From: a virus
Taxonomy: Duplodnaviria; Heunggongvirae; Uroviricota; Caudoviricetes
DNA length: 64,000 nt
Direction: 5' to 3' (one strand)
IMG/VR virus record: IMGVR_UViG_3300035701_000015
Coordinates: 12,009 to 76,008 of that record
Notes under the pieces: generated by a model
The model's input: the letters and a program-made list of their open reading frames with translations, nothing else
Told to the model about the DNA's origin: nothing
Databases searched by the model: none
Translations under genes and position numbers: made by a program
Part shown: piece by piece, positions 1 to 64,000 of the stretch
Position numbering within the stretch: the stretch's first letter is position 1
Layout: each line of letters opens with the position of its first letter

Positions 1-570
1 AAAGAATTAAAGTATAAAAGACATAAAAATATACATTTACAAAGGGCTTGGAACAAATATGGGGAAGAAAATTTTGAGTTAGCTATCCTACAGATAATAG
101 AGAACGAGAAAGATTTATTCAGTGAAGAATATAAATATCAAAAGATATTTAATTGTTTGGAGAATGGATACAATCAAGACTATCCTTATGGAGAAAAAAT
201 ACCAAGGTCTGAAAAAGTTAGGGAAAAAATTTCGAAAGGTTTAACGGGTAAAATTCAGACAGAAGAACAAAAAAGAAAAAATAGCGAATGGCATAAAAAT
301 TATATATGGACAGAAGAGCATAAAAAGAAGAGGAGGGACCACCTTATTAGAAAAAATAAGATAAATCCCCCAATGCTCGGTAAATGCCATACACCTGAAG
401 CAAAAAAGAAAATGTCAGAAATGAAACGGGAATCATGGCAAAAAAGAAGGTTGAGAACAGAAAAAGATTATAGAAGCGTGGCTCAATGGCACAGCACCGG
501 TCTCCAAAACCGACATTTGGGGGTTCAAGTCCCTCCGCTTCTGAAAGCAGCGACGAGACAAGAAGGCTGA
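1..570 (+). CDS. GIY-YIG homing endonuclease, 5' truncated at window edge
   Basis: Frame 1 runs from position 1 with the GIY-YIG signature LQRAWNKYGEENFE, followed by four NUMOD3-like repeats (GEKIPRSEKVREKIS, TEEQKRKNSEWHKNY, TEEHKKKRRDHL, TPEAKKKMSEMK). The reading frame continues through tRNA-Trp, so the true 3' end is uncertain. Confidence 0.55.
   Translation, partial: KELKYKRHKNIHLQRAWNKYGEENFELAILQIIENEKDLFSEEYKYQKIFNCLENGYNQDYPYGEKIPRSEKVREKISKGLTGKIQTEEQKRKNSEWHKNYIWTEEHKKKRRDHLIRKNKINPPMLGKCHTPEAKKKMSEMKRESWQKRRLRTEKDYRSVAQWHSTGLQNRHLGVQVPPLLKAATRQEG
472..543 (+). tRNA. tRNA-Trp (anticodon CCA)
   Basis: Cloverleaf: acceptor agaagcg/cgcttct, anticodon loop ctCCAaa, T-loop ttcaagt. 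Confidence 0.6.
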
Positions 571-577
571 AGTTAAT

Positions 578-1135
578 ATGAAATGGTTTAGTAGTGATTG
601 GCATCTTGGACATGATAATGTAATGAAATTTTCTGAGAGGCCATTCGAGAACATTGACGATATGAACGAGAAAATTATATCGAACATGTTATCGGTCGTA
701 AATCAAGGCGACGAACTTTACTTCTTGGGTGATCTCGCTTGGAGAGTATATGCTTTGAACAAGTTCTTTGACAGATGGCCCAAGAGAGTTAATTTTCACT
801 GGATTCTTGGAAATCATGACAAGAGTTGGCAATCTTTTAAAAATCGATGCACTTCTGTATCTGAGATGAAGAAGACGCACATAGGGAATAACACTGTCAT
901 ACTATGCCATTATCCGATGCTGACTTGGGATAAGTCGCATTATAATTCTTGGATGCTCTTTGGGCATCATCACAGGAATTCACACGGAACGATAGAAGTA
1001 GAAAAATTAACAACTGGTAAGATGTTAAATATAAATCTCGAGTTTAACAATTTTATGCCTTACTCAGAAGATCAGATTGCAACGATAATGGCTGAGAAAG
1101 ATAATAACTGGGATTTGATAAAAAAGGGCGATTAG
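578..1135 (+). CDS. calcineurin-like metallophosphoesterase
   Basis: Motifs DWHLGH, GDLAWR and GNHD. Confidence 0.65.
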   Translation: MKWFSSDWHLGHDNVMKFSERPFENIDDMNEKIISNMLSVVNQGDELYFLGDLAWRVYALNKFFDRWPKRVNFHWILGNHDKSWQSFKNRCTSVSEMKKTHIGNNTVILCHYPMLTWDKSHYNSWMLFGHHHRNSHGTIEVEKLTTGKMLNINLEFNNFMPYSEDQIATIMAEKDNNWDLIKKGD

Positions 1136-1199
1136 CTTAAATGGTTAAAGCACTTGACCGATAATCAAGAGAGTCTCAGTTCAATTCTGAGATTGCCCA
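1126..1199 (+). tRNA. tRNA-Ile (anticodon GAT), unusual C33
   Basis: Acceptor gggcgat/attgccc, D-arm gctt-aaatggtta-aagc, anticodon arm cttga-ccGATaa-tcaag, T-arm ctcag-ttcaatt-ctgag. Confidence 0.5.
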
Positions 1200-1294
1200 A
1201 ATGATAAATGGAATATTAGTTGGAGTAATGATGTCAATAATGCTAATAGGCTTTCTCTTAGCATATATTTCTGATAACAAGAAGAACTAACGAT

Positions 1295-1369
1295 GCGGGG
1301 TAGACTGGAGTCTGGTTACCAGCCCTGTCTCATAAGCAGGTCTACGTGGGTTCAAATCCCACCCCCGCT
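1295..1369 (+). tRNA. tRNA-Met/Ile2 (anticodon CAT)
   Basis: Acceptor gcggggt/ccccgc, anticodon arm cctgt-ctCATaa-gcagg, T-arm gtggg-ttcaaat-cccac. Confidence 0.55.
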
Positions 1370-1373
1370 AATA

Positions 1374-1441
1374 AGAGCTGAATTGTGGGGCTTATCGACA
1401 AATTGTAAATTGTAAAGGATGCCTCACGAAAATCTTGCTCT
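1374..1441 (+). ncRNA. structured stem-loop element, family member Y0
   Basis: Outer stem agagc/gctct, TGAA internal loop, inner stem gtgggg/cctcac, TTATCG motif, 3' CTTGCTCT. Lies between tRNA-Met and tRNA-Pro. Confidence 0.4.
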
Positions 1442-1447
1442 TTAATA

Positions 1448-1522
1448 CGGGCAGTGGGCTAGTTGGTTTAGGTCGCTCGGTTCGGGGCCGAGAAAACGGC
1501 GGTTCGAATCCGCCCTGCCCGA
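1448..1522 (+). tRNA. tRNA-Pro (anticodon CGG)
   Basis: Acceptor cgggcag/ctgcccg, anticodon arm ctcgg-ttCGGgg-ccgag, T-arm ggcgg-ttcgaat-ccgcc. Confidence 0.55.
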
Positions 1523-1526
1523 AATA

Positions 1527-1593
1527 GAAGCTGAAGGAAAGTGGTTATCGTAAATGCAAATTACACAAACGCCATTTTCCGAACTCTTGCTTC
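1527..1593 (+). ncRNA. structured stem-loop element, family member Y1
   Basis: Outer stem gaagc/gcttc, TGAA, inner stem ggaaagtgg/ccattttcc, TTATCG, 3' CTTGCTTC. Homologous to the flanks of the element at 7598-7727. Confidence 0.45.
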
Positions 1594-1608
1594 TTTTTAG
1601 GAGACAAT

Positions 1609-2034
1609 ATGAAATACACCGAAGAGCCCAAAGATTTATTTTCAGTAGATTTTAAAAAATGGACTCCAGCTCATTGCATTTCGCTTGATTGTAAAATGGG
1701 AGCTGGAATCGCAGTACCAGTGAAGAAGAAGTTTAATCTTAGTGGTTTGTACGATGTCGTAGATGAGCTCGGTCTCGAGTACCCAGTTTGTGTACATCAC
1801 AACGGAGTCTACAACTTAATCACTAAGAAAAATTATTGGGACAAGCCAACATATGACACACTTGAAGGTGCTCTTATCAGCATGAGAGACCATGCTTTAA
1901 AGAATGGTATAAATCATATTGTGATGCCGAAGATTGGTTGTGGCATTGATGGACTTTCATGGTCCATAGTCAGAGAGTTTATCCAAGAAGTTTTTGATGA
2001 CACTGACATAGAAATTTTAATATGTTATATCTAA
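1609..2034 (+). CDS. Macro-domain protein (ADP-ribose binding/processing)
   Basis: GAGIA and PKIGCGIDG motifs typical of macro domains. Confidence 0.6.
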   Translation: MKYTEEPKDLFSVDFKKWTPAHCISLDCKMGAGIAVPVKKKFNLSGLYDVVDELGLEYPVCVHHNGVYNLITKKNYWDKPTYDTLEGALISMRDHALKNGINHIVMPKIGCGIDGLSWSIVREFIQEVFDDTDIEILICYI

Positions 2035-2050
2035 TGAAAAGGAGATAAAG

Positions 2051-2374
2051 ATGATAATGTTCGGAGATAGAATTCTTCTTGAGAAGATAGAAGAAAAAGT
2101 CGAAGAGAAAAAATCTGAGGGTGGAATTGTAATTCCTAATCAGGTTGAAGAAAGAAAACTGAAAAACAAACACATCTTTCGTGGAGTTATAAAACTAACT
2201 GGAAAAGATGTGAAACTGGTTGAAGCAAAAGATGTAGTGTTATTTAACATCATCAATACACAACAGATTGAGCTTGAAGGAAAAGAATTTTTTATCATGG
2301 AAGAAAAAAACCTTTTGGCTAAAATAGCTCCAGAAGCGAAGATTCAAGAAGTTGCGAAACTTATCAACATTTAA
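2051..2374 (+). CDS. groES: GroES-like co-chaperonin (Cpn10)
   Basis: GDRILLEK...SEGGIVIP...G.VI..G...V..GD.VLF pattern in a ~100 aa protein. Confidence 0.65.
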   Translation: MIMFGDRILLEKIEEKVEEKKSEGGIVIPNQVEERKLKNKHIFRGVIKLTGKDVKLVEAKDVVLFNIINTQQIELEGKEFFIMEEKNLLAKIAPEAKIQEVAKLINI

Positions 2375-2467
2375 GGAGGTGAGACTATGTTGTAGGCTCG
2401 CGATCGTGGTCCTCCCGTCTGAATTGATTTCTAACCAATTTCAATTCAAACTATAAGGAGAAAAACC

Positions 2468-2872
2468 ATGACTAAGGAACAGTATTTTCAATTAAAAGAA
2501 GAACAGAAGGAACTCGGAAAGAAAATCCGAGAAACGAAGGGCGGGTTCAGGGAAGATCAGAGAAACTTCTCTAAATGCCAGAGCACTGCTAATGATTATT
2601 ATAAAGGAAAAACAGACAGTGCTACTTGGGAAAAGATTAGACCCGAGTACAACAAGCTTAACGAGAAACAGTTTAAGTCGATGTGTGATTTGCATAAGAC
2701 GCAAAGAGAGTACAGACACAAACACATCATCTACTGTTTTGCTCGTGGAAAAACTATGAAACAAATTGAGCCTAAAGTTCGAGAGCACAATGAGCCCAAC
2801 CAAACAGAGCTTCAGAGACTTATGAAACTCTACGACGTTCGGGAACCTCTTGCATTAGAGGTCGCAATATGA
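2468..2872 (+). CDS. hypothetical protein
   Basis: ORF with an AGGAG ribosome-binding site upstream. Confidence 0.5.
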   Translation: MTKEQYFQLKEEQKELGKKIRETKGGFREDQRNFSKCQSTANDYYKGKTDSATWEKIRPEYNKLNEKQFKSMCDLHKTQREYRHKHIIYCFARGKTMKQIEPKVREHNEPNQTELQRLMKLYDVREPLALEVAI

Positions 2873-3204
2873 AAACCATAGAAGCTTACATGATTTATTG
2901 TGGCACTGGTTGTACATGTTGCAGTAGCGAAAACCATTACAGAGGTTTTTACAAGACAGAGGAAGAGGCGAATAGGAGAATTCAATACTTCTATTCTCCA
3001 ACTAGCAAGTTCTGGCCTCTTGCTTCACAATATGCAACAAGGGGAAGATACTCAGTCGAGAAGGTGACGACTGAAGAAATTGGAGACGGAAGGTTCATTT
3101 TGAACAATGATAAAATTCTCCAAGACTTGAGCTTTGTCGAGTTGAACGTTGACGGGTCAATAGAAAATAACGAGGATGATTATTTATTCTCGGATCTATA
3201 TTGA
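2869..3204 (+). CDS. hypothetical protein (Cys-rich N-terminus)
   Basis: ATGA start overlap with the upstream gene. Confidence 0.45.
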   Translation: MKTIEAYMIYCGTGCTCCSSENHYRGFYKTEEEANRRIQYFYSPTSKFWPLASQYATRGRYSVEKVTTEEIGDGRFILNNDKILQDLSFVELNVDGSIENNEDDYLFSDLY

Positions 3205-3208
3205 CTAT

Positions 3209-3226
3209 GGGGACTTCGGTCCTCCA
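3209..3226 (+). other. GC hairpin with TTCG tetraloop
   Basis: ggggacTTCGgtcctcc, immediately 5' of a tRNA. Confidence 0.3.
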
Positions 3227-3230
3227 AGAT

Positions 3231-3303
3231 GTCTCCGTAGCTCAATGGCAGAGCGGCTGCCTCTAAAGCAGTGTCAGTGAAGGTTCAAGTCCTTTCGGAG
3301 ACC
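3231..3303 (+). tRNA. putative amber-suppressor tRNA (anticodon CTA)
   Basis: Acceptor gtctccg/cggagac, D-arm gctc-aatggca-gagc, anticodon arm gctgc-ctCTAaa-gcagt, T-arm gaagg-ttcaagt-ccttt. Confidence 0.5.
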
Positions 3304-3513
3304 ACAACTATGGGCGATATAATTGGAGTTGTAATGCCTCACAGAAATAATATAATAGGAGTTGTTTATGAAAAAGATGGTCAGATTTATATGGCTGAAC
3401 CGATAGCAAATTTAACTTCAAAGAAAACTTCAGATCTGAACAATAAAAGTAATGACCATCTTATAAGGTCAATTGAAGACATTAAAAAAGTATATACAAT
3501 AAAGCAATTAAAG

Positions 3514-3586
3514 GGCCCCGTAGTTCACCGGATAGAACATTAGCCTTCTAAGCTAATTGTAGCAGGTTCGATTCCTGCCGGGGTCG
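3514..3586 (+). tRNA. tRNA-Arg (anticodon TCT)
   Basis: Anticodon arm ttagc-ctTCTaa-gctaa, T-arm gcagg-ttcgatt-cctgc. Confidence 0.6.
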
Positions 3587-3589
3587 AAT

Positions 3590-3952
3590 ATGTCACCAGT
3601 AACTAACAGCTATTATTTTGAAAGGATGCCGAATGGAAATATGTTTATGGCGCCCATAGTAAGACCTCTGCAAGAAGTGATATCTGAAAGAACTCAAGTA
3701 GCAGAATTCTTTCGTCAGGGTCCAAACGCCGAAGTTCTTGCTGGAGTTTGTGATCTGATAAAAGCTGATATGGTTTTTAAGAATAAGAAAATAATAATGA
3801 AGAATATGAAAGTTTCTACAAGTCTTGAGATGCAACACAAGATTGACATTTACAATACTATTACAGCAAAAGAATTAATAGAAGAATACAAGAAAAACAG
3901 AGACAACAATAACGAGAAAAAATATATGAAACGAATAAAGGATTACAAATGA
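3590..3952 (+). CDS. hypothetical protein
   Basis: ORF starting right after tRNA-Arg. Confidence 0.5.
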   Translation: MSPVTNSYYFERMPNGNMFMAPIVRPLQEVISERTQVAEFFRQGPNAEVLAGVCDLIKADMVFKNKKIIMKNMKVSTSLEMQHKIDIYNTITAKELIEEYKKNRDNNNEKKYMKRIKDYK

Positions 3953-4098
3953 GAAAATGTAATTGGACCGATTGTTTTAGAGAATCTGGTCATTGCGATA
4001 ATAATTTTAAGCATAAAGTATTTTATTATACTAAAAGGAACAAACACAGACGCAAATTATTGCTATGTGAAGAACATTTAAATACTCTTAGAAAATAG
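3949..4098 (+). CDS. small Cys/His-rich protein (49 aa)
   Basis: ATGA overlap with the upstream gene; CxxxxC...HC...CxxH spacing. Confidence 0.3.
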   Translation: MRKCNWTDCFRESGHCDNNFKHKVFYYTKRNKHRRKLLLCEEHLNTLRK

Positions 4099-4149
4099 AA
4101 GATAGAGCAGATGAAGTAATGGGATTTAAAATAATTGAAATTGTAGAAA

Positions 4150-4221
4150 GACTCCATCGTCCAACGGACAAGACAGAAGTTTCCTAAACTTCAAATCTGG
4201 GTTCAATTCCCAGTGGGGTCA
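4150..4221 (+). tRNA. tRNA-Arg (anticodon CCT), short D-stem
   Basis: Acceptor gactcca/tggggtc, anticodon arm gaagt-ttCCTaa-acttc, T-arm ctggg-ttcaatt-cccag. Confidence 0.5.
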
Positions 4222-4223
4222 AG

Positions 4224-4601
4224 ATGCCTTACGAGTATCAAAGAAAGTTAAAAGCTATCTATGACGTAATCGGTATGAGAGTTGAAAAAACTCCCATATT
4301 GCGAGAAAAAGGTGCAGTGATTATTGAAGATTTTGTAACTCTTCATTATCTGAAAAATAAAAAACTCGTCATATTAAAATGTGCTCCTGGTAGCCGTTTC
4401 ACCTTAGAATCGATAGCGCAAGAACTTGAAAGGAATTTAACTAAAAGCGACAAGCTTTCTGATTGGTGGCAAATTACTAATGAAGGCTTAGTCATGATCT
4501 TTGACATATACGGATATGAAGCTGTCAGGGCAGAAGACCAAAAGAGACTCGTTCAGCTTTTATTAAAGAGAGAGAGAGTTCCGAAAGTTAAAGCAAGATA
4601 A
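4224..4601 (+). CDS. hypothetical protein
   Basis: ORF. Confidence 0.5.
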   Translation: MPYEYQRKLKAIYDVIGMRVEKTPILREKGAVIIEDFVTLHYLKNKKLVILKCAPGSRFTLESIAQELERNLTKSDKLSDWWQITNEGLVMIFDIYGYEAVRAEDQKRLVQLLLKRERVPKVKAR

Positions 4602-4605
4602 TTAT

Positions 4606-4902
4606 ATGTATAGTTCGATGTATAAACTTTTTGGTAAATTCGTGAAATATAATTCATATATAAGATTGAATTACTCCTGGTTGCCTAAAGGTATAATGTA
4701 TATTTATGGTAAAACGGAGTTCACGCCTTATCCTTTAGCTATTAGTGGTTCTAAAATTTATACTAGACCAAACGACCCAATAAAAGTTTTACAGTCTAAT
4801 GATGCAGCAAAGAATTTTATACTAGTGAAACCCACTGAAAGAGAATGCAGAATTTTTATAAATAATATATTCGTCGCAGACTTTGGATATCATAATGAAT
4901 AA
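4606..4902 (+). CDS. hypothetical protein, paralog A
   Basis: Shares KLFGK...GIMY.YG...GSKIY...NFI..KPTE..C..FI.N with the next gene. Confidence 0.5.
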   Translation: MYSSMYKLFGKFVKYNSYIRLNYSWLPKGIMYIYGKTEFTPYPLAISGSKIYTRPNDPIKVLQSNDAAKNFILVKPTERECRIFINNIFVADFGYHNE

Positions 4903-5167
4903 ATCGATGAAGAAGCTTTTCGGGAAAGTAATAAAAGCTAAATCTGATAGCGCTGGTGAAGGGTGGTTAGGGATAATGTATGTCTACGGTTCTGAAATAG
5001 ACGATGGTTATGAGAGGGCTCATATCATAAGAGGTAGTAAGATTTATAAAGAAGAAATGCGATTCGGATTACCGGTAGCTGAAAAAGCTTCTAATTACAT
5101 AATAACAAAGCCCACTGAAAAGCAATGCAAGAACTTTATCATCAACGCTTTTAATGCCTTTGACTAA
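4883..5167 (+). CDS. hypothetical protein, paralog B
   Basis: Tandem paralog of 4606..4902. Confidence 0.5.
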   Translation: MDIIMNKSMKKLFGKVIKAKSDSAGEGWLGIMYVYGSEIDDGYERAHIIRGSKIYKEEMRFGLPVAEKASNYIITKPTEKQCKNFIINAFNAFD

Positions 5168-5176
5168 GATAAACTC

Positions 5177-5440
5177 ATGGAACTAAATCAAATTCTCCGC
5201 CTTGATGAATATGTTGGCTTAGTAGATAAAGGTGAAATAAATCCCAGTGAGTTAGAATTAGCACTGAAACTGTTAAAGTCTAAAGAGGATGCTCAAAGAT
5301 TAGCTTCTCGGCTTAAAAAAGTAGCACTTCGAAAAGAAGTTAAAAGAGCAAGAGAATTAGCTCAGTCATTCACTAAAAACATTTATGTTTCATTTTTTCT
5401 TGATGCTCTCGAAGAAAAACCCGTTGCTCAAGTCTCTTAA
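5177..5440 (+). CDS. hypothetical protein
   Basis: ORF ending immediately before a tRNA. Confidence 0.5.
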   Translation: MELNQILRLDEYVGLVDKGEINPSELELALKLLKSKEDAQRLASRLKKVALRKEVKRARELAQSFTKNIYVSFFLDALEEKPVAQVS

Positions 5441-5441
5441 T

Positions 5442-5516
5442 GGCTCCATCGTCTAAACGGTTTAGGATATCACTCCCTCAAAGTGAAGACTACGGGTTCA
5501 AGCCCCGTTGGAGCTA
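5442..5516 (+). tRNA. tRNA-Glu-like (anticodon CTC), predicted C33
   Basis: Acceptor ggctcca/tggagct, anticodon arm tcact-ccCTCaa-agtga, T-arm acggg-ttcaagc-cccgt. Confidence 0.45.
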
Positions 5517-5552
5517 AAGTTTCGATTCAATCGTATAATTAAAGCATAGATA

Positions 5553-5625
5553 GGGCGGTTAGCTCAACTGGAAGAGTATCTGGTCTACACCCAGAGGGTC
5601 GGGGGTTCAAATCCCTCCCCGCCCA
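5553..5625 (+). tRNA. tRNA-Val (anticodon TAC)
   Basis: Anticodon arm tctgg-tcTACac-ccaga, T-arm ggggg-ttcaaat-ccctc. Confidence 0.55.
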
Positions 5626-5649
5626 AAACTAAAAAGTGAAGGAGAAAAT

Positions 5650-6141
5650 ATGAAACAGATTTTCTGGTTCGTTCTTCTTTTCGCAACTTTGATTTGCACT
5701 GTAGCTTCTGCTGACTGGATCGGGATGGAATATGAGATAGAAGGTGGTTGGAGTCCCTTCGGTGGTTTCGGAGGTTATGAGGTAGCTCAAAGTAAATTTC
5801 TTACCATCGATGGAAAAACTTATTCTCTCTATTCGTTTGACCAGGAAGAGTGGAACGTTTTTTATCTGGAACTTTCCACTAGAGTTTGGCTTTGGGAGCA
5901 TATTTTTGTAGGAGGATCAGTCACTACGTTAATGAGCTTTGTGGGGGAGAAAAATTTTAATCCGTATTTCTCGAACTATATGTTTGAGAGCGGAGTTAAG
6001 TTCGGTTCTCTTGAATTGTTTTATTCTCACGATTGTACTCATCCTGTGACTCCCTATGCTTATTCTTATCGGCTCACGTCTCTTTGGGGAGAAGGAGGAG
6101 TTGACAGGATTGGATTTCGCTTAAAAGGTGGAATGAAATAA
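5650..6141 (+). CDS. secreted hypothetical protein
   Basis: N-terminal signal peptide MKQIFWFVLLFATLICTVASA. Confidence 0.55.
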   Translation: MKQIFWFVLLFATLICTVASADWIGMEYEIEGGWSPFGGFGGYEVAQSKFLTIDGKTYSLYSFDQEEWNVFYLELSTRVWLWEHIFVGGSVTTLMSFVGEKNFNPYFSNYMFESGVKFGSLELFYSHDCTHPVTPYAYSYRLTSLWGEGGVDRIGFRLKGGMK

Positions 6142-6147
6142 TTTTAA

Positions 6148-6219
6148 GGTCCCATCGACTAGTGGTCAGGTCAGCAGCCCTTCAAGCTGTAGACGCGGGT
6201 TCGACTCCCGCTGGGACTA
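6148..6219 (+). tRNA. tRNA-Glu-like (anticodon TTC), predicted C33
   Basis: Acceptor ggtccca/tgggact, anticodon arm gcagc-ccTTCaa-gctgt, T-arm gcggg-ttcgact-cccgc. Confidence 0.45.
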
Positions 6220-6222
6220 ATC

Positions 6223-6295
6223 GCGGTAGTAGCTCAAATGGTAGAGTGCAGTCCTTCCAAGTCTGAAGTTACGGGTTCGAGTCCCGTCTACCGCT
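6223..6295 (+). tRNA. tRNA-Gly (anticodon TCC)
   Basis: Acceptor gcggtag/ctaccgc, anticodon loop ctTCCaa, T-arm acggg-ttcgagt-cccgt. Confidence 0.5.
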
Positions 6296-6323
6296 CACGG
6301 AGTAATAAGACGGAGTAATAAGT

Positions 6324-6587
6324 ATGAGCAAAAACAAAATTTACGTTGTTACTATGTACCGATACGGGAACAAACAGAACGATTCATATGTTCTGGGAGC
6401 TTTTTCGAAGAAGCAAAAAGCTTTCGACGAAGCTGATGCAGAAGAAGCTTATCGAGGTGGGAAATATTCTGGTGAAGTACTGGAGTTTAACCCAAATGAA
6501 TCGATTCGCATTACAGAGAAGGCGAAGATCGTTAGAGTGGTCAAACTTCATCCCGAACTCGGTAGCATACCCAGAGGCGCACTCTAA
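6324..6587 (+). CDS. hypothetical protein
   Basis: Preferred over the overlapping frame 6346..6747. Confidence 0.5.
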   Translation: MSKNKIYVVTMYRYGNKQNDSYVLGAFSKKQKAFDEADAEEAYRGGKYSGEVLEFNPNESIRITEKAKIVRVVKLHPELGSIPRGAL

Positions 6588-6588
6588 A

Positions 6589-6747
6589 ATGAAAGAAGAT
6601 ATTAAATGGCCCACGATGAATGAAGTTCGAGAAGCTGATGGAGATCAGATTTTAAAATGGTTTAAAATTCTTCCTGTTCCTATCACAGAAGAACAGAAAG
6701 AAATTAAATTAGAAATAGATTGGGCGTTCATAGAGCTCAATCGATAA
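6589..6747 (+). CDS. small hypothetical protein (52 aa)
   Basis: Starts with MKEDIKW directly after the upstream stop. Confidence 0.35.
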   Translation: MKEDIKWPTMNEVREADGDQILKWFKILPVPITEEQKEIKLEIDWAFIELNR

Positions 6748-6756
6748 GGAGACAAC

Positions 6757-6999
6757 ATGGACAAGACGTACTCGAGGTGCTGGTCGATCACTACGGCTCC
6801 CAGTGTTGGGCTTGGTACTTTAGCATGGATCGCTTTGATTGTCCTCAAAGCTTTGGGACACATCGGCTTATCTTGGTTTTTGGTCATCACTTCAATCATA
6901 TGGATTCCTATAGCACTCACGATAGCACTCACGATAGCAATAGGAATACCAGTGGTTATTGTTCTTGTAATTGCGGCTATAATCGCATCGCAGCTATAA
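6757..6999 (+). CDS. small membrane protein
   Basis: Two hydrophobic helices. Confidence 0.45.
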   Translation: MDKTYSRCWSITTAPSVGLGTLAWIALIVLKALGHIGLSWFLVITSIIWIPIALTIALTIAIGIPVVIVLVIAAIIASQL

Positions 7000-7019
7000 T
7001 TAATTAATGGAGGTAATAT

Positions 7020-7172
7020 ATGTTTAAGATGGTAATTTGGGTTTTAATAATTGCTTTCTTGCTTTGCGCACTTTGTGTTTTTGTTGTGGGCCCCAAGAAA
7101 GTTGGGAACACAATTGAAAAGTACGGCGTGAAGAATACAATTGGAAGGCTCTGGAACGGATCACCTCAATAA
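7020..7172 (+). CDS. small membrane protein (50 aa), paralog
   Basis: One TM helix and a C-terminal ...KYGVKNTIGRLWNG tail similar to 7182..7367. Confidence 0.35.
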   Translation: MFKMVIWVLIIAFLLCALCVFVVGPKKVGNTIEKYGVKNTIGRLWNGSPQ

Positions 7173-7181
7173 GGAGTAAAT

Positions 7182-7367
7182 ATGGATTTTGACAAGACGT
7201 TCAAACGCACAATTAGGGCTGCTGTTATTATTTGGGTTCTTGTAGCATTTTTCACGGTTGCATTCATTTTTGGAGTAATTTTCTTTGCCGTCAAAGCAGT
7301 GAAGGCAGTCGAACAATATGGTCTGAAGAATACAATTGAAAGAGTTTGGGAAGGACCGAGTAAATGA
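7182..7367 (+). CDS. small membrane protein, paralog
   Basis: TM helix and VEQYGLKNTIERVWEG tail. Confidence 0.45.
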   Translation: MDFDKTFKRTIRAAVIIWVLVAFFTVAFIFGVIFFAVKAVKAVEQYGLKNTIERVWEGPSK

Positions 7368-7521
7368 AATGCACTTATTGTGGTAGACGGATTTGGTGGT
7401 TTCAAAATAGAGCACCCGATAGTAATGGATATATACATAGTACACCTTTCGGATGTAAATGGCATAAGTTCAATGATCGGATGTCGTTAAAGATAGAGGC
7501 TATTTTAGAGATAAAGAAATA

Positions 7522-7594
7522 GGGGCTGTAGCTCAATTGGGAGAGCGCCTGACCTGCAATCAGGAGGCAGGGAGTTCAAATCTCCTCAGCTCCA
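7522..7594 (+). tRNA. tRNA-Ala (anticodon TGC)
   Basis: Acceptor ggggctg/cagctcc, anticodon arm cctga-ccTGCaa-tcagg. Confidence 0.6.
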
Positions 7595-7597
7595 AAT

Positions 7598-7727
7598 GAA
7601 GCTGAACAGAAAGAGGTTATCGTACTAGGAACGAGAGGTCATTGGTTCGAATCCAATCCTCGGCAAATCATGCCGAGGTAGCCTAGTGGTTAGGGCGCTA
7701 AAACATCTTTTTCTAAAAACTTGCTTC
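7598..7727 (+). ncRNA. modular structured RNA (Y2) with permuted tRNA-like module
   Basis: Outer stem gaagc/gcttc, TGAA, inner stem agaaagagg/ctttttct. Apical module is T-arm attgg-ttcgaat-ccaat (7641-7657), acceptor hairpin cctcggc-aaatcat-gccgagg (7658-7678), then D-arm gcct-agtggtta-gggc (7681-7696). Confidence 0.4.
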
Positions 7728-7747
7728 TTAATTTTTGAGGTGATAAT

Positions 7748-8098
7748 ATGGGAAAGCTAAAGAGAGTAGAAGTTCGAGACATTTTAGAACAAGTAGTAGA
7801 CTTTGACAGTCTTACTCTAGAAGATGCTCGTAAGTTACTCGATAGTTTTTTAAGTAGATATGCTAGTATTTATCACAATATTTATTTTGAACAAAATTAT
7901 CAGCACGACATAAGCGATGAACTTCAGCTCATTGGCAACCGATTCGAGAACGACGAGGAATATGGAAGACGACTCGCTGATCAGAAGATGTTTCGAGACA
8001 ACAAGAAGAAAGAGAAAGAACAAAAGGAAGCTGAAGAATACAAAGAATATTTAAGACTCAGAGAAAAGTTTAATGGGTCGGTTAAGGGTAATTGGTGA
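7748..8098 (+). CDS. hypothetical protein
   Basis: The 3' end overlaps tRNA-Tyr by 24 nt. Confidence 0.5.
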   Translation: MGKLKRVEVRDILEQVVDFDSLTLEDARKLLDSFLSRYASIYHNIYFEQNYQHDISDELQLIGNRFENDEEYGRRLADQKMFRDNKKKEKEQKEAEEYKEYLRLREKFNGSVKGNW

Positions 8099-8163
8099 AC
8101 CCTCCAGTCTGTAAAACTGGCGCCTTTCGGCTAACACTGCAGGTTCGAGTCCTGCCCGGCCCA
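8075..8163 (+). tRNA. tRNA-Tyr (anticodon GTA), type II
   Basis: Acceptor gggtcgg/ccggccc, anticodon arm ccagt-ctGTAaa-actgg, 18-nt variable arm, T-arm gcagg-ttcgagt-cctgc. Confidence 0.55.
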
Positions 8164-8164
8164 A

Positions 8165-8461
8165 ATGGAAGAATATCCAATATGTCAAAGATGCGGCGTC
8201 TGTTGTGCATCTACTCTTTGTAGAGTAGGGAAAGATGGAGATAATGGCATCTGTTTTTTCTTAGAGAAAACTGAGAACAATATTTATTCTTGCTCTTTGT
8301 TAGCTTGGAGTAAAATCAAGGGAAGCGACATAAATATAAACAAAGGTTGCATCCTCAGGTCTAAGATCTTTATATTCGAGAATTACGAAAAATTAGCACT
8401 TCCTCGATTGGAGAAACGCTTTAGCTGTCAAAACTGGAAAGCTAACTTTGGCAAAAGCTAG
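8165..8461 (+). CDS. YkgJ-like CxxCxxCC zinc/iron-chelating domain protein
   Basis: CQRCGVCC motif. Confidence 0.45.
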   Translation: MEEYPICQRCGVCCASTLCRVGKDGDNGICFFLEKTENNIYSCSLLAWSKIKGSDININKGCILRSKIFIFENYEKLALPRLEKRFSCQNWKANFGKS

Positions 8462-8708
8462 AAAAGATATTGAAGAGCTTATAGAAGCCCCGGGACCTTA
8501 CGGACATAATATTGTAAGTCTTATTTTAAGAAGCATTGCAACAGAACTTGGCTATGATAAAGCTAATAAGATAGTTGAAGAGTTAGAGTTAGATAAAATC
8601 TTTTCGATTCCAAAATATTGGCCAGCTATTGATATGCTAAAAAACGGCATTAAAAATTCTCAAGTAGGATTTGAGGGACCTACTAAGAAAAAGTTTTCTA
8701 CTTTATAA
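8448..8708 (+). CDS. hypothetical protein
   Basis: ORF. Confidence 0.45.
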   Translation: MAKARKDIEELIEAPGPYGHNIVSLILRSIATELGYDKANKIVEELELDKIFSIPKYWPAIDMLKNGIKNSQVGFEGPTKKKFSTL

Positions 8709-8717
8709 GGAGAGAAC

Positions 8718-9014
8718 ATGCTCAAGCCAAATGAAGAAGATTTTTATACTCAGAAGTATTTCGAAGACATAAAATCGATGAATCAATCTTTGAGAAGCGA
8801 TCCAAAAAACATTCCTTTATTGTTTGAAGATCTCAAGCAATTGATGGTAGATCGTGGCTTTAAAGATCCCGAAGAAATAAAATCTTTGGCCATAACGATG
8901 TTGACTTTTCCATTTTCAGGGAAAGTGAAAATGACAGAAGCTGAAATAGAAGAAAACTATAATAAGCTTTTGCTCATTCTAGAAGACGGAATTCTTGAGA
9001 TTTGTGAGAACTAA
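8718..9014 (+). CDS. hypothetical protein
   Basis: ORF with AGGAGAG upstream. Confidence 0.5.
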   Translation: MLKPNEEDFYTQKYFEDIKSMNQSLRSDPKNIPLLFEDLKQLMVDRGFKDPEEIKSLAITMLTFPFSGKVKMTEAEIEENYNKLLLILEDGILEICEN

Positions 9015-9137
9015 TAAATCTCGTGAGTAAAGTAGAGATCGCCGAAGCGAGATCAGCAAGCTTTACTCACAGAGGAGCTGGAGAGGTCACAAGAGCAGAA
9101 GCTGTAATGGCTTCAGCAAGCTCAGGGGCCACGAATA

Positions 9138-9211
9138 GGGTCAGTAACGCAATGGTTTAGCGTACCAGACTTTTAATCTGGGAGTTGGAGGTTCGAATCC
9201 TCTCTGACCCA
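9138..9211 (+). tRNA. tRNA-Lys (anticodon TTT)
   Basis: Acceptor gggtcag/ctgaccc, anticodon arm ccaga-ctTTTaa-tctgg, T-arm ggagg-ttcgaat-cctct. Confidence 0.6.
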
Positions 9212-9214
9212 AAA

Positions 9215-9346
9215 GAAAGACTGACCGTGAAGGGGTTACCGACTGATAATCGAGAGGTCGTGAGTTCAAATCTCACTCAGTCTGAAAAGACTGATAGCTC
9301 AGGCTGGTAGAGCACTAAAATATCCTTTTGCAATTTCTTGTCTTTC
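9215..9346 (+). ncRNA. modular structured RNA (Y3) with degenerate tRNA-Ile-like module and duplicated 5' half
   Basis: Outer stem gaaagac/gtctttc, inner stem aagggg/cctttt. Degenerate tRNA-like at 9218-9284 (acceptor agactga/tcagtct, loop ctGATaa, T-arm gtgag-ttcaaat-ctcac). GAAA-capped acceptor hairpin, then a second agactga-ta-gctc-aggctggta-gagc 5' half (9288-9313). Confidence 0.4.
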
Positions 9347-9359
9347 TTTTTAAAAAACT

Positions 9360-9719
9360 ATGAACAAACAGATCACTCAAAATCTTTTAAAAGATCGAAC
9401 ATGTAATAATTGCGACCGCATGGAGGGTTACCGTCTCAGGCACGACCTCCCAATATGCTCTTTGAAAAAGAGAAGCAAGTATAAAACTTGTGAAGAATGG
9501 ACCGAAAGAGGTTATTTGTCATCCTCTATGTCGAGTAAAGAGTGGGTTGATATTATGTCAGTGAAAAAAGAAATAGTCTTTCCAATTAATCGCGCTGCTA
9601 CAATTCGAGGAGTACGAGTTTATATCACTGATACACGTGATCTCATTTATGAACAAAATTTTCCAGAATCTTATGTTGTTCCAACTGTGGGTGGTTCTAT
9701 AACTCTAAAGTTTACATAA
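9360..9719 (+). CDS. small Cys-motif family protein (LLKDRTCNNC)
   Basis: N-terminal QNLLKDRTCNNC motif shared with at least 9 other ORFs in this window. Confidence 0.5.
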   Translation: MNKQITQNLLKDRTCNNCDRMEGYRLRHDLPICSLKKRSKYKTCEEWTERGYLSSSMSSKEWVDIMSVKKEIVFPINRAATIRGVRVYITDTRDLIYEQNFPESYVVPTVGGSITLKFT

Positions 9720-9730
9720 GATAAAACTAA

Positions 9731-9850
9731 CAGCTGAAGTGATGAGTTTATCGGAAACTAGTTGTCTAGGTTCGACTCCTGGCTCCCATTTTTGGGATGT
9801 AGTGTAATGGTAGCACACCAGTCAAAACAACTTATTACGTTTACTTGCTG
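9731..9850 (+). ncRNA. modular structured RNA (Y4) with degenerate permuted tRNA-like module
   Basis: Outer stem cagc/gctg with TGAAG. T-arm-like tagg-ttcgact-cctgg, T-rich-capped acceptor-like hairpin, D-arm gtgt-aatggta-gcac (9802-9816), 3' CTTGCTG. Confidence 0.3.
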
Positions 9851-9927
9851 TTATTTATGAGTGGGATTATCAAAAAGAGTGAAGAGATAAGGTAGAAAAA
9901 TATGCGGAAATCCATTTAATTGATGAA

Positions 9928-10000
9928 GGGGCTGTAGCTCAACTGGGAGAGCATCACAATGGCATTGTGAGGGCAGAGAGTTCGACCCTCTCCAGCTCCA
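9928..10000 (+). tRNA. tRNA-Ala (anticodon GGC)
   Basis: Acceptor ggggctg/cagctcc, anticodon arm tcaca-atGGCat-tgtga, T-arm gagag-ttcgacc-ctctc. Confidence 0.55.
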
Positions 10001-10011
10001 AGGGCGACAAT

Positions 10012-10341
10012 ATGAAGTACGAAGTTGAGAAAACGTCTGAAAAAGAGAAAACGATAAAGCGTTTAAAAGACTGCTGGCACGAAATAATTACATCAAGAGG
10101 ATCAGATAAAGTAGCTAGATGTGAGCATTGTGATTATGGTAAATTTGAACTCAAATGGTATTGCCCTAAAAGCCCAGATCACATATGCCATTGGAAATCT
10201 ATGTTTGATTATCCAAGCGGTCTTAGATATGTATTTTCTATCAATGGCGAAAAGATATATTTGAAAGATAAAAGCTATAAGGGGAATTACGAATCACCAG
10301 ACTATTGTATATTTTGTGGTGAACCAGAAGAAAGAAAATGA
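10012..10341 (+). CDS. Cys/His-rich zinc-finger-like protein
   Basis: Start trimmed to the ATG after tRNA-Ala; CEHCDY...CPKSPDHICH...CIFCG. Confidence 0.5.
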   Translation: MKYEVEKTSEKEKTIKRLKDCWHEIITSRGSDKVARCEHCDYGKFELKWYCPKSPDHICHWKSMFDYPSGLRYVFSINGEKIYLKDKSYKGNYESPDYCIFCGEPEERK

Positions 10342-10640
10342 TTTGGGAATTAAACACAAACTATTATTATTTTATTTTTTATAACGCTGAAAAAGAATTT
10401 GGTTTAGCAAAAGTCGAAGTAATTGGGCGTCCGTTGTCGACGTATTTCCCTTTACTGAAAATATTAAAAATTTATACTCCAGACGTATGGTTAGGACATA
10501 AAGACAGAATCGCAGAAAATGGAACTGTAACTGCTAACGAATTCCAGGGAGTAGGAGCTTCAGGGCCAGACGGTTTCTTTTTCACTGAAAAAAGTCTAAT
10601 TGAAGCTATATTCGAGAAAGATAATTACAAATCAGATTAG
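10338..10640 (+). CDS. hypothetical protein
   Basis: ATGA overlap with the upstream gene. Confidence 0.45.
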   Translation: MIWELNTNYYYFIFYNAEKEFGLAKVEVIGRPLSTYFPLLKILKIYTPDVWLGHKDRIAENGTVTANEFQGVGASGPDGFFFTEKSLIEAIFEKDNYKSD

Positions 10641-10650
10641 GAGGCCAGTT

Positions 10651-10884
10651 ATGGCAGAAGCACAGAAAGGATATCAAATTAGTCAAGATAAGGGTAAAGC
10701 CCAGCAAGATATGAGAGGCAAGGGACCGGGAGCAGTTCGAGGAAAAGAATTCGGAGCTCAGAAGATGGGACCCAAGCAAGGTGATACTAAGGGTCAACCC
10801 AAGCAACCCTGGGGAAAGGGTAAGATGGGTGGGATGAAAGCTGAAGGCAATCAACCACACGAAGGCGACGGTGACGCTCAATAA
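10651..10884 (+). CDS. Gly/Lys-rich low-complexity protein
   Basis: GGAGG RBS then ATG; KGxG repeats. Confidence 0.4.
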   Translation: MAEAQKGYQISQDKGKAQQDMRGKGPGAVRGKEFGAQKMGPKQGDTKGQPKQPWGKGKMGGMKAEGNQPHEGDGDAQ

Positions 10885-10894
10885 GGAGAAAGAA

Positions 10895-11158
10895 ATGCCA
10901 CATAAAGATGGTAAGGGACCTGCCGAAAAAGGCATGGATTCATGCATAGATAAGCATGGGAACGTAAATGCTGAGCAGTTTAGTGAATTGTTTACGCGTG
11001 CCATTCGTGGCGAGCTAAATAATATCGATGACCCAAGAGGTGGTTATACACCCCGAGGCGGCTATCGAAAAACTGGACCCCAACCTGGTCCGGGCCCATT
11101 CCACGGTGAAACTACACACTATGGATTGGACGATGTCGGCCAAGGGGAAAAGAAATAA
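10895..11158 (+). CDS. Gly/Pro-rich small protein
   Basis: AAGGAG RBS; PRGGYTPRGGYRKTGPQPGPGP. Confidence 0.4.
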   Translation: MPHKDGKGPAEKGMDSCIDKHGNVNAEQFSELFTRAIRGELNNIDDPRGGYTPRGGYRKTGPQPGPGPFHGETTHYGLDDVGQGEKK

Positions 11159-11177
11159 CCAGCTCTTCTAGATATAA

Positions 11178-11203
11178 GGGTCATCTTCGGATGACCCTTT
11201 TTT
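11178..11203 (+). terminator. rho-independent terminator
   Basis: gggtcatc-TTCG-gatgaccc followed by TTTTTT. Confidence 0.6.
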
Positions 11204-11407
11204 ATTGGGAGCTTACAATAAAAATCTTAGCGTTTTGTAAAAAATGTGGGACTATAATTGGATTGACAAGAAAAGATCTTGCAATTACACTTTATCCATG
11301 CGATTTTTGTGGATATCATATTGGAATTCGTCTTCATTGGGTATGCATTTGTGGCACTAAAAGTAATTATGAATGTTTAAATAGAGAGCCTTGTGGTAAT
11401 TAACAAT

Positions 11408-11483
11408 CCGGCGGTAGCTCAGCTGTGGTATGAGCATCTGACTGAAGATCAGAGGGTCGCCCGTTCAACTCGGGCCCGTCGGG
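11408..11483 (+). tRNA. tRNA-Phe (anticodon GAA)
   Basis: Acceptor ccggcgg/ccgtcgg, anticodon arm tctga-ctGAAga-tcaga, T-arm gcccg-ttcaact-cgggc. Confidence 0.55.
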
Positions 11484-11497
11484 CAAGATAAAAAGAT

Positions 11498-11686
11498 ATG
11501 GAATGTAATCGAAAAGGCACATGCTTGTTTTATAAGAAATACAAGAACGTGTATGCAGCAGCTGAGTCTTTTATCAAGATCGCTTGCAGCAACATGAATG
11601 TACCATGCGCAAGAAGAATTTGGAAAGATCTTCGGAAAGATGAACCACCGGAAAATTATACTCCGGCTGGAACTAGAATTCAATAG
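11498..11686 (+). CDS. small hypothetical protein (62 aa)
   Basis: ORF between tRNA-Phe and tRNA-Lys. Confidence 0.3.
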   Translation: MECNRKGTCLFYKKYKNVYAAAESFIKIACSNMNVPCARRIWKDLRKDEPPENYTPAGTRIQ

Positions 11687-11759
11687 GGCTCGTGGCAGAA
11701 CGGATTTATGCACCAGACTCTTAATCTGGATTAAGGAGGTTCAATTCCTCTCGAGCTCA
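11686..11759 (+). tRNA. tRNA-Lys (anticodon CTT)
   Basis: Acceptor gggctcg/cgagctc, anticodon arm ccaga-ctCTTaa-tctgg, T-arm ggagg-ttcaatt-cctct. Confidence 0.55.
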
Positions 11760-11807
11760 CTTTTCAAATTTCAGGGTTCGAAACGATATGTGAATATTGT
11801 AGATTCT

Positions 11808-11879
11808 GTCCTGGTAGCCAAGTGGTAAGGCGGCGGTCTGCAAAATCGTTAATCGTCAGTTCAAATCTGACCCAGGACT
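11808..11879 (+). tRNA. tRNA-Cys (anticodon GCA)
   Basis: Acceptor gtcctgg/ccaggac, anticodon loop ctGCAaa, T-arm gtcag-ttcaaat-ctgac. Confidence 0.55.
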
Positions 11880-11894
11880 CACAGGACAAGACTG

Positions 11895-12143
11895 ATGGAC
11901 GAGAATAAACTAAAGAAGTTGAAGTCTATCAACTACAAAGTCAAAAGCTGTTGCGGTATGTGTGCTTACAGTAAGTTTAAGAATAGAGATTATTGGGGAA
12001 TTTGCAGAGCACATAAATATAAGCACGAAAAGCATACGGACTCGGCAAGACAGCTTTCAATTTATTGTTTTGGTAGTTGTCCTTACTTCAAAGTCAGTCA
12101 ATATTTCAAAGACGATTTGGGAGTATGGACTGAATTCTTATAA
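11895..12143 (+). CDS. Cys-rich small protein
   Basis: CCGMC...C...CFGSC. Confidence 0.45.
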   Translation: MDENKLKKLKSINYKVKSCCGMCAYSKFKNRDYWGICRAHKYKHEKHTDSARQLSIYCFGSCPYFKVSQYFKDDLGVWTEFL

Positions 12144-12185
12144 GGAGGTACAAAAATGACATGTTATAGTTAAAGGAGAATAAAC

Positions 12186-12428
12186 ATGTCTAGATCGTAC
12201 AAAAAATATCCTGGTTGGTCGGGAAGGCCTGCGGGTCCTTATGAAAAGAAAACATCTAACCATAAAGTTAGAAAAGCTCTTAGTATCGCTAATGGTTCAG
12301 CTTTCAAGAAGGTGTATAATAGCTATAACATCAGAGATTTCAATTTCAGATATTACAGTCAACGAGAAGCGATAGATAAACTAACTAAATATTATGACGA
12401 TAAAGTCTATCAATCTTGGATAAAGTAA
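12186..12428 (+). CDS. hypothetical protein
   Basis: AAGGAG RBS. Confidence 0.45.
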   Translation: MSRSYKKYPGWSGRPAGPYEKKTSNHKVRKALSIANGSAFKKVYNSYNIRDFNFRYYSQREAIDKLTKYYDDKVYQSWIK

Positions 12429-12434
12429 TCAGAC

Positions 12435-12507
12435 GCCCCCATCGTATATCGGATGAGTACTCCACGCTTCGAACGTGGCGGGCCGGGTTCAATTCCTGGT
12501 GGGGGTA
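12435..12507 (+). tRNA. tRNA-Arg (anticodon TCG)
   Basis: Acceptor gccccca/tgggggt, anticodon arm ccacg-ctTCGaa-cgtgg, T-arm ccggg-ttcaatt-cctgg. Confidence 0.5.
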
Positions 12508-12524
12508 AATAAGCGGAGACTAAT

Positions 12525-12842
12525 ATGACTTTCGGTGAAAAGTGGCGGAAAGATCTAATCGATGAGTGGATAACACACGAAACTCGTGAAAAGATTTCTT
12601 ATTTCTATCTTACAAATTACCGAGATGGATTTTTTACTGGATACTATATCTTAATTCAAAAAGGGTATCCAAAGAGCATAAATTATTCCGATCTAAAATT
12701 CAGCAATCGGATTATCGCTGAACTGAGTAATTGGGTTGGTTATAAAAAGATCACAGACAATTCTATGTACTTAACACTAGCTAAGTTAGTAACTCGGGCT
12801 ATGTTGAAGAATGATAAAAAATCAACTGGAGTTCTGGGGTAA
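12525..12842 (+). CDS. hypothetical protein
   Basis: ORF. Confidence 0.5.
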   Translation: MTFGEKWRKDLIDEWITHETREKISYFYLTNYRDGFFTGYYILIQKGYPKSINYSDLKFSNRIIAELSNWVGYKKITDNSMYLTLAKLVTRAMLKNDKKSTGVLG

Positions 12843-12845
12843 TTC

Positions 12846-13292
12846 TTGATCGTTAGACAGTTCAGAGGTTCTTTTGAATTTCTTAGTAATTTTCAAGAGA
12901 TACGTCCTTACATGTACATCGACGGAAAATATTGGTCAACTGTAGAACATTATTTTCAAGCAATGAAGACGCTTGATGAAGAAGAGCAAGAAAAAATCAG
13001 ATTAGCTACGCATCCAGCAATTTCTAAAATATTAGGAAAGAAAGTTCATCTGAGAGAAGATTGGGACAAAGTAAAAGAAGAGATCATGCTCAAGGCTCTA
13101 AGAGTCAAATTCGAGAACATTGAACTAAGACAGAAGTTGCTAGATACGGATGATGATGTTCTCGAAGAGGGCAACACCTGGAATGATCGTTATTGGGGCA
13201 AAGATCTCAACACTGGGTTTGGCCACAACAGACTCGGAAATCTTTTGATGCAAGTCAGAACAGAAATAAAAGAAGATGAAAATAATAGCTGA
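12846..13292 (+). CDS. NADAR/YbiA-like domain protein (DUF1768)
   Basis: FLSNF...YWSTVEHYFQAMK...REDWDKVK...ALRVKF...WG.DLNTGFGHNRLGNLLMQVR. TTG start. Confidence 0.6.
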   Translation: MIVRQFRGSFEFLSNFQEIRPYMYIDGKYWSTVEHYFQAMKTLDEEEQEKIRLATHPAISKILGKKVHLREDWDKVKEEIMLKALRVKFENIELRQKLLDTDDDVLEEGNTWNDRYWGKDLNTGFGHNRLGNLLMQVRTEIKEDENNS

Positions 13293-13482
13293 ATTAGAAT
13301 TATATGCAGATAAAGATTGCCCTGACGATGAAGATCATGATTACGATAATTGTCCTTATTGCCAAGCAAGACACGCTATTAACGAAATCGGAGAAATAGC
13401 GGAAGAGTACTTGAAGAAAATAAATATGATGGCGAAAAAAGAAAATTATATATCCCAACCTTGGTGGCAATTGGGACGTTAA
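13276..13482 (+). CDS. hypothetical protein
   Basis: ORF. Confidence 0.4.
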   Translation: MKIIAELELYADKDCPDDEDHDYDNCPYCQARHAINEIGEIAEEYLKKINMMAKKENYISQPWWQLGR

Positions 13483-13486
13483 GCAT

Positions 13487-13560
13487 GGTGGGCGTAGCCG
13501 AGCGGTTCAGGCGATGGTCTGTGAAACCATTCATCGAGAGTTCAAATCTCTCCGCTCACC
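13487..13560 (+). tRNA. tRNA-His (anticodon GTG) with encoded G-1
   Basis: g-gtgggcg/cgctcac, anticodon arm atggt-ctGTGaa-accat, T-arm gagag-ttcaaat-ctctc. Confidence 0.6.
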
Positions 13561-13584
13561 CAAATCAGTATGAGAGGAGATAAT

Positions 13585-14034
13585 ATGGCCGCAGATCTAC
13601 ATATTCACATTTTCGAAGGCATTACTGAAGATGACCTTCGAGTCATGAACTCACACACCATCGGCTCAAAGTATTTTAATTTTAACGCTTGTCTTCCCTG
13701 GGAAGAAGAACGAAAAATCTCCGACAAAGTTGGAAATACTCCCAATATTTGGATTGGTGAAGTTTCTTGGCTTAAAGCTGCACTCTACGAAGATGGTGCT
13801 GATACTTTCATTCCTAACACAGTAGGAGACATTGCTGACCTTGTCGGAGAAGACTTACCCATCATAGACGATGAATTCATTGCGAAAGTTGTTGCAGCTT
13901 TCAAGCAGCCAAATAACACTGCGAAAGAGGTCGGACCCTGGAGTGGAAAGGGATACTCTCTAGCGAAAGCTGAAGAAGTGAAGGCGTTCCTTGAGCTTCA
14001 CAAAGGTAAAAAAGTATTTCAGATTTCTTGGTAA
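13585..14034 (+). CDS. hypothetical protein
   Basis: GAGGAG RBS then ATG (MAADLH...). Confidence 0.5.
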   Translation: MAADLHIHIFEGITEDDLRVMNSHTIGSKYFNFNACLPWEEERKISDKVGNTPNIWIGEVSWLKAALYEDGADTFIPNTVGDIADLVGEDLPIIDDEFIAKVVAAFKQPNNTAKEVGPWSGKGYSLAKAEEVKAFLELHKGKKVFQISW

Positions 14035-14297
14035 GAGATAATATGTTAATAATACTTAGTGAAATAAAAGAAGAACGTAAAAGACAAGACAAAAAGTGGG
14101 GAGAGCAAAATCATCATCCTTTAATCTGGAACAACATTCTCGGTGAAGAATACGGAGAAGTCTGCAAAGCTACCATAGAAGCCACCGAGAATGATTATTC
14201 GAAATACCGCAAAGAACTTGTTGAGGTTGCAGCTGTAGCAGTTGCTGCAATTGAAAGCTTAGATAGAGGAAAGTGGAAAGAAGATGAACGAACTTGA
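14028..14297 (+). CDS. hypothetical protein
   Basis: ORF. Confidence 0.45.
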   Translation: MVRDNMLIILSEIKEERKRQDKKWGEQNHHPLIWNNILGEEYGEVCKATIEATENDYSKYRKELVEVAAVAVAAIESLDRGKWKEDERT

Positions 14298-14715
14298 TTA
14301 CGATAGAACTCATCACATTAAAATGGTTATTGCTATGAGACGAGACTTAAATATGAGGCGTGGGAAGCAAATAGCTCAAGGAGCTCACGCAGCAATGAAA
14401 ATATTTTTAGACAGAATGAAAATTGAAGAAGATCCTTTGCACAAAGATAAGTACATTATTCACATATCAGACATAGACGAAGCCACGAAATTCTGGATAA
14501 CTGGCGCTTTTACCAAAGTTGTAGTAGGAGTTGATGATGAAGAAGGAATTTATGATTTGGCTAAAAGGGCTACTGAGCTTGGCATTCCTCATGCGGTCAT
14601 TGTTGATAGTGGCTTTACAGAATTTCGCGGAAACAAAACTACGACCTGTATTGCGATCGGTCCTGCCGAAGCGGAAAAAATCGACCCAATAACTCGTCAC
14701 TTAGTACTCATCTAA
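14284..14715 (+). CDS. pth2: peptidyl-tRNA hydrolase, PTH2 family
   Basis: KMVIAMRRDLNMRRGKQIAQGAHAA...KVVVGV...AIGP pattern typical of Pth2. Confidence 0.55.
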   Translation: MNELDYDRTHHIKMVIAMRRDLNMRRGKQIAQGAHAAMKIFLDRMKIEEDPLHKDKYIIHISDIDEATKFWITGAFTKVVVGVDDEEGIYDLAKRATELGIPHAVIVDSGFTEFRGNKTTTCIAIGPAEAEKIDPITRHLVLI

Positions 14716-14749
14716 TAGCATAATTATATCGAAAGATAATTAAGAGAAC

Positions 14750-14823
14750 CGGGACGTGGCCTAGTGGCTTAAGGCGTCTGCTTTGGGAGCAGAAGATCGG
14801 GAGTTCAAATCTCCCCGTCTCGA
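14750..14823 (+). tRNA. tRNA-Pro (anticodon TGG)
   Basis: Acceptor cgggacg/cgtctcg, anticodon arm tctgc-ttTGGga-gcaga, T-arm gggag-ttcaaat-ctccc. Confidence 0.55.
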
Positions 14824-14869
14824 ATCGGCTGTTAGCCGAAATAATATATTATTTCACAAGGAGTCAAAA

Positions 14870-15148
14870 ATGACAAAACTGGTGACAAAGAAACATGAAA
14901 CACGCGAGGGCGAGATCCTCGTCAGGAAGATCAAAGTCAACGAACAGGATTATCAGTTCGTGAAAGACAACATTGATCTCGTGACAATCGACGTGACCAA
15001 CAATGTCCCCAAGTATTACAAGAACGGGGATACAATCTCGTTGGCTAGAGCTCTTCTCCTAAACAGGAGAGTGAAGCCCACTAAGAGGATCCGAAATCTC
15101 AGCGGAGATCCATATGATCTTCGGGTTGAGAACCTATCTTACAAGTAA
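14870..15148 (+). CDS. hypothetical protein
   Basis: Start trimmed to the ATG after tRNA-Pro. Confidence 0.45.
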   Translation: MTKLVTKKHETREGEILVRKIKVNEQDYQFVKDNIDLVTIDVTNNVPKYYKNGDTISLARALLLNRRVKPTKRIRNLSGDPYDLRVENLSYK

Positions 15149-15163
15149 AATAAAATGGATTAG

Positions 15164-15193
15164 GGCTGGCTCTAAAAAGCCAGCCCTCTTCTG
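15164..15193 (+). terminator. rho-independent terminator
   Basis: gggctggc-tctaaaaa-gccagccc followed by tcttct. Confidence 0.5.
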
Positions 15194-15201
15194 AGAGTTC
15201 A

Positions 15202-15663
15202 ATGAAAAAACTATTTATTATATTATTTTTATTCTTTTTAGTATCTGCTAGTTTGTTTGCACTCGATATTATACCGCCAATTGATGGCGATTATTTTATG
15301 TCAAGTGGAATAGGACGCCGAAGTGGTATAGGCGGTGGAGAAGGTAACTTCCATCGTGGAATTGATATAGTTGGTCCTCATCGTTGTGAAATAAGAGCTG
15401 TTGCTGATGGAGTTGTAGTTTCACATTGGCCAGCCCCAGATGGAATTAAATGGTTTGGGCATCCTAAGCTTGGTGGAATGATCATGATTAAACACGATGG
15501 GTTCTATAGCATCTATGGACATCTTAGTGCAACTTATATTCACGAAGGTATGAAAGTAAAACAAGGAAGTGTTATTGGAAGACAAGGAGCAACTGGAGTA
15601 GTAACCGGAGAACATTTACATTTTGAGATCATTATCGATCCCACGCTGTTATTCCAAAAATAG
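15202..15663 (+). CDS. secreted M23 family metallopeptidase
   Basis: Signal peptide; HRGIDI...GHL...GxxGxxTGxHLHFE. Confidence 0.7.
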   Translation: MKKLFIILFLFFLVSASLFALDIIPPIDGDYFMSSGIGRRSGIGGGEGNFHRGIDIVGPHRCEIRAVADGVVVSHWPAPDGIKWFGHPKLGGMIMIKHDGFYSIYGHLSATYIHEGMKVKQGSVIGRQGATGVVTGEHLHFEIIIDPTLLFQK

Positions 15664-15674
15664 AGGCTAAAGCT

Positions 15675-16256
15675 ATGATAAAAAAGCTTAGGGCGGTAAT
15701 AATTTTATTCTTATTTTTTGCTCTTTGCTTTTCTACTCAAGGCGAGACTAAATGGTATCGAACTCAGGCAGGAACCGGAATAGGAAACTGCGGACCCACT
15801 TGTGTTTCTATGGCTATTGCCTGGTCAACTCAAAAGAATGTACCTGTTGAAACTATCAGAGATTTTCTCGGGTATCAGAGGGAAAATGGCGCAACTGACT
15901 TTATGGAGTTAGCCCTAGCTCTCAGAGAGTGGAAAGCTATCTATGACATAGAAGCCATCAACAATCTTTCAGGACTAAAAGAATTAGTTAAAAGAAAAGA
16001 TATGATAGTTATTGTCCTTATCAATACGTCTGGAATCACAACAGCACCTCTAGAAGATATAGATATTTTCGGCAAGAATTATGATTATGAAGTTGGCCAC
16101 TATATAATTCTTACAGACGTTATCAGCAACTATTTCGAAGTACAAGATCCGCTTCCTGGAGGCTCAGACAGAAGGTATAAGATTCAGGAAGTATGGGACT
16201 CGATGAAAGACCGCAAAGTAATCCTCATAAGAAATTTGAATATAAGAAATGTCTAA
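15675..16256 (+). CDS. secreted papain-like (C39-like) cysteine peptidase
   Basis: Signal peptide; GNCGPTC catalytic Cys context and a downstream HYIIL His. Confidence 0.45.
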   Translation: MIKKLRAVIILFLFFALCFSTQGETKWYRTQAGTGIGNCGPTCVSMAIAWSTQKNVPVETIRDFLGYQRENGATDFMELALALREWKAIYDIEAINNLSGLKELVKRKDMIVIVLINTSGITTAPLEDIDIFGKNYDYEVGHYIILTDVISNYFEVQDPLPGGSDRRYKIQEVWDSMKDRKVILIRNLNIRNV

Positions 16257-16455
16257 TGGGTCTGAGATTATACTAAATCTCCTACGAGACAGAACTTGTG
16301 ATAATTGTTATTATGGACAAGGCCTCTTCTGTCACGAAGATACTAAAATATTTCCCGAAGAAAATACTTGTAATCTTTGGGAACCTTGCAAACATTATAC
16401 TGGGAAACCTTATACTGGAAGTTCACAGCTCGAAAGTTTCGAATCTGAGTTATGA
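16249..16455 (+). CDS. small Cys-motif family protein (LLRDRTCDNC)
   Basis: Family motif. Confidence 0.45.
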   Translation: MSNGSEIILNLLRDRTCDNCYYGQGLFCHEDTKIFPEENTCNLWEPCKHYTGKPYTGSSQLESFESEL

Positions 16456-16490
16456 TGATTATATCATAATCTTTCGATAGGAGGACTTCC

Positions 16491-17582
16491 ATGAAGAAGA
16501 TACTTGGATTGATTTCTGTGGTGATTCTTTTGTTTGGATTGGTTGGATGTGGGGGCATCAGCATCGATTTTCTGAAAAACACTGGTGGAGATGAAACGTT
16601 AGTGACCGTTCCGATTTTCAGCCTCAACGATTTTTCTTCAGTAAAATCTTTTGCAACAAAGTCTATCGATGTAAGCGGCACATCGAGCGAAATCGATAGA
16701 AAAGCTTTCGCTTTTTACACAACGATGTTCCAAGGGTTCATAGAAGTTCCTAAATCAAACATCGTTGACGATAAGTATAAAGCTGATGTAGTCAATATGC
16801 CGCAGATTCAAGTGAATGTCTCCGGGTCGAAATTTACTATCGATTCACCCGAAAACAAGATCTACCTGGAAGTCAACATAGATGGAGACACCTTCACGGT
16901 ATTTGAAAAATCGGCTTTCGCCTATAATATACCCGCAGGTTGCGGTATAATTTATCGCGAAGCCCATATAAATGGTACTTTCACCAACAGGATGAAAACG
17001 AACTTCACAGCGACGGGTAATTTAAAATATTATTGTTATAGCCCGTCTGGGGCAGAAGACGGCCATCTCTACTGGAGTGGAAATCTTCATGCTTCGTGGT
17101 TCGAGATTTTCAAGAACAGTCAGATTATAGGGTTATTCGTAACTAAGGGTTATGTAGACGAATATGAAACTTATCGGTTAGATTTCCCTATGCTTTTCTA
17201 TGACGACACGACAGCAGTGGCTGCATCTTGGCAAGAGGCTGAAGATTACTTCTATTTGAACTTAGAGACTTCTCAAATACCAACAGAGTCTCTGAGCATT
17301 GTAGGTCTGGTCAATCGTTTCGATCACATATCTCTGGACCCGATTGATAAAGGAACGGTCGTTTATGGTTCTAGGATCACCAGAAGTTATACCCTGTTTG
17401 CTTTCGAACTCTGGAAAGATTTTCTTTTCAATATGAGCGGAGTTCCAGCAGAAAAGAACGGGTACTTCAGCGAGGTTCTTGAGGGCCAAGGAACCGGTTC
17501 TTACCAAAACTTGTTTGGTTTAAATTTATCGGAAGCTGTTAACAGTCTCTCCGATAAGGGTTGGGTCATCGATCTTTATTAA
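16491..17582 (+). CDS. lipoprotein, hypothetical
   Basis: Signal peptide plus lipobox LVGCGG. Confidence 0.55.
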   Translation: MKKILGLISVVILLFGLVGCGGISIDFLKNTGGDETLVTVPIFSLNDFSSVKSFATKSIDVSGTSSEIDRKAFAFYTTMFQGFIEVPKSNIVDDKYKADVVNMPQIQVNVSGSKFTIDSPENKIYLEVNIDGDTFTVFEKSAFAYNIPAGCGIIYREAHINGTFTNRMKTNFTATGNLKYYCYSPSGAEDGHLYWSGNLHASWFEIFKNSQIIGLFVTKGYVDEYETYRLDFPMLFYDDTTAVAASWQEAEDYFYLNLETSQIPTESLSIVGLVNRFDHISLDPIDKGTVVYGSRITRSYTLFAFELWKDFLFNMSGVPAEKNGYFSEVLEGQGTGSYQNLFGLNLSEAVNSLSDKGWVIDLY

Positions 17583-17588
17583 GTAAGT

Positions 17589-17671
17589 GCGGTCGTGGTG
17601 GAATTGGTATACACGTAAGGTCGAGGGCCTTATGGACTTAGTCCTTGGGGGTTCGAGTCCCCCCGACCGCA
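17589..17671 (+). tRNA. tRNA-Leu (anticodon GAG), type II
   Basis: Acceptor gcggtcg/cgaccgc, D-arm tggtggaattggtatac, anticodon loop tcGAGgg, variable hairpin ggact-tagtcc. Confidence 0.5.
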
Positions 17672-17683
17672 AATGGAGTAAAT

Positions 17684-17941
17684 ATGAAACAGAAAAGAAA
17701 ATTAAATTTTTTGAAAGTCACAACCACTTCTATTTACGCTTTTGAAGAGGGCGAAATAAATGGTCAACCGACTGAAGAAGTAATTCAGGATTGGTTCGAA
17801 GAATTTCCGATGGACCAATTTCACGCAACTCGTGATACTAGCAAACTGGGAGGCTCAACGCTTGTTCAAAAAGTCGAAGTGATTAGCGAGAAAGAATTCG
17901 ACAAATATGTCGAAGAGTTTCAAAAGAAAAAGGAGCGGTAA
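17684..17941 (+). CDS. hypothetical protein
   Basis: Start trimmed to the ATG after tRNA-Leu. Confidence 0.45.
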   Translation: MKQKRKLNFLKVTTTSIYAFEEGEINGQPTEEVIQDWFEEFPMDQFHATRDTSKLGGSTLVQKVEVISEKEFDKYVEEFQKKKER

Positions 17942-17942
17942 C

Positions 17943-18122
17943 ATGAAAAGCACAGTCGTTGTATATACTGGTAACGGAGTAGAAGTTGCTAAATTCAATG
18001 ACGTCCAAAGGATAACTCTGTTCGACAAGAACTACGTAAAAATCTACTACAACGAGAATGGCAAGACTCACATAGTTGAAACTAATATGAGTTATATCTT
18101 TTATGATGGGGTGAAAGAATAA
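17943..18122 (+). CDS. hypothetical protein
   Basis: AAGGAG RBS then ATG. Confidence 0.4.
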   Translation: MKSTVVVYTGNGVEVAKFNDVQRITLFDKNYVKIYYNENGKTHIVETNMSYIFYDGVKE

Positions 18123-18240
18123 GAATTGGGTATTCAATATATTTGTGAATGTGGCTTAAAGTTAACTAAAGAAGAAGCTGAAAATAAACGCTGCACTTTG
18201 TTTCGTTGCACAGTAAAACGAGCTAGGAAACGTTTGAAAA

Positions 18241-18324
18241 GCGAGAGTGGTGGAACTGGCATACACCATGGTCTTAGAAACCATGGCTCGAAAGAGCTTG
18301 AGGGTTCAAGTCCCTCCTCTCGCA
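18241..18324 (+). tRNA. tRNA-Leu (anticodon TAG), type II
   Basis: Acceptor gcgagag/ctctcgc, anticodon arm atggt-ctTAGaa-accat, variable ctc-gaaa-gag, T-arm gaggg-ttcaagt-ccctc. Confidence 0.55.
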
Positions 18325-18332
18325 CAAGATAA

Positions 18333-18596
18333 ATGGATATAGAAAAATTAGCTAAGATACAACATGAGATATGGTCTCACTGGATGAGATTTCTTTTCAA
18401 ATGCTGCAAAGAAATACCTGGTGGGAATATGATCATATCAGCAGAAAAGGTCCAACGTTGGATACGACTATTAAATACACCCTACGACAAACTCACAGAA
18501 GAAGAAAAAGAAAGCGATCGAGAAATAGTTAGAGAGTTCATGCTCAGCAATGAATGCCCGACTACGAAAGATAAACAAAACGGAGAAACTGAATGA
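18333..18596 (+). CDS. hypothetical protein
   Basis: ORF. Confidence 0.5.
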   Translation: MDIEKLAKIQHEIWSHWMRFLFKCCKEIPGGNMIISAEKVQRWIRLLNTPYDKLTEEEKESDREIVREFMLSNECPTTKDKQNGETE

Positions 18597-19408
18597 GCGA
18601 TTTGCAATACATTACGGGCATTATTAGGTCTGCTGAACAAATCACTGGAATTTCTGGAACTCAAACTTTTGGCGGACATGACTCACAGGGTTATTTCACT
18701 TATGATGGAAGGCTTAATCCCTTAGCCGGCCAAAGAGTGAGATTGTTTCCTGCTGAACAGCTAGCTTATGATTATATAGTTGATACTACTGGCGGAATCA
18801 ATATAAGAGACGATTGGGCTACTAGTATTCAAACTGAAGTCTTTTGGGACGAAGTTCCGGTTGATACTCCGATTGAAGTTAGCAATGATAATTCAACTTG
18901 GAAAAAGATGTATTTTGCAGAATATATTCCAGCTAGCCCAGACTTAAAACTGTATTACGTTTTTGTAGCAGGAAGAACCTCTTACTCTACAATAGGTGGT
19001 ACAGAAGTATTTGAAGTGACTATGGCTGTTGCCTCTGGTTTAAATAGTAAGTACTTTCTTATGTACAGCTCTACTAAAACATATTATGTTTGGTTCAGCG
19101 TAGACGGTGCTGGAATAAATCCAGCAGGTCCAGGTGGTCCCTTAGCTGGTCTTGGTTATTACAGTGTACCGATAACTTTAGTTTCTACTGATACTGCAGA
19201 AATGGTCGCAACAAAGACCAAAGTTGTTATAGACGGTCTCGCAGAGTTTTTGGCTATTATCAGCCCAATAAATAGTAAAATAGTAGCAGTTGCTTCTTCA
19301 ACTTCTGGCAGCATATTTGATCCACAATCAGGGAATTCTGGACTTACAATAGTTATAAAAGTTCAGGGTGGTGACAAAGAAAGTTATAGATACGCAAGAA
19401 TTCCTTAA
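18593..19408 (+). CDS. hypothetical protein (possible structural)
   Basis: ATGA overlap with the upstream gene. Confidence 0.5.
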   Translation: MSDLQYITGIIRSAEQITGISGTQTFGGHDSQGYFTYDGRLNPLAGQRVRLFPAEQLAYDYIVDTTGGINIRDDWATSIQTEVFWDEVPVDTPIEVSNDNSTWKKMYFAEYIPASPDLKLYYVFVAGRTSYSTIGGTEVFEVTMAVASGLNSKYFLMYSSTKTYYVWFSVDGAGINPAGPGGPLAGLGYYSVPITLVSTDTAEMVATKTKVVIDGLAEFLAIISPINSKIVAVASSTSGSIFDPQSGNSGLTIVIKVQGGDKESYRYARIP

Positions 19409-19435
19409 GAGCTAATATAGCAGGAGGGTGATAAT

Positions 19436-19680
19436 ATCGCACAGATTATAGTTGGTCAGAATGAATCTATTGATTCTGCTCTGAAGAGATTCAAGAAAAA
19501 GATCGAGAATGAGGGCACCACAAAAGAATACAAAGATAAACAGTTCTTTGTAAAACCTTCACAGATTCGACACGATCACGACAGAAGCATTCAGCACAGA
19601 CAAAAAAGGAAAAAACTTTTATCTCAAAAGCGTGGATTGCGAAAAGGTAAAAGAAACGAAAGAAGAGATGCTCAAGAATA
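19436..19680 (+). CDS. rpsU: ribosomal protein bS21-like, non-canonical start
   Basis: IIVGQNESIDSALKRFKKKIENEGTTKEYKDKQFFVKPSQIRHDHDRS...QKRKK matches the S21 pattern (V..NE..D.ALRRFKR...G...E.RRR.FYEKPS..RKR). No ATG/GTG/TTG in frame; AGGAGGG sits 7 nt before ATC at 19436. Confidence 0.45.
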
Positions 19681-19686
19681 AAATAA

Positions 19687-19769
19687 GACTCGGTGGCGGA
19701 ACTGGTATACGCGCTAGGCTTAAACCCTAGTTCCTTTGAGGAGTGAGGGTTCGAGTCCCTCTCGGGTCA
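19687..19769 (+). tRNA. tRNA-Leu (anticodon TAA), type II
   Basis: Acceptor gactcgg/tcgggtc, anticodon arm ctagg-ctTAAac-cctag, T-arm gaggg-ttcgagt-ccctc. Confidence 0.55.
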
Positions 19770-19772
19770 AAA

Positions 19773-20237
19773 ATGGAAATCAAAATTCGTGGGCAGTCGA
19801 AAAAACGCTGCAATTATTACTATAAAGTAATTCGAAATTTGATAAAATTATTGAGAATGAAGAGGTGTCTCGCTGATAAAGTATTAAAAATACATTTTAA
19901 ATACAGTGGCTTTCAAGAAGGCGACCATGCTAATTTTTGGATGCCAATTCACTCTAAAGCAAATACTAAACCAAAAAATGATATAGTTATAGAAGTCAAT
20001 AAAGGTAATAAGGGCTTTAGCTATATCAAAGATATTATTCACGAACTCATCCATGCAAAACAGTATTTAACTGGTAGAATTCTATATGTTCGTGCTCCAC
20101 AAAAAAGAGGTCAATACGTTTATTGGAAATTTAATAAATTGAGCAAAAAGCTCGACAAGATTTCTTATCTTGCTCGACCCTGGGAAAGAGAAGCTAGAAG
20201 GCTAGAAGAATACTATTGGAAGAAATACCGAGGATAA
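19773..20237 (+). CDS. hypothetical protein with HExxH motif
   Basis: IHELIHAKQY; possible zinc peptidase. Confidence 0.45.
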   Translation: MEIKIRGQSKKRCNYYYKVIRNLIKLLRMKRCLADKVLKIHFKYSGFQEGDHANFWMPIHSKANTKPKNDIVIEVNKGNKGFSYIKDIIHELIHAKQYLTGRILYVRAPQKRGQYVYWKFNKLSKKLDKISYLARPWEREARRLEEYYWKKYRG

Positions 20238-20241
20238 AAAA

Positions 20242-20400
20242 ATGGAAGGATTAGATGCCATCGAAGAAATAGTGAACCGAATTAATACGTTATTGGAAGA
20301 TAAACAGCCAGGTTTGATTACTTGGAATATTTCACTTGCAAAGAAGTTAGACGAACTAGCTGAATATGCGCCTAGTTTTGAAAAAAGAAATTCAAAATAG
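20242..20400 (+). CDS. small hypothetical protein (52 aa)
   Basis: ORF ending at the first nucleotide of tRNA-Leu(CAA). Confidence 0.25.
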   Translation: MEGLDAIEEIVNRINTLLEDKQPGLITWNISLAKKLDELAEYAPSFEKRNSK

Positions 20401-20481
20401 CCCAGATGGTGGAACTGGTATACGCGTTAGTCTCAAACACTAATGGCCTTGGCCTTGAGGGTTCGAGTCCCTCTCTGGGCA
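20400..20481 (+). tRNA. tRNA-Leu (anticodon CAA), type II
   Basis: Acceptor gcccaga/tctgggc, anticodon arm ttagt-ctCAAac-actaa, T-arm gaggg-ttcgagt-ccctc. Confidence 0.55.
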
Positions 20482-20503
20482 TATTTTACTTAAAGGAGAT
20501 TAT

Positions 20504-21259
20504 ATGAAAATAAAAACATATGTCGGTTTAATTCTGGATAAAAGTGGTTCAATGAATAGTCTAAAAGAATTTGCGATCAACACGTTCAACGAACAAATTC
20601 AAACTCTAAAGGCTGAATCTAACTCGCCAAAGGAATCAACACTTCGATTGCTAAAAGGAAAAGGGGACGTCGAAGGAGTCGAGACCAAACTTACTTTGGT
20701 ATCTTTCAACGACAATGTCCAGTTTCACAAATTCAACGAAGATGTGAATGCAATCCAAGAGTTTCCCGCTGATGAATACAAGCCCGATGGCTCTACAGCT
20801 TTGTTCGATGCAATCGGTGAAACTATTGATAGATTCACAACAGAAATTCCCGATCTCGTTGAAGAGAATTCTGGCGCACTTATTATCGTTATAACCGATG
20901 GCCAGGAAAATGCTTCTAAGACCTATGGCGGGGAGAATGGACGAAAGAGGTTGAGATCAAGAATCGAAGAACTTGAGAAGACAGATAAGTGGACTATCAC
21001 GTTCATGGGTTGTGAAAAGGTTATGGAAACTGCTGTTGATCATCTTGGATTGAACGTAGGGAACACTCGAAGTTGGGATCCGACACAACAAGGCTTAGCT
21101 TATGCTTCAGCGGTTAATACAATCAGCACCCAAAATTACATGACAGCTAGAGCTGAAGGAACGACTTCTGTCAAAGACTTCTATAAAGTCACTGACGAAA
21201 AAGAAATCGAAGAAGCGTTTAAGAAGATGATGATGAAGAAAGAATGGACACAGAAGTGA
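20504..21259 (+). CDS. vWA (von Willebrand factor A) domain protein
   Basis: MIDAS motif LILDKSGSM, with later TDGQEN. Confidence 0.55.
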   Translation: MKIKTYVGLILDKSGSMNSLKEFAINTFNEQIQTLKAESNSPKESTLRLLKGKGDVEGVETKLTLVSFNDNVQFHKFNEDVNAIQEFPADEYKPDGSTALFDAIGETIDRFTTEIPDLVEENSGALIIVITDGQENASKTYGGENGRKRLRSRIEELEKTDKWTITFMGCEKVMETAVDHLGLNVGNTRSWDPTQQGLAYASAVNTISTQNYMTARAEGTTSVKDFYKVTDEKEIEEAFKKMMMKKEWTQK

Positions 21260-21477
21260 AGACGGCTACTTATACTTTATTAGATGGTCAAAAAGTAGAA
21301 GTCTCTTACGACGAGAATGCACCTTGCCGAATTTGTGGTTTACCCGTTGTAGAAGCGAGCGTAGGCGGTACAGACGTCTGTCCCTGGTGTGATCGCGGAG
21401 TTCATAGAGACGGGAGAAAATGGACTTATAAAGAATCGATAAGTTTTCTTAAAAACAACAATGAAGCAACAACATAA
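21244..21477 (+). CDS. zinc-ribbon small protein
   Basis: CRICG...CPWCD. Confidence 0.4.
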   Translation: MDTEVKTATYTLLDGQKVEVSYDENAPCRICGLPVVEASVGGTDVCPWCDRGVHRDGRKWTYKESISFLKNNNEATT

Positions 21478-21736
21478 ATGTATAAGATGCGGCAAATGCT
21501 GCCACGACTTATCACTCTGTCCCAATGAGTTTGATATGTTCAAGCATATTTTGAAATTAGAAAATAAATATGACTTAAGTAATATAACTGATTATATGCT
21601 TAACGGAATATGTCCATTCTTAGAAGACGCTGGAAACATAAAGAAGTGCAGAATTTATTCTTTTAGGCCTTTAGCTTGTCAGCTCTTCCCTCTTAGTGGC
21701 CGATGCACGATGCCCGTCTTCGGACAAACAAAATAG
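21461..21736 (+). CDS. YkgJ-like CxxCxxCC domain protein
   Basis: CIRCGKCC. Confidence 0.45.
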   Translation: MKQQHKCIRCGKCCHDLSLCPNEFDMFKHILKLENKYDLSNITDYMLNGICPFLEDAGNIKKCRIYSFRPLACQLFPLSGRCTMPVFGQTK

Positions 21737-21798
21737 ATTCGATGATAGCTTAATATAAATTTTTACTTGAACTTGAAAAGTTAATTAATGTTCGTTGA

Positions 21799-22071
21799 GT
21801 GGATGAAGGAGGTAAAGTGAAAAAGCTCTTCGAAAGAAACGACCTCAAGAAGAATACTGGAACTGGAGACGTTGCCGCTAAGCAAAGAGATGCTTACATT
21901 TTACTGAATGCTCATCGTCATAACAAAACTGCTTCTTTTAGATTTTTTTTAAATTGGATTATTGAAAGCAAGCCGTCCGTCTCTGAAATCCAGCGACATG
22001 CCGAACGGATATTAAAAGAACTTAATTGTGAAGCCGTTTCAGGATATGAAAAAGCTAGCAAAGAAATTTAA
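21799..22071 (+). CDS. hypothetical protein
   Basis: GTG start. Confidence 0.4.
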   Translation: MDEGGKVKKLFERNDLKKNTGTGDVAAKQRDAYILLNAHRHNKTASFRFFLNWIIESKPSVSEIQRHAERILKELNCEAVSGYEKASKEI

Positions 22072-22073
22072 TT

Positions 22074-22162
22074 GGAGGAGTCACCCGAAACTGGTATCGG
22101 TCCCGGCTTGAACCCGGGTCAGCGTCAATGGCGCTGTGCAGGTTCGAACCCTGTCTCCTCCG
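22074..22162 (+). tRNA. tRNA-Ser (anticodon TGA), type II
   Basis: Acceptor ggaggag/ctcctcc, anticodon arm cccgg-ctTGAac-ccggg, long variable arm. Confidence 0.55.
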
Positions 22163-22176
22163 AATAGGTAAGCAAT

Positions 22177-22410
22177 ATGACAGCATCTGAATATGTCTCA
22201 GAATTATTAGGCCGTTCTATTTCAGAAAGCGAAGCACTTGAAATGCTTATTGAATCTCATCGTCATCTTCGCTCAGAACAACAAGAATTTAGAAAGATAA
22301 TTAACATGTTGAGAGATAAGCGAAAATTCTTGTATAGAAGATTATATAAAAAATTGGAGGGTGGGCAAGTAGCAGGCTTTGAAAGTCTACGGCCCGTTCC
22401 GTGGTCTTAA
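22177..22410 (+). CDS. hypothetical protein
   Basis: ORF. Confidence 0.4.
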   Translation: MTASEYVSELLGRSISESEALEMLIESHRHLRSEQQEFRKIINMLRDKRKFLYRRLYKKLEGGQVAGFESLRPVPWS

Positions 22411-22613
22411 CTGGAGATAACATGAAACAAAGTCAAAAAGAACAAAAAATACTAAAAGCTAATAAAAAATATTATAATGATTCATACATAAAAGTATTAG
22501 AAAAACAACTTCAAGAAGCTAAAGAAAGAAAAGACGACGAAGCGGTCAAAACTATTTTGAAGGAAAAGGTAGCTTATACGAAACAGTATCATCGCGATGC
22601 TTTCGGAGGATAA
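22401..22613 (+). CDS. hypothetical protein (Lys/Glu-rich)
   Basis: ORF. Confidence 0.4.
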   Translation: MVLTGDNMKQSQKEQKILKANKKYYNDSYIKVLEKQLQEAKERKDDEAVKTILKEKVAYTKQYHRDAFGG

Positions 22614-22619
22614 TTTACT

Positions 22620-22712
22620 GGAGAAGTGGCCGAGCCTGGTCTAAGGCGGCGTCCTGCTAAGACGTTGCGCTCTCAAAAAGGGGTGCCGTGGGTTCAAATC
22701 CCACCTTCTCCG
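22620..22712 (+). tRNA. tRNA-Ser (anticodon GCT), type II
   Basis: Acceptor ggagaag/cttctcc, anticodon arm gcgtc-ctGCTaa-gacgt, T-arm gtggg-ttcaaat-cccac. Confidence 0.55.
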
Positions 22713-22713
22713 A

Positions 22714-23103
22714 ATGAGTAAAACAAACACTAAAGGTGATATAGCTGAATCAGCTTTTATCAACGAATGCATTAAAAATAGTCTCAAAGTGTCTATACCC
22801 TATGGACATGATACTTCTTATGATTTAATAGTTGATAAAGATAATAAATTATTCAGAATTCAAGTCAAATACGCTGACAACGATGGAATAAAAATAAAGG
22901 CTAGAACTGTTTCTAATGAGAGAAAATATACCTCAGATATGATTGACTACTTAGTTGTATTCGATCCAAGAGAAAATAAATTTTACTATGTACCATCAAC
23001 AGAATTTGCTGATGGTAGAAAGAGCATAACTCTTAGTTTAAATGGGGTCAAAAATAAACACGGCATAAGTCCGATGATGGCTAAAAAATTTGAGTCATGG
23101 TAG
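22714..23103 (+). CDS. putative PD-(D/E)xK-type nuclease
   Basis: GDIAES...YDLIVDKDNKLFRIQVK pattern. Sits in the tRNA cluster. Confidence 0.35.
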   Translation: MSKTNTKGDIAESAFINECIKNSLKVSIPYGHDTSYDLIVDKDNKLFRIQVKYADNDGIKIKARTVSNERKYTSDMIDYLVVFDPRENKFYYVPSTEFADGRKSITLSLNGVKNKHGISPMMAKKFESW

Positions 23104-23123
23104 GAAAAGCATAAGTATATAAA

Positions 23124-23155
23124 GCGGTGACCGAGTTCAACTCTCGGACCCTCCG
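23124..23155 (+). other. mini tRNA-like element (T-arm hairpin with closing stem)
   Basis: gcgg-tga-ccgag-TTCAACT-ctcgg-accct-ccgc in the 5' leader of the next gene. Confidence 0.3.
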
Positions 23156-23168
23156 CATAATTATCGAT

Positions 23169-23378
23169 ATGGAAAATAGTCTAGAAAAAAATATTACTAT
23201 AGCTCTTCTAAAGGAAGAATATCTGGCTAAGGGTTGGGCTCAAAGTGTAAGTACGGAAAGTAGTCCTGGTGAACTTACGAAAATTCATTTAACTATCGTA
23301 ATGGACGAAATTAATAGCAACGGGTTATCGAAATTACTTAGCGGAAAAAACAAAATAGCTATAATCGAAATACAATGA
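23169..23378 (+). CDS. small hypothetical protein
   Basis: Start moved to an internal ATG downstream of the hairpin. Confidence 0.35.
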   Translation: MENSLEKNITIALLKEEYLAKGWAQSVSTESSPGELTKIHLTIVMDEINSNGLSKLLSGKNKIAIIEIQ

Positions 23379-23977
23379 AAAAATTACTACTCATAACAGC
23401 AGCTTTACTCTTTGGATTTGTCTGTCAGGCATTTGCAGAAAAAACTGCACCTTTAGGTAATAGCAATTATAAAATCTCTGTTCGTTCTGTTAATGTAATC
23501 GGAATTGAAGATGGGTCAAAAGTAAGCAAAGAATACTGCATTTATATTGGAAACGAAGAAACTGAAGAATACGACAACATGACAGCAGACGAAGATATAT
23601 TCGTCTGTTTCCAGTTATTACATCCAGTGGAGTTTTTAAAAGAATATAACTTCCAACCATGGAAAAGATGGTATGCTCTTTATATAGATGCCACAAAAAA
23701 CACTAAAATGATTGGCGAGATGTTGACTAAACAAGTTTGGTCTGATTTGCCAATAATTTTAAAACATGTAGTTGTTGCATTAGGCATAAACGATAATGAT
23801 CTCACGCTTATCAACTTCAATGCTATTACTGGTTCTGTTACTATTTTATATAATCCGAAATATGACAAAGATGAAAACTTCTACATTCGAAAGCTTGAGA
23901 AACTTAAAAAATATTTCAACACCCACGATATGAATCGAGATATTCCGCTATCGAGTGTAATGACTTACAGTGCTTAA
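23375..23977 (+). CDS. secreted hypothetical protein
   Basis: Signal peptide MKKLLLITAALLFGFVCQAFA. Confidence 0.5.
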   Translation: MKKLLLITAALLFGFVCQAFAEKTAPLGNSNYKISVRSVNVIGIEDGSKVSKEYCIYIGNEETEEYDNMTADEDIFVCFQLLHPVEFLKEYNFQPWKRWYALYIDATKNTKMIGEMLTKQVWSDLPIILKHVVVALGINDNDLTLINFNAITGSVTILYNPKYDKDENFYIRKLEKLKKYFNTHDMNRDIPLSSVMTYSA

Positions 23978-24060
23978 GGAGACGTTTGGTAACGGTATCC
24001 AGCCTGATTCGAACTCAGGTGCTCCGTAAGGGGCTGCAGGTTCAAGTCCTGTCGTCTCCG
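23978..24060 (+). tRNA. tRNA-Ser (anticodon CGA), type II
   Basis: Acceptor ggagacg/cgtctcc, anticodon arm cctga-ttCGAac-tcagg, T-arm gcagg-ttcaagt-cctgt. Confidence 0.5.
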
Positions 24061-24091
24061 AAAAAATACTCTTCTCACAAGATAATTCTAA

Positions 24092-24364
24092 ATGATAAAA
24101 ACAATTTATTGGAAAGCTGAAGATGTCTTCGGCGACTCTTTTAGTGGTAAGCCACAACTTGAAGCCGTCTATACTCACTATCTCATTGGAGATTTAGTTT
24201 TTACTTGGTCAGAGGTTTGGGCGGGCTTTAGCAAAGTAACTAAGATAGACAAAAGTCATCTTCAGAGAAGTGAAATGGAGGAGATGTCAGTAAAAGAGTT
24301 CCCACGTAAAAGAGAATTAGTAGAGTTTGTATTTGAAAAGCATTTTAAATTTGGAGACGTGTGA
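24092..24364 (+). CDS. hypothetical protein
   Basis: The 3' end overlaps the tRNA-Ser(GGA) acceptor. Confidence 0.45.
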   Translation: MIKTIYWKAEDVFGDSFSGKPQLEAVYTHYLIGDLVFTWSEVWAGFSKVTKIDKSHLQRSEMEEMSVKEFPRKRELVEFVFEKHFKFGDV

Positions 24365-24441
24365 TAATGGTAGTCGGCCTGATTGGAGATCAGGTGCTCG
24401 GCTTAAAAACCGGGCTGCAGGTTCAAGTCCTGTCGTCTCCG
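24353..24441 (+). tRNA. tRNA-Ser (anticodon GGA), type II
   Basis: Same acceptor and 3' half as tRNA-Ser(CGA); anticodon arm cctga-ttGGAga-tcagg. Confidence 0.5.
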
Positions 24442-24454
24442 AAAGAGAAATCAA

Positions 24455-24898
24455 ATGAGTATAGATACTAGAGCATATTACAAAGACGTTACTTCTAAAG
24501 AAATCTTTCACTTTATTAGATTGTTCTTCGATCCTGACGCTAAACATCGCGGAATGAAAGAGATCAGCGAAGACTATTCACAAATTATTTTTACGTACAA
24601 CAAGAAAGAAAATCGTCAAATGCACGTGCATAAAAAAGTCATAGACGTTAAAGCGGATATGAAAAAATGGAATACAAATAACCCAACAGATATTGATAGC
24701 GGAATTTATGTTCAGCAGGGTTTACCTGATAAAACTAAAGGTACATCTCTTAGTTTAGGAATGTGGGGTGCTTCTGTAGAGATCTTCAAAGTGATAGCTT
24801 TACTTTTTGGCGGCTATATAGACGATAATGATTCTGACGCAAAAGGTTATTATTACGTAGAAAAAGATCATCGCAAACTAATTAAAAAGGCTTTTTAA
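24455..24898 (+). CDS. hypothetical protein
   Basis: ORF. Confidence 0.5.
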   Translation: MSIDTRAYYKDVTSKEIFHFIRLFFDPDAKHRGMKEISEDYSQIIFTYNKKENRQMHVHKKVIDVKADMKKWNTNNPTDIDSGIYVQQGLPDKTKGTSLSLGMWGASVEIFKVIALLFGGYIDDNDSDAKGYYYVEKDHRKLIKKAF

Positions 24899-24901
24899 GA
24901 A

Positions 24902-25210
24902 ATGACTATACAAAAAATTAATGAAAGAGTTCCCGGCTGGTTTTCGATGGACGTCACACGCTCTTCGATACGTATCTTCTATATGTTTGATAAAGTTAAA
25001 GCTAAAAGAAAAACTATTAACTCTAACAAGTTTTTTATGTTCGATCGGATCGTGGTAGCTAAATTATACAACCGTTTACATCTTACATTAATGAGTGGTC
25101 CTTTTGCATGGGTCGGTGATTCTACTTTAAAACCATATAAAATAACAGAAGAAGAATGCCGTGCAATAATTAGAGGTAGCTTTGTTCGAAGCAGTGACTT
25201 TCAGAGTTGA
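24902..25210 (+). CDS. hypothetical protein
   Basis: ORF. Confidence 0.45.
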   Translation: MTIQKINERVPGWFSMDVTRSSIRIFYMFDKVKAKRKTINSNKFFMFDRIVVAKLYNRLHLTLMSGPFAWVGDSTLKPYKITEEECRAIIRGSFVRSSDFQS

Positions 25211-25240
25211 AGCGTGATGACTATTCACTTTGTTAAATAA

Positions 25241-25492
25241 ATGATTTATTATATAAACAAGTTCAACGTCCCAAACACTGACGATTGGCGTTTTGCAGTA
25301 TGGCAAGTAGAGCGCAATAGAAAAAATACTCGTTGGTATACTTGGATCAAAAAAATTTATGACCCTGAAAACCGTTTTGATAAGTGGTATGTGCTCGATC
25401 CTACAGCAGCTACTATAGCTGAAAGCGAGCACAAGCTTATAGAAATGATTTTCTTGATTGCAAATTGGAGAGGCATCAAAGCTAAGAGGTAG
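25241..25492 (+). CDS. hypothetical protein
   Basis: ORF. Confidence 0.45.
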   Translation: MIYYINKFNVPNTDDWRFAVWQVERNRKNTRWYTWIKKIYDPENRFDKWYVLDPTAATIAESEHKLIEMIFLIANWRGIKAKR

Positions 25493-25497
25493 AACTT

Positions 25498-25821
25498 ATG
25501 AAGTTTAGAAAAGCCACTAACGACGAAGCAACAGGCACTCACCAAACGGGTATATTGCACACAGACTATCATAAAATAGTTAGTGTATTTGGTGAGCCCG
25601 AAGAAAGTAATTCAGATAAAATTCAAGTGGAATGGATTTTAAAATTTGAAGATAGAACTATAGCTACTGTATATGATTATAGAGCAATAAGAATTCCTGA
25701 AAAAAATAAAGATTGGTACATCGGCGGAAAAAACAAAAAATCTGTATATTATGTACTTGCTCTTGTTTTAAAACATTATAGAGCTTTAATAAAAGATGTA
25801 TTTGAGGCTAATTTAAAGTAA
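25498..25821 (+). CDS. hypothetical protein
   Basis: ORF. Confidence 0.45.
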   Translation: MKFRKATNDEATGTHQTGILHTDYHKIVSVFGEPEESNSDKIQVEWILKFEDRTIATVYDYRAIRIPEKNKDWYIGGKNKKSVYYVLALVLKHYRALIKDVFEANLK

Positions 25822-26884
25822 ATTTCTCACCTTTGTAATTCACGAAATTATTGTCACCTAAATAATAATCTGGAGAGATAGATATTTTTCCACCCCCATG
25901 TGGCAAATCCACAATATATTGCGGAACAGCCAAACCAGAAGTAAATCCTCTCAATCCTTTTACGATGTTAACTCCATCTTCGACTGTAGTTCTAAAGTGC
26001 TTAGAACCTACAATGTTGTCGCAATGATAGATATAATAAGGTCGAACTCTAATCTTGAGTAGTTTCTGCATTAGTGATTTCATAGTCGCTACGTCGTCGT
26101 TAACGCCCTTTAGCAGCACTGTTTGGCTACCAAGCGGTATTCCAGCATCGGCTAATTTATTGCAAGCTTCTGTCGTCTCCTCAGTGATTTCATCGGGATG
26201 GGTGAAATGAATGTTCACATAAAGTGGATGATACTTTTTAAGCATAGCGACAAGCTCATCTGTTATTCTCATAGGTAGTACAACTGGAACTTTCGTCCCT
26301 ATTCTTATGACCTCTACATGCGGAATGCTTCTGATCTCTTTGATCAAGATCTCAAGCATCTCATCTGACATAGTAAGAGGATCACCACCAGAAATAATAA
26401 CGTCTCTTATTTCAGTATGTTCCCGAATATAATCTATTGACTTTTCCCATTCGTCTCTTTCTTCTCCACCAACTATTCTTGAGCGAGTACAGTAACGACA
26501 GTTAGCAGCACAGAAAGTTGTAGACAAGAATAAAACTCTATCAGGATAACGATGCACTATGCCACGAGTTGGGCTTTGTTTTTCTTCATCTAAAGGATCT
26601 TCGTCCTCATCGGGTGACTTTATTAATTCGTGAATTGTTGGCACCATAGTCTTTCTTATTGCTGAGCTCTTCTTAACGATTTCTGCAAAGTATGGTGTCA
26701 ATCTAAAAGGCAAATCTATTTGCTCGAAAGCTTTGACTTCATCATCTGTCAAGTCAATAATAGAGCGCAACTGTTCGAGAGTCGTGATTGAATTTTTGAT
26801 TTGCCATTTCCAGCTTTTACTTGGAGGCTTGTCTTCACACGGTGGGGGTTTATCGTCTTCGGGTTTACTAATGTTAGTGTCCAT
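25808..26884 (-). CDS. KamA-family radical SAM protein (lysine 2,3-aminomutase-like)
   Basis: CAANCRYCTRS (CxxxCxxC) cluster, GGDPL, and overall KamA/EpmB-like architecture. Confidence 0.7.
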   Translation of the reverse strand: MDTNISKPEDDKPPPCEDKPPSKSWKWQIKNSITTLEQLRSIIDLTDDEVKAFEQIDLPFRLTPYFAEIVKKSSAIRKTMVPTIHELIKSPDEDEDPLDEEKQSPTRGIVHRYPDRVLFLSTTFCAANCRYCTRSRIVGGEERDEWEKSIDYIREHTEIRDVIISGGDPLTMSDEMLEILIKEIRSIPHVEVIRIGTKVPVVLPMRITDELVAMLKKYHPLYVNIHFTHPDEITEETTEACNKLADAGIPLGSQTVLLKGVNDDVATMKSLMQKLLKIRVRPYYIYHCDNIVGSKHFRTTVEDGVNIVKGLRGFTSGLAVPQYIVDLPHGGGKISISPDYYLGDNNFVNYKGEKFTLN

Positions 26885-26971
26885 CTTCCTTATATCTTTA
26901 TCTTAGCACATAATTTATTATAATCTCAGTGACTAATATTTATGCGAGCATGATTCAAGTTAATCCAATAA

Positions 26972-27044
26972 GGGCGATTAGCTCAGCTGGCAGAGCGCTA
27001 CTTCGACATGGTAGAAGTCGTTAGTTCAAATCTAACATCGCCCA
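26972..27044 (+). tRNA. tRNA-Val (anticodon GAC)
   Basis: Acceptor gggcgat/atcgccc, anticodon arm ctact-tcGACat-ggtag, T-arm gttag-ttcaaat-ctaac. Confidence 0.55.
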
Positions 27045-27064
27045 AAATATAAGGAGACAAATAT

Positions 27065-27241
27065 ATGTTAAAGGGTATAAAACCAAAAGCAGAATACAGT
27101 TTAGAAATAAAAGGGAAAATGATTGGAGGAAGTGGTACAAAAGTGAATGAAACAGAAAAACCAATTTTTCCTTTCTCCACTAAAAGAAAAATTATTCCCA
27201 AAGCTACTTATTCAGTTGAAATAAACAAAGGGCAGTCTTAA
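27065..27241 (+). CDS. small hypothetical protein (58 aa)
   Basis: AAGGAGA RBS; internal repeat KAEYSLEIKGK / KATYSVEINKG. Confidence 0.3.
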   Translation: MLKGIKPKAEYSLEIKGKMIGGSGTKVNETEKPIFPFSTKRKIIPKATYSVEINKGQS

Positions 27242-27254
27242 GACTGCCCTTTAA
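27229..27254. terminator. bidirectional terminator hairpin
   Basis: agggcagtcttaagactgccct between convergent genes. Confidence 0.5.
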
Positions 27255-27255
27255 A

Positions 27256-28197
27256 TTAACGAAACTCAGTTTTCTTTTGTTCTATTGAATAGGATGTTGG
27301 AAGGCCTGTAGTTTTTACATCTTCTGGAATTTGAAAATTCTTAAATGCATAATAATATTTAAGAGTTTCAGATAATTCGCCTTTACCATATAACGCTTCG
27401 GGTATAGCTCCTTTTCCCTCATCCCAATATTTATCGATCACTTCATATTCATTAGTAAACAAAGAAAGAAGAACCCAGTCGGGCCTATTATTGAAAGTTG
27501 CCATCAAATCATCTATTCTTGCCACCAAAAGTTTTATAGATTCTGTAGGTACGTTCAAAGTATCGGGACCTCTGTAATCTATTCTAAACGAAGCGTCGTT
27601 CCTGCATATTGGCAAATTAGAAATTCTTTCTCCCATTTTATGCATGAAAGCGGCTATTCCTTTTTTGTATGTTTTCTTATCGTTGTAATTCGGATTGAAA
27701 TTAGTAGCTACTTTCATATAAGCAACGGGGAGAAAGAAATTGATTGAGGGGGTCTTGAGTAAGCAATTCCAAAGCGCATCAAATGAAGTCTGAATTTGTT
27801 CGTCGTTCATCTTCTGCTCAAGTGGAACTCTATTTGTATAATATCTCACAATTTGAAAATACTGTTCTCTCAACCTTTCTTTTCTTTCATTTATTGGCAT
27901 TCGCTCCCAATTATTTGTTACCTCTATGTTAGATCGCGTTCGAATGATTTGCTCGGTATCTCTAACATATTGATGATACATCATAATCATGACGAAACTC
28001 ATAGCTATAACTACGAAAATGAAAACTGCAACTAGTCTTGTAAATGTGTGAATGATAGTTTTACTGGGAGCCATTAGCTTCTGGATGGGCTCAGCTAATC
28101 TTTCTAACAGTTTCATATCTTTGTCGCTGGGTTTTTCTGACTTGATGTACTTGGGCTCAGAATCTGCCCCTCGCATCTGCATATCTACACCGTTCAT
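27256..28197 (-). CDS. membrane-anchored hypothetical protein
   Basis: One TM helix (LVAVFIFVVIAMSFVMIMM). Co-oriented with the KamA-like gene. Confidence 0.5.
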   Translation of the reverse strand: MNGVDMQMRGADSEPKYIKSEKPSDKDMKLLERLAEPIQKLMAPSKTIIHTFTRLVAVFIFVVIAMSFVMIMMYHQYVRDTEQIIRTRSNIEVTNNWERMPINERKERLREQYFQIVRYYTNRVPLEQKMNDEQIQTSFDALWNCLLKTPSINFFLPVAYMKVATNFNPNYNDKKTYKKGIAAFMHKMGERISNLPICRNDASFRIDYRGPDTLNVPTESIKLLVARIDDLMATFNNRPDWVLLSLFTNEYEVIDKYWDEGKGAIPEALYGKGELSETLKYYYAFKNFQIPEDVKTTGLPTSYSIEQKKTEFR

Positions 28198-28369
28198 AAT
28201 TATCCTCCTGAATGTTTTATAGATTTATGCGCATAAATGATATAAAGATTTTTTCAAAAAATTTTGAATTTTCTATAAAATTCGCATAGTTATCCACAAA
28301 GATAAATAAGAATAAGTTCTGAAGCCGTTTAGAATTTTACACAACTACATACATAGATTAAAAAAGATT

Positions 28370-28444
28370 GAGCTGCTAGTAAGGGGTTACCGTTATGATT
28401 CAGCCGTAGGCTGAAAACCAACGCCCTTTGCTGATCACTTGCTC
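28370..28444 (+). ncRNA. structured stem-loop element, family member Y5
   Basis: Outer stem gagc/gctc, inner stem aagggg/cccttt, GGGGTTACCG identical to Y3, 3' CACTTGCTCTTCTT. A T-arm-like hairpin follows at 28464-28486. Confidence 0.4.
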
Positions 28445-29044
28445 TTCTTATTAATAGGAATAGACGGGAGTTTCGATTTCCGTTTATTATATCATCTAAT
28501 TCCTTTTTAAAGGAGGTGGATCTCTCAGTAAGATACACTATGAAAGGAAATGGGATAGAGTGATCTATCCAGCTTGACGTTAATGATGTTTAAGTCGAGC
28601 TGACTTAGGGTGATTACCGTAACTACAAATTGTTCGTACATTGCTAATGCAATGTATTGGTTTTTTCTACTGCGGTAGAAAAATAGCAAATCGGGCAGCG
28701 TCCGATTTACCAAAACGCTCGTCAAGTTCATCCTAAACTTTTTTGCTCGCAATTTTTTGTTGTTCTTTGACACATTCGAAATCGGTCGGTCCTATATCTA
28801 CTGATACATAAGTAACCGAAAGTAGGCCTTTCGGGATGAGACTGAAAGGCTGAACTAACCAAAGTAAATTGGGATGATAAAAGAATGAAAATTAATGAGA
28901 TATGTTAGAAGGCGAAAAAGTGACGGTAGACGAAAATATTATAGACTATTATGATGCTTAACTTATTAGTTAAGCAGCAGGACAGGGTTATCCTGACTGA
29001 GATTTATGATAAACAATTCTCTCCCTCTCAGTAAAAACTCTCTT

Positions 29045-29069
29045 GGTCGCAGACTGGTCGCAGACTGGT
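29045..29069 (+). repeat. tandem 11-bp repeat
   Basis: ggtcgcagact occurs 2.3 times in tandem. Confidence 0.6.
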
Positions 29070-29098
29070 TTCAGAAGTGTTGCAGTGGCTTTGGCTGT

Positions 29099-29163
29099 CG
29101 AGAGTAAAATCTGATTCTTCTCTTACTCTCGGCAGCTCTTTTAACTTTGAAAAAAGAGAGCTG
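29099..29163 (+). other. two adjacent long hairpins
   Basis: cgagagtaa...ttactctcg (9 bp) and cagctctttt...aaaagagagctg (10-12 bp). Confidence 0.5.
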
Positions 29164-29301
29164 AAGTGAAAGCGGTTACCGGTGAAAATTTTTGTCTAAT
29201 AAACAGAAACCAGCTGGATTCGATTGCCAGCAAACTAGAGCAATCTAGTAAAACTCGTTTTCCAATTACTTGCTCTTTATTATTGCATATATAAAACAAA
29301 T

Positions 29302-29361
29302 TAGCTGAATGTTGGTGGTTATCGCCTTGTAATCGAACACCCATCAACTAACAACTTGCTA
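29302..29361 (+). ncRNA. structured stem-loop element, family member Y6
   Basis: Outer stem tagc/gcta, TGAA, inner stem gttggtgg/ccatcaac, GGTGGTTATCG, 3' CAACTTGCTA. Confidence 0.4.
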
Positions 29362-29391
29362 ATCTTATTTTATCGCATACTTAAAAACGAT

Positions 29392-29480
29392 CAGCTGAAT
29401 GATTGGTGGTTATCGTTACCATTCACACGACGATCCCTGACATAGTTGGGGACGTAATCCCCATCGATCAACACTTGCTG
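29392..29480 (+). ncRNA. structured stem-loop element, family member Y7
   Basis: Outer stem cagc/gctg, TGAA, inner stem gattggtgg/ccatcgatc, apical hairpin gggga-cgtaa-tcccc, 3' CACTTGCTG. Confidence 0.4.
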
Positions 29481-29703
29481 ATTTTATATTCGTGCAACAG
29501 AAATAATTTCAGATAGTCCAGTTAGAATATTAAAGCTAATTTCTTAGAAAGAAAGGCCTTTGCTCGTATTTCGAGCTGAAAAAGAATTTAGTTTTCCGCT
29601 CAAATCTCAAGTTTTTTAATAGAATTTGATTTTAATCATTTAATTAGATTTCGTTGAACGAAACATACTAATTTGTCGCGCAGCGACTGAAGGAGGCAAC
29701 ATT

Positions 29704-31326
29704 ATGGCTCAGAAGAAATCACCGTATGGATTCACATCAACAAGAAACAAGCCGACTCCGCAGAGCAAGCCGATTCCAGGGAGAGAAGCAGAGATGAAAG
29801 AGAATCTCGCAGGAGGCTATGGATTCAACGCTTCTGATTGGACTGCACTGCGAAGATGGCTGCTCACCGGTAGCATGTTCGATGCATACTACCAGGGCAA
29901 AGAGCAGATGACCGAGGACAACGTGAAAGTCCTCAAAGCAGTGATGAATCAGGATGCTCCGAAGACGGCTCAGGAAATCCAAGATGCTTCAAAGAAGGGC
30001 GTTTCTGTTCACACTCCGATTTACGCTCTAAGCGTTCTCTCAACTGGGAACAAAGAAGCGAAAGCCGCTTTCCGAGAACTGTTTCCATTGGTCATTCGAA
30101 ATGGAAGTCATCTGTACGAGTTCCTTAATTATACTCGTGGCTTGAGGGGCTTCGGTTCACTCATCCACAAAGCAGTTAAGGACTGGTTTTACAGCAAAGA
30201 TGCAAAGGAGCTTGAGTATCAGTTCTTGAAATACCAGAGCAGGTACGACTGGAGCGGCCGAGATGTTCTGAGAACCATCAAGCCGATACCGAAAGACGAG
30301 AACGTAAAGGCAATCTTCAACTGGATTGCTGGTGGTTCTACGAAGAACCCGCTGCTCACTGAATGGCCAGAAGCGCTCCAGAGAATTCGGGCATACGAAT
30401 TCCTCAAGAGTGGAAAGGCTGCAGAGAGTGATGTCATCGACGCAATCAACAAGTATAAGATGACTTGGGAGATGATGCCGGGTAACTTGACTCAAACTCC
30501 GAAAACGTGGGAAGCTCTCTTTCACAACATGCCGGTAGGAGCAACCATCAGAAACCTCGGCAACTTGACTGACAAGGGTGTCTTCAAAGACCACAAAAAC
30601 TTGGAGATTCTCGAAGCGAGGTTCAGCAAGGAAAACTTGGCGAAAGCCTACATCCATCCGATTGTATTCGCTTCAGCAATGAAGATTTATCAAGCTGATG
30701 GAACTCTGGGAAAGAGCCAACTCCGATGGACTTCGGTTGCTCGAGTATCTGACGCCATGGAAGACGGAATCGAAAAGTGCTTCGATGTTCTTGAGCCGAC
30801 TGGCAAAGACTTCTTCTATGCACTCGACGTTTCTAGCTCAATGACAGGCGGAAACGTTGGAACAATGTGGCTGACCCCGATGGAAGTAGAGGGCGTAATG
30901 GCTCTTGCATCTGTACGATCAGAGAAGAACTATTTCGTTGGTGGGTTCAACACTAACTTCCAACCGATCAGCAATTTCACCAAGAAGATGAGCTACAAGA
31001 CTGCTCTGAACTTCTGGCACGGAGGCTTCGGCGGAACTGACGCTGACTCTGCCTACAGGTACGCAATCAGCAATCAGGTTCGAACGGATGTTTTCGTATT
31101 CATGACCGATGGCGAAAGTTGGGCTGGTGCTCGGCATCCAGCACAAGGTTTCAAAGCTTACAAGGGTAAGATTAACAAAAACGCGAAAGCGATCTATATT
31201 ACCCTTACGGCTACTGGAGACCACATTACTCTAGCTGACCCCACTGATCCTCAGTCTTATGACATCGCTGGTTTCTCGAGCGACACTCCGAAAATTATAA
31301 ATCTTATAGTTCGCGGAGATCTTTAA
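29704..31326 (+). CDS. rsr: Ro60-like TROVE-domain protein with C-terminal vWA domain (Rsr ortholog)
   Basis: 540 aa; helical N-terminal ~350 aa with a TROVE-like pattern; C-terminal vWA with MIDAS motif DVSSSM and TDGES. Confidence 0.65.
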   Translation: MAQKKSPYGFTSTRNKPTPQSKPIPGREAEMKENLAGGYGFNASDWTALRRWLLTGSMFDAYYQGKEQMTEDNVKVLKAVMNQDAPKTAQEIQDASKKGVSVHTPIYALSVLSTGNKEAKAAFRELFPLVIRNGSHLYEFLNYTRGLRGFGSLIHKAVKDWFYSKDAKELEYQFLKYQSRYDWSGRDVLRTIKPIPKDENVKAIFNWIAGGSTKNPLLTEWPEALQRIRAYEFLKSGKAAESDVIDAINKYKMTWEMMPGNLTQTPKTWEALFHNMPVGATIRNLGNLTDKGVFKDHKNLEILEARFSKENLAKAYIHPIVFASAMKIYQADGTLGKSQLRWTSVARVSDAMEDGIEKCFDVLEPTGKDFFYALDVSSSMTGGNVGTMWLTPMEVEGVMALASVRSEKNYFVGGFNTNFQPISNFTKKMSYKTALNFWHGGFGGTDADSAYRYAISNQVRTDVFVFMTDGESWAGARHPAQGFKAYKGKINKNAKAIYITLTATGDHITLADPTDPQSYDIAGFSSDTPKIINLIVRGDL

Positions 31327-31335
31327 TACAATCAA

Positions 31336-31365
31336 GGGCTAGATGAAAGTCTAGCCCTTTTGTTT
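31336..31365 (+). terminator. rho-independent terminator
   Basis: gggctagatgaaagtctagccc followed by TTTTGTTT. Confidence 0.65.
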
Positions 31366-31390
31366 GTACATCTAAATAAGAGGTGATAAT

Positions 31391-31609
31391 ATGATTGAGA
31401 ACAAAATTCTCAAGTACTACTTCCTAGTTCTGCTGATGGTTATCATTGGTATTGCGTTCTATGCTTTCTTGCTGCCCGCAATGCTCGGCGAAGCAGATAC
31501 TTTGTTAGTAGTTGGTGGAACTGTATTAGCGTTCATAATCGGTCCGCTAGAAGTTTTCATTTTCTTCAAATTCATTAAGAAACACATTTTTCCACGAAGG
31601 GAGAGTTAA
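31391..31609 (+). CDS. small two-TM membrane protein
   Basis: Hydrophobic 72-aa ORF. Confidence 0.45.
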   Translation: MIENKILKYYFLVLLMVIIGIAFYAFLLPAMLGEADTLLVVGGTVLAFIIGPLEVFIFFKFIKKHIFPRRES

Positions 31610-31610
31610 T

Positions 31611-32453
31611 ATGAAGACCACAGTTTTAGCTTTAGTAGTATTGTTTGCTTTAATGACTCTATTCATAACCGGATGCGTATGGGTAGAGCCAGGTCACGTC
31701 GGGCTCCGCGTATATGAGATGGGCGATCAAAGAGGTGAAATGGAAATCCTTGACATCGGTCGCCATCCCCGCGGAATTTACAAGAAGTATTATACTTACC
31801 CAACGTTCGTGAAACAGTATCCATTTACTTTGGCTGCTACTGAAGGTTCACCAATTGATGAAGCATTTTATTTCCAAAGCAAAGAAGGAATTAAATGCAA
31901 CGTCGACGTCGCAGTTCAGGCAAAAGCTATTGCAGATAAAGTGCCGACTCTATTCAAAACTTACCATGCTGAGATGGAGCTGATCATCAAAATCAACATA
32001 CGATCTTATATGAGAGACTCTTTTATCAAATATGGATCTGCTATGACTATCGACGACTTATATAGTCCAGCCAAAGTAGAAATGCTGAAAAAGGTTCAGA
32101 CTGACGTCAAAAATATGATGGAGCCCGTCGGAATCGAAATTGTTAGCATTTCGTTCCTGTCTGACATTCGGTTCCCCGAAGAAGTCGAACAATCAATAGT
32201 AATGAAGATCAAAGCTACACAAGATGCTATGAGAGCTCAGAACCAAGTTGCTCAGGCAAAAGCCGAGGCAGACATAGCTATTGCCAAAGCAAGAGGCGAA
32301 GCTGAGTCAAATAAGATTAAGCAAGCCAGTTTGAGTAATACAGTTATTGAATGGCAGATGCTTATGAATGAGCAACTTGCAATCAGCAAGTGGGATGGAA
32401 AACTGCCACAAGTAACTAGTGGAGCAGTTCCATTTGTCAACGTTGGAAAGTAA
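31611..32453 (+). CDS. SPFH/band-7 domain lipoprotein
   Basis: Signal peptide plus Cys lipobox, a prohibitin/HflC-like central domain, and a C-terminal coiled coil (QAKAEADIAIAKARGEAE). Confidence 0.65.
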   Translation: MKTTVLALVVLFALMTLFITGCVWVEPGHVGLRVYEMGDQRGEMEILDIGRHPRGIYKKYYTYPTFVKQYPFTLAATEGSPIDEAFYFQSKEGIKCNVDVAVQAKAIADKVPTLFKTYHAEMELIIKINIRSYMRDSFIKYGSAMTIDDLYSPAKVEMLKKVQTDVKNMMEPVGIEIVSISFLSDIRFPEEVEQSIVMKIKATQDAMRAQNQVAQAKAEADIAIAKARGEAESNKIKQASLSNTVIEWQMLMNEQLAISKWDGKLPQVTSGAVPFVNVGK

Positions 32454-32464
32454 TTCACTATAAA

Positions 32465-32495
32465 GGGCTAGCTTCGGCTAGCCCTTTTTATTTTA
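32465..32495. terminator. bidirectional rho-independent terminator
   Basis: gggctagc-TTCG-gctagccc followed by TTTTTATTTT. Confidence 0.7.
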
Positions 32496-33247
32496 AAAAT
32501 CTCTTTTATTATTCTTCTGATTGATTTAGGTGGATGTAATATTTCTGTATCTCCGTATGTATAAGAATTAAGTTGGTTTAGTTCAGTTGACTGGATTTCA
32601 TAATATCCTCTTGAATTTATCATCAACCACTTTACACGTTTGGGTGTAACTTTCATCACGAATCTATACCAGAGTATAACTGATAATGTTTTATTTGGTA
32701 AGTATCTGTGACCCCAAACTATAACTAAATCACCCGTCTTCAGTCTAAGCTTTTCCATATTTCTTCTCAAATATTTGCTTTATAAGTTCGGCTTCATTTT
32801 TGCAATATCCTTCTTTTGGAAAAAAATAAATTTTATGTTCAAATCTTGATTTTTTTACTGAGGGAGGATAAAGTTTCTTATGAGAAGAAGCTGATATCTG
32901 AGGGTCGAAATCACTAAGAAATTTAACGCCAGATAGTTTAGCTATACCCCACATACGAGGATGTGTACTTTGTAAGTAAATTGAATACTCGCTCATTAGT
33001 TTCTCACAAATATCTTCTTTATTAGGTATTCTTTTCCAACTATAAATCTTGAACTTGCCCAAGTTGTTTCTATTTTTAAAATTCCATCTAGAAAATATTC
33101 TGCTGATTTACTCTCTGCCCAAAAAACTTTTCTATCTTTTGGATCAGCAACATAAGCTCCATCGGGCAATCTTTCGGGAGTAAAATATAAAATACCGAAT
33201 ATTTTACCAAAGCGAATGTAGATATAATACACTGGCGGCCAATTCAT
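32468..33247 (-). pseudogene. fragmented minus-strand gene (three overlapping frames)
   Basis: ORFs 32996-33247, 32745-33062 and 32468-32770 overlap end to end in different frames. Confidence 0.3.
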
Positions 33248-33303
33248 AAGTTTATCTTGTACAGCAAGATAATTTAAAAGATACAGTTAGAGGTAAAAGA
33301 AAT

Positions 33304-36168
33304 ATGGCGAATAAGAAAAACTTAAGTCAAACTTTAAACGATTTGGGTATAAAAGCTAAGAAAATTACTTTGGGCTCTTTATTAGTAGAAAGCGGAATTT
33401 CTGAAGCAGCTGAAGAAGAGCTTGAAGAAGACTTGATAGAACCTACACAAGAAGAGCCTGAATTCGTATTGCCTGAAATACCTACAGGTGAACCCGAAAT
33501 AGATCCTTTAGTTGTACAAGGATTAGAAACTGCTGATGATGCTTTTAAAAAAGAAGAAGAAGAAAGACCGATCGTTGATAAATTTATCTATGAAACTGAG
33601 TGGTTCGAGAAATATGACTTTGCTAGTCAAAATTTAGGTATCATAGATCACGGACTAAATGCTGGATTAGACAAACTAGTTATTAAAACCTCATTGAGAA
33701 TAACTGACCCACTTGGCTCAATAGTTGACGAGGGTCCGATTTTAGATCAGATACACTTGTATGAAAACAAACAATATGGAATTGGTTTCATTCCTCTAGA
33801 TGAAAATCACGTTAAAATATTAACAGCTAAAGATGGAGTAATATGGTCGTCTTCAAGTGGAGAGGGATTAGATCTTCGTCTTATAGAAAATATTGAATCT
33901 TCTATAGGCAAAGTAGAATACAAAATAACTTTTCACAAAATGATCTCAGATCTTTCTAAGCAACTATTAGAAGACATAGAAAAAGGAAAGAATGCTCCTA
34001 GTTCGGGCGGATTAGCAATTTATTCTGGACCGGCCGGGGTCCCTGGACCTCCAGGAGCACCGGGACCTTCTGGTGTAACCGATGTTCAGGATAAAAATAT
34101 TCTCTATGTTAGAGCGAAAGGAAATGATAGCGGAAATGATGGTAGTATAACTTTTCCTTATAAAACAATTAAAGCTGCGATTGCATCTATCGTAGCACCT
34201 TCAAGAGCTAACTCTTTTATCGTCGATGTTGGTCCTGGTGAGTTTACAGAAGACAACTCAGCAGGTGCAATAGGTATTCCCAGCAGCACAACTTTAAAAG
34301 GACAGTTTAAAAATATCAGCCATATTACTGGATCAGACGTTTCTAAAGCTTTATTCTATTTAAATGATCACTGTGGTTTAGACAATGTTACTCTTTATGG
34401 TATTACAAGCAATTCTGCTATAGTAGCTGATCAAGCTGACAGCATGAGTACCCTCAAAGACATTGAGATTGAAGATTGCCAGAATGGCATTGAAACTAAT
34501 AACATTACTGCTGTAGTAGATATTTATAACATTACTGCTCTTGGAACTATAACTAATCTATTTAAAGTTGGGCCAGGAAGAGTCAGAGCTAGGAGCATTG
34601 TAATACGAAGCAATACAACTGTAGAAACGATTTTCAGAGTTAATGGCTCTGGTGCTAATCTTCATACTTGGGGCACTATTAGTTATTCGCCTAGTGTGAC
34701 AAATGGCGTTTATGTAACAAACAATGGTATTTCACATAACGTCAATACAGAAATCAACAACGCAAACTATGGACTCAGAGTTGCTACTGGCGGTTATGCT
34801 TATGGGTCTTCTTTCTTCTTGGATAGCACTATCTGGAATATATGGCAAGAAGACTCTACTGGTATTGTAGAACTAGACAGTGGAAGCTTTGAAGGTAAAA
34901 AGATAAAAGCAGCAGATTGGTCTAAAATAAATATTAGCTATATCAACTTAACAGTTGGAAATGAGGGCCAAAATATATCTCAAGAACTTCACGTAGGAGT
35001 ACCAGAAAAAGGGAACTCTACCTCGCTTGGAGAAGGTCCTCCTATATCTAGAGGTATGTTAATTTATAATTATAATGGTAGTACTTACACTGATGTGACC
35101 ACAGAAGCTTCAGATCCTACAACTGGAACTTTTACTTTAGGAACCTCTCTAAATAATGCTATTTACATATCTAGTGATCTAAAAGATTTAACAACGAGTG
35201 ATTATACAAAATTCTTAGGAGTACATTTGAATATTACTCAGGCTTTCAATTTGGGTGCTGGCTCTATGGTTTGGGAATATTGGGATGGGTCATCTTGGAC
35301 TCCTTTCACAGTAATGAGAAGCCAAGCATTATATCCTTATTTACCGTTTAGCAATAAAGATCCCATCCTTTTAGGAGATGGTCAGTTTCAAATACGATTC
35401 AACATAGAACTGATTAAGTCAGGCACAGGATCTTGGTCTAAAAATGATCCACCAAGTACTGGAACTAATAGGCATTGGGTCAGATATAGAGTATCTTCCG
35501 GAATCACTCAAGGAATCATAGTTCAACAAATTAAACTTCATACTAATACTGCTAAATTTCACGAAGACGGTTGGCTGACTTTCTTTGGAACAGCAAGACC
35601 CGTTAGTGTATTATTCTGGGACGCTGGTTTATTTCAACCCTTCGGCGGATCTACACCTGCAGATCAAGATTTATTCATTAGCGACAACTTGGGTGTTGGA
35701 AGAATAGAAAACCTTTTTGCTAACGGAGCTTCAGATAGAGTAGGTTTGACTTCTAATTTACCATTGGATTGCGATGTCAGTTGTCCGATAGTGTTCCAAT
35801 GGTCTTGGGTAGCCAGTACGAATAGTGCAAATACTATAAACTGGATAATTCGGTATGGGTATAGTACTGATGGAGATTCGATTCACTTTACTACTGGTGC
35901 AGCTCCAACAACAGGGCCTAATGAGCTAGCTATACCGTTAAACGTGACAAACACTACAGCTGAAGTCCAAGTCACAAGCTCAGTCTTTCTAAATATTAGT
36001 AATACAGTTTCCAGAAGATCGGGTGGAATTGGAGATACTCTTTGGGCAGTAATCGAAAGAGATGGTGGCGGAGACACTTATGCTGGAAATGTTGCACTCA
36101 TAAATGTAACTGCCAAATATTTCAAATGGTGCGATGGTGGACACATTGACTTATTGATGTCTGTGTAA
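33304..36168 (+). CDS. tail fiber/tailspike-like protein with collagen-like repeat
   Basis: 954 aa; acidic N-terminus; GPAGVPGPPGAPGPSG; long Asn/Thr/Gly/Ser-rich beta-rich region consistent with a beta-helix. Confidence 0.55.
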   Translation: MANKKNLSQTLNDLGIKAKKITLGSLLVESGISEAAEEELEEDLIEPTQEEPEFVLPEIPTGEPEIDPLVVQGLETADDAFKKEEEERPIVDKFIYETEWFEKYDFASQNLGIIDHGLNAGLDKLVIKTSLRITDPLGSIVDEGPILDQIHLYENKQYGIGFIPLDENHVKILTAKDGVIWSSSSGEGLDLRLIENIESSIGKVEYKITFHKMISDLSKQLLEDIEKGKNAPSSGGLAIYSGPAGVPGPPGAPGPSGVTDVQDKNILYVRAKGNDSGNDGSITFPYKTIKAAIASIVAPSRANSFIVDVGPGEFTEDNSAGAIGIPSSTTLKGQFKNISHITGSDVSKALFYLNDHCGLDNVTLYGITSNSAIVADQADSMSTLKDIEIEDCQNGIETNNITAVVDIYNITALGTITNLFKVGPGRVRARSIVIRSNTTVETIFRVNGSGANLHTWGTISYSPSVTNGVYVTNNGISHNVNTEINNANYGLRVATGGYAYGSSFFLDSTIWNIWQEDSTGIVELDSGSFEGKKIKAADWSKINISYINLTVGNEGQNISQELHVGVPEKGNSTSLGEGPPISRGMLIYNYNGSTYTDVTTEASDPTTGTFTLGTSLNNAIYISSDLKDLTTSDYTKFLGVHLNITQAFNLGAGSMVWEYWDGSSWTPFTVMRSQALYPYLPFSNKDPILLGDGQFQIRFNIELIKSGTGSWSKNDPPSTGTNRHWVRYRVSSGITQGIIVQQIKLHTNTAKFHEDGWLTFFGTARPVSVLFWDAGLFQPFGGSTPADQDLFISDNLGVGRIENLFANGASDRVGLTSNLPLDCDVSCPIVFQWSWVASTNSANTINWIIRYGYSTDGDSIHFTTGAAPTTGPNELAIPLNVTNTTAEVQVTSSVFLNISNTVSRRSGGIGDTLWAVIERDGGGDTYAGNVALINVTAKYFKWCDGGHIDLLMSV

Positions 36169-36408
36169 AAATATTTTTTTAATTAAATTATAGTTACTAT
36201 CGATTAATTCCCACCACCGAAATGTATCGTTGATTTGAGTTTCTTTGAACCATTTTCTGTGCTCTTCATGTCGAACCCAAAGTAAATCATATCTTTTACT
36301 TTTGTCAACTATGAGATTTACTTCGGGATCTCTTTTTGGGGTGAATCGCAACAAAGCCTCTATTTCATTGTGGAAATAAGATAAATGGTACATCTCGAGA
36401 TATTGCAT
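36151..36408 (-). CDS. hypothetical protein
   Basis: 85-aa minus-strand ORF in an otherwise + strand region. Confidence 0.3.
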   Translation of the reverse strand: MQYLEMYHLSYFHNEIEALLRFTPKRDPEVNLIVDKSKRYDLLWVRHEEHRKWFKETQINDTFRWWELIDSNYNLIKKIFLHRHQ

Positions 36409-36419
36409 AATTTTATCTT

Positions 36420-36767
36420 ATGAAGATTGCAATTGTAGGCTCTAGAAACTTTAATGATTTCGATAAACTTGAAAAATTCATATTTTCTAAAGTAAGCCTA
36501 GAAGAAATCGAATTAATAGTTTCTGGTGGTGCCAGTGGAGCTGATAACTTAGCAGAAAGATTTGCTTATAGACACAACTTACCAAAGAAAGTGTTTAAGC
36601 CCGACTGGAACAAATACGGTAAGTCAGCAGGATTCGTCCGGAATAAGCTCATCATAGAAAATGCTGATATTGTCTTTGCTTTCTGGGATGGCGAATCTAA
36701 AGGCACACTCATTTCAATCAACATAGCAAAAGAGCTTAACAAGAAGCTTTACATCTGTAACTTCTAA
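36420..36767 (+). CDS. DUF2493/SLOG-family protein
   Basis: MKIAIVGSR...IVSGGASGADNLAERFA...FKPDWNKYGKSAGFVRN...ADIVFAFWDGESKGT. Confidence 0.55.
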   Translation: MKIAIVGSRNFNDFDKLEKFIFSKVSLEEIELIVSGGASGADNLAERFAYRHNLPKKVFKPDWNKYGKSAGFVRNKLIIENADIVFAFWDGESKGTLISINIAKELNKKLYICNF

Positions 36768-36791
36768 GATAATTCTACTTATAGGCACAAT

Positions 36792-36862
36792 GCGGATATG
36801 GTATAATGGTATTATAAGACTTTGCCAAGGTTTTGATACGGGTTCGATTCCCGTTGTCCGCT
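36792..36862 (+). tRNA. tRNA-Gly (anticodon GCC)
   Basis: Acceptor gcggata/tgtccgc, D-arm tggtataatggtat, anticodon loop ttGCCaa, T-arm acggg-ttcgatt-cccgt. Confidence 0.55.
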
Positions 36863-36863
36863 A

Positions 36864-37073
36864 ATGAAAGTTTGGGTTTATTCGCGATTGGTGTTAGCTG
36901 GTCCAGGTAAAAATGATTTCAATATCGAGATCTGGACTAAAAAACTAGAACATCCGAAAGATGTGCATTTTCCAGAAGCTGACGAATGGGATGCTAACAA
37001 TTTAATTGAATCTATTTTTGATAACGCGAAACAATTTCAAGGAACGAACTTAAACATAAGGATTCATCGTTAA
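36864..37073 (+). CDS. hypothetical protein
   Basis: ORF. Confidence 0.4.
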   Translation: MKVWVYSRLVLAGPGKNDFNIEIWTKKLEHPKDVHFPEADEWDANNLIESIFDNAKQFQGTNLNIRIHR

Positions 37074-37076
37074 CAT

Positions 37077-37156
37077 AGCTGGGTCGCAAAGTGGCTTTGC
37101 AGCGGTTTCATAAGCCGTGCCGAAGGGCTACGTGAGTTCGAATCTCACCCCAGCTA
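37077..37156 (+). tRNA. atypical tRNA (anticodon CAT) with 13-nt variable region
   Basis: Acceptor agctggg/cccagct, D-arm gcaa-agtggct-ttgc, anticodon arm gcggt-ttCATaa-gccgt, variable gcc-gaag-ggc-tac, T-arm gtgag-ttcgaat-ctcac. Confidence 0.45.
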
Positions 37157-37157
37157 A

Positions 37158-37427
37158 ATGGAATTTGTACAAGGAAAGCTCTTAAAAATAAAGAGCATTG
37201 GCGGTTTAGGTGAATTTGCGTATATAGAAAAATTACTCCCAAAAACTGTGCGATTTTATCAAATAATTGGAGCAAGAGGACATTTCCCACAGGGAATTAT
37301 TTTTAAAAGACTTTGGCCAATAAAAGATACTATGTATCTACTTAAAAATGCTAAATTGGCTACGAACAAAGATAAGAAAAAAATATTTGATTATATCTTC
37401 GACGTTATAATCAATAAAATTGTCTAA
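37158..37427 (+). CDS. hypothetical protein
   Basis: ORF. Confidence 0.45.
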   Translation: MEFVQGKLLKIKSIGGLGEFAYIEKLLPKTVRFYQIIGARGHFPQGIIFKRLWPIKDTMYLLKNAKLATNKDKKKIFDYIFDVIINKIV

Positions 37428-37513
37428 AGGAAATCTAGATGGTCGACAGAAATAAAGTAAAATCATTGTCTTCTTATTAGGACTATAAAGAGCATACTGC
37501 ATATATAATTAAA

Positions 37514-37945
37514 ATGCAAACATTCTTACCATACGGTGATCCAGTACGAGTCGCTAAAATCCTTGACACAAGACGTCTCGGCAAACAGCGAGTCGAAACA
37601 ATAGAGATAGCTCGTAAATTACTAGAGATCAGTAAAGGCAAAGGCTATACAAATCATCCCGCAGTAAAAATGTGGAAAGGACACGAAGTCTACCTCATCA
37701 AAATATATCTTCGAGCTATGCTTGATGAATGGAACACCCGTGGATTCAAAAATGAAAAATGTGAAGAACACTATAAAGAACTTTATCGTATGGTAGTAGC
37801 AAGACGAGCTGTTCAACCTCGGTGGTTCAGCGAACCAGTCTTCGAATCACATCGATCGAGACTCATTCAGAAAGACCCAAGTTTTTATAAACCGCTATTT
37901 CCCGGCACACCAGATAATCTCGAGTATATCTGGCCCGAAGCTTAA
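37514..37945 (+). CDS. conserved hypothetical protein
   Basis: N-terminus MQTFLPYGD...AKILDTRRLGKQRVE. Confidence 0.5.
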   Translation: MQTFLPYGDPVRVAKILDTRRLGKQRVETIEIARKLLEISKGKGYTNHPAVKMWKGHEVYLIKIYLRAMLDEWNTRGFKNEKCEEHYKELYRMVVARRAVQPRWFSEPVFESHRSRLIQKDPSFYKPLFPGTPDNLEYIWPEA

Positions 37946-37962
37946 GATAATTTCATGAGGAT

Positions 37963-38136
37963 ATATCTTCAAACCCCCGCTATGAGTAGCTCTAAGACTC
38001 GATTAGTAAGAACGACAAAAACTAAGAGCAGCATAGAAGATAAAGATTTAATTAAACAAATTTTCCATTCTCCATATTTCTGGGTATATGCAATAGAATT
38101 AGACCTTTCTAAGATTTACGATAAATAGGAGGTACT
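37963..38136 (+). CDS. small hypothetical protein (57 aa)
   Basis: ORF below the 60-aa track cutoff. Confidence 0.25.
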
Positions 38137-38155
38137 CATGACTTGGCATTAGACT

Positions 38156-38374
38156 ATGCACAAGAAAGAGTACAAAATAAAATGGACTGCCTCTAACAAA
38201 GAGTGTCGAGTGGCAATGTGGCAAAAGTATCACAGTAGCCGTTGTCCCATTTGTGACAGAAGAATTTCTGGTGGGTTCAAAGAATATAAACGATACACTA
38301 CATGTAACGGACCATTTTCAATGAAGTCATTCAGAAATTGGAAACACTATAGAAAGCATCAATGGAAATCTTGA
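38156..38374 (+). CDS. small zinc-ribbon protein
   Basis: CPICD...C. Confidence 0.4.
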   Translation: MHKKEYKIKWTASNKECRVAMWQKYHSSRCPICDRRISGGFKEYKRYTTCNGPFSMKSFRNWKHYRKHQWKS

Positions 38375-38435
38375 AGCTCAGCATGCATAATGGACGGATC
38401 GCCGATAGAGTTCCCAGTAGCGATAAGATAATACT

Positions 38436-38705
38436 ATGAGACAAGAAGAAATAAGGCCTGGTATGTTTCTCACTTTCACATTTTGGAAAAAAGTAAAAGA
38501 AGATGATGTCCGCCAGCAATTCGCTCTTCCGGTTATCTATATTATCAAATCTGATCCTGCTATAGAATATTGGAATACCATCGATTTAAATATGATGGAG
38601 CAACGACATTTATCTTGGCATGCTATAAATAGAGAATTGGTAGAATATAAAGGTGATTTGGACCCTATAAAAAAGAAAATTATAAAAGTAGCATTCACTA
38701 GCTAA
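38436..38705 (+). CDS. hypothetical protein
   Basis: ORF. Confidence 0.45.
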   Translation: MRQEEIRPGMFLTFTFWKKVKEDDVRQQFALPVIYIIKSDPAIEYWNTIDLNMMEQRHLSWHAINRELVEYKGDLDPIKKKIIKVAFTS

Positions 38706-38744
38706 AGATAATTCTTCACATTAAATAACGAAAGGACAGCTAAT

Positions 38745-39095
38745 ATGAATCGACTCGGATGCCATATCTTGGTCGACGTGTATGGTTGTGATTTTGATGA
38801 AATCAATAACGAAGAACTCGTCACCGGAATAATGATCGAAGCCGCTAAGATAAGTGGCGCTACTATTGAAAATGTCAGCGCTAAAAAGTTCCAACCACAA
38901 GGGCTGACAGTACTAATACTAATCTCAGAGTCTCACCTTTCTTTCCACTCTTATCCTGAAAGTCAAATGTGCATGATAGATATCTTCACTTGTGGAGATC
39001 ACACGTTTCCAGAAAAGGGAGTAGAATATATTCTATCTAAACTAAAACATGAACACTTTGAATGCAACATAATCGAACGAGGCAAGCTTTTCTAA
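38745..39095 (+). CDS. speH: S-adenosylmethionine decarboxylase proenzyme, SpeH type
   Basis: 116 aa with ISESHLSFHSYPE, the pyruvoyl-forming Ser context. Confidence 0.6.
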   Translation: MNRLGCHILVDVYGCDFDEINNEELVTGIMIEAAKISGATIENVSAKKFQPQGLTVLILISESHLSFHSYPESQMCMIDIFTCGDHTFPEKGVEYILSKLKHEHFECNIIERGKLF

Positions 39096-39106
39096 TATAT
39101 ATTGTA

Positions 39107-39134
39107 TATGTTATTTGTATATGTTATTTATAGA
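39107..39134 (+). repeat. AT-rich direct repeats
   Basis: tgtatatgttattt x2. Confidence 0.5.
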
Positions 39135-39215
39135 CCCGCAAATGTCGGGCATCTAGCCCGCAAATGTCGGGCATCTAGCCCGCAAATGTCGGGCATCTAT
39201 ACCCGACACATTAGA
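39135..39215 (+). repeat. three 22-bp tandem repeats (iteron-like), last unit extended into a palindrome
   Basis: cccgcaaatgtcgggcatctag x3, each with a cccg/cggg inverted repeat; ends tgtcgggcatctatacccgaca. Confidence 0.7.
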
Positions 39216-39255
39216 CGCAAGATAATTTAAAGATGTCGCGGCAATAGGAGCTTGA

Positions 39256-39555
39256 ATGGCCCGATTCACAAAACCATATTCTAAATATGAAGGCAAGTTT
39301 TATGATATAGTCTTAGGTGACAACTGTTACATTGTAAAATACATAGGTATCGATGGTGACAACTATCTCATATTTACATGTATATTCATAAGCTACGATC
39401 AGGGCCCCTATCTAGTCAAAGACCAAAGATTTGCCAGACAGTTCGATGGGAATCAAATAAAGATGCCAGATGATGCAAAGAAGATAATGTTCAGATTGGC
39501 TAGAAAACTAATGAGGTCAATTTTTATAGATAGTTTTTATACCCAAATCGTTTAA
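39256..39555 (+). CDS. hypothetical protein
   Basis: ORF. Confidence 0.45.
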   Translation: MARFTKPYSKYEGKFYDIVLGDNCYIVKYIGIDGDNYLIFTCIFISYDQGPYLVKDQRFARQFDGNQIKMPDDAKKIMFRLARKLMRSIFIDSFYTQIV

Positions 39556-39694
39556 AGTCTGGCTTAAGTTTTTCTTATTCGCCGACTTAAATAGCTCACG
39601 ATAGCACCTTAGTTTTCACTAATTAACAAGGTATTTACCTCAATAAAAACAAAGATAATATCAAAGGCCTAAATTGGCATTGAGGAGATATAAA

Positions 39695-42100
39695 ATGAGT
39701 TGGAAAAATTTGATAGGCTCTATTAAGGAAGAAGTTAATCAAGACTCTCCTATAATTAAAAAGAGCAAAAAACAAGGAATACCTTTATTCGAAAAATTAG
39801 CCAGAGAGCTAGTTGATGACAGGATAGATGAAATAGATATTAAAGGTGCTGTAAAGAAAGTTGGAGTAGTTATAAAAACTGGATGGCAAAAGCTGACGGG
39901 CAAAATTAAAGAAGTTGCTATGAGAGGTTTTAAATTCGGAGTTGCCGTTGGTAAGACAGTAGCGAATAAATTTGTATTATTCAACAAAGCTGGAGAAATA
40001 TTGACTCCTCCTGCAGACAATGCGCAAATAAAGCCTATAGCTTCTGGTAAGAAAACATTGACGCTTACTTATAAAAGTAAAGCTGGTCCAATGGATATTC
40101 ACATGGGCGATCTTCTCAAGATGGGCTTTGGTACTCAGATAGACAAAAACGGTATTGGCATCTTCTATGTTGTTGAGCCTAAAGTTGCTGGAGTACAAGA
40201 GGGAATAGACTATAAGGCATCTGAAATTCTTTTAGAAGATAGAGAAAAAGAAAAAGAAGAACTTGCCGCTATGTCTGAAATAGATAAATTAGTATTTGGC
40301 TCATTTTCTGGTGAAGGAGCTCAAGCTTTAAAATCTTCTTCAGAAATGCCAACTAAAGCTGCACCAGTAGCAGTTAATTATGATGACTTTCAAAAAGAAT
40401 TAAACGATCTTCTGAAGAGAGTAAAAGAGGGAATAGTTCTTAAAAATAGTAAAATAAAAACTCTTGCAATTTATGCACCTACTGGGTGGGGAAAATCAGA
40501 AATCATAGAGCATACGGCAAAAGCTGCTGGATACCATTATTTTCCAATAGAGCTTCAGAAAGTTGATATAAACATTATTCAGGGCTTTCCATATCTAGAA
40601 GATGTTGAAGCCGCTGATGACGCAACGAAAGAAGATAGATTACGAAGAGCGATCAAAATAGTAAAGATTGCTCCATCTGAACACTTACCACCATCTGAGC
40701 ATCCGGGAAACTGGTTACTATTCTTTGACGAGTTCAATAGAGCAGACACCGAAAAGATGTCGGCAGTTATGAACTTATTACTAACTGGTGAGCTTGGTGG
40801 TGCTGCTAATTTAGTTCGAGATAAAAAGACTGGTGAAAAGAAACTTGATAGATATAGATTACCAGAAAAAACGGTAGTACTTCTGGCAATGAATACTGGA
40901 ATGCAGAAAAACATTTCAGATGCAATGAACGCAGTAAAAGACTTAGACATTGCAACTCTTGAAAGAGTTCACAGAGTACTCCAAGGAAAATATCATGGAC
41001 CAAGCTGGTTCAAGAATTTTGCAGCAAAATCTTTTATAGCGGAAACGAAAGCGGGTCACAAAGTACCCATACTATCAAGAATTCCTCCAATTATATTACA
41101 CTATATCAATCAAGAGATGAGAACTAAAACGGGCATTGATCCTGAGAAACCTTTCTTAATTCCAGTAAAAGTAGCATACGATGAGAAAGGCGAATCTCTT
41201 GGAGGCGGCGGTGAAAGAACGACTTCCCCAAGAGCTTGGACAATTATAGCAGACACTATGATTGAACAAGGTATCGATCAATGGAACTCATTAAGTGATG
41301 AGTCTAAAAAGAAATATATGAAAGACGCTGAAAAAATTAAGAAACAAATAGAAGAGAAGGGTATTACTGATAAAGAAGGAAATAAAGTAAAACTTCCAGA
41401 AAAAGTTGAAGATTATCTATTTGCCGCTTGGGTCAATGATGCTAGAAATCAAGTGAAGCTTCTGGCAAATCAATCACCAGAGCTCGGTGACGAGGGAATG
41501 GAACTTATAGGTAAAATGATAAGATCTTTCATGAGGAAAGGGAGAGAAGGTATCAGCGATGAAGATGTTCTATTAAACTACAAAGCTATTAGAGAGCAAG
41601 TCAAGAACAATTTTACAAATCTTGGGTTTGGAACTAAAGCAAATTTACTTGCCAGATTATTTATGGCTCTATCTAAATTCAAAAATGAAAAGCAAGTTAC
41701 AGATTATATGGAAGACAAGAGTATTCCTCTTCTTTCTAAGCAAGGATTAATTGAACAGTTATTTCAAACTATCAAGGCTCTATACAAAGACTTAGATTTT
41801 GCTCCAGATGAGTTTGCTTCATTCACACACTTAGTGGAAGAAGCCGCTAAGAAGGGCGACAATGAGCTACTTAGATCATTGCACCAGAAGATGGCTGGCA
41901 AATGGGAAGTCTATTTAGACAACATAAGAAAGAAGTTGCAGACTAAGAGTCAAGTAGAAAAAGAGCTTGAAAAAATAGCAGGCGGTAAAGGTAAGGCTGG
42001 CGAGAAAGGTGAAGAAGGTGAAGAAGGCGAGAAAGGTGAAGAAGGTGAAGAAAAGAAAAACGAAGATATTAGAAACTTTTTGAGAGGCTTGAAACTCTAA
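39695..42100 (+). CDS. MoxR-like AAA+ ATPase (AAA_5) with long C-terminal extension
   Basis: Walker A APTGWGKSE, Walker B/sensor LLFFDEFNRAD, LLLTGELGG; C-terminal GE[KE]GEEGEE repeats. Start trimmed to the ATG after GAGGAG. Confidence 0.6.
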   Translation: MSWKNLIGSIKEEVNQDSPIIKKSKKQGIPLFEKLARELVDDRIDEIDIKGAVKKVGVVIKTGWQKLTGKIKEVAMRGFKFGVAVGKTVANKFVLFNKAGEILTPPADNAQIKPIASGKKTLTLTYKSKAGPMDIHMGDLLKMGFGTQIDKNGIGIFYVVEPKVAGVQEGIDYKASEILLEDREKEKEELAAMSEIDKLVFGSFSGEGAQALKSSSEMPTKAAPVAVNYDDFQKELNDLLKRVKEGIVLKNSKIKTLAIYAPTGWGKSEIIEHTAKAAGYHYFPIELQKVDINIIQGFPYLEDVEAADDATKEDRLRRAIKIVKIAPSEHLPPSEHPGNWLLFFDEFNRADTEKMSAVMNLLLTGELGGAANLVRDKKTGEKKLDRYRLPEKTVVLLAMNTGMQKNISDAMNAVKDLDIATLERVHRVLQGKYHGPSWFKNFAAKSFIAETKAGHKVPILSRIPPIILHYINQEMRTKTGIDPEKPFLIPVKVAYDEKGESLGGGGERTTSPRAWTIIADTMIEQGIDQWNSLSDESKKKYMKDAEKIKKQIEEKGITDKEGNKVKLPEKVEDYLFAAWVNDARNQVKLLANQSPELGDEGMELIGKMIRSFMRKGREGISDEDVLLNYKAIREQVKNNFTNLGFGTKANLLARLFMALSKFKNEKQVTDYMEDKSIPLLSKQGLIEQLFQTIKALYKDLDFAPDEFASFTHLVEEAAKKGDNELLRSLHQKMAGKWEVYLDNIRKKLQTKSQVEKELEKIAGGKGKAGEKGEEGEEGEKGEEGEEKKNEDIRNFLRGLKL

Positions 42101-42930
42101 TGAAAAATTTGTTCCAAGTAATATTAGAAGCACAACAAAGCGATCAACCTACACAAGCTGAGTTAGAGCAATATAGAGAGAAGTTGCAAGCTAGTAAGAC
42201 TAGTATACCAAGATCGATTGCAGCAATTAAACCGCATCTTTTTAATACAGGAGAATATGAACTCTATGAGTTCATAGAAAACTGTGAGTTTTGGAAAGTT
42301 CAAAATAAAAATGGTCCAGGCTGGCATGCAACTGCTGGCGTTAGAGTGGGATCGAATAAAATAGAATTTTATTATGATGAAGAGTTTCTAGATAAATTGG
42401 CAAAGAAGCCGGGTCAATTAATATTCTTGATAGGACATGAAGCTTCTCATATTCTGAGATTCCACATAGACAGATCAGTCGCTGCAAATCAAGAAGCAAG
42501 CTTAGCGAATGTAGCACAAGATATGATTATTAATGACGATATATTATTGACTGACAAAGTAGCTGGTTGGAAGCCAGAAATGATAACTAAATCTACTGTT
42601 ATGGAATTAGCTAAGGGTGAGAAAGACGGAGCTTTTGCTCATTCAATTCCAGATAAATTCAGACAAGATTTTAAAGAAGTTGGACGAAAAGCTTATTATT
42701 CAGAAAATATGTACAACTGGCTAAATGCTAATCCAAAAGAAAAAGAAAAAGTGACGGGTCCTGGAGCTCCACAAGAAGTAGATTATTTTGAAAAAGGTTC
42801 ATTAGTAAAAGTAAATAGCGGCCCGCATAAGGGCGAATATAGAAGAATAACTGAAGTCAATAAAGATGGAACTTACGAAACTGAGCCAGTTGATATACAA
42901 GCTGAAATAGAAAAGGTTAAGGGCAAATGA
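42100..42930 (+). CDS. putative zinc metallopeptidase domain protein (HExxH)
   Basis: GHEASHILRFH. Confidence 0.5.
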   Translation: MKNLFQVILEAQQSDQPTQAELEQYREKLQASKTSIPRSIAAIKPHLFNTGEYELYEFIENCEFWKVQNKNGPGWHATAGVRVGSNKIEFYYDEEFLDKLAKKPGQLIFLIGHEASHILRFHIDRSVAANQEASLANVAQDMIINDDILLTDKVAGWKPEMITKSTVMELAKGEKDGAFAHSIPDKFRQDFKEVGRKAYYSENMYNWLNANPKEKEKVTGPGAPQEVDYFEKGSLVKVNSGPHKGEYRRITEVNKDGTYETEPVDIQAEIEKVKGK

Positions 42931-44207
42931 ATATAAAATCTTTATTAGAAACTCTTGAAAATAGAGTTTTATTAGAACAAAAGGAAACGTTCAAACAAGG
43001 CGAACTTACTCCAGTAATCATCAATCCTCCAACTGGTACCCCGTCGCCACTACCACCACAGCAAGGTGGAAAACAAATAGACGTAGAAGTAATAGATACG
43101 GGTAAGCCACCTCCTAGTAAAGGAGCAGGGGCAAGTAAGCCTGGTGAAACTAGCGGTAAAGAAACTAAGAAAACAGATAAGCCTGGTGAAGGCGAAAAAA
43201 AAGCCGCTGCTTCACCAACAATAGATTCTCACGAAATTTTTAATAAATCAGATCCATCTGAAGCTAAAGAGATGGCAGAAAAGATCCTTGAGAAAGCTGA
43301 GGCAGAAAGAAAAGAAAGAGGTGAAGATTTAGAGAAATCTGCTGGAGAAGGTGCTGGCAATTTTATGGATAAGCTCAGAGATATTCACAAACCAAGAATA
43401 AATTGGTCAGTTGAGTTAAAGAGAAAGCTCACGGAATTCAAATCTAGAACATCTACAGCTATAAATAGATACTCTAAAAAGAAAGCAGAGAAATACAAAG
43501 AAGGCGAAGGAGTAGTAAAATCAAAAGCCTATCATCAATGGTTGAGAGATCCAAGGTCTCATGGTGGTAGCAAAATACTCTTCAAAGGACCTTATGTAAA
43601 AGCTCCGATAGGTGAAGTCATATTGATAGTTGCTCTAGATACTTCTGGATCTATTCCAGAAAGTACGATTGGTAAAGTATTTGCTGAAATGGATAAAATA
43701 GCAACGAATTTCAAAAGAGGACTTACCCATGGCGGAGTAAGCATGGAAGGCAAAGTCTACTTCATGACTTGGGACTCAGCAGTAGCTTCTGTTGATGAAT
43801 ATAAGCCTGGAGAATGGAGAAAATATAAAGAGGGCACGAAGAAAATCAAAGGTGGCGGAGGAACAGACCCAAGTAGTATATTCGATTATTTAAAGAAGCA
43901 TACTTTATTCGATAGGGAGAAACCAACTGCGGCTTTGCTTAATATACTGAAAGAACCAGCTCCAACGGGAATGAGTAAGCACGATATAGTAATTCCCGTT
44001 AAAGGCGGTTCTGAGAGTCCTTCAGCTGTTATGTCTCCTTTCTTGTTAATAGCTACAGACGGTTTCTTCTTTGGGAAAGTAAATGATGCAGATTTAGGTT
44101 TGTTATACAAAGATAATGAAAAGAACATACTCTATTTAGTTATAGATGGGCAGACACAAGATTGTTATCCTAAAAACGTAATAGTGTATGAATCAGTAAG
44201 AGCATAA
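42927..44207 (+). CDS. vWA domain protein
   Basis: MIDAS VALDTSGSI; acidic/low-complexity N-terminal region. Confidence 0.55.
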   Translation: MNIKSLLETLENRVLLEQKETFKQGELTPVIINPPTGTPSPLPPQQGGKQIDVEVIDTGKPPPSKGAGASKPGETSGKETKKTDKPGEGEKKAAASPTIDSHEIFNKSDPSEAKEMAEKILEKAEAERKERGEDLEKSAGEGAGNFMDKLRDIHKPRINWSVELKRKLTEFKSRTSTAINRYSKKKAEKYKEGEGVVKSKAYHQWLRDPRSHGGSKILFKGPYVKAPIGEVILIVALDTSGSIPESTIGKVFAEMDKIATNFKRGLTHGGVSMEGKVYFMTWDSAVASVDEYKPGEWRKYKEGTKKIKGGGGTDPSSIFDYLKKHTLFDREKPTAALLNILKEPAPTGMSKHDIVIPVKGGSESPSAVMSPFLLIATDGFFFGKVNDADLGLLYKDNEKNILYLVIDGQTQDCYPKNVIVYESVRA

Positions 44208-44225
44208 ATCATGGAGGTTAATGTG

Positions 44226-44660
44226 ATGGAAATCAGAAAATTCCTCGAAGAAATGGAAAACAAAGGTAGTCTTCTTTTCGAAGAGGGAAAAGAGGGAGAT
44301 AAAATAAATCCCCAGATGAAAAAGGCTTTACAGTCTGCTGGCGTCAAAGCTCAGTGGATTTATCAGCCCGAAGGATATGACTTAGTCGTAATGGAGCACG
44401 ATAAAGACGGCGAGAAGAAAGATAGTTGGTCTATGGCATTCTTCACAGAAGCTGAACTCGGTGGTGAAGAAGGTGAGCAGATTTTCAAGGAAAACTTGAA
44501 TGAAGCTGAAGTCGGTATGAAGATGGTCGATCAAGTCAAGGGAAATTTTCTCGATATCGTTCAGCTAGCAATTGAAGTTGCTTCTAATAAGAAATACAAG
44601 AAAGGTTTCTCTTCTCAGCTAGTAAAGCAGGCAACGTCTGCATCTAAGTCGAAGAAATAA
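44226..44660 (+). CDS. hypothetical protein
   Basis: Start set after GGAGG. Confidence 0.45.
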   Translation: MEIRKFLEEMENKGSLLFEEGKEGDKINPQMKKALQSAGVKAQWIYQPEGYDLVVMEHDKDGEKKDSWSMAFFTEAELGGEEGEQIFKENLNEAEVGMKMVDQVKGNFLDIVQLAIEVASNKKYKKGFSSQLVKQATSASKSKK

Positions 44661-44682
44661 TTGATCTTTTAAATATTTTGAA

Positions 44683-44934
44683 GTGGAGGTGGTGGCGGTG
44701 AAAGAAACAGAATATCAAGAACAGCTGTGGGACATTGAACTGCAAGAGAGGAGATTCAATTTAAGCTATCAGAAAATAGCAAGGAAACACGAGAAGATTG
44801 ACATGATGCTGAAAGTCATTTCTACTCTGTCTCAAGGTTTTGTTGCTGACAAAAAACTTAAAGATGATGCTCTCGATAAAGCAGCTAAAGTGTTGAATAA
44901 AGAATTAGAAACCTACAAATCTGACATTGCTTAA
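44683..44934 (+). CDS. hypothetical protein
   Basis: GTG start. Confidence 0.4.
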   Translation: MEVVAVKETEYQEQLWDIELQERRFNLSYQKIARKHEKIDMMLKVISTLSQGFVADKKLKDDALDKAAKVLNKELETYKSDIA

Positions 44935-44939
44935 GCAAA

Positions 44940-44969
44940 GGCTCCTCTTTACTGAGAGGAGCCTTTTTG
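44940..44969 (+). terminator. rho-independent terminator
   Basis: ggctcctct-ttactg-agaggagcc followed by TTTTTG. Confidence 0.7.
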
Positions 44970-44980
44970 TTGGAGATTAG

Positions 44981-45439
44981 ATGTTAAAATTAGTTAGTCC
45001 ACAAAAAGCTATAAAATTGTGCAAAGATGTGACTGATATAGAAACATTAATAAAATTGGGTGGCGATCTACTTTTTAACAATATATTAGAAATATGTCAT
45101 AAATCTCAGGGAGTAGGCTTAGCTGCTCCCCAAGTTGGTATTTATTATAAATTCTTTATAGCTTATCTGCAAGAGTATAATAATTTCGGGGTTTATGTCA
45201 ATCCTAAGTATAGACCCCTCTCTGACCAAACAGTTGAGTCAATCGAGAGTTGTTTGACACATGGTAAAGATAAACCATATAAAATTAAAAGGTATCATAA
45301 AATTTTAGCTGAATGGCAAGATATTGGACTTGTAAAAAAGATACAAGAGTTGAATGGAATGTCAGCGATAATTTTCCAGCATGAAACAGATCATATTAAT
45401 AGTATAACTATAGCTTCTATCGGAGAACTAAATGTATAA
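44981..45439 (+). CDS. def: peptide deformylase
   Basis: GVGLAAPQVG, ESCLT and QHETDHI motifs. Confidence 0.65.
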   Translation: MLKLVSPQKAIKLCKDVTDIETLIKLGGDLLFNNILEICHKSQGVGLAAPQVGIYYKFFIAYLQEYNNFGVYVNPKYRPLSDQTVESIESCLTHGKDKPYKIKRYHKILAEWQDIGLVKKIQELNGMSAIIFQHETDHINSITIASIGELNV

Positions 45440-45965
45440 TATAACAGATAAATTAATTCACCTAAATCAATATACTAGATCAGGTAAACCATTGTCTAGA
45501 GTTTGTAGTCTAGTAGTTCATTGGACAGGTTTAGCGAGTGGAAGCAATAATGGACTATTCAATTGGTTTGATAAAGTTTCTGTTGAGACACAAAGGTACG
45601 GTTCAGCACATTATGGAATCGACAAGACAAGCATTTACAGATTTATTCCCGATAATGAAATAGCTTACCATGTTGGAGCTTCTAAATATACTGAATTTGC
45701 CAAAAAGAAATTTTGCGATCAGTATCCCAATCAATATTCTCTGGGAGTCGAATTAAATCCTGAATTCGCTAATGGTGAATTTCACGAAGAAGTATTGAAC
45801 AGAGCAGTTTGGTTGTTTGCTGAATTGTGCAAAATTTACAACTTGAATCCCATGTGTGAAATTATTAGACACTATGATGTGACGGGAAAAGATTGTCCAA
45901 AGTTGTTTATTGATCACACTGAGAAATTCTTGCTCTTCAAAGAACAAGTCAAGGAAGCAATGTGA
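45432..45965 (+). CDS. N-acetylmuramoyl-L-alanine amidase (amidase_2, PGRP/T7-lysozyme-like) endolysin
   Basis: VVHWTG...AHYGID...YHVGAS...GVEL...IIRHYDVTGKDCP. Confidence 0.65.
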   Translation: MYNITDKLIHLNQYTRSGKPLSRVCSLVVHWTGLASGSNNGLFNWFDKVSVETQRYGSAHYGIDKTSIYRFIPDNEIAYHVGASKYTEFAKKKFCDQYPNQYSLGVELNPEFANGEFHEEVLNRAVWLFAELCKIYNLNPMCEIIRHYDVTGKDCPKLFIDHTEKFLLFKEQVKEAM

Positions 45966-46249
45966 TGTTTGGTTTTCATGAGCTTTTCACTCCAGACGGT
46001 CTAGCATTTTTGATTTTTGAATTCGATAAAGATAAATATGATGTTTGGGATGTAGGAGATGGGTCTTTCGATATTAAAGTCAAAAAAGTATTATTTTGTA
46101 ATAACAAAATTTGTCCAAAAACTGTAAACCTATCACAAGGGGAACTCAGTGAACTTACACATAACGACCTACATAAGTTGTCGCATATTATTATAGACAG
46201 GATTTTTCTAACTACTAGCGTATATCAAAGACTTAGGTCGCATAAATAA
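45962..46249 (+). CDS. hypothetical protein
   Basis: ORF. Confidence 0.4.
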   Translation: MMFGFHELFTPDGLAFLIFEFDKDKYDVWDVGDGSFDIKVKKVLFCNNKICPKTVNLSQGELSELTHNDLHKLSHIIIDRIFLTTSVYQRLRSHK

Positions 46250-46342
46250 CATATCTTGTGGTTAAGCTTTCGCCGTTAAAAACATACAAATAGTTTCGAT
46301 GCTTCTATATAATGTAAGTAAAATCTTTCGTAGGAGCGCAAC

Positions 46343-47479
46343 ATGACTGTTAAGGAAATCAAGCAGGCTCTTGATTTAATTCTTCTGAAGTCGCCACAAG
46401 TTATCACTCCTTATATTCATGGAAAGCCTGGAGTAGGGAAGTCAGCGATTACTCATCAAATCGCTGAAACCAGAGATATCGGTTTCATCGATCTCAGACT
46501 GTCTCAACTTGAAAGTTCAGACATTCGGGGTATTCCAACTCCCGATCATAAGAACGGAAGTTCTCGGTGGCTTCCGCCAGAAACTATCCCGTTCGAAGTT
46601 TTCGAGAATTTGCCTATACCCAGCGACCCAAAAGGACGAAAGTTTTCTAACGGCGGGATCCTTTTCCTCGACGAAATCAACCGAGCACGTTTCGATGTTC
46701 TGCAATCAGTCTTCGAGTTGGTTTATGACCGCAGAGTTGGATTGCACAAGATTCTCGATAATTGGTTCATCGTATGTGCAGGAAACCTCGGTGAAGCAGA
46801 CAAGACAGAAGTTACCGAATTCACTGATGCAGCTCTCAATAATAGGTTCATCCATTTCTATGTAGAAGACCAGGGCCTCTTTGACTGTTGGGTCGAATGG
46901 GCAGAGAAAGAAGGCAATGTTCATTTCGACGTTGTAAATTTTATCAAGACGAAACCTTCAGCTCTTTACACCGAATGCAAAGACGACGATGTAATTTATT
47001 GCACTCCTCGAACTTGGGATAAATTTTCTCAGATACTCAAACAGAATACCGAAAAAGATCCTTCAGATATTACGAAGATAATCGGTAAGAGCATGCTCGG
47101 ACCTACAGCAGTGGGCTTCTTAGACTATCTGAGACAAAAATCAAAGATCTCACCTGAAGATGTTGTGCTTCGGTACCAGAATGCTGAAATTAAAAAGAAA
47201 GTCAAGAACCTTTCTCGAGATGAGAAGTATTCTTTATCGAACGAGATCACCAATTATATTTCTCAACACAGAAGTATGGACGACAAGAAGATCGGCAACA
47301 TTCATGAGTTTATTAGCAAAGAACTCGAAAAAGATCACATGATCGCCATTTACAAAGTTCTCGTAAATATTCCTATAAAGTATAATAACAAAGAACAAGA
47401 ATTCATGGCAGTTTATCTCGATCTTTATCCCGAGTTCAACGCCAAAATCGCTTCTATTTTGAGAGAGAGCCATGCCTAA
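46343..47479 (+). CDS. MoxR-like AAA+ ATPase (AAA_5), second copy
   Basis: HGKPGVGKSA, ILFLDEINRA. Confidence 0.6.
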   Translation: MTVKEIKQALDLILLKSPQVITPYIHGKPGVGKSAITHQIAETRDIGFIDLRLSQLESSDIRGIPTPDHKNGSSRWLPPETIPFEVFENLPIPSDPKGRKFSNGGILFLDEINRARFDVLQSVFELVYDRRVGLHKILDNWFIVCAGNLGEADKTEVTEFTDAALNNRFIHFYVEDQGLFDCWVEWAEKEGNVHFDVVNFIKTKPSALYTECKDDDVIYCTPRTWDKFSQILKQNTEKDPSDITKIIGKSMLGPTAVGFLDYLRQKSKISPEDVVLRYQNAEIKKKVKNLSRDEKYSLSNEITNYISQHRSMDDKKIGNIHEFISKELEKDHMIAIYKVLVNIPIKYNNKEQEFMAVYLDLYPEFNAKIASILRESHA

Positions 47480-48860
47480 AAACGTAATGCCAGAAAAGAT
47501 TTCGAATATTTGTGTAAGATGGCAAGACGGTTCTACTTGCCCATTCTTCGCCGAGTTCCTTCTGAGATTTAGGTATCGCGAAGATAAAGCTTGTTCAACA
47601 GTTGGTATAGCTTTTAACAAACATAGTAAATTAGAGCTTGTATACAACTCTGAATTCCTTGATAAGTTGACTCCGACAGAGGTTGAAGCCGTCTGTGTAC
47701 ACGAAATAATGCATGTGCTCCATAAGTTCGACGATAGATTAGGAACTAGATTTTTCGATCTCTTCAACGTAGCTCAAGATGCTTGTGTCAATAAAATCGT
47801 AAACGAAACCATAATAGGTAATAGACAACTTCAGATTCCAAAAGGTGGAGTAGACTTTGCGGAGATACAGAAGATGGGTTATAAAGGAGAAGCAATTTCT
47901 GAACCCGTCTATGATTTCTTAGAAAAGAAAGCTGAGAAGATTTATATTGTTTCAACTGGTGCAGATGGCCAACAAGGCGAGGGAGATAACACTTGTCCAA
48001 ATTGCGGAGGAAGTGGTAAAGCAGATAACGATAGCGATGGTAATGGTCAAGGCGAAGGAGATGGAAAATCTGGTTCGAAAAAAGGTAAGTCTGGGCAAGG
48101 AGATGGGAAAGAACAAAAAGAATGCCCAGTGTGCGGCGGATCTGGAAAACTACACGGTAAGAAAATACTTCGCACAACTGATGACCACACTCAAAGAAAA
48201 GAGAAGCTTACCGAAATTGAGAAAGCCATTATTGAAGATGTAATCAACAATGCTCGAACCCGTTCATGGGGCACAATGAGCGGTAATATGCAGAGCACGA
48301 TCACAGAACTAATTAAAACTAAAAGAATTCCGTGGCAACAAAAATTAGCTATGATCATGTCGAGATATGTGCATCAGTCAGGTAACGTTTATGAAAATAC
48401 ATGGTCTCGCAGAAACCGAAGAAGCTTACCACTTCCCGGAATACGAAAGATGTCGAAGAAGATAGTAGTTACTGTAGACACTTCTGGAAGTGTTTCAGAC
48501 TATGATATTAAGATGTTCTTCGGTCAGATTGAAAAGATTGTAAAAGACTTTTCTCAAATGACTTTGATACAATGGGACACAATTGTTCAAGGTGTAGAAC
48601 TTTATAAAAAGGGCGCTTGGAAGAAAATCAAAGTAAAGGGTCGTGGAGGCACTGATCCCCAAAAGTTGTATGATCTTCTCAACAGAGATTACTCTGACGT
48701 TTCAGCTGTAGTGAATTTCACAGATTCGTTTTTTGATTGGGGGTTCAAGTATTACGGCATCAATACAATTTGGGCCGTTATCAACAACCCAAATTTCAAA
48801 GCTCCTTTCGGTCAAACTATTATTATAGACAAACCAGAAAGAAGCGACCGGAGAGTATAA
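47472..48860 (+). CDS. HExxH metallopeptidase + zinc ribbons + vWA fusion protein
   Basis: VHEIMHVLH; CPNCGGSGK and CPVCGGSGK; MIDAS VTVDTSGSV. Confidence 0.55.
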   Translation: MPKNVMPEKISNICVRWQDGSTCPFFAEFLLRFRYREDKACSTVGIAFNKHSKLELVYNSEFLDKLTPTEVEAVCVHEIMHVLHKFDDRLGTRFFDLFNVAQDACVNKIVNETIIGNRQLQIPKGGVDFAEIQKMGYKGEAISEPVYDFLEKKAEKIYIVSTGADGQQGEGDNTCPNCGGSGKADNDSDGNGQGEGDGKSGSKKGKSGQGDGKEQKECPVCGGSGKLHGKKILRTTDDHTQRKEKLTEIEKAIIEDVINNARTRSWGTMSGNMQSTITELIKTKRIPWQQKLAMIMSRYVHQSGNVYENTWSRRNRRSLPLPGIRKMSKKIVVTVDTSGSVSDYDIKMFFGQIEKIVKDFSQMTLIQWDTIVQGVELYKKGAWKKIKVKGRGGTDPQKLYDLLNRDYSDVSAVVNFTDSFFDWGFKYYGINTIWAVINNPNFKAPFGQTIIIDKPERSDRRV

Positions 48861-48861
48861 T

Positions 48862-49123
48862 TATGGTTAAGATTATTATAAAGTTTAATCTTTGGTTAGA
48901 TAGCTTGAAAGGTGATAGGCGACTTTTTGTTGCTCTAGCAATTGCTCTACCTCTTATAATTTTAGGTACTTGGGTCCAAACTATCAATGATCCTTACACA
49001 GGTATTTTACTCATGCTAGTTTGGTTTACTTATTGTATTGTTATATTGTTCATTATTTTATGTCGCTTTGCTTATTTGAAGTATAAACGTGAAGTATCAC
49101 GAACACGCAAACAAAAGGAGTAA
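48862..49123 (+). CDS. small membrane protein
   Basis: Two TM helices. Confidence 0.4.
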
Positions 49124-49125
49124 GA

Positions 49126-49695
49126 ATGTCGTTGCAGATCAATAAAGCAGATATGGATCAAGCTTGGGTAGATAGGAAGAATAGCGATAAGTTCTATAAG
49201 TATCTCTATGACATCGCCAACCACCAAGTTTCTAAAAAAGGCATTGACTTTTATGAGCGATCTGAATATGTTCAATTTGCCGTGATGAAATGCTTTAAAC
49301 ATGAAGGTGCGTTCACACCGTCTAAGGGTGCTGCTTATTCTTTCTTCTGGAAACAAATTTCTTTGGCTATAGCTTACAAGCAAAGAAAAGAAGCTCGAAG
49401 AAATAACAAAGCTCGAACTTTTTATGTTGAACAAGAAAAAGTTCTTGACTGGATCGAGCGTGAGCACGAAAATAAAGGAGTACCTTTTTCTGAGATAGTG
49501 GGCATTGAAGAAGTTCTTAAAATTAAGCGTGCATTCAAGAGATATAATAACGAGCACAAATCTAAACTCAAGCCCAACAAAGAAAATACTGTCACAGTTC
49601 TTAAGTGGAACACAAAGAAAAATCCAGAATTTCTAAATGATTTCACCACACTAAAACACATCTTCGCGAGGTGGGTTGAGTGTCCCGCGAAATAG
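49126..49695 (+). CDS. hypothetical protein
   Basis: ORF. Confidence 0.5.
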   Translation: MSLQINKADMDQAWVDRKNSDKFYKYLYDIANHQVSKKGIDFYERSEYVQFAVMKCFKHEGAFTPSKGAAYSFFWKQISLAIAYKQRKEARRNNKARTFYVEQEKVLDWIEREHENKGVPFSEIVGIEEVLKIKRAFKRYNNEHKSKLKPNKENTVTVLKWNTKKNPEFLNDFTTLKHIFARWVECPAK

Positions 49696-49952
49696 AAAAA
49701 CAAAAAACGATAAATCTACTTAAGGGTAAAACGTGCCCAGATTGTATCTATTATTCTTCTGGTGATAAGTGTCAAGGGGCCGAAGATCTCCTCTTGCGCG
49801 CGACAGAAAAAAGACAGTGCCCAGAAACATTTTCTTGTGTAAGATGGATATCTAGAAACGAATTTTTTACTCGGAACTTAGGTTTGAGTCTAACTGTCCA
49901 AAAAGGAAAAATATTAAAAATTTCTATTACGCCGGTAGGTAATAACGCGTGA
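49680..49952 (+). CDS. small Cys-motif family protein (INLLKGKTCPDC)
   Basis: First of three tandem paralogs with EIEKQKxINLLK. Confidence 0.5.
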   Translation: MSREIEKQKTINLLKGKTCPDCIYYSSGDKCQGAEDLLLRATEKRQCPETFSCVRWISRNEFFTRNLGLSLTVQKGKILKISITPVGNNA

Positions 49953-50227
49953 CTAAACGAGAAATAGAGAAACAAAAAATTATAAATCTACTCAAGAATA
50001 GAATTTGTTCAAACTGTGCTTTTAATTCTCCCATTAATAGATGCCAACAACCTGACTCAGCGGGACAGTGGTACACTGTAGAATGGCCAAAAACACTTTC
50101 TTGTGAAAGATGGAGGAGTAAAAATGATTGGAAACCTCTTGAAATTGATGATGTTCAAAAATTAATTGAAGAATCGGGAAAACTAATTAAGCAATATGAA
50201 AAGACAAAGAAAAAATGGGGAGTCTGA
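49949..50227 (+). CDS. small Cys-motif family protein (INLLKNRICSNC)
   Basis: Tandem paralog. Confidence 0.5.
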   Translation: MTKREIEKQKIINLLKNRICSNCAFNSPINRCQQPDSAGQWYTVEWPKTLSCERWRSKNDWKPLEIDDVQKLIEESGKLIKQYEKTKKKWGV

Positions 50228-50375
50228 AAAACAAAGAGTTATAAATATACTTAAGGATAAAACTTGCCAAAACTGTTATTATTTTTCCAGAGAATGCGTT
50301 TTAGGCGTTTTAGACTCTTGTTCAAAATGGAGATCAACTCAAGTCTTTCCGCCACTTAGTGATCAACTCGAATAG
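50196..50375 (+). CDS. small Cys-motif family protein (INILKDKTCQNC), 59 aa
   Basis: Third tandem paralog; below the ORF track cutoff. Confidence 0.4.
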   Translation: MKRQRKNGESEKQRVINILKDKTCQNCYYFSRECVLGVLDSCSKWRSTQVFPPLSDQLE

Positions 50376-50429
50376 CTTCGTATCTAAGATATAATATAAA
50401 TGTATCAAAATCTCTTAGGAGGTTAAGAA

Positions 50430-50738
50430 ATGATCCTTCTGAATGACGGAGTTTTCGATGTCAAAGAAGAGGTCCCTTCAACTCGGTTCTGGCTCATGGC
50501 TAAGCTTCGGATCGGAGATCAGTTTGATAAGAGATGGGATATTTACGTCGACAACATCCGAAAACGCCTCATGGAGAACATGACTTACAATGGTCCGGAC
50601 ATCGCACCCAGTGAGGTCACCAAAGCTAAGAAAGAAATGGTGGATCAGATTCTTATCAAGTTGGAGAATTCAGCCTGGAAGACAATGCCGGCAGAGTTTC
50701 TTAAACAGTTGGATATTCCGAGAGTTATCAGGAAGTAA
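50430..50738 (+). CDS. hypothetical protein
   Basis: GGAGG RBS. Confidence 0.5.
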   Translation: MILLNDGVFDVKEEVPSTRFWLMAKLRIGDQFDKRWDIYVDNIRKRLMENMTYNGPDIAPSEVTKAKKEMVDQILIKLENSAWKTMPAEFLKQLDIPRVIRK

Positions 50739-50751
50739 CTATTCACATTAA

Positions 50752-50780
50752 AAGCCCCTCAATCACTGAGGGGCTTTTTT
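50752..50780 (+). terminator. rho-independent terminator
   Basis: gcccctca-atcac-tgaggggc followed by TTTTTT. Confidence 0.75.
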
Positions 50781-50785
50781 ATTTG

Positions 50786-50816
50786 CTAAAAAGGAGGGCG
50801 AGTATTTCACTCGCCC
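50786..50816 (-). terminator. minus-strand terminator
   Basis: gggcgagt-atttc-actcgccc with a T-tract on the minus strand. Confidence 0.5.
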
Positions 50817-50823
50817 TAAACGT

Positions 50824-51045
50824 TTAGAGTTCTTTGATCTTGTCGATCATTGCTTTGATGATTGCAATTGCATCATCAATTTGGGCGCCATCTGCCAAAC
50901 TAACCATTGCTTGGTCAACACCTGCTTTTACAACTGTAGCAATTTTGTCAAGCTTTTCTTCTTTTGCTGCATCTTTGAAAAGCTTAAGTACAATTACAGC
51001 TGCTAGTGCTGCAGACACTACGCCAAGGATAACTGTGAGAATCAT
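50824..51045 (-). CDS. small membrane-anchored protein
   Basis: N-terminal TM helix, followed by a minus-strand terminator. Confidence 0.35.
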   Translation of the reverse strand: MILTVILGVVSAALAAVIVLKLFKDAAKEEKLDKIATVVKAGVDQAMVSLADGAQIDDAIAIIKAMIDKIKEL

Positions 51046-51126
51046 AAAGACACCTCCGTACTCAGGATTATATAAGAGACTGAGCTATACCCAGCCAATA
51101 TTATCTTTAGTCAGACAGCCAATTTT

Positions 51127-51663
51127 ATGCGCATATATAACAACATGAACAGACCAACAAAAGAAGAGATTTTAATGAAGACTGCATTGCTTTATGCTGA
51201 ACGCTCAACTTGTATCAGAATAAAAGCTGGAGCAGTTATATCTCTCGGAGGTCACATCATCTCAGTCGGCTACAACGGAAATACTCCTGGCAAAGAACAC
51301 TGTATAGAACATTTCGAAAAAGAATATGAAGATTTAAAAAAGATGGGAGTAGTTTTGGCAAGTACTTGGGAGCAATTCTTACAATCAGATTGGCTATTAA
51401 AAAATCGTCATCACGAATGGGCTCTTAAATATGAACTGCACGCAGAGATGAATGCAATCATCTGGGCAGCTCGTAGAGGGATTGCCGTAGAGGGAGCTGA
51501 TATCTACACAACTTATTCACCGTGTCTCTTTTGCACAAAAGCAATTCTCCAATCTGGTATCAAAAGAGTATATTACAACCAACTTTATGATAAGCCAGAG
51601 GGTCAGAAATCGCTTGAAGTTTTAGAAGAGAACGGCATATTTGTACAGCAAATAAAAATATAG
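51127..51663 (+). CDS. dCMP deaminase
   Basis: HAEMNAI...SPCLFC zinc-binding motifs. Confidence 0.65.
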   Translation: MRIYNNMNRPTKEEILMKTALLYAERSTCIRIKAGAVISLGGHIISVGYNGNTPGKEHCIEHFEKEYEDLKKMGVVLASTWEQFLQSDWLLKNRHHEWALKYELHAEMNAIIWAARRGIAVEGADIYTTYSPCLFCTKAILQSGIKRVYYNQLYDKPEGQKSLEVLEENGIFVQQIKI

Positions 51664-51669
51664 GAGTGA

Positions 51670-52191
51670 TTGATGCTTTTGAAATATAGTTTGATTCGAG
51701 AGGTAGAGTATCCAATCAGAGGTCACGCAACAGATGCGGGAATCGATTTCTTCATGCCACAGATAAATGAAAAATTCATCTCAGATTTTAATGCGCTAAA
51801 AGCAAATAAAGGAGCTAGATTGGATAACGAAGAATTAACTTTGCTTCCAAGCTTTAATGCTTTGATACCATCTGGCGTGAAAGTAGAAATACCGTTTGGC
51901 CACATGGGACTCTTTCTTAATAAATCTGGAGTAGCTTCGAAAAAAGATTTGATTATCGGCGCTCAGGTCGTCGACACTTTTTATAGTGGCGAAATTCATA
52001 TTGATCTGCACAATGTGGGATCAGAAATAATCATAATTGTACCGAATGAAAAATTAGCTCAGATGGTAATTGTCCCCGTTCTGAATTGTGATCTAACTGA
52101 AGTTTCAGAAGACATGTTATACGATTGGATGAAAGAGAATGAATACAGAAATGAAAGCGGTTTTGGTAGCACAGATAAGAAAAAGTCTTAA
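51670..52191 (+). CDS. dut: dUTPase (trimeric type)
   Basis: ATDAGIDFF...GVASKKDLIIGAQVVDTFYSGEIHIDLHNVG. Confidence 0.6.
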   Translation: MMLLKYSLIREVEYPIRGHATDAGIDFFMPQINEKFISDFNALKANKGARLDNEELTLLPSFNALIPSGVKVEIPFGHMGLFLNKSGVASKKDLIIGAQVVDTFYSGEIHIDLHNVGSEIIIIVPNEKLAQMVIVPVLNCDLTEVSEDMLYDWMKENEYRNESGFGSTDKKKS

Positions 52192-52513
52192 GTTATTTTT
52201 TAAAAATAAAATAGTCAGAATAGTAGCTTTGTCTTTAGCTATATTCATAGTAGTAGGTTTAATACTTTTCTTCGTTCCGAAATTAATAATAAGTGTAATC
52301 TTGCTTGCCTACGGAGGTGCACCTAATTTTGCTGACAAAGCATTAACAATAGCTGTTCTTCTTCTTAATGCAATTCTATACCCGATATATTTGCTTGAAA
52401 GTGTGAAAGCTTATAATAAATATGAAAAAATTAAGTCTCAAAGAAAAAACGATAAAACTTTTAAGAAATCAAACTTGCGCCAGCTGTTCGAGATCTTTAA
52501 AAGCGGCCAATAA
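52139..52513 (+). CDS. membrane protein
   Basis: Three hydrophobic segments. Confidence 0.4.
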   Translation: MNTEMKAVLVAQIRKSLKLFFKNKIVRIVALSLAIFIVVGLILFFVPKLIISVILLAYGGAPNFADKALTIAVLLLNAILYPIYLLESVKAYNKYEKIKSQRKNDKTFKKSNLRQLFEIFKSGQ

Positions 52514-52554
52514 ATTTTGGTGTGATATTAGAAAAGATTATTACGATTCGAGAC

Positions 52555-52677
52555 ATGGATAAAGAAATCCGAAACAGACTCAGTGGTGAGCTTCAGAGAT
52601 TATCTCCTGAGGAATCAACGTATCTCAAAGAAGAAATCAAAGCGTTAACTACTCATGAGAGTAGTTTGTTGCGATAA
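52555..52677 (+). pseudogene. duplicated fragment of the dnaE-C 5' end
   Basis: Encodes ...LSPEESTYLKEEIKALTTHE, resembling ...LNSEEQTYLAEEIKALKTQE at the start of 52756. Confidence 0.35.
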
Positions 52678-52755
52678 AATTAAAAGAAAAAGAAATCAAA
52701 CATCTTTTTTCAGATTGCCAATACATAATTACTCATATACCAAGAGCAGGCAAGA

Positions 52756-55005
52756 ATGACGAAGAAAAACTTAATAGAATTTTTGCAGATGAGATCGAAA
52801 GAATTAAACAGCGAAGAGCAAACTTATTTAGCTGAAGAAATAAAAGCTCTCAAAACTCAAGAAGATGATCTCAAAAATCTTTTAAATTTAATAGATTCAA
52901 AGTCTAAATTAGAAAATCATAATAATGTTTTATCATTGTATCTTCTTGGCCTTTCTGAATATCCCAAAAAATTAAGACATTATTATTCGCTTGCCGATAT
53001 GGCCGATGTGGACATGGATTTTAGTCCCGACGGCCGCGACAAGATCAAAACATGGCTTAAAGAGAAATTCGGCGAAAAGAATTGTGTAAGCATTGGAACT
53101 TATGGAACTCTTGGTGTAAAAGGCTCAGTCCAAGAAATTTCTCGGGCTTATGGGATAAAGCCAAGTGAATACATTCAGATTAGCAAATTAGTTTCTGATG
53201 ACGACAAAGATTTAGACGTAGATGAAATCAGAGAGAAGTATCCCCAAGTAGAAGAGTTCCTTACCAATCATCCAGAAATTACTGATACCATCATAAAACT
53301 TATTGGAATGAAAAAGAATATTGGTCAACACGCTGGTGGTTTTGTTGTAAGCTCAGATAATGTATATGATAACATTCCAATTGTAAAAGCTAACAAGGGC
53401 GATGTTACTGGGTGGCAAGAATCTGGTGCTATAAAAGAATTAGAGGCACTTGGTTGGATTAAAGTTGATATTCTTGGTCTTTCTTGTGTAGAGCAAATCC
53501 GGTTATGTGTTGAAGAGATTAACCGAAAATATCCAGGAGCTATAAAAGGCGATCCATATCTTCTTCCTGTGGACGATCCCAAAGTATATGATTTTATTAA
53601 TACTCTTCAACTTGAAAACGTGTTTCAAATGGAGTCTAAAGTTTTCAAAGAAGCAGTAAGAATGATCCGACCGAGAAGCTTGCAAGATATATCAAACATT
53701 TCAACTTTGATTCGGCCTGGAGCAGCCTGCACCGTTGAAGAGTATAAGAAATCAGAGAATGTGAACTTCAAAGAAATTCCGAAATGTTTGCACAAAGTGT
53801 ATGACCACACTCGAGGATGGATGTTATACCAAGAACAGTTGTTACAAATATTAAAAGAACTTGGCGGATTTTCTATTTTCGAAGCTGACAAAGTTCGAAG
53901 ACTTGTAAGAAAGATCGGTAAAGCTAAAACTTCTGATGCAAATAGAAGTGATATGTTGAAAGAGACAGATAAGTATAAGACAATCTATCAGAAGCATGCA
54001 ACTACAAAAATAGTTGAAGAAGATAAGTGGCTTCAAGCGAAAGCTGAGAAATATGCCAATAGCCAATGGGAAGCGTTAATGGGTCAAGCAAAATATTCTT
54101 TCAACATGCCACATTCTTATGCATATTCTTTGATGGGTTATGTTCAAGCTTATCTTAAATGTTATTACCCCATAGATTTTTGGACTGCTGCATTAAATAC
54201 AATCACTAGAGGCTTAGAGAAGCACGGTGAAAGCAGTTTGGGTAAATATATAAACTCTATCGACTCAATGGGCATACCAATCGAAAAACCCAACGTGAAT
54301 AAGTCGGGTATAAATTTTGAAGGCGATGAGGGAAAAATCTATTTTGCTCTTAGCTATATCAAAGATGTTTCGAATGGTGCCGAAGAAGTCATGAAATATA
54401 GACCCTATGAAGATTGGGATGATTTCTTGAACAAAGCTGTTGAGAATAAAATTAATAAAAGAATAGCAAAAGGTTTGATCTTTTCTGGTGCTGTAGATTT
54501 TGAAGATGATATGGAAGCAAGAAGTTATAAGTGGGGTCTTTATCTGAAAGAAAAAGCTAAAGGCAAAAAGAACAAAGAAGAACTTGAAGAATACAAAAAT
54601 AACATGCCAGAGAAATATGAGCTCATACAAATGGAATATGAATATTGCAAATACAGTTTTACAGGCATCGATAAGTTTTTGCAGAGTTCAAAATATAAGA
54701 ATCTGACAACAATTTCTGACAGAGATAAAGCTAAAAAACTTTGGGTTCTTATTGGGTATATTTCTGACGTCGCAACAAAGAAAAGTAAAAAGTCTGGTAA
54801 TGAATATGTGCTAATAACTGTTACAGATTTCAGAGACGCAATAAGTGTTTATGCTTTTGGAGATGAATTTAGAAGTAAAATCCTCGGTACTTATAAAAAA
54901 GGCCAACTCATAAAGATTGGCGTTAAAAACGAATCTAATTGGCTCAAACTCCCTTTTGAAAACGAGTATAATCATTGTTTCCCAATAGAGATACTTTCAT
55001 CTTAG
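52756..55005 (+). CDS. dnaE: DNA polymerase III alpha (DnaE) C-terminal portion
   Basis: DMDFSPDGRD, GQHAGGFVV, FQMESK...LIRPG, GWMLYQEQLLQI, FNMPHSYAYSLMGY align to the DnaE core. Lacks the PHP domain. Confidence 0.7.
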   Translation: MTKKNLIEFLQMRSKELNSEEQTYLAEEIKALKTQEDDLKNLLNLIDSKSKLENHNNVLSLYLLGLSEYPKKLRHYYSLADMADVDMDFSPDGRDKIKTWLKEKFGEKNCVSIGTYGTLGVKGSVQEISRAYGIKPSEYIQISKLVSDDDKDLDVDEIREKYPQVEEFLTNHPEITDTIIKLIGMKKNIGQHAGGFVVSSDNVYDNIPIVKANKGDVTGWQESGAIKELEALGWIKVDILGLSCVEQIRLCVEEINRKYPGAIKGDPYLLPVDDPKVYDFINTLQLENVFQMESKVFKEAVRMIRPRSLQDISNISTLIRPGAACTVEEYKKSENVNFKEIPKCLHKVYDHTRGWMLYQEQLLQILKELGGFSIFEADKVRRLVRKIGKAKTSDANRSDMLKETDKYKTIYQKHATTKIVEEDKWLQAKAEKYANSQWEALMGQAKYSFNMPHSYAYSLMGYVQAYLKCYYPIDFWTAALNTITRGLEKHGESSLGKYINSIDSMGIPIEKPNVNKSGINFEGDEGKIYFALSYIKDVSNGAEEVMKYRPYEDWDDFLNKAVENKINKRIAKGLIFSGAVDFEDDMEARSYKWGLYLKEKAKGKKNKEELEEYKNNMPEKYELIQMEYEYCKYSFTGIDKFLQSSKYKNLTTISDRDKAKKLWVLIGYISDVATKKSKKSGNEYVLITVTDFRDAISVYAFGDEFRSKILGTYKKGQLIKIGVKNESNWLKLPFENEYNHCFPIEILSS

Positions 55006-55600
55006 TATCATCGTGTTTTAACTGGACGAAATCATACTCAGAGAATATCTGAAGTATTTCTTTTTGTCTCTTTACATCTCTATCGTTTAGAGAGCCATTT
55101 TTATAGTGCTTATTCTCATTCCACTCTATTATAAGCTTCAGATCAAAGTTGATATAATCAACCCAATATCCTAATTCTTTTATATAGAATTCCCCACTAT
55201 TAGTAGCATATCTACCAGATGTGTCGTGTGTCAAATCAAACTTTTCAAAGAATTCACATGCGGATTTGTTGAATGTGGGCATTATCCCACAAGTTGATTT
55301 TAGATAGCTTATCTGAGCTAATCTTAGTCTTCTTTTAGTTTCATCACTGTGTTTTCTCTCGCCACTTTTTGCATAACATTTAACAGAGCAATATATTTTA
55401 GCTCTCTTTCTTTTTCCATTGATTCTTCTCGGTATCTTTTTTCCACAAGTTTTACAAAATATAGATTTCATCATACTCTTGTGCTGGCACTTTAAAGAGC
55501 AATATATCGCTCTATTGATATGGCCATTACTCTTTCTATATTTCAGTATTTTGCTACATATTAGACATAATTTTCTCGGTAAATTTTCTATCTTTTTCAT
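54944..55600 (-). CDS. zinc-finger + PD-(D/E)xK (DUF559-like) putative homing endonuclease
   Basis: N-terminal CxxC pairs; C-terminal GYWVDYINFDLKLIIEWNENKHY. Confidence 0.4.
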   Translation of the reverse strand: MKKIENLPRKLCLICSKILKYRKSNGHINRAIYCSLKCQHKSMMKSIFCKTCGKKIPRRINGKRKRAKIYCSVKCYAKSGERKHSDETKRRLRLAQISYLKSTCGIMPTFNKSACEFFEKFDLTHDTSGRYATNSGEFYIKELGYWVDYINFDLKLIIEWNENKHYKNGSLNDRDVKRQKEILQIFSEYDFVQLKHDDTKMKVSLLGNNDYTRFQKGV

Positions 55601-55667
55601 TATTCATCTTCCCTTGGAAGCATCTTATTTTATCTTTAGAATGTGCGTCCTAATCTAAGATAATTGC

Positions 55668-56063
55668 ATGAGAATAGATCGTGTAATAGATTGGTTTAGT
55701 AAAACTGATGCTTATCTGTTAGAATTCTTCGACTTCGGTTCGCCGATATCAATCATATTAGAAGCAGACGTTATATACTATCCTCCCGCTAAATTTACAC
55801 CTTTGCGTAACGTCGACATCAATAAACTCAGATTAATGAATAGAGGCAGAACTACTTTCTCTGTAGAAAATAGAGAGAATAGGTTCGACAATATGCGATC
55901 TGGGTGGTTAAAGGAAACTAAGACTGCATCTAAGTTCAAGAATATAAAACCAGATAAATTGACTTGGGGCATTCTCAGAGGAACGTGTACCGAGCACGGT
56001 AGAGAAGACTCAAACATGCATCAAATAATAGATATGATATTTATTCAGGGAAACAAACTATGA
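55668..56063 (+). CDS. hypothetical protein
   Basis: ORF. Confidence 0.45.
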   Translation: MRIDRVIDWFSKTDAYLLEFFDFGSPISIILEADVIYYPPAKFTPLRNVDINKLRLMNRGRTTFSVENRENRFDNMRSGWLKETKTASKFKNIKPDKLTWGILRGTCTEHGREDSNMHQIIDMIFIQGNKL

Positions 56064-56509
56064 AAGTAGACAAAGCAGTAGATATGGGCAAAAATGGTGG
56101 TCATTCACCACAACATTGCACAGTTAAATACTTTAGTAGAATAGGTAAATTGAGATTCATCCTTAATTTAGATTGCGGTTATCCACCAGCTGGATACGAA
56201 AAGTTAGAAACAGGAGAAGATGAGGCATATCAAAAACCAGAAGATAACTTCAAAAAAGAAGACGCTTGGGAAGTAGCTATGGTTTCTAAGTTGTTTCTGA
56301 ACAAAAGTGCCAAAGCAGTTGATATAGATTTTTACAGTGATCCAAATGACGAAGGATTCGATGAAGAACATGAAAGTTGGATGGAGGAATACAAATACTC
56401 TTGGCCAGCCTTTGCATTTGAGAATAGGAAACCAGACAAATTATTTTGGGACGGTATTTATAGGGTCAGAAAGAATTTCATAAAGAGAATTTTCAGAGGA
56501 ATTGCTTAA
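56060..56509 (+). CDS. hypothetical protein
   Basis: ORF. Confidence 0.45.
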   Translation: MKVDKAVDMGKNGGHSPQHCTVKYFSRIGKLRFILNLDCGYPPAGYEKLETGEDEAYQKPEDNFKKEDAWEVAMVSKLFLNKSAKAVDIDFYSDPNDEGFDEEHESWMEEYKYSWPAFAFENRKPDKLFWDGIYRVRKNFIKRIFRGIA

Positions 56510-56817
56510 TGGAAGCTAATGAGATTAAATTTGAAGACATTGAGCTCACGACTTGGTACAGCATTTTATATAGTGAATTTGGCGATTTTTGGATGATGAT
56601 AACAAAGAAGTCAAAGAATGAACATGAAAGTATATCTTTTTCTAAGAGCGAATGGATTGAACATAATGGAATAGTAAAAAGAAGAGATTGGCACCAAGGT
56701 GAATTTGGGACTATCGGAGCTATTAGAAAAATAAATGAAGAAGGCTGGGATCTCATCAGTCAAAAATTATTCAAGTCTATATTTAATCCCAATGTAAATA
56801 TCTTAAAAGAAGCATAA
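56509..56817 (+). CDS. hypothetical protein
   Basis: ORF. Confidence 0.45.
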   Translation: MEANEIKFEDIELTTWYSILYSEFGDFWMMITKKSKNEHESISFSKSEWIEHNGIVKRRDWHQGEFGTIGAIRKINEEGWDLISQKLFKSIFNPNVNILKEA

Positions 56818-56825
56818 TTCTATTC

Positions 56826-57212
56826 ATGCAAGATTTGTCTCGACATCCACAATTTCAACTTTTAATCAAAGAGATTGATAAAAGTTTAGTACCTGTTGAA
56901 CAATTCACAGAAATAGTTATTGAAAATATACCCGCAGCAATTCTATCTTTCGACTATGAATATCTGCAGACTGCAAATTCTAACGCAAAATTAATGCTCG
57001 AATTTATGGAAAAATATTTAAATGAATTAAATAAAGGCTATAAAGAAACTGAAAAATCTCTAATAGTTCTCCATGAAATAGGCAACAAAAGAGATCCCTT
57101 CGAAATGCCAATTGAGTTTGAACTTGCCTATTATGATATGATAAGACCTATAATTAACAGAATCAAAGACTTAAGGGAAATAATAAGTTCTACAAATAAA
57201 CTCCTCACATAG
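56826..57212 (+). CDS. hypothetical protein
   Basis: ORF. Confidence 0.45.
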   Translation: MQDLSRHPQFQLLIKEIDKSLVPVEQFTEIVIENIPAAILSFDYEYLQTANSNAKLMLEFMEKYLNELNKGYKETEKSLIVLHEIGNKRDPFEMPIEFELAYYDMIRPIINRIKDLREIISSTNKLLT

Positions 57213-57220
57213 TTTGAAAT

Positions 57221-58648
57221 ATGAAAGAATTAAATCCTAATTATGTTCAACTCCACACTCATTCTGTCGGGAGTCTCCGCGATGGGATCATGAAAGTAAG
57301 AGACCATGTGCAATTTGCTGTTCAGCATAAAAAGAAATTCGTATCAATAAGTGATCATGGATCTATTTCAGAATGGATAGAGCTTTATACTGATTGTGCT
57401 AAAGAGAAGATCCAGCCCATTTATGGAATTGAGGGCTATATTCATCTCGACCGAGACAAATATCTCGAAGAAAAGAACAGCGGTAGTAAACCAGGTCACA
57501 TTCTTTTGTTAGCCCAAAATGAAATCGGTTTCAAGAATATAGTAAGAGTTCATAATGATGCCTGGCAGCATTTTTACAAAAGACCGATAATGAGTTATGA
57601 TTATTTATTCGATCATACAGAGGGTATTATTGTTGGTACTGCTTGTATGGGTGGCACTCTATCAAAGTACCTTATAGCAAAAGATATTGTGGGAGCCGAC
57701 AATTTCATAGAAACGATGAAAGAGAAATTTCCAAATAGGTTCTTCGTAGAGCTTATGCTTATTGACATGGACGAACAAACAGAATTAAACAGACAGTTGA
57801 TTCAGATTGCTAAAAAGCACAAAGTTCCCGTGATAGTTGGCAATGATCCACATTATATGACAGCTGAGGACAATAAAGCCCACCAAATATCTTTACTTCT
57901 TCAAAGCAGTCAAACCGTTAAAGATCTTGAAAGCGGTAAAGGCTGGTCATTCTCAGCCCAAGACTTATGGATGAAGACAGAGAAAGACCTTTATCAAGAC
58001 TGGAAGAAGAAGTATAGCAAAGATCCAATCTTTACTGAAGAAGTATTCGTTGAAGCAACTTGGAACGTAAAGAAAATAACCGATACAATCGAAGAAATCT
58101 ATTTAGAGCATCCGCCAAGATTACCGAAATATAAAAACGGTAAGAAGCTTCTTGAGCAAATTACAGTTGATGGTTTTGCTGAAAAAGTTGAGGAAGGTAT
58201 AATTCCCCAAGATCGTGTTGATGAATATATAGATCGTATCAAGTATGAGCTCAAGACGATAGATGATTTAGATTTGATAGATTATTTCTTGCTTATCAAA
58301 GAGATTCATACTTTTTGTGATAAACATGCAATAGCAGTTGGTCCTGGAAGAGGATGTTTTATAAGAGGATCAAAAGTTAAGACAAAAGATGGATATAAAA
58401 ATATAGAAGAAGTACAAATTGGAGATGTGATATATAATAAAAATGGAACTGATTTAGTCGTAAATAAGTTTGATTACGAAGTAGACGAAGATCTGTGTAA
58501 ATTAATAATAGACGGCCAAGAAATAATTTGTACTTCAGAACATAAATTTGAAGTACTGCGAGAAAATAAAGTTTTTTGGATAAAAGCAAAAAATATAAAA
58601 GTTGATGATATGATAGTAAAAATAGACACTTACCAGAAAGATAAATAA
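57221..58648 (+). CDS. dnaE: DnaE N-terminal PHP domain fused to the intein N-terminal half
   Basis: HTHSVGSLRDG and ISDHGSISEW PHP motifs; ...VGPGRG then CFIRGSKVKTKDGYKNIEEV... (97 aa IntN-like); ends with TAA. Confidence 0.65.
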   Translation: MKELNPNYVQLHTHSVGSLRDGIMKVRDHVQFAVQHKKKFVSISDHGSISEWIELYTDCAKEKIQPIYGIEGYIHLDRDKYLEEKNSGSKPGHILLLAQNEIGFKNIVRVHNDAWQHFYKRPIMSYDYLFDHTEGIIVGTACMGGTLSKYLIAKDIVGADNFIETMKEKFPNRFFVELMLIDMDEQTELNRQLIQIAKKHKVPVIVGNDPHYMTAEDNKAHQISLLLQSSQTVKDLESGKGWSFSAQDLWMKTEKDLYQDWKKKYSKDPIFTEEVFVEATWNVKKITDTIEEIYLEHPPRLPKYKNGKKLLEQITVDGFAEKVEEGIIPQDRVDEYIDRIKYELKTIDDLDLIDYFLLIKEIHTFCDKHAIAVGPGRGCFIRGSKVKTKDGYKNIEEVQIGDVIYNKNGTDLVVNKFDYEVDEDLCKLIIDGQEIICTSEHKFEVLRENKVFWIKAKNIKVDDMIVKIDTYQKDK

Positions 58649-59657
58649 GTGCTTACTTGGGGGTGTCTAGTGGGCAACAAGCAAAAATTCCATAAGAGTA
58701 CAATTTACCCCAAAGAAATATACGATTTAAAAGTTGAAGAAAAACTTATACCCTTTGAAATTGCAAAAAAATATTTTTTAACTATTTTTAACTCTAAACT
58801 CGTTGTATGCTATAATTGTGTAAAATGCGGTAAATCTGGACATACGCAATTTAGACACTTAAAAAAAAGAAATACAGATAAACCATATTGTAATAATTGT
58901 TGGCTCAAGATGAAGACATCTGAAAATACTGCATGGCTAAAAAAGAACTCAGATACTCAGAAAATAATTCAGAATACCGACGAGGTAAAGAATAAAAATA
59001 GAAAAGCAGTAAGCTTATTCTGGAAAAATAATCCTGAAAAAATTATTGAGATGAGGAAAAAGATCTTATCTAATCCTAATGTAAAAAATTATAATTATAA
59101 CCATGGTTTTTTTATTCTCGAAAATGGAAATAAAATTCTTTTTGAAAGTAACTACGAACTTTTGTATATTTTATATTGCGACAAAAATAATATTCTAATA
59201 CGAAGATTCGAAGATAAAGATCACTTCATAAAATATAAAAACTCGATAAAAAATAAATTGTGCTTATATAAGCCAGATTTTATAATAAACGAAAAAACAA
59301 TAGTAGAGGTAAAGGGATCTAAAATAAACAAAGTGCTTTCTTATCAAATACCATTTTTAGAAAAAAAAGAAGCTTTAGAGAAATCAGGTCGAGAGCATAT
59401 ATTTTTATATAAAGAAGATATAAAGAAAATAAGTGGTATAAATAGATTTAGAAAAGGTAATAGAGAATTTGATAATTTAATCCTTTCTCTCTTGACTAGG
59501 AATAAAATAATTATTTCTTCTAAGAAATACAAGGAGTACTATCATGTTGGTGGGTAGAGTTGAGAGTGTAAGCAAAGTGAAATATGTTGGCCGAGTATAT
59601 GATTTGGGAGTGGAAAGAGATCCATCGTACAACGTTGAGGATTATATAGTACATAAT
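58355..59657 (+). mobile_element. intein in dnaE interrupted by an in-frame TAA and a frameshift (IntN - HEN ORF - IntC)
   Basis: Intein starts at Cys after GPGRG and ends at ...YIVHN before [14 protein letters not shown]. Confidence 0.55.
58649..59557 (+). CDS. homing-endonuclease-like ORF within/between intein halves
   Basis: Same frame as 57221..58648 directly after TAA; GTG start; CxxC pairs. Confidence 0.45.
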
Positions 59658-59780
59658 AGTGTTTCAGCATCTTTGGTAACTTTCGTTATAGGAATAACTA
59701 AACTCGATCCTATTAAGTATAACTTTATTTTTGAAAGGTTCTTGAATCCAGCCAGAAAGACGAGGTTGAAAATATTCTGA
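59544..59780 (+). CDS. intein C-terminal half + 40-aa DnaE extein fragment
   Basis: [38 protein letters not shown] | [31 protein letters not shown]... Confidence 0.5.
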
Positions 59781-60184
59781 TGAAACTATTCAGAAAAGAT
59801 AAAAATGAGATAATCCAAAAGAAAACTCTTAAAAATGAGATAATTGATTTGCTCAGAAATCAATCATGTCAAGGTTGTAAATATCTTTGCATATCGTATG
59901 ATACTACTAGAAAAACAGAATTTAAATTTTGCACTTTAGATACTAAAAATGGTTGCATCTTAGATTCAGAAGAAGTAAGAAGTTGTGAGAATTATGAACC
60001 AAGTATAAGAATAGCTGAAATTATCGTTCGACCCGATGATGGCAACAAGATAATATCAAAGGTAGACTTAATTCATTTATACGACAACAAAGAGATCAAA
60101 TTTTTGATAGAACAAAAAGGAGATGATTTGTTGGGTCGTGGTCCAGGAATCATAAGTTACCATATGCGACTTTACTTGGAGTAG
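59780..60184 (+). CDS. small Cys-motif family protein (IIDLLRNQSCQGC)
   Basis: Family motif. Confidence 0.45.
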   Translation: MKLFRKDKNEIIQKKTLKNEIIDLLRNQSCQGCKYLCISYDTTRKTEFKFCTLDTKNGCILDSEEVRSCENYEPSIRIAEIIVRPDDGNKIISKVDLIHLYDNKEIKFLIEQKGDDLLGRGPGIISYHMRLYLE

Positions 60185-60187
60185 ACT

Positions 60188-60613
60188 GTGGTTGAACAAT
60201 CTGCAGGATGCGCAATAATAAAACATTTTAATGGAGTGCCGCATATACTCCTTGCACATGCTGCTGGCAACTGGAAACTTAAATTGATGGGTATTCCAAA
60301 AGGCCATGTTGAAGCTGATGAAGATCTAAAGAAAGCTGCTATCAGAGAAACTTATGAAGAGGTTGGGATCAAGCCAGATATACTCGACTATCTCGGTTCA
60401 GTAACGACTAATCAAGGTAAGAAAGTTCACGGTTATATCGCTCTTATGAAATCTGGCGATTTAGATGGTAAAAAAGCTACTAAGTTGCATAGATCAGAAA
60501 TAGATTACGCTAAGTTCTTTCCCATCGAAAATGCGGTCAATATGGTTTATGTGTATCAAAGACCTTTGATACAGAGAGCGAAAGAATATATTGAACGAGA
60601 ACATCTACGCTAA
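60188..60613 (+). CDS. NUDIX hydrolase
   Basis: Nudix box GIPKGHVEADEDLKKAAIRETYEEVGI. Confidence 0.65.
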   Translation: MVEQSAGCAIIKHFNGVPHILLAHAAGNWKLKLMGIPKGHVEADEDLKKAAIRETYEEVGIKPDILDYLGSVTTNQGKKVHGYIALMKSGDLDGKKATKLHRSEIDYAKFFPIENAVNMVYVYQRPLIQRAKEYIEREHLR

Positions 60614-60848
60614 ATTAGCAACTATTAATTTTCTAAAAGATTGGAACTGTATGAACTGTGCAAGATGTACAGTTCGAGGCAGAAATAAAAAAGTTGAGTT
60701 AGTACCGATTATCTCTCGGTCAGAACAAAGAGCTTATACTACATGCTGGGACTGGGCGCCTAGAGATGTTTTTCCAAACCAAGAAGACGCAAATATTTTC
60801 TTTTCTAGAGAATTAGATTACCCTGAACTATACAAACAAAAAACATGA
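60591..60848 (+). CDS. small Cys-motif family protein (INFLKDWNCMNC)
   Basis: Family motif. Confidence 0.45.
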   Translation: MNENIYAKLATINFLKDWNCMNCARCTVRGRNKKVELVPIISRSEQRAYTTCWDWAPRDVFPNQEDANIFFSRELDYPELYKQKT

Positions 60849-61135
60849 TAACTAATAAAAAAGAAAATACGATAGCATTACTTAAAGGTGATATCTGTAA
60901 AAACTGCATTTTTCTTATTCATAAAACAATGATAGATATATTAGAAAAAAATTATAAATTTTTAAAAAGATATGTAGTTTTAGAGGGCGATTATATATCG
61001 CTTAAACCACCTCATTGTGCTTATCTACATAATGGTCTCTTTACTCAAAAAAGCGAAGTCGATTTGTATGGCTGTTGTCAACATTATGTAGCTGTTATCC
61101 CTCATGTGAATGCTTCGATTCGAAGATATAATTAA
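60845..61135 (+). CDS. small Cys-motif family protein (IALLKGDICKNC)
   Basis: Family motif; tandem with the previous gene. Confidence 0.45.
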   Translation: MITNKKENTIALLKGDICKNCIFLIHKTMIDILEKNYKFLKRYVVLEGDYISLKPPHCAYLHNGLFTQKSEVDLYGCCQHYVAVIPHVNASIRRYN

Positions 61136-61138
61136 ACT

Positions 61139-62452
61139 ATGACACTAACACGTAAAGCGAAGAAAATAGTCAAGACTCTCCAGAAGAATGGCCATCAGGC
61201 CGTTTTTGCTGGAGGGAGTGTCAGAGATATGCTTCTTAGCAACACTCCTCACGATTACGACATAGCCACTTCTGCTACCCCCGAACAGGTCGAGTCTCTA
61301 TTCAAGAATACCAGGGCGGTGGGAAAAGCTTTCGGTGTAATACTCGTCAAATACAAGGATGTAGATTTTGAAGTGGCTACCTTCAGGTCTGACGGTCATT
61401 ATAGTGATGGCCGTCGACCTGATGAGGTCGTATTTACTACAATAGAAGAGGATGCTGCTCGCAGAGACTTTACAGTCAATGCGATGTTCTACAATCCTAT
61501 AAACAAGCAAGTCATAGACTATGTTAATGGTTTGCAAGACTTAGAAAACAAAGTTCTTCGGTTCGTCGGTAACGCTGAAGAGAGAATAAACGAAGATAAC
61601 CTCAGATTACTTCGAGCTGTAAGGTTCTCTCTTAAGCTCAACTTTGAAATGGACATTGCCTCTTTCAATCAAGTACGATTCAACGCTGAGAAGGTGCAGA
61701 ACGTAGCGCCCGAAAGAATACGCGAAGAACTTATGAAGATGATAGAACTCGGCAAACCTCGTAAGATGATACAGCTTCTGTTCCAAACGGGGCTCATGCA
61801 CCAGGTACTACCTGAAGTGGTAAATCTAAAGGGTTCTCCTCAGAATCCTGAGTTCCATCTTGAAGGAGATGTTCTAGAGCACACTATACTCGTGATGGAA
61901 AAGTTAGTTGGGCAAAATCCTTTAATGCAACTTGCCGGCTTGTTACATGACATAGCGAAACCCACTACTCTAGTCATAGAAGATGGGAGGCCTACCAATA
62001 AAGGGCACGATGCTGCAGGTGCCGACATGACTGAGACGATAATGCTTCGACTCAAGTTTTCTAATGATGAGATAGAGTTCGTGAAGAATCTCGTAGCCGA
62101 TCACATGAGGCACCACATAGCGAAAGAATTTAGAAAGTCTACTCTGAAGAGGTATCTGGCTTTGCCTTACTTCAACGAGCTTATGTTGTTGAATGAAGCT
62201 GACACTCTGTCTGCTTCTGGCAATCTGGAACACATAGAGTTTCTCAGAGAAAAAATGAGCGAATGGAAGCCCGAAGTAATAAGACCCAAGCCTCTTATAA
62301 CTGGTCTCGATCTTATAAAGCTTGGGTATAAGCCTGGTCCCATATTTACTACTATACTAGACCACGTATCAGATCTCCAACTTGAAGGTCAGATAGCAAA
62401 TAAAAATCAAGCTCTGAGGATGGTAAATGAGAACTACCCGCTGCCACGATAA
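61139..62452 (+). CDS. cca: tRNA nucleotidyltransferase (CCA-adding enzyme) with HD domain
   Basis: GGSVRDMLL...DYDIAT head domain; HD motif LLHDIAK...DH. Confidence 0.7.
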   Translation: MTLTRKAKKIVKTLQKNGHQAVFAGGSVRDMLLSNTPHDYDIATSATPEQVESLFKNTRAVGKAFGVILVKYKDVDFEVATFRSDGHYSDGRRPDEVVFTTIEEDAARRDFTVNAMFYNPINKQVIDYVNGLQDLENKVLRFVGNAEERINEDNLRLLRAVRFSLKLNFEMDIASFNQVRFNAEKVQNVAPERIREELMKMIELGKPRKMIQLLFQTGLMHQVLPEVVNLKGSPQNPEFHLEGDVLEHTILVMEKLVGQNPLMQLAGLLHDIAKPTTLVIEDGRPTNKGHDAAGADMTETIMLRLKFSNDEIEFVKNLVADHMRHHIAKEFRKSTLKRYLALPYFNELMLLNEADTLSASGNLEHIEFLREKMSEWKPEVIRPKPLITGLDLIKLGYKPGPIFTTILDHVSDLQLEGQIANKNQALRMVNENYPLPR

Positions 62453-62702
62453 TGACAAAGAAACGATCAAGAATGTTCTTCGAAATCGAGCTTGTGGAAA
62501 CTGTGAGCGCCACCGAAGTTTTAATAGTAATTGGCAACATTGTGCATTGAAAAGATACACACCAGAGTTCAACGTTTGTTCGCAGTGGAAAATGAGTTGG
62601 TCAGCTAAGGCGACTAAGCTTAATAATCACAGAGAGAAAATTGCCAAAAAGCGGAAAGCAAAGAGAGAAGCAAAGAGAGAAACGCCGAGCCTCATCTCTT
62701 AA
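62427..62702 (+). CDS. small Cys-motif family protein (NVLRNRACGNC)
   Basis: Family motif. Confidence 0.45.
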   Translation: MRTTRCHDNDKETIKNVLRNRACGNCERHRSFNSNWQHCALKRYTPEFNVCSQWKMSWSAKATKLNNHREKIAKKRKAKREAKRETPSLIS

Positions 62703-62940
62703 AAGACAAATACAGAAAACAAAAAGTATTGAAGTTATAAATATCCTCAAAGAGCAAGTATGTAGTAATTGTACTCACTCGAAGACTTGGGGCAAAAGAT
62801 CTTGCCAAAATCCATTCAAAATCAAAAATCACAAATCAACTGAAGCTCCCGAAATTAAAACTTGCAGACTATGGAAATTATCTACTAACTATAAGACTAT
62901 AGATGATTGGAGAAAAGAACGTAACCGCATAATTAAGTAA
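62641..62940 (+). CDS. small Cys-motif family protein (INILKEQVCSNC)
   Basis: Family motif. Confidence 0.4.
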   Translation: MPKSGKQREKQREKRRASSLKRQIQKTKSIEVINILKEQVCSNCTHSKTWGKRSCQNPFKIKNHKSTEAPEIKTCRLWKLSTNYKTIDDWRKERNRIIK

Positions 62941-62943
62941 AAC

Positions 62944-63594
62944 TTGGAGGATGTCTGTTTGAATATATTAGACTTCGAAGCACAAAAATTAGATGCTCCC
63001 ATTTTAGAGAAAGTCTTTGAAGTAGTAAAAACACTTTTTATAAATCGATACAAAGATTACCAACCTACAGTCAAAGATTTAACTCTTCCAATTGACATAG
63101 ATACATTCGAAGGTCAAATAGCAATGAAAGATTACCTTGAAATAAGAGTAGTCGAAGAGTTGATGGAAATGCGTGAAGCACTTGTCTCGCACAAAGAAGA
63201 GAACGAGATGTATGAACATGTTTACGAAGAAATTGGTGATTCGTTTAATTTCCTTATCAATTCATATATCCTCTATGGATGGGATCATACTCGTTTTGAA
63301 CCAGTAGAAAGATTGTGGAATGACTTTAGAAAAATTGGTTCAAATGGTACAGTTGATAAAGCAATCTTAGAAGTAGTTTACAATATTGGTCTAACTTGTA
63401 ATAAATTAAAAATCCGTCCTTGGAAGAAAAGTCAATACCTTACAGACATGCTTGTATTTGAAGATAGATTTGAAAAAGTTTATTATTCGTTTATAGAGTT
63501 AGTGTTTAGTTTGAATGTACATCCCGAACTTTTGTGGAGTATATTCAGTAGAAAAAATCAATGCAATGAATTTAGATTAGATACAGGATACTAA
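62944..63594 (+). CDS. MazG-like all-alpha NTP pyrophosphohydrolase
   Basis: EELMEMREAL...EEIGDSFNFLI pattern. Confidence 0.5.
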   Translation: MEDVCLNILDFEAQKLDAPILEKVFEVVKTLFINRYKDYQPTVKDLTLPIDIDTFEGQIAMKDYLEIRVVEELMEMREALVSHKEENEMYEHVYEEIGDSFNFLINSYILYGWDHTRFEPVERLWNDFRKIGSNGTVDKAILEVVYNIGLTCNKLKIRPWKKSQYLTDMLVFEDRFEKVYYSFIELVFSLNVHPELLWSIFSRKNQCNEFRLDTGY

Positions 63595-63830
63595 TGGATA
63601 TAACTTATATAGAAAAAGAATCTATCACATATGAGGTAATAGCAGAAGAAATGGAAAGACCCGGCTATTTAAAGAATAGAGTTATGTACAGATTCTGGCC
63701 TATCGGCGACGGAGATTGGAAGCTACAAATTATAGACGGTAATAAAGCACCTATAGAACCGATAGTTATTCCAAAAAAAGTTATAGATAAAATATTGAAT
63801 GTGAACGTTAAGGGGGATTTGAAAAAATGA
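63594..63830 (+). CDS. hypothetical protein
   Basis: ORF. Confidence 0.4.
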   Translation: MDITYIEKESITYEVIAEEMERPGYLKNRVMYRFWPIGDGDWKLQIIDGNKAPIEPIVIPKKVIDKILNVNVKGDLKK

Positions 63831-64000
63831 AAAGATCAACGCTAATATTGATGGGAGTTACTTTTATCTTAATAATTATATTTATTCTAGTCGTTCACTT
63901 TGATTGGTCTCTAGGGCCCATCAAGATCGGCAACAAAGTTTATTATACTCCATCAAGTGAGAAAGCCCAAAACGATATTATCTTAGTATCTGGTCCAACG
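63827..64000 (+). CDS. membrane protein, 3' truncated at window edge
   Basis: ATGA overlap with the upstream gene; TM helix. Confidence 0.4.
   Translation, partial: MKRSTLILMGVTFILIIIFILVVHFDWSLGPIKIGNKVYYTPSSEKAQNDIILVSGPT

What the first reader, a model, noticed from the sequence alone, without database searches (positions are those of the whole stretch)
1374..29480. Family of at least eight conserved modular stem-loop RNAs with covarying helices
Eight copies share one architecture: 1374-1441, 1527-1593, 7598-7727, 9215-9346, 9731-9850, 28370-28444, 29302-29361, 29392-29480. There is also a partial copy near 18174. Each has an outer closing stem (RAGC/GCTY, or gaaagac/gtctttc), a 5' TGAA internal loop, a purine-rich inner strand pairing a pyrimidine-rich partner, a TTAYCG motif, a variable apical module, and a 3' CTTGCT box. 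The inner stems differ in sequence but stay complementary: gtgggg/cctcac, agtgg/ccatt, aagggg/cccttt, gttggtgg/ccatcaac, agaaagagg/ctttttct. That argues for selection on RNA structure rather than on coding sequence. Copies sit directly after tRNAs or in the long noncoding region upstream of the Ro60 gene.
Basis: seen in the sequence. Interest (0 to 1): 0.85.

Follow-up and report, generated by a model that had tools for sequence, protein, structure and literature searches.

The report
Ten phage Y RNAs serving Ro60
The repeated stem-loops are real and are a ten-member family of Y RNAs, the small RNAs that partner the Ro60 protein. This phage encodes Ro60 next to half of them, so it is a known kind of RNA, but unusually expanded and partly wedged between the phage's tRNA genes.

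Summary
All eight listed copies exist at the stated coordinates on the + strand. The 'partial copy' at 18174 is noise.

Every copy has the same core. An outer stem ends in C-G, a bulged U, G.U and A-U (5' AGC-U-GA / 3' UU-GCU). A 7-10 bp inner stem follows, carrying a conserved G.U. Then come a UUAYCG junction, a swappable apical module and a T-rich tail.

Covariation is strong. Nine of 14 core pairs change on both sides within the window, and 10 of 14 across 33 elements from six related phages (0/500 shuffles reach the observed score).

Three copies (7598, 9214, 9729) carry a permuted tRNA-like domain: T arm, closed acceptor hairpin, D arm. This is the YrlA architecture, and they give sub-threshold Rfam YrlA hits. 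Every related Ro60 locus with upstream sequence has an array of the same element directly upstream of the gene. The layout also matches the YrlA/YrlB pair upstream of Ro in mycobacteriophage Tonenili (GCCGAAGG...UUAUC versus GCUGAAGG...UUAUCG).

Verdict: these are bona fide Y RNA homologues and probably Ro60 partners. The kind is known. What is new is the copy number, the modular diversity, and the placement 2-3 nt after tRNA genes 20-28 kb from Ro60.

The parts
1373..1442 (+). Y RNA-like element C1 (70 nt, short apical hairpin). Lies between the tRNA at 1294-1370 (2 nt gap) and tRNA-Pro at 1448-1522 (5 nt gap).
   Evidence: Family model R1 49.4 bits, E 4e-9. RNAfold z -4.24. Parsed as outer 6 bp, inner 9 bp.
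1526..1594 (+). Y RNA-like element C2 (69 nt). Starts 3 nt after tRNA-Pro and ends 15 nt before the macro-domain ORF at 1609.
   Evidence: R1 58.3 bits, E 4e-11. RNAfold z -3.53. Parsed.
7598..7727 (+). YrlA-type element C3 (130 nt). Y stem plus a permuted tRNA-like domain: T arm GGTTCGAATCC, 7-bp closed acceptor hairpin, D arm TAGCCTAGTGGTTAGGGC. Starts 3 nt after tRNA-Ala(UGC).
   Evidence: Rfam YrlA RF02553 29.8 bits, E 5e-5 locally, below the gathering score of 69. RNAalifold recovers the arms.
9214..9347 (+). YrlA-type element C4 (134 nt). Starts 2 nt after tRNA-Lys(UUU). Its 5' half can also fold as a cloverleaf.
   Evidence: Rfam YrlA 42.9 bits (E 3.7e-8 locally). Rfam tRNA 30.4 bits for 9218-9284. 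RNAfold shows the T arm, acceptor hairpin and D arm.
9729..9852 (+). YrlA-type element C5 (124 nt). Follows ORF 9360-9719 and lies 76 nt before tRNA-Ala(GGC). Its inner stem resembles the Ro60-proximal YrlA-type copies of related phages.
   Evidence: Rfam YrlA 17.2 bits. Aligned with L129_4261, L131_471 and L132_5609 in A3.
28370..28444 (+). Y RNA-like element C6 (75 nt). Variant with UGC instead of UGA. First element of the Ro60-proximal array.
   Evidence: R1 24 bits, E 0.003. RNAfold z -3.53.
28596..28749 (+). Y RNA-like element C7 (154 nt) with a three-hairpin apical module. Not in the finding. Orthologues exist in five phages.
   Evidence: Parsed. Orthologue alignment A4 shows a compensatory outer-stem change (CGAGC/GCTCG versus CTAGC/GCTAG) and a covarying hairpin.
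29156..29277 (+). Y RNA-like element C8 (122 nt) with a T-arm-like hairpin (GCTGGATTCGATTGCCAGC) and two other hairpins but no D arm. Not in the finding.
   Evidence: Parsed. Orthologues L001_9256 and L130_4072 have compensatory changes.
29300..29363 (+). Y RNA-like element C9 (64 nt, minimal form). Preceded by the box GCATATATAAAA.
   Evidence: R1 50.4 bits, E 2e-9. Flanks.
29390..29482 (+). Y RNA-like element C10 (93 nt). Preceded by the box GCATACTTAAAA. Last element, 221 nt before the Ro60 start codon.
   Evidence: Parsed as outer 6 bp, inner 10 bp. RNAfold z -2.56.
29704..31326 (+). Phage Ro60 (TROVE plus vWA) gene, the presumed protein partner of the ten RNAs.
   Evidence: Pfam vWA_Ro60 7e-31 and TROVE 4e-20. 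Full-length match to X. laevis Ro60 1YVP (E 7e-56) and D. radiodurans Rsr 2NVO (E 3e-51).
61139..62452 (+). CCA-adding enzyme gene. This is context: the tRNAs that precede C1-C4 have no encoded CCA, so tRNA 3' processing must cut at or near the 5' end of the Y RNA.
   Evidence: Pfam PolyA_pol head 5e-40 and tRNA_NucTran2_2. tRNA ends read.

Best explanation
The ten elements are paralogous phage-encoded Y RNAs, in YrlA-like and YrlB-like forms, that partner the phage's own Ro60 protein.

Shown here. All ten share a conserved, covarying two-stem core whose base is a bulged helix: C-G, bulged U, G.U, A-U. Its 5' strand GCUGAA fits the bacterial Ro-binding motif GNCGAA, and its UUAY junction fits the YUAY that begins the YrlA V loop. 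Three copies carry the YrlA tRNA-like domain. The family travels with Ro60 in every related phage locus that includes upstream sequence.

Inferred. Ro60 binds the bulged helix on the outside of its ring. The variable apical modules (tRNA mimic, T-arm-only, three-hairpin or tiny loop) act as interchangeable adaptors or gates. They could tether Ro60 to different host or phage partners, such as PNPase in a RYPER-type RNA degradation machine or tRNA-handling enzymes.

Also inferred. The five Ro60-proximal copies are probably made as discrete small RNAs. A GCATAYWTAAA box lies 12-22 nt upstream of several of them, and all have U-rich tails. The five distal copies are probably co-transcribed with the tRNA array and released by tRNA processing. 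Cleavage at the 3' end of a CCA-less tRNA would create the Y RNA 5' end 2-3 nt downstream, and for C1 RNase P at the next tRNA would create the 3' end.
For: Core anatomy and covariation:
- 9 of 14 pairs change on both sides among the 10 window copies, and 10 of 14 among 33 elements, with 0/500 shuffles reaching the score.
- G.U at the helix base is invariant (33/33). The C-G before the bulge is 33/33. An internal G.U is present in 30/33.

Independent detection:
- A model built only from window copies finds 3-7 elements just upstream of Ro60 in relatives, with E from 2e-10 to 1e-3.
- The parser gives 34 elements, 33 of them distinct.

tRNA-like domain:
- Rfam YrlA hits of 42.9, 29.8 and 17.2 bits.
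- Unconstrained RNAalifold gives T arm, acceptor hairpin and D arm, with 18 of 32 pairs compensatory.

Partner and known layout:
- Ro60 is confirmed.
- The known layout is GNCGAAN0-1G, YUAY, one tRNA-like plus one hairpin Y RNA per species, and Yrn2 co-transcribed with a tRNA (PMC4201824).
- Phage Ro60 binds two upstream Yrl RNAs and host PNPase (PMC12135203).
- Mycobacteriophage Tonenili has GCCGAAGG...GUCGG-UUAUC...GAAAACA upstream of its Ro gene.

Flanks:
- The 10 nt downstream of the elements are 59% T, against a 28% background.
Against: - There is no expression or binding data. Ends, promoters and Ro60 binding are all inferred.
- No copy reaches the Rfam YrlA gathering score (best 42.9 against 69). 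No Rfam family hit the Ro60-proximal copies at E up to 10.
- The bulged base is U, not the C of GNCGAA/GGUCCGA.
- Five copies lie 20-28 kb from Ro60, outside the 4 kb neighbourhood used to define bacterial Y RNAs.
- C2, C3 and C4 end 13-21 nt before an ORF start codon, so a cis role in those mRNAs is not excluded.
- The sigma-70 promoter and terminator scans were uninformative.
- The core alignment was register-fitted to the structure, which inflates the percentage paired, though not the shuffle contrast.
Confidence: 0.8

Rival explanations
1. The elements are cis-acting punctuation in polycistronic transcripts. They would act as structured insulators or 5'-end stabilisers left on the downstream mRNA after tRNA 3' processing, or as leaky terminators. 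On this view they are not trans-acting Ro60 partners.
For: - C2, C3 and C4 sit exactly between a tRNA and the ribosome-binding site of the next ORF, ending 13-21 nt before the ATG.
- All copies have T-rich tails.
Against: - The Ro60-proximal arrays hold 5-7 elements back to back with no ORFs between them.
- Conserved unpaired motifs and the invariant bulge and G.U pairs are not needed for a stabiliser or terminator.
- tRNA-like modules with intact T- and D-loop consensus are hard to explain this way.
- The family co-occurs with Ro60 in every relative.
Confidence: 0.08
2. At least the Ro60-proximal elements are Ro60-binding sites within a long Ro60 mRNA leader. They would mediate autoregulation of Ro60 synthesis in cis rather than act as independent RNAs.
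For: - The array lies on the same strand and ends 221 nt before the Ro60 start codon.
- No strong terminator is detected between C10 and the gene.
Against: - This does not explain the five copies 20-28 kb upstream.
- Each element has its own T-rich tail, and several have a conserved upstream box.
- In studied systems the upstream Y RNAs are separate RNAs processed from precursors (PMC4201824).
Confidence: 0.07
3. The elements are decaying relics of tRNA gene duplication in the tRNA array (tRNA-dimer junctions and fragments) with no function of their own.
For: - C4's 5' half scores as a tRNA (30.4 bits), and AAAGACTGA is repeated inside it.
- T arm, acceptor hairpin and D arm are what a tRNA-dimer junction looks like, a caveat noted in PMC4201824.
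Against: - Seven copies have no tRNA-like part yet keep the same core.
- Helices are maintained by compensatory changes across six phages whose Ro60 proteins are 67-88% identical.
- Relics would not keep invariant G.U pairs and unpaired motifs.
Confidence: 0.03

Closest known systems
YrlA (bacterial and mycobacteriophage tRNA-like Y RNA; Rfam RF02553; Chen et al. 2014, PMC4201824)
   Same: - A long 5'/3' stem carries the Ro-binding motif near the 5' end.
- A YUAY motif starts the V region.
- The order is T arm, closed acceptor-like hairpin, D arm.
- It is encoded on the same strand as Ro60.
- C3, C4 and C5 show all of these features.
   Different: - The motif is GCUGAA (bulged U) rather than GNCGAA.
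- Scores are below the Rfam gathering threshold.
- There are three YrlA-type paralogues instead of one.
- They lie 20-22 kb from Ro60, and two of them directly follow tRNA genes.
YrlB / Yrn2 type short hairpin Y RNAs (Salmonella, M. smegmatis, D. radiodurans; PMC4201824)
   Same: - A second, shorter Y RNA has the Ro-binding stem and a small apical loop.
- D. radiodurans Yrn2 is co-transcribed with a tRNA and Yrn1.
- The Tonenili YrlB-like RNA reads GCCGAAGG-CTCGTCGG-TTATC...GAAAACA, the same layout as C2.
   Different: Here there are seven non-YrlA copies with unrelated apical modules ranging from 16 to 108 nt, against one such RNA per characterised species.
Thermus phage phiLo Yrl1/Yrl2 with phage Ro60 (PMC12135203, 2025)
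   Same: Y RNA-like genes lie directly upstream of a phage Ro60 gene. A stem-bulge-stem layout carries a CGAA-type motif. Binding to phage Ro60 and to host PNPase was shown experimentally for that phage.
   Different: phiLo has two RNAs and this window has ten. The phiLo Ro60 is only distantly related to this one (E 1e-6 against 7e-56 for Xenopus Ro60).
Metazoan Y RNAs (Rfam RF00019)
   Same: From the literature: Ro60 binds a conserved bulged helix formed by the 5' and 3' ends, GGUC-C-GA / UUGACC, with a bulged pyrimidine followed by G.U and A-U. The geometry matches AGC-U-GA / UUGCU. There are 2-4 paralogues per species with variable loops.
   Different: - There was no Rfam Y_RNA match at E up to 10.
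- Metazoan Y RNAs have no tRNA-like domain.
- Their biogenesis differs (Pol III transcripts).
tRNA genes and tRNA-like structures
   Same: The T- and D-arm consensus is present, with U8/A9-like spacing after the acceptor strand. C4's 5' half reaches the tRNA gathering score (30.4 against 29).
   Different: The order is circularly permuted, the acceptor stem is closed by a loop, and the anticodon arm is replaced by the Y stem. Most copies have no tRNA-like part.

Membership tests
Bacterial/phage Y RNA (YrlA/YrlB sense of Chen et al. 2014) | Encoded near a Ro60/Rsr (TROVE) gene on the same strand | tested here: met
   Ro60 lies at 29704-31326. C6-C10 lie within 1.4 kb upstream on the same strand. 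C1-C5 are on the same strand but 20-28 kb away, outside the published 4 kb window. Relatives keep arrays directly upstream of Ro60.
Bacterial/phage Y RNA (YrlA/YrlB sense of Chen et al. 2014) | GNCGAAN0-1G motif near the 5' end, within a stem formed by the 5' and 3' ends (the Ro-binding site) | tested here: inconclusive
   All ten copies have G-C-U-G-A-(A/C), or GCUGC in C6, at the 5' end inside a covarying 5'/3' stem. This differs from GNCGAA at one position, the bulged C to U. The geometry is the same, but the literal motif is not met.
Bacterial/phage Y RNA (YrlA/YrlB sense of Chen et al. 2014) | At least one Y RNA per genome has a tRNA-like domain (T arm, acceptor-like stem-loop, D arm), with YUAY starting the V region | tested here: met
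   C3, C4 and C5 meet this. UUAY is invariant in the 10 window copies and present in 32 of 33 elements.
Bacterial/phage Y RNA (YrlA/YrlB sense of Chen et al. 2014) | Physically bound and stabilised by Ro60 | not testable with these tools
   This needs RIP or EMSA with the phage Ro60.
Rfam YrlA RF02553 | Covariance-model score at or above the gathering score (69 bits) | tested here: not met
   The best score is 42.9 bits (C4), then 29.8 (C3) and 17.2 (C5). There were no hits at the gathering threshold. The model also misses the loci around Ro in Tonenili, Phosso and Riptide at E up to 1e-3, so it is narrow.
Metazoan Y RNA, Rfam RF00019 | A match to the Y_RNA covariance model | tested here: not met
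   There was no Y_RNA hit at E up to 10 in 28200-29720, 7590-7740 or 9205-9870.
Canonical tRNA | A cloverleaf with an open acceptor stem and an anticodon arm | tested here: not met
   ARAGORN calls none of the ten. Only the 5' half of C4 reaches the Rfam tRNA gathering score, as an alternative fold (30.4 bits). The domain order is permuted.
Intrinsic terminators / repeated extragenic palindromes | A simple GC-rich hairpin plus a T run, with no conserved unpaired motifs, in either orientation | tested here: not met
   The terminator scan does not call the elements. All copies lie on one strand with conserved unpaired motifs and G.U pairs. A T-rich tail is present.

The most novel reading that the evidence does not exclude
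The phage has expanded Y RNAs into a ten-member library of interchangeable adaptor modules. Part of this library is wired into its 32-gene tRNA array, so tRNA-processing enzymes would release it. One Ro60 ring could then be directed at many different RNA targets or partners. Examples are surveillance of the phage's own tRNAs, or decoys and countermeasures against host tRNA-targeting defences.

Three observations would also point to phage tRNA arrays as the place where tRNA-like Y RNAs are repeatedly born from tRNA genes: the retained cloverleaf in C4, the relocated YrlA-type copies, and a related phage (L133) whose units keep the native tRNA order with the Y stem in place of the anticodon arm.
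Probability: 0.15. Interest if true: 0.75.

Novelty: new variant of a known kind. Interest (0 to 1): 0.55.

Why it matters
Ro60/Y RNA particles are conserved from bacteria to humans, where Ro60 is a lupus and Sjogren autoantigen. How the variable Y RNA modules specify function is still open.

A phage lineage with ten paralogues gives a natural series for testing this. They share one protein-binding core and carry very different apical modules, from a 16-nt loop to a full tRNA mimic.

The copies that directly follow tRNA genes suggest a simple biogenesis route through tRNA processing. With the permuted units in a related phage, they also give concrete intermediates for the proposed origin of Y RNAs from tRNAs.

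Practically, the family is missed by Rfam, so a new covariance model would improve annotation of uncultured phage genomes.

Tried and rejected
- **18174 'partial copy'.** Rejected. It scores 10.5 bits, E 3.8, and only GAAGCTGAA matches.
- **Wide pattern scan of IMG/VR.** AGCTGAAN{7,12}GGTTAYCG returned 120 single chance hits. None had the 3' half.
- **Other window proteins as probes.** Relatives of the macro-domain protein (L124-L127) are unrelated phages without elements or tRNAs. ORF 9360-9719 and the metallophosphatase gave no relatives. I therefore could not test whether the tRNA-adjacent copies are conserved in relatives.
- **Genome scan.** The YrlA-type pattern hit only Streptomyces eurocidicus (L134). 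I estimate about nine chance matches in a collection of that size, and nothing else supports the hit, so I treat it as chance or unclear.
- **Nearest cultured phage.** Megablast against cultured phages found no match. The closest cultured-phage Ro60 is about 31% identical.
- **Promoters and terminators.** The sigma-70 scans were not enriched and call none of the elements.
- **Rfam on cultured Ro60 phages.** The YrlA model found nothing near Ro in Phosso, Tonenili or Riptide, so it could not be used to count Y RNAs in cultured phages.
- **Family model on long copies.** R1 cannot span the long apical inserts, so those copies score only 10-18 bits. They rest on the parser, RNAfold and RNAalifold instead.
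- **Annual Review on bacterial Ro60 (PMC10870794).** Not held.

Full report
**Context.** The window is phage-like. It carries 32 tRNA genes on the + strand (29 confirmed by Rfam at the gathering threshold). It also encodes a Ro60 orthologue at 29704-31326, with Pfam TROVE and vWA_Ro60 domains and full-length matches to Xenopus Ro60 1YVP (E 7e-56) and Deinococcus Rsr 2NVO. Other genes include a CCA-adding enzyme, a split DnaE with an intein, and macro and NADAR domain proteins. It has no close relative among cultured phages.

**Observation.** Two more complete copies were missed: C7 at 28596-28749 and C8 at 29156-29277. The 'partial copy' at 18174 shares only GAAGCTGAA and scores at noise level (10.5 bits, E 3.8).

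A rule-based parser finds exactly these ten on the + strand. Sixty dinucleotide shuffles give a mean of 0.93 and a maximum of 4, and the - strand gives four minimal-score hits. Unconstrained RNAfold recovers the same two nested stems in nine of the ten. For C7 it recovers the inner stem only, because the folded stretch ended before the 3' outer strand. Z-scores run from -1.9 to -4.2.

**Anatomy.** Each element has the following parts:
- A 4-8 bp outer stem that ends in an invariant C-G.
- A short asymmetric internal loop.
- A 7-10 bp purine-rich/pyrimidine-rich inner stem with a conserved internal G.U.
- The junction motif UUAYCG.
- A variable apical module of 16-108 nt.
- Often an A-rich AAAAC junction before the 3' strand.
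- A T-rich tail: 59% T in the 10 nt downstream, against a 28% background.

**Covariation.** I extracted the 14 core pairs into an ungapped alignment.
- In the ten window copies, 98.6% of cells pair and 9 of 14 pairs change on both sides. The covariation score is 0.738 against 0.180 in shuffles (0/500), and slid registers reach at most 0.21.
- With 33 distinct elements from six phages, 10 of 14 pairs change on both sides (115 cells). The score is 0.692 against 0.182 (0/500).
- The G.U at the helix base is 33/33, the C-G before the bulge is 33/33, and the internal G.U is 30/33. These G.U pairs would be C.A mismatches on the other strand, so the + strand is the RNA.

One caveat applies: the register of the 3' strand was chosen to maximise pairing. 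However, nine consecutive pairs at one of about 20 offsets have a chance probability of about 0.003 per element. RNAalifold also found the stems without any constraint.

**Relatives.** Ro60 proteins 67-88% identical occur on three IMG/VR contigs (the same phage three times) and five metagenome contigs. A covariance model built only from trimmed window copies (R1) finds 3-7 elements immediately upstream of Ro60 in every locus that includes upstream sequence. E-values run from 2e-10 to 1e-3, and the parser adds the long-insert copies. tRNA-Val(GAC) lies upstream in three of these loci, as it does in the window, so the loci are syntenic.

Orthologous classes are recognisable:
- C7-type in five phages.
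- C8-type in at least three phages.
- YrlA-type in three of the relatives.

Each class shows compensatory changes in the apical hairpins as well. An exact-pattern scan also recovered a more distant phage contig, L133, with an array in front of an ORF whose N-terminus looks Ro60-like.

**Identity.** C3, C4 and C5 carry, in order, a T arm (GGTTCGAATCC, AGTTCAAATCT, GGTTCGACTCC), a closed 6-7 bp acceptor-like hairpin, the UA spacer, and a D arm (for example TAGCTCAGGCTGGTAGAGC). This is the circularly permuted tRNA-like domain that defines YrlA. Rfam YrlA aligns to them end to end at 42.9, 29.8 and 17.2 bits, below the gathering score of 69. RNAalifold on six such copies gives all the arms, with 18 of 32 pairs compensatory.

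Chen et al. 2014 (PMC4201824) set out the defining features:
- YrlA-like RNAs lie within 4 kb of Ro60 on the same strand, in 254 bacteria and 22 phages.
- A GNCGAAN0-1G motif sits near the 5' end.
- A conserved YUAY begins the V loop.
- There are at least two Y RNAs per characterised species, one tRNA-like and one a long hairpin.
- In Deinococcus a Y RNA is co-transcribed with a tRNA.

Here GCUGAA differs from GNCGAA only at the bulged pyrimidine, and UUAY is the YUAY. Reading the region upstream of Ro in mycobacteriophage Tonenili, I find a YrlA-like and a YrlB-like RNA. The latter runs GCCGAAGG-CTCGTCGG-TTATC...GAAAACA...TTTT, the same layout as C2 (GCTGAAGG-AAAGTGG-TTATCG...ACAAACG...TTTTT).

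Thermus phage phiLo has two Yrl RNAs upstream of its Ro60. They bind that Ro60 and form a complex with host PNPase (PMC12135203). The ten elements are therefore Y RNA homologues. Failing the Rfam threshold is weak counter-evidence, because that model also finds nothing near Ro in three cultured Ro60 phages.

**Mechanism (inferred).** Ro60 most likely binds the bulged helix, as in the Xenopus structure and the Deinococcus footprint cited in PMC4201824. The apical modules would be the variable 'business end', acting as tethers or gates as in the RYPER complex.

Arrangement suggests two biogenesis routes.
- Ro60-proximal copies sit 20-150 nt apart (apart from a roughly 400 nt gap between C7 and C8). 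A GCATAYWTAAA box lies 12-22 nt upstream of C9, C10 and three elements in relatives, and all have U-rich tails. This fits individual small transcripts.
- Distal copies C1-C4 begin 2-3 nt after the discriminator base of tRNAs that lack an encoded CCA. C1 ends 5 nt before the next tRNA. tRNA 3' processing and RNase P would therefore release them, and the phage supplies its own CCA-adding enzyme.

None of this is shown experimentally.

**Rivals.**
- A purely cis role as mRNA leader, stabiliser or terminator is suggested because C2, C3 and C4 end 13-21 nt before ORF start codons. It does not explain ORF-free arrays, conserved unpaired motifs or the tRNA mimicry.
- Autoregulatory sites in a Ro60 leader cannot explain the distal copies.
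- Decaying tRNA duplicates are contradicted by compensatory evolution across phages and by the seven copies that have no tRNA-like part.

**Novelty.** The kind is known, both for Y RNAs with Ro60 and for phages specifically. Literature searches found no description of large Y RNA arrays in phages or of Y RNAs interleaved with a phage tRNA array. Four things are new:
- Ten paralogues in one genome, against two in the characterised bacterial and phage systems and two to four in vertebrates.
- Three separate tRNA-like paralogues.
- Seven other apical designs, including a 64-nt minimal form (a relative has a 51-nt form).
- Five copies that lie 20-28 kb from Ro60, four of them directly after tRNA genes.

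It is also a divergent subfamily invisible to Rfam. I rate it a new variant of a known kind, of moderate interest.

Noticed in passing
L133 (IMGVR_UViG_3300018954_000017), minus strand, about 660 to 130: A related phage has a promoter-like TTGACA...TAGTAT, then one short Y element, then three tandem units in native tRNA order. In those units the acceptor ends are open and the Y stem, capped by a tetraloop, replaces the anticodon arm. Rfam tRNA scores 49.5 bits with a 52-nt insertion. A Ro60-like ORF start follows. This is the opposite circular permutation to YrlA.
   Followed up: partly
window 9214-9347 (C4): The 5' half (9218-9284) folds alternatively as a cloverleaf that passes the Rfam tRNA gathering score (30.4 bits), with an Ile-like CUGAUAA pseudo-anticodon loop. 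AAAGACTGA occurs twice (9216 and 9285), as expected if the element arose from a tandem tRNA duplication.
   Followed up: partly
window 28750-29156, and the matching stretches of L001, L129, L130 and L132: There is a conserved non-coding block between the C7-type and C8-type elements in five phages. Invariant runs include GTCTATAT and AAGTA-C-G, followed by GGCGAAA...GACGGTAGACGAAAA. It has no Rfam match and no ORF. In L001 an HNH-like ORF is inserted nearby.
   Followed up: partly
window 29280-29296 and 29370-29386; L001 7893-7906 and 9232-9245; L130 about 6553-6566: The box GCATAYWTAAA(A) lies 12-22 nt upstream of several elements in three phages. It may be a phage-specific -10-only promoter that resembles T4 late TATAAATA. 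It is not enriched in the window overall (15 matches observed at up to 1 mismatch, 13.8 expected).
   Followed up: partly
window 3231-3303: A tRNA with anticodon CUA (amber suppressor, called 'Pyl' by ARAGORN; Rfam tRNA 60.8 bits) hints at stop-codon recoding or suppression by the phage.
   Followed up: no
window 1294-1370 and 8074-8164: Two atypical tRNAs with low Rfam scores (33.1 and 35.3 bits). The first is called Gly(GCC) at an odd position, but its anticodon stem-loop reads CCTGT-CTCATAA-GCAGG, which is a CAT anticodon, and its D region is enlarged.
   Followed up: no
window 52756-55005 and 57221-58648: DNA polymerase III alpha is split into two ORFs in swapped order. The PHP/N-terminal part lies downstream and ends in an intein/HINT fragment, which suggests a split-intein DnaE.
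   Followed up: no
window 1609-2034, 12846-13292 and 61139-62452: Macro-domain, NADAR-domain and CCA-adding enzyme genes accompany the tRNA array. They suggest ADP-ribose reversal and tRNA repair or maturation functions, which may be relevant to conflicts over tRNAs.
   Followed up: no
L137 (Streptomyces phage Riptide) and L136 (Mycobacterium phage Tonenili): In cultured actinophages the Ro-like gene also sits inside or beside the tRNA array. The Y RNAs visible upstream of Tonenili Ro (L136 about 5670-5930) are not annotated in the record and are missed by Rfam YrlA at E up to 1e-3.
   Followed up: partly

Follow-up and report, generated by a model that had tools for sequence, protein, structure and literature searches.

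A conserved tRNA with an amber-suppressor anticodon in a clade of uncultured huge phages that end many genes with TAG

Introduction

Suppressor tRNAs carried by phages are the main known viral route to a switch of genetic code during infection. They accompany stop-codon recoding that is concentrated in structural and lysis genes (10.1101/2021.08.26.457843), and the documented cases come almost entirely from gut phages in which TAG stops are depleted. Outside guts, alternative codes are found in 0–0.65% of jumbo phages (PMC13037316). A tRNA gene with the anticodon CUA, lying in a phage that ends many of its genes with TAG, raises the question of whether it is a genuine amber suppressor and, if so, which UAG codons it would read. 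Here, we address this question for such a gene in a stretch of 64,000 nucleotides of viral DNA (positions 12,009 to 76,008 of IMG/VR record IMGVR_UViG_3300035701_000015), referred to throughout as the window. Firm conservation of a suppressor in a non-gut clade of huge phages with common TAG stops would provide a useful test case: suppressors might come before recoding, might serve only some programmed sites or might have roles directed at the host.

The phage and its relatives

The window has a GC content of about 37% and is part of an uncultured huge phage. No near nucleotide match to it was found among the 50,697 deposited phage genomes of INPHARED, where the matches to its DnaE are from Streptomyces phages and reach only about 30% identity. 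Short contigs from three independent samples belong to the window phage (at least 99.96% nucleotide identity), and the sequence of the suppressor tRNA is identical in all three. In contig L021 the tRNA array of the window runs 2.3 kb further upstream, adding a tRNA-Ile(UAU) and a tRNA-Asn. The DNA of relatives was retrieved as loci extending 10 kb either side of homologues of window genes, and no capsid, portal, terminase or tail gene was found in any locus retrieved in this way. Xanthomonas jumbo phages were considered as a proxy for late genes and rejected, having only one domain in common with the window phage. IMG/VR and JGI metagenome contigs, scanned for exact and degenerate forms of the tRNA sequence, gave chance matches or nothing. 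The habitat of the clade appears to be environmental and not the gut, judging from the JGI and Logan environmental metagenome collections that yielded the contigs.

The content of the window is mostly tRNA, nucleotide-metabolism and replication genes (table 1), and includes a dCMP deaminase, a dUTPase, an amidase endolysin, the peptidyl-tRNA hydrolase PTH2, Cpn10, a peptide deformylase, a Ro60/TROVE protein and a split DnaE. Four auxiliary genes are unusual for phages, namely those for the radical-SAM enzyme with a LAM_C domain, S-adenosylmethionine decarboxylase, Cpn10 and peptide deformylase. The Ro60/TROVE protein, which also carries a vWA domain, is kept in relatives at 67% identity (IMG/VR contigs L004–L006) and about 92% (L117); the roughly 900 nt that lie 5′ of its gene (28774–29703) contain no convincing open reading frame (ORF) and no Rfam match to a Y RNA or any other family. 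DnaE is encoded by two genes in reversed order: the C-terminal part, with NTPase, finger and HhH domains, comes first, and the N-terminal part, with the PHP domain, follows 2.2 kb downstream and has at its end a HINT/intein-like domain, suggestive of a trans-splicing split intein. This gene order is also that of the relative L002 (10001–15246 and 17898–19028), where the C-terminal part has an extra insertion of about 2.9 kb. The largest ORF, of 954 amino acids, encodes a collagen-like GPAGVPGPPGAPGPSG run and, after it, a long stretch in which many β-strands are predicted. It has a single homologue (63% identity) among 5.8 billion proteins, no match in PDB, Pfam or PHROG and no tblastn match in INPHARED, and its AlphaFold model is unusable (pLDDT 29.7); the product may be a fast-evolving fibre or receptor-binding protein.

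Table 1. Positions of the tRNA genes, protein genes and other elements of the window that are discussed in the text.
Feature	Position	Strand	Evidence or remarks
tRNA array, 32 tRNA genes interleaved with small ORFs, none with 3′ CCA	471..37157	+	ARAGORN, Rfam
Protein gene running into tRNA-Ile	578-1135		TAG stop at 1133-1135
tRNA-Ile	1126-1199	+	
tRNA-Gly(GCC), weak	1294-1370	+	33 bits; odd anticodon position
GroES-like Cpn10	2051-2374	+	
111-aa Cys-rich protein gene, directly upstream of suppressor	2869..3204	+	Motifs TGCTCC, ENHYRGFY, PLASQYARRGRY
GC-rich hairpin, UUCG loop, no U-tract	3208..3226	+	Fold -9.4 kcal/mol; ends 4 nt before tRNA 5′ end
CUA tRNA, class I, 73 nt, discriminator C73, no encoded CCA	3231..3303	+	ARAGORN, Rfam, fold, covariation
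77-aa ORF between suppressor and tRNA-Arg	3310..3543	+	Direct read; TAG stop at 3541-3543
tRNA-Arg(UCU), downstream neighbour of suppressor	3514..3586	+	ARAGORN; Rfam 64.6 bits
67-nt tRNA-like element, directly after tRNA-Lys	9218-9284	+	Rfam only, 30.4 bits
Radical-SAM enzyme with lysine-2,3-aminomutase C-terminal domain (LAM_C)	25808-26884	-	
Ro60/TROVE and vWA protein	29704-31326	+	
954-aa ORF	33304-36168	+	
tRNA-Met, 82 nt	37076-37157	+	ARAGORN only
S-adenosylmethionine decarboxylase	38745-39095	+	
Peptide deformylase, directly upstream of endolysin	44981-45439	+	
Endolysin	45432-45965		
DnaE, C-terminal part	52756-55005	+	
DnaE, N-terminal part	57221-58648	+	
CCA-adding enzyme (tRNA nucleotidyltransferase with HD domain)	61139..62452	+	Pfam PolyA_pol 4.9e-40, PolyA_pol_RNAbd, HD, tRNA_NucTran2_2

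A CUA tRNA of canonical build

The first-pass annotation had described a well-formed 73-nt cloverleaf with the anticodon loop cu-CUA-aa, had taken it for the amber-suppressor tRNA of a large phage and had suggested ARAGORN as a check. Run on the window, ARAGORN places a tRNA at exactly 3231–3303 with the anticodon cta, and prints the label 'tRNA-Pyl'. The Rfam tRNA model RF00005, whose gathering score is 29, matches the same nucleotides from end to end (model positions 1–71) with 60.8 bits and an E-value of about 1e-10 to 1e-12, and in its alignment the anticodon loop reads CU-CUA-AA. The ViennaRNA fold of the 73 nt is a clean cloverleaf of −24 kcal/mol. Coordinates, cloverleaf and loop are therefore as first described, and none of the programs placed a sense anticodon at this position.

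The structure is that of a canonical class I elongator tRNA as defined by RF00005. The acceptor stem (GUCUCCG/CGGAGAC) is followed by the discriminator base C73 and is separated from the D stem by U8-A9; the D stem (GCUC/GAGC) closes a loop, AAUGGCA, that contains GG. The anticodon stem (GCUGC/GCAGU) has 5 bp, the variable loop has 6 nt and the T arm (GAAGG-UUCAAGU-CCUUU) carries a standard TTCRA T loop. The label printed by ARAGORN is not borne out by this architecture. The hallmarks of tRNA-Pyl are a 6-bp anticodon stem, a 3-nt variable loop, a small D loop without G18G19 and one base between the acceptor and D stems, along with pylS and pylBCD genes. The window tRNA has the CUA anticodon and the program label in common with tRNA-Pyl but none of its structural hallmarks: the D loop has 7 nt with GG, two bases separate the acceptor and D stems, the anticodon stem has 5 bp and the variable loop 6 nt. 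No pylS or pylBCD-like family came up in a Pfam sweep of the window, which took in 112 ORFs and, in addition, the 10 longest.

Position within the tRNA array

The suppressor is co-oriented with the rest of the array. A 3′ CCA is absent from the flanks of all tRNA genes in the window, the suppressor included, so the CCA-adding enzyme encoded towards the other end of the window would be needed for their maturation. The tRNA-Arg(UCU) gene that lies downstream again follows the suppressor in L024, L031 and L032, and the 77-aa ORF that separates the two genes in the window has homologous ORFs in L024 and L025 and was called as a gene of 77 amino acids in L023. This ORF is one of two protein genes that enter the 5′ part of the next tRNA and stop at a TAG inside it, the other being the gene that runs into tRNA-Ile, an overlap conserved in L031.

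Directly upstream of the suppressor lies the gene for a Cys-rich protein of 111 amino acids, for which 35 homologues were detected and aligned. The family has no Pfam or PHROG annotation and is widespread in the tRNA arrays of huge phages; in Xanthomonas jumbo phages it is fused into a protein of 262 amino acids. Between this gene and the tRNA there is a GC-rich leader hairpin. Hairpins of like structure and other sequence precede the suppressor in L024 (about 2557–2576), L031 (about 3686–3701) and L032 (about 3016–3039), such that in four lineages, the window included, the hairpin ends 3–6 nt before the tRNA; L118 has none. Within the window, the suppressor is the only one of the 32 tRNAs with a leader hairpin of this kind, which could be a processing or stability element.

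Conservation of the suppressor among relatives

CUA tRNAs lie downstream of the 111-aa gene in six further phage contigs (L024, L025, L031, L032, L067 and L118), one of which, L025, is 278 kb long. In these relatives, the flanking 111-aa protein is 41–80% identical to that of the window. The anticodon is CUA without exception in the seven tRNAs that occupy this place. The window tRNA was aligned with five orthologues, L118 being left out, and the stems covary in all six sequences: 98.4% of stem cells pair, and 15 of the 21 stem pairs have changed on both sides. None of 500 shuffles reached these values, and the signal was lost when pairing partners were slid by one to three columns. CUA thus occupies positions 34–36 of a conserved tRNA body, within loop letters (T-CTA-A) that are invariant in the six aligned tRNAs. 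The trinucleotide A36-A37-A38 is present in six of the seven; this is the context required for i6A37 modification and for efficient reading of codons that start with U.

The suppressors were compared with 108 class I tRNAs of the clade. They are each other's nearest neighbours, and no sense isoacceptor comes closer: the window and L024 tRNAs are 90% identical, L032 is 64–68% identical to both, and the best sense tRNA reaches about 60–65%. Together, this mutual clustering and the covariation of the stems argue for an old suppressor family and against a recent anticodon mutation. A decaying tRNA gene is excluded by the covariation and by the Rfam score of 60.8 bits. On the evidence of the aligned sequences, 3231–3303 is a genuine, selectively maintained, phage-encoded tRNA and, as the first-pass annotation had supposed, an amber suppressor by its anticodon; the family to which it belongs is old by the same comparisons, and selection has maintained it in one syntenic place throughout this clade of huge phages. 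Such strong conservation argues that productive decoding of UAG matters to the phage. The discriminator base has varied meanwhile, being C in the window, L024 and L032, A in L031, L025 and L118, and G in L067.

A scan of GTDB genomes found class I CUA tRNAs of similar general build scattered over many metagenome-assembled genomes (MAGs), with no close match to the window CUA tRNA; the best agrees at 58 of 73 positions. A more distant relative, the 229-kb contig L026 (GC content 52%), carries the same 111-aa family together with a class II CUA tRNA of 90 nt (11882–11971, minus strand). The long variable arm and G73 of this tRNA make it Ser-like and point to an independent origin of an amber suppressor. 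Two of the suppressor-bearing relatives encode, a few kb upstream of the CUA tRNA, proteins of 110–113 amino acids (L025 2627–2968 and L118 1494–1826) whose match to class I release factors is confined to the GGQ peptidyl-tRNA hydrolase domain, the codon-reading domain being absent. The window has the PTH2 hydrolase instead. A link between the GGQ-only proteins and the rescue of ribosomes stalled after readthrough is possible but speculative.

Amino-acid identity

The first-pass annotation had considered a Gln-derived suppressor possible, having found no tRNA-Gln in the window. The latter observation stands, there being none among the 32 window tRNAs, but the array continues upstream of the window, and in L025 a tRNA-Gln(UUG) is found in the equivalent upstream part, so the absence says little about the whole genome. 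Derivation from tRNA-Gln is not supported by the tRNA itself. The tRNA-Gln signature that was tested comprises a weak U1-A72 pair, G73, G2-C71 and G3-C70. The suppressor has G1-C72, U2-A71, C3-G70 and C73, whereas the tRNA-Gln of the clade (from L025) has U1-A72 and G73, is dissimilar to the suppressor and is not among its nearest neighbours, which are other suppressors only.

The nearest annotated phage tRNAs are the tRNA-Trp of Stenotrophomonas phages (81% identity) and the tRNA-Asn of Gordonia phages (80%), a similarity that is confined to the generic tRNA core; Trp, Asn and Lys tRNA bodies are about equally distant from the suppressor. In Escherichia coli, it is mostly GlnRS or LysRS that charges a CUA tRNA whose acceptor identity is not strong. 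By analogy with this behaviour, Gln or Lys would be the likeliest amino acid, and Trp would be possible. The published reassignments of TAG in phages are to Gln (10.1101/2021.08.26.457843).

Use of TAG in the window and in sampled relatives

If the suppressor had brought about a general reassignment of TAG (code 15) in the sampled DNA, this would be visible in gene structure. The ORFs of the window end at standard stops, as the first-pass annotation had observed, and a greedy gene set under code 11 covers, with the tRNAs, 91% of the window. Genes on the plus strand end with TAA in 66 cases, TGA in 24 and TAG in 17 (17/107); pooled with relatives, TAG ends 46 of 255 genes, such that overall TAG is the stop of 16–18% of genes. 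With TAG treated as a sense codon, no real gene of the window or of nine related loci becomes longer, and code 15 leaves the longest ORFs as they are. ORF pairs with a TAG as the sole break between them occur in about the number expected by chance, and each second ORF has a start codon of its own.

Orthologous proteins lead to the same result. A tblastx screen for in-frame stops was too noisy and tblastn with called proteins was used; in about 10,000 aligned residues each way between the window and its relatives, no credible in-frame TAG was found, the only instances belonging to a spurious antisense ORF and to an ORF with a tRNA overlap. No in-frame TAG breaks the endolysin gene, which is intact, and the 954-aa ORF and its orthologue of 977 amino acids are uninterrupted. 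This orthologue comes from a suppressor-bearing relative in sample SRR6159086, to which the loci L024 and L117 belong. Stop codons at orthologous C-termini have been exchanged: the C-terminal part of DnaE ends with TAG in the window and with TAA in L002, the gene at 9967–10341 ends with TGA in the window and with TAG in L024, and the gene at 31391–31609 ends with TAA in the window and with TAG in L117. TAG thus works as a terminator even in relatives that bear the suppressor. Backup stops after TAG show a trend in the window (p = 0.13) that is gone once relatives are pooled.

Individual candidates for readthrough were rejected one after the other. A NUDIX fusion at 59780–60613 is contradicted by a relative in which the downstream gene has its own ATG and the upstream gene ends with TAA. 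The extension by 42 amino acids of the C-terminal part of DnaE is not conserved; that of the gene running into tRNA-Ile is conserved only because of the overlap with the tRNA; the one at 10338–10640 is a separate small gene in another frame; and the 'TAG then ORF' candidate at 37955–38374 has no homologues.

In the Pfam sweep of the window, the translation-related matches are PTH2, peptide deformylase, Cpn10 and the CCA-adding enzyme, and no gene for a release factor, release factor 2 (RF2) included, or for an aminoacyl-tRNA synthetase was found. Across the window and the sampled relatives there is no credible in-frame TAG, no gain from reading TAG as sense and no depletion of TAG stops, and the sweep of the window shows no accessory gene of the kind that would mark code 15.

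What the suppressor may do

In the mechanism that we propose, the suppressor would be transcribed together with the tRNA array, its 5′ end would be cut by RNase P, CCA would be added by the phage CCA-adding enzyme and charging would be carried out by a host synthetase. The charged suppressor would then compete with release factor 1 (RF1) at UAG codons. We put at about one half the probability that the UAG sites it serves are limited in number and lie in parts of the genome beyond the sampled DNA. Some structural or late genes could contain them, either as in-frame UAGs or as places where C-terminal readthrough is programmed. A limited role is the most likely one because TAG is an ordinary and frequent stop codon and the examined genes have no in-frame TAG, and a wholesale change of genetic code is less likely than a limited set of sites.

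A related proposal, which we regard as possible if somewhat doubtful, is that the suppressor has been kept through deep divergence, beside normal UAG stops, for regulated readthrough that would yield extended isoforms of a few virion proteins or for deliberate readthrough of host genes ending in UAG, and not for a change of code. The GGQ-only rescue factors and PTH2 could then mitigate the ribosome stalling that would result.

The suppressor might also be functional while having no dedicated targets in the phage, its readthrough of UAG at a low level perturbing host proteins whose genes end in UAG or buffering amber mutations that arise in so large a phage genome. We consider this reading rather unlikely: CUA and the cloverleaf have been kept strictly while flanking proteins have diverged to as little as 41% identity, which implies appreciable selection, whereas mutational buffering would give weak selection only, and a host-directed effect of natural phage suppressors is not documented in the literature examined. 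The reading accords with the sampled DNA, in which no UAG target of the phage was found and in which many of the phage's own TAG-terminated genes have no extra backup stop, as would fit a weak suppressor. The drift of the discriminator between C, A and G likewise suggests a relaxed constraint on the amino acid loaded, and CUA tRNAs have arisen independently in related phages, the 90-nt class II tRNA of L026 being one of them.

Wholesale, stage-specific recoding under code 15, as known from crAss-like, Lak and related gut phages, would make most structural and lysis genes outside the window rich in in-frame TAG, to become readable once the suppressor accumulates. Of the roles of phage CUA tRNAs, recoding has the best documentation, and phages that practise it often keep the standard code in their replication genes (10.1101/2021.08.26.457843), so a recoded late module could lie outside a window with the gene content described above; the strong conservation of the suppressor would also fit. 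We nonetheless consider such recoding distinctly unlikely. The published route to it starts from depletion of TAG stops (10.1101/2021.08.26.457843), whereas here TAG ends genes at an ordinary frequency and is exchanged with TAA and TGA, also in the suppressor-bearing relative represented by L024 and L117. The endolysin, a member of a class that is preferentially recoded in known TAG-recoded phages (10.1101/2021.08.26.457843), lacks in-frame TAG, as do the 954-aa ORF and its orthologue, the window has neither an RF2 nor a synthetase gene in the Pfam sweep, and recoding is rare in non-gut jumbo phages (PMC13037316). Normal TAG stops, an intact endolysin and an apparently non-gut setting together speak against a switch of a whole module to code 15.

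That the gene is no translational suppressor at all, being a tRNA-Pyl, a gene in decay, or a decoy or substrate of host defences that target tRNAs, is very improbable: the ARAGORN label, the radical-SAM enzyme with its LAM_C domain and the published link of large-phage tRNA arrays to the repair or evasion of tRNA cleavage (PMC7162821) would favour it, but tRNA-Pyl architecture and pyl-like families are absent from the tRNA and the Pfam sweep respectively, covariation and the Rfam score exclude decay, and a decoy role would not explain the invariant CUA and its A37-A38 context.

Annotators would do well to examine the structural genes of this clade under both codes 11 and 15. A natural family of CUA tRNAs whose acceptor end is unusual, with C73, A73 or G73, is also of possible interest for genetic-code expansion.

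Comparison with known suppressor systems

Phage CUA suppressors are already well documented, and the window tRNA adds one to their number; as it stands, it is an ordinary instance of a known phage feature. The classical amber suppressors are supE (tRNA-Gln), supF (tRNA-Tyr) and su7 (a tRNA-Trp with CUA that is largely charged with Gln) of E. coli, and phage T4 psu1+ is an amber suppressor derived from tRNA-Ser. They have CUA followed by A37-A38 and compete with RF1 at UAG, as would be expected of the window tRNA. Classical suppressors are, however, single-step mutants of sense tRNAs and resemble their parents, whereas the window family has no recognizable parent among the sense tRNAs of its clade.

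A closer comparison is with the TAG-recoded crAss-like, Lak and other gut clades (10.1101/2021.08.26.457843; PMC9523058; PMC13037316), which have a phage-encoded class I CUA tRNA in common with the window phage. As in those phages, the suppressor lies in a part of the genome that is compatible with the standard code, alongside other translation genes. The window differs in its frequent and genuine TAG stops and in an endolysin that is not recoded. It also differs in having no in-frame TAG across 64 kb and the sampled relatives and no RF2 or synthetase gene in the window, and in belonging to a clade that, from the metagenome collections in which it is found, is apparently environmental.

A standard-code relative of the Agate phages that carries a suppressor tRNA has been proposed to represent a precursor state to recoding (10.1101/2021.08.26.457843). 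There, as in the window phage, the suppressor stands beside standard-code genes, but the Agate relative has a TGA suppressor and is close kin of recoded phages, whereas the window has a TAG suppressor and no recoded relative is known. Since the window suppressor has been conserved through deep divergence and has no known recoded relative, it does not look like a recent, transient acquisition. What distinguishes it among phage suppressors is this deep conservation, a tRNA body unrelated to the sense tRNAs of its clade, a variable discriminator base, a leader hairpin and the frequent TAG stops beside which it has been kept.

Follow-up and report, generated by a model that had tools for sequence, protein, structure and literature searches.

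Probable YrlA-class Y RNA genes in the tRNA array of a large phage that encodes its own Ro60

Introduction

Conservation of Y RNAs and Ro60 extends from bacteria to humans, in whom Ro60 is a lupus and Sjögren autoantigen. In permuted tRNA genes, as found in Cyanidioschyzon merolae, and in two-piece tmRNA genes, the T-arm and the acceptor 3′ strand precede the acceptor 5′ strand and the D-arm, with a short linker. Among bacterial Y RNAs, YrlA was defined by Chen et al. (2014), and YrlAs have been reported in 22 bacteriophages (PMC4201824). Their published traits are a YUAY hinge, V, T, AS, and D arms, tertiary nucleotides, a covarying Levitt pair, and a basal stem with an internal loop; a GNCGAAN0-1G motif in or beside that loop is the proposed Ro60 contact, and the D- and T-stem sequences are nearly invariant (PMC4201824). 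By definition, published YrlAs are encoded no more than ~4 kb from a Ro60 ortholog and on its strand, and one bacterial YrlA gains CCA following RNase P cleavage (PMC4201824). In the Thermus phage phiLo, the phage Ro60 binds phage Y-RNA-like RNAs and assembles with host PNPase (PMC12135203).

Here, we analyze a 64,000-nucleotide stretch of an IMG/VR virus record (Caudoviricetes), hereafter the window. Judged from sequence and predicted structure, three of its elements, Y3, Y4, and Y5, are likely to be genes for YrlA-class Y RNAs in a large, tRNA-rich phage with its own Ro60. They are part of a larger set: the window has at least 10 related Y-RNA-like genes, three with a tRNA-like domain and seven without. 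RNAs of this kind are already known; here they occur in an unusually expanded, tRNA-linked form.

Results

Three copies of a module consisting of a T-arm, a loop-capped acceptor stem, the dinucleotide UA, and a D-arm had been described in a first-pass annotation, and all three are present in Y3, Y4, and Y5 (Table 1). Their limits shift on re-reading, from 7640–7696 to 7641–7696, from 9218–9313 to 9260–9313, and from 9760–9816 to 9766–9816; the earlier start at 9218 extends over the 5′ basal strand and V hairpin of Y4, whose T-arm itself begins at 9260. Acceptor complementarity is perfect in two copies, as had been noted, with 5 to 6 bp and a bulged U in Y5, and the three acceptor loops are those first read. 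Minimum free energy (MFE) folds also bear out the claim that the flanking strands close a long stem, giving a two-part basal helix of 15 to 21 bp in each element. The Y4 fold recovers the closing stem, AS hairpin, D arm, and T-arm; that of Y3 recovers the first three, with a competing helix displacing the T-arm, and in Y5 an alternative hairpin competes with the T arm. Whole-element fold z-scores are modest, only −1.4 to −1.9.

The tRNA elbow and tertiary nucleotides U8, A14, G18G19, U54-U55-C56, and G53:C61 are found in Y3, Y4, and Y5 alike, and the Levitt pair 15:48 covaries, with A15:U48 in Y5 replacing the G15:C48 of Y3 and Y4. A strict descriptor (T-arm, 7-bp capped acceptor, 2 nt, and 4-bp D-arm with GG) matched only Y3 and Y4 on both strands of the window and in ~0.4 Mb of other loci. 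This result and the Rfam YrlA E-values (3.6 × 10−6 for Y4 and 0.022 for Y3 over the whole window) place the apical pattern beyond chance. The Rfam YrlA model (RF02553) covers all three elements over model positions 1–114, at 42.9 bits (Y4), 29.8 bits (Y3), and 17.2 bits (Y5), and no non-tRNA family scores better. Y5 is weak alone (E = 3.7 in a 2.4-kb search), and the case for it rests on the shared basal module. None of the three reaches the Rfam gathering score of 69 bits. However, the same model gives only 31.4 bits for the YrlA of mycobacteriophage Tonenili, which is of the published type and lies 190 nt upstream of the Ro60 there, and a sub-threshold score is thus normal for phage YrlAs; the 69-bit threshold shuts out accepted phage members.

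The arm order V, T, AS, D inside a closing stem is the published YrlA topology, and the V loop starts with UUAU (Y3), UUAC (Y4), or UUAU (Y5), in agreement with YUAY. The stems are more variable than the near-invariant published ones: T stems are AUUGG, GUGAG, and CUAGG (Y3, Y4, and Y5), against a YrlA consensus of GCGGG, and the D-arm equals the consensus (GCUC...GAGC) only in Y4. At the position of GNCGAAN0-1G, we find GCUGAAC (Y3), GCUGAAG (Y5), and GACUGAC (Y4), a change of the third position from C to U. Since other viral contigs combine an otherwise unchanged scaffold (UUAUCG hinge, CUUGCU 3′ strand) with either GCUGAA or the canonical GCCGAA, GCUGAA may be read as a variant of the same Ro60-contact motif. 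This scaffold adjoins Ro60 in three contigs (L066, L055, and L043) and lies directly 3′ of a tRNA in four (L072, L062, L090, and L076); the D-arm of the element in L062 is nearly identical to that of Y5.

Table 1. Positions of the Y-RNA-like elements, their parts, and linked features in the window.
Feature	Position	Strand	Description
Y1	1373–1442	+	Short, Y-RNA-like; basal module and small apical hairpin, without tRNA-like domain
Y2	1526–1594	+	Short, Y-RNA-like; directly 3′ of tRNA-Pro(CGG) 1448–1522
Y3	7598–7727	+	YrlA-like (first of the three copies); Rfam YrlA, fold, basal module
Y3 stem1	7598–7602/7723–7727		GAAGC/GCUUC; 5′ loop UGAAC
Y3 stem2	7608–7617/7705–7714		
Y3 hinge	7617–7622		UUAUCG, then V hairpin, then AGGUC before T-arm
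Y3 T-arm	7641–7657	+	ATTGG/TTCGAAT/CCAAT
Y3 acceptor	7658–7664 (3′ strand), 7672–7678 (5′ strand)	+	CCTCGGC, loop AAATCAT, GCCGAGG; then TA
Y3 D-arm	7681–7696	+	GCCT/AGTGGTTA/GGGC
Y3 after D-arm			CUAAAAC; 3′ loop AAAAACUU
Y4	9213–9348	+	YrlA-like (second copy); Rfam YrlA, fold, basal module
Y4 stem1	9213–9221/9340–9348		Up to 9 bp (core AAGAC/GUCUU); then loop UGACC, stem2, hinge UUACCG
Y4 V hairpin			Loop CUGAUAA; AGGUC before T-arm; CUAAAAU after D-arm
Y4 T-arm	9260–9276	+	GTGAG/TTCAAAT/CTCAC
Y4 acceptor	9277–9294 (5′ strand 9288–9294)	+	TCAGTCT-GAAA-AGACTGA; then TA
Y4 D-arm	9297–9313	+	GCTC/AGGCTGGTA/GAGC
Y5	9728–9853	+	YrlA-like (third copy), most degenerate
Y5 stem1			(UA)ACAGC/GCUGU(UA); then loop UGAA, stem2, hinge UUAUCG; V region short, without AGGUC
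Y5 T-arm	9766–9782	+	CTAGG/TTCGACT/CCTGG
Y5 acceptor	9783–9799	+	CTCCCA-TTTT-TGGGA(T)G; then TA
Y5 D-arm	9802–9816	+	GTGT/AATGGTA/GCAC
Y6	28364–28449	+	Y-RNA-like; 5′ loop UGCU in place of UGAA; 20.2 bits (covariance model R1)
Y7	28596–28749	+	Y-RNA-like; 105-nt three-hairpin apical module
Y8	29155–29278	+	Y-RNA-like; T-arm-like hairpin GCUGG-AUUCGAUUG-CCAGC and GCAA-capped hairpin, without D-arm
Y9	29300–29363	+	Short, Y-RNA-like; 49.8 bits (covariance model R1)
Y10	29389–29483	+	Y-RNA-like; 220 nt upstream of Ro60 start codon
Ro60/Rsr ortholog	29704–31326	+	540 aa; TROVE ring and vWA domain
Intrinsic-terminator-like hairpin	31334–31369	+	With T run; directly past Ro60 stop codon
CCA-adding enzyme	61139–62452	+	Phage enzyme

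The basal module is common to the 10 window elements and three elements in relatives, and runs in the order stem1, UGAA loop, stem2, UUAYCG, and a loop ending in CUU. Its internal loop is asymmetric, with UGAMN on the 5′ side and 6 to 9 nt ending in CUU on the 3′ side; stem2 has 8 to 10 bp with a conserved G·U and leads into the hinge UUAYCG, which is invariant in all 13 aligned family members. With the register set from the conserved motifs alone, without fitting, 64 of 65 pairs in stem1 are canonical, and two columns show four Watson-Crick pair types. A descriptor of the module matches eight times on the + strand, whereas the expectation from shuffles is 0.45. Whole-element MAFFT alignments did not have the quality needed to count pairs column by column and were replaced by motif-anchored manual registers; RNAalifold on one alignment (A6) recovered only stem1 and the T-arm, with four to five double changes per column in stem1 and the T stem. 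At the level of motifs and pairing, the module is shown to correspond to the Ro60-binding stem of YrlA. In the tRNA mimic, the basal stem occupies the place of the anticodon stem.

Above this constant base, the apical forms differ: three are tRNA mimics, one has a T-arm only, and the others are multi-hairpin or minimal. A covariance model of the basal module (R1) detects short members and misses those with apical inserts of 70 to 105 nt; Y1, which lay outside its training set and sits directly 3′ of an atypical tRNA (1294–1370), scores 27.7 bits (E = 1.8 × 10−4). Y7 and Y8 have orthologs in the viral contig L001 (~8150–8310 and 9257–9375, respectively), where stem1 of the former covaries and both hairpins of the latter carry compensatory changes. 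With its bulged acceptor stem and truncated variable region, Y5 could be decaying.

The Ro60 of the window, presumed to be the protein partner of Y1–Y10, matches Pfam vWA_Ro60 (7 × 10−31) and TROVE (4 × 10−20) and, over nearly its full length, the structures of Xenopus laevis Ro60 (1yvp, 7 × 10−56) and Deinococcus radiodurans Rsr (2nvo, 3 × 10−51). It belongs to phrog_850, with homologs in 356 phage records. Neither this gene nor the seven sibling Y RNAs had been included in the first-pass annotation. Five of the seven (Y6–Y10, of which Y6 is the first) occupy an ORF-free 1.5 kb immediately upstream of Ro60, at 0.2 to 1.3 kb. Y3–Y5 share the strand of Ro60, as published YrlAs do, but lie 19.9 to 22.1 kb upstream rather than within ~4 kb. 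The terminator-like hairpin may end a Y6–Y10 and Ro60 transcription unit; promoter scans gave signal at chance level only. The phage CCA-adding enzyme is relevant because the tRNA genes of the window lack an encoded CCA and because a bacterial YrlA is a CCA recipient.

Relatives with a 67%-identical Ro60 have the same array upstream of it, detected with a model trained on window sequences only. Positional orthologs of Y3–Y5 were not found in the ~58 kb of the closest IMG/VR relative fetched via five protein-anchored scans, of which ~40 kb were Rfam-scanned and ~18 kb (L006/L007 and L028 only) were searched with the tRNA-module descriptor and a basal-module regular expression. There is no YrlA-like element after the tRNA-Lys(UUU) of this relative, whose gene order is not fully collinear with the window and which carries family members elsewhere in its contig. 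Megablast of 7000–10500 against the phage collection gave no match. ORF 9360–9719 has no homolog in viral contigs or in a database of 5.8 billion proteins, a search with ORF 16491–17582 gave none either, and ORF 7748–8098 matched nothing but a 4.3-kb Logan contig of the same sequence as the window.

Alternative explanations

The elements might instead act in cis, punctuating or stabilizing tRNA-mRNA transcripts through recruitment of RNase P or Z or protection of mRNA 5′ ends, rather than in trans as Ro60 ligands. Y1–Y4 are placed between a tRNA and the ORF that follows (the ATG comes 20 nt past the end of Y3, at 7748, and 11 nt past that of Y4, at 9360), tRNA-adjacent placement repeats in other contigs, and the flanks have no convincing independent promoters or terminators. 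We nevertheless consider this unlikely, because the same basal module recurs in a tandem, ORF-free array right upstream of Ro60, in the window and in relatives, and because it matches the YrlA Ro60-binding stem, with GCCGAA and GCUGAA interchangeable on one scaffold. Note that a cis role and a Y-RNA role are not exclusive; the favored reading, of Y3–Y5 as YrlA-class Y RNAs, includes processing from tRNA transcripts.

Could the modules be what is left of tandemly duplicated tRNAs, or tRNA pseudogenes, without function of their own and decaying in a fast-evolving array? It had been argued that decay would not preserve acceptor complementarity three times. The conclusion holds, but the argument is weak, as a fresh tandem duplicate of a single tRNA necessarily has complementary acceptor strands. 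The YrlA model, in its inner part (positions 23–86), also matches the tandem tRNA-Glu/tRNA-Gly junction at 6187–6252 (23.8 bits), so tandem tRNAs can mimic the T-acceptor-D order. Moreover, Y5 appears degenerate, and Y4 contains AGACUGA twice, its 5′ two-thirds barely reaching the Rfam tRNA threshold (30.4 versus 29 bits). Decay is nonetheless very unlikely, because seven elements without a tRNA-like domain bear the basal module and the modules are not especially similar to any of the 32 array tRNAs, being no closer to them than unrelated tRNAs are to one another. In all three copies, the elbow nucleotides and Levitt covariation are kept, and the non-tRNA basal module is present with conserved UGAA, UUAYCG, CUAAAA, and CUU and with covarying stems. 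The acceptor strands are capped directly by loops of 4 to 7 nt, and homologs elsewhere in phages have the same architecture with different acceptor sequences.

Two related candidates were rejected. As a real tRNA-Ile-like gene (30.4 bits), Y4 would need a cloverleaf 14 kcal/mol worse than its YrlA-type fold (−27.4 when enforced versus −41.5 kcal/mol), and ARAGORN is silent on it. Recent capture of neighboring tRNAs was dismissed since no array tRNA is a recent source of the modules.

Permuted tRNA genes, whose transcripts would be circularized or trans-joined and cut at the acceptor loop to yield an aminoacylatable tRNA, were the other topology first proposed. Maturation of this type is known from C. 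merolae. The 3′ part (T-arm and acceptor 3′ strand) does come before the 5′ part (acceptor 5′ strand and D-arm), and the Y4 V hairpin has an anticodon-like 7-nt loop, CUGAUAA. After de-permutation, ARAGORN recognizes acceptor, D, and T arms in Y3–Y5 with its intron option; it is silent unless 22 to 53 nt are taken as an intron, and the anticodons are then aberrant and inconsistent. The place of the anticodon arm is filled by stem2, the internal loop, and stem1 with their Y-RNA motifs, Y3–Y5 have no anticodon loop and no bulge-helix-bulge junction, and the same basal module is borne by the seven elements without tRNA arms. No splicing endonuclease or RtcB-type ligase was found among the window ORFs scanned, which were part of all ORFs. 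We regard this reading as extremely improbable: because the stem enters a Y-RNA basal module, only the YrlA half of the original proposal survives, carried by the end-to-end Rfam alignment, the same-strand Ro60, the hinge, the Levitt pair, and the basal stem.

That the elements are copies of small mobile or repetitive DNA (MITE-like or homing-associated) that fold by chance is scarcely credible, although all ten copies share a strand and keep their terminal motifs, because the copies diverge nearly everywhere outside single-stranded motifs while their helices covary, which points to selection on RNA structure rather than recent transposition, and they show no target-site duplications, no terminal inverted repeats other than the stem, and a strand-specific association with Ro60 and tRNAs.

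Discussion

By analogy with studied Ro60/Y RNA systems, the basal stem of the putative Y RNAs would attach to the outer side of the phage Ro60 ring. The apical module might be recognized by tRNA-binding factors (TruB, Dus, RNase P, or the CCA-adding enzyme), tether Ro60 to an effector, for which host PNPase is a candidate, or do both; the outcome would be RNA surveillance or decay adapted to phage needs. The seven siblings, which combine the same dock with other apical modules, suggest a repertoire of adaptors. In four of the five array-borne copies, the start lies 2 to 5 nt past the discriminator base of a tRNA gene that encodes no CCA, as in Y3 (4 nt downstream of tRNA-Ala(UGC), 7522–7594) and Y4 (2 nt downstream of tRNA-Lys(UUU), 9138–9211). 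Given this spacing, we infer that RNase Z-type cleavage, maturing the 3′ end of the upstream tRNA in a shared transcript, probably also generates the 5′ ends of these copies.

A bolder reading, offered tentatively and with a small but real chance of being right, is that the phage deploys its repertoire of at least 10 Y RNAs as a tRNA-centered counter-defense or quality-control RNP, in which one Ro60 dock is combined with varied adaptors, several of the RNAs come from tRNA–Y RNA dicistrons and owe their 5′ ends to the enzymes of tRNA 3′ processing, and tRNA mimics steer Ro60 and a recruited host exonuclease to the tRNA world. If so, the RNP could survey the phage's pool of 32 tRNAs, or the mimics could be decoys or traps for host tRNA-targeting defense nucleases, and the Ro60/Y RNA of large phages would be a programmable RNP.

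The locus is a natural experiment, with one Ro60 gene and ten candidate partner RNAs that keep a docking stem constant while varying the apical module, three of them carrying independent tRNA mimics. Phage Y RNAs in tRNA arrays escape the published criteria (at most 4 kb from Ro60, tandem-tRNA matches discarded, and the Rfam gathering score). Our findings also indicate that the Ro60-contact motif has a probable GCUGAA variant and that linkage between tRNA and Y RNA genes recurs across uncultivated large phages. Should Ro60 binding and tRNA-coupled processing prove real, phage tRNA arrays would have to be reannotated and models of phage RNA surveillance revised.

Among known systems, permuted tRNA genes and two-piece tmRNA genes share with Y3–Y5 the order of T-arm, acceptor strands, and D-arm with a short linker, but the termini of Y3–Y5 rebuild neither an anticodon arm nor a tag reading frame; within the window, ARAGORN finds no tmRNA and Rfam no tmRNA family match. 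Salmonella YrlB and phiLo Yrl1 and Yrl2 resemble Y6–Y10 (and Y1 and Y2) in being short, with a Ro60-binding stem and internal loop and without a tRNA-like domain, and they too sit just upstream of Ro60, like Y6–Y10. The phiLo system differs in having two such genes, compared with at least seven here, and the motif CGAA. With YrlA (RF02553), Y3–Y5 share the arm order, YUAY, the tertiary nucleotides, the strand of Ro60, and an end-to-end model alignment; with the Tonenili YrlA, they share the hinge GGUUAYC and CUUAAAC/CUAAAAC after the D-arm. They depart from YrlA in scoring below the gathering threshold, in having GCUGAA instead of GNCGAA, and in T and D stems that are not near-invariant apart from the Y4 D-arm. 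They also lie 20 to 22 kb from Ro60, inside a tRNA array and mostly fused 3′ of a tRNA gene, and a single genome here carries three tRNA-like paralogs together with seven siblings without a tRNA-like domain.

Identity of the three tRNA-like elements

The tRNA-like elements Y3, Y4, and Y5 align with the Rfam model of YrlA (RF02553), the bacterial Y RNA with a tRNA-like domain, over its full length (positions 1-114). They score 29.8, 42.9, and 17.2 bits, respectively, all under the gathering score of 69 bits, with whole-window E-values of 0.022 for Y3 and 3.6e-6 for Y4. Mycobacteriophage Tonenili is a Bixzunavirus, the group of the first-reported phage YrlAs; its YrlA, encoded 190 nt ahead of its Ro60 gene, likewise reaches only 31.4 bits. 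Between these two Tonenili genes (L031, 4838-4925) is a short Y-RNA-like element, GGACGGAG-GCCGAAGG-...GUCGGUUAUC...CUCCGUCC, which has no annotation in the record and the layout of the short window elements. The window also encodes a full-length Ro60, on the strand of Y3-Y5 (Pfam vWA_Ro60, 7e-31, and TROVE, 4e-20; PDB 1yvp, 7e-56, and 2nvo, 3e-51), with a predicted terminator directly after it.

The first-pass annotation had described a T-arm, a loop-capped acceptor stem, and a D-arm within a long closing stem. Direct inspection of the sequence confirmed this order, and in minimum-free-energy folds of the full elements the flanks pair as a long two-part stem around the module. A strict descriptor (T-arm, capped 7-bp acceptor, and D-arm), applied to both window strands and ~0.4 Mb of unrelated loci, matched Y3 and Y4 only; Y5 was missed solely because of a bulged U in its acceptor stem.

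Features of the window
Feature	Position	Strand	Description
tRNA genes (32)	471-37157	+	small ORFs between them
Atypical tRNA	1294-1370	+	directly upstream of Y1
Y1	1373-1442	+	directly 3′ of a tRNA
Y2	1526-1594	+	directly 3′ of a tRNA
CUA tRNA	3231-3303	+	ARAGORN label "tRNA-Pyl"; Rfam tRNA 60.8 bits
tRNA-Glu(UUC)/tRNA-Gly(UCC) junction	6187-6252	+	tandem tRNAs
Y3	7598-7727	+	T-arm 7641-7657; CCUCGGC/AAAUCAU/GCCGAGG; UA; D-arm 7681-7696
Y4	9213-9348	+	T-arm 9260-9276; UCAGUCU/GAAA/AGACUGA; UA; D-arm 9297-9313
Y5	9728-9853	+	T-arm 9766-9782; CUCCCA/UUUU/UGGGA(U)G; UA; D-arm 9802-9816
Radical SAM gene	25808-26884	-	lysine-2,3-aminomutase-like; within tRNA region
Y6	28364-28449	+	upstream of Ro60
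Y7	28596-28749	+	upstream of Ro60; three-hairpin apical module
Possible divergent member	28975-29045	+	AGCAGCAGGACAGGGUUAUCC...CUCUUGG; failed descriptor
Y8	29155-29278	+	upstream of Ro60; T-arm-like hairpin and GCAA-capped hairpin
Y9	29300-29363	+	upstream of Ro60; minimal apical module
Y10	29389-29483	+	upstream of Ro60
Ro60	29704-31326	+	
Paralogous gene cluster	39674-48860	+	
AAA/MoxR-like ATPases	39674-42100, 46343-47479	+	
DUF2201 VWA-like/metallopeptidase genes	42100-42930, 42927-44207, 47472-48860	+	
Polymerase III alpha, C-terminal part	52756-55005	+	NTPase end, finger, HhH, OB
Polymerase III alpha, N-terminal part	57221-58648	+	PHP, NTPase start; weak intein/HINT matches at its end

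A family of at least ten Y-RNA-like elements

The flanks of Y3-Y5 have common motifs (5′ AGCUGAA...GGUUAYCG; 3′ CUAAAAY...ACUUGCU), and the basal module (stem1, internal loop, stem2, and UUAYCG hinge) recurs at seven further plus-strand sites, five of which (Y6-Y10) occupy an ORF-free 1.5 kb directly upstream of Ro60. A regex-plus-stem descriptor matched the plus strand eight times, against 0.45 matches expected from shuffles. With its register set solely by conserved UGA and CUU, stem1 is canonical at 64 of 65 pairs in 13 elements, and two columns show four Watson-Crick pair types. Stem2 comprises 8 to 10 bp, all canonical, with a retained G.U wobble that sits four pairs beneath the hinge. 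Apical modules vary, being tRNA-like in Y3-Y5 and minimal in Y1, Y2, and Y9. RNAalifold, run on alignment A6, pairs the 5′-loop [C/U]GA with the YCG of UUAYCG (columns 7-9/25-27; e.g., window 7603-7605 with 7620-7622); this pairing would be pseudoknotted with stem2, and the GCUGAA variant would retain a G.U wobble in it.

Conservation in other viral contigs

Three IMG/VR contigs encode a Ro60 67% identical to that of the window. Upstream of it, a covariance model trained on window sequences alone places four to five basal modules within 750 nt and another 2 kb upstream. Orthologues of Y7 and Y8 beside this Ro60 show compensatory changes. Two hairpins are common to Y8 and its L001 counterpart (9257-9375), one T-loop-like with the loop AUUCGAU(U)G and the other capped by GCAA, and their stems are fully compensated (GCUGG/CCAGC to GUGGG/CCCAC; CUAGA/UCUAG to CCCUA/UAGGG); judging from these sequences, the pair appears to represent a conserved Y RNA that is "half tRNA-like" and lacks the D-arm. 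The relatives also have a T-arm-bearing family member directly 3′ of tRNA-Leu(UAA). The lysine-2,3-aminomutase-like gene has a homologue in the related contig L007 (1977-3002), and because its position differs, gene order is rearranged between relatives.

A pattern scan of viral contigs returned 70 loci, against ~80 estimated chance matches; about a dozen are full YrlA-like RNAs. Among these, L048, L050/L066, and L072 carry GCUGAA, and L033, L049, L055, and L090 carry canonical GCCGAA. Since both forms have one scaffold (UUAUCG hinge and CUUGCU 3′ strand), the window GCUGAA represents the published GNCGAA with a C-to-U change. Ro60 lies 0.1 to 0.8 kb from the elements in L066, L055, and L043, and those in L072, L062, L090, and L076 begin directly 3′ of a same-strand tRNA. 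Across 11 tabulated window and IMG/VR sequences, T stems are canonical at 55 of 55 pairs, and acceptor-like stems are complementary, with five to seven pair types per column. Short-sibling matches to the basal-module model R1 were restricted to contigs with YrlA-like elements, and its search of ~40 unrelated loci found no siblings.

Alternative explanations

Y3-Y5 may yet be purely cis-acting processing elements, a less probable role that would leave the ORF-free array ahead of Ro60 unexplained. As permuted tRNA genes, they would have the anticodon-arm place filled by a Y-RNA basal module, and the de-permuted sequences are called tRNAs only if 22 to 53 nt are declared an intron. The marginal Rfam tRNA match of Y4 (30.4 bits) is a by-product, its YrlA-type fold (-41.5 kcal/mol) beating an enforced cloverleaf (-27.4 kcal/mol). 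Decay of tandem tRNA duplicates is contradicted by modules no closer to array tRNAs than unrelated tRNAs are to one another, by the non-tRNA module common to Y3-Y5 and seven siblings, and by homologues in other genomes. Chen et al. (PMC4201824) cautioned that tandem tRNAs give false positives in YrlA searches, and the tRNA-Glu/tRNA-Gly junction is an example: it matches weakly (23.8 bits), at model positions 23-86 only, and its acceptor strands are non-complementary.

Proposed processing and docking, and neighboring genes

Y1-Y4 start 2 to 5 nt past the discriminator base of the upstream tRNA, window tRNA genes have no encoded CCA, and the phage encodes a CCA-adding enzyme. From this gene layout, the 5′ ends of the Y RNAs probably arise as tRNA 3′ ends are processed on a common transcript. 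ARAGORN calls the atypical tRNA before Y1 Gly(GCC), with its anticodon at position 29 (Rfam score only 33 bits). Visual inspection gives CUCAUAA as its anticodon loop (CAU, Met/Ile2-like) and an enlarged D region. Beyond the architecture, YrlA homology, Ro60 co-occurrence, conservation, and covariation demonstrated here, analogy with Deinococcus radiodurans, Salmonella, Mycobacterium smegmatis, and Thermus phage phiLo implies that the basal stem would bind the Ro60 outer surface, and that the apical module would engage tRNA-recognizing enzymes or tether an effector such as host PNPase.

Elsewhere in the window, the CUA tRNA (amber suppressor) suggests that the phage reads through TAG or recodes stop codons. 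DNA polymerase III alpha is encoded in two pieces in inverted order, the C-terminal one lying upstream, possibly a split-intein trans-splicing arrangement. The paralogous cluster contains DUF2201 VWA-like genes, and Ro60 itself has a vWA domain.

Comparison with known Y RNAs

Phage Ro60 is common (356 phage records, often within tRNA arrays), and phage Y RNAs, including tRNA-like YrlAs, have been published (PMC4201824; PMC12135203); Y3-Y5 are thus further members of a known RNA kind. Provisionally, four aspects appear unreported: that one phage has a repertoire of at least 10 Y RNAs, that three independent tRNA mimics are encoded 20 kb away from its Ro60 gene, that Y RNAs are recurrently fused 3′ of tRNA genes, and that the Ro60-contact motif occurs as GCUGAA. 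YrlA is defined by YUAY, the V/T/AS/D arm order, tRNA elbow nucleotides, and the Levitt pair (Chen et al., PMC4201824). Y3-Y5 likewise have YUAY ahead of the V hairpin, T, AS, and D arms in the published order, and the elbow nucleotides; the Levitt pair covaries (A15:U48 in Y5 versus G15:C48 in Y3 and Y4). As described for Y RNAs in general, Y1-Y10 pair a dock that stays constant with an apex that varies.
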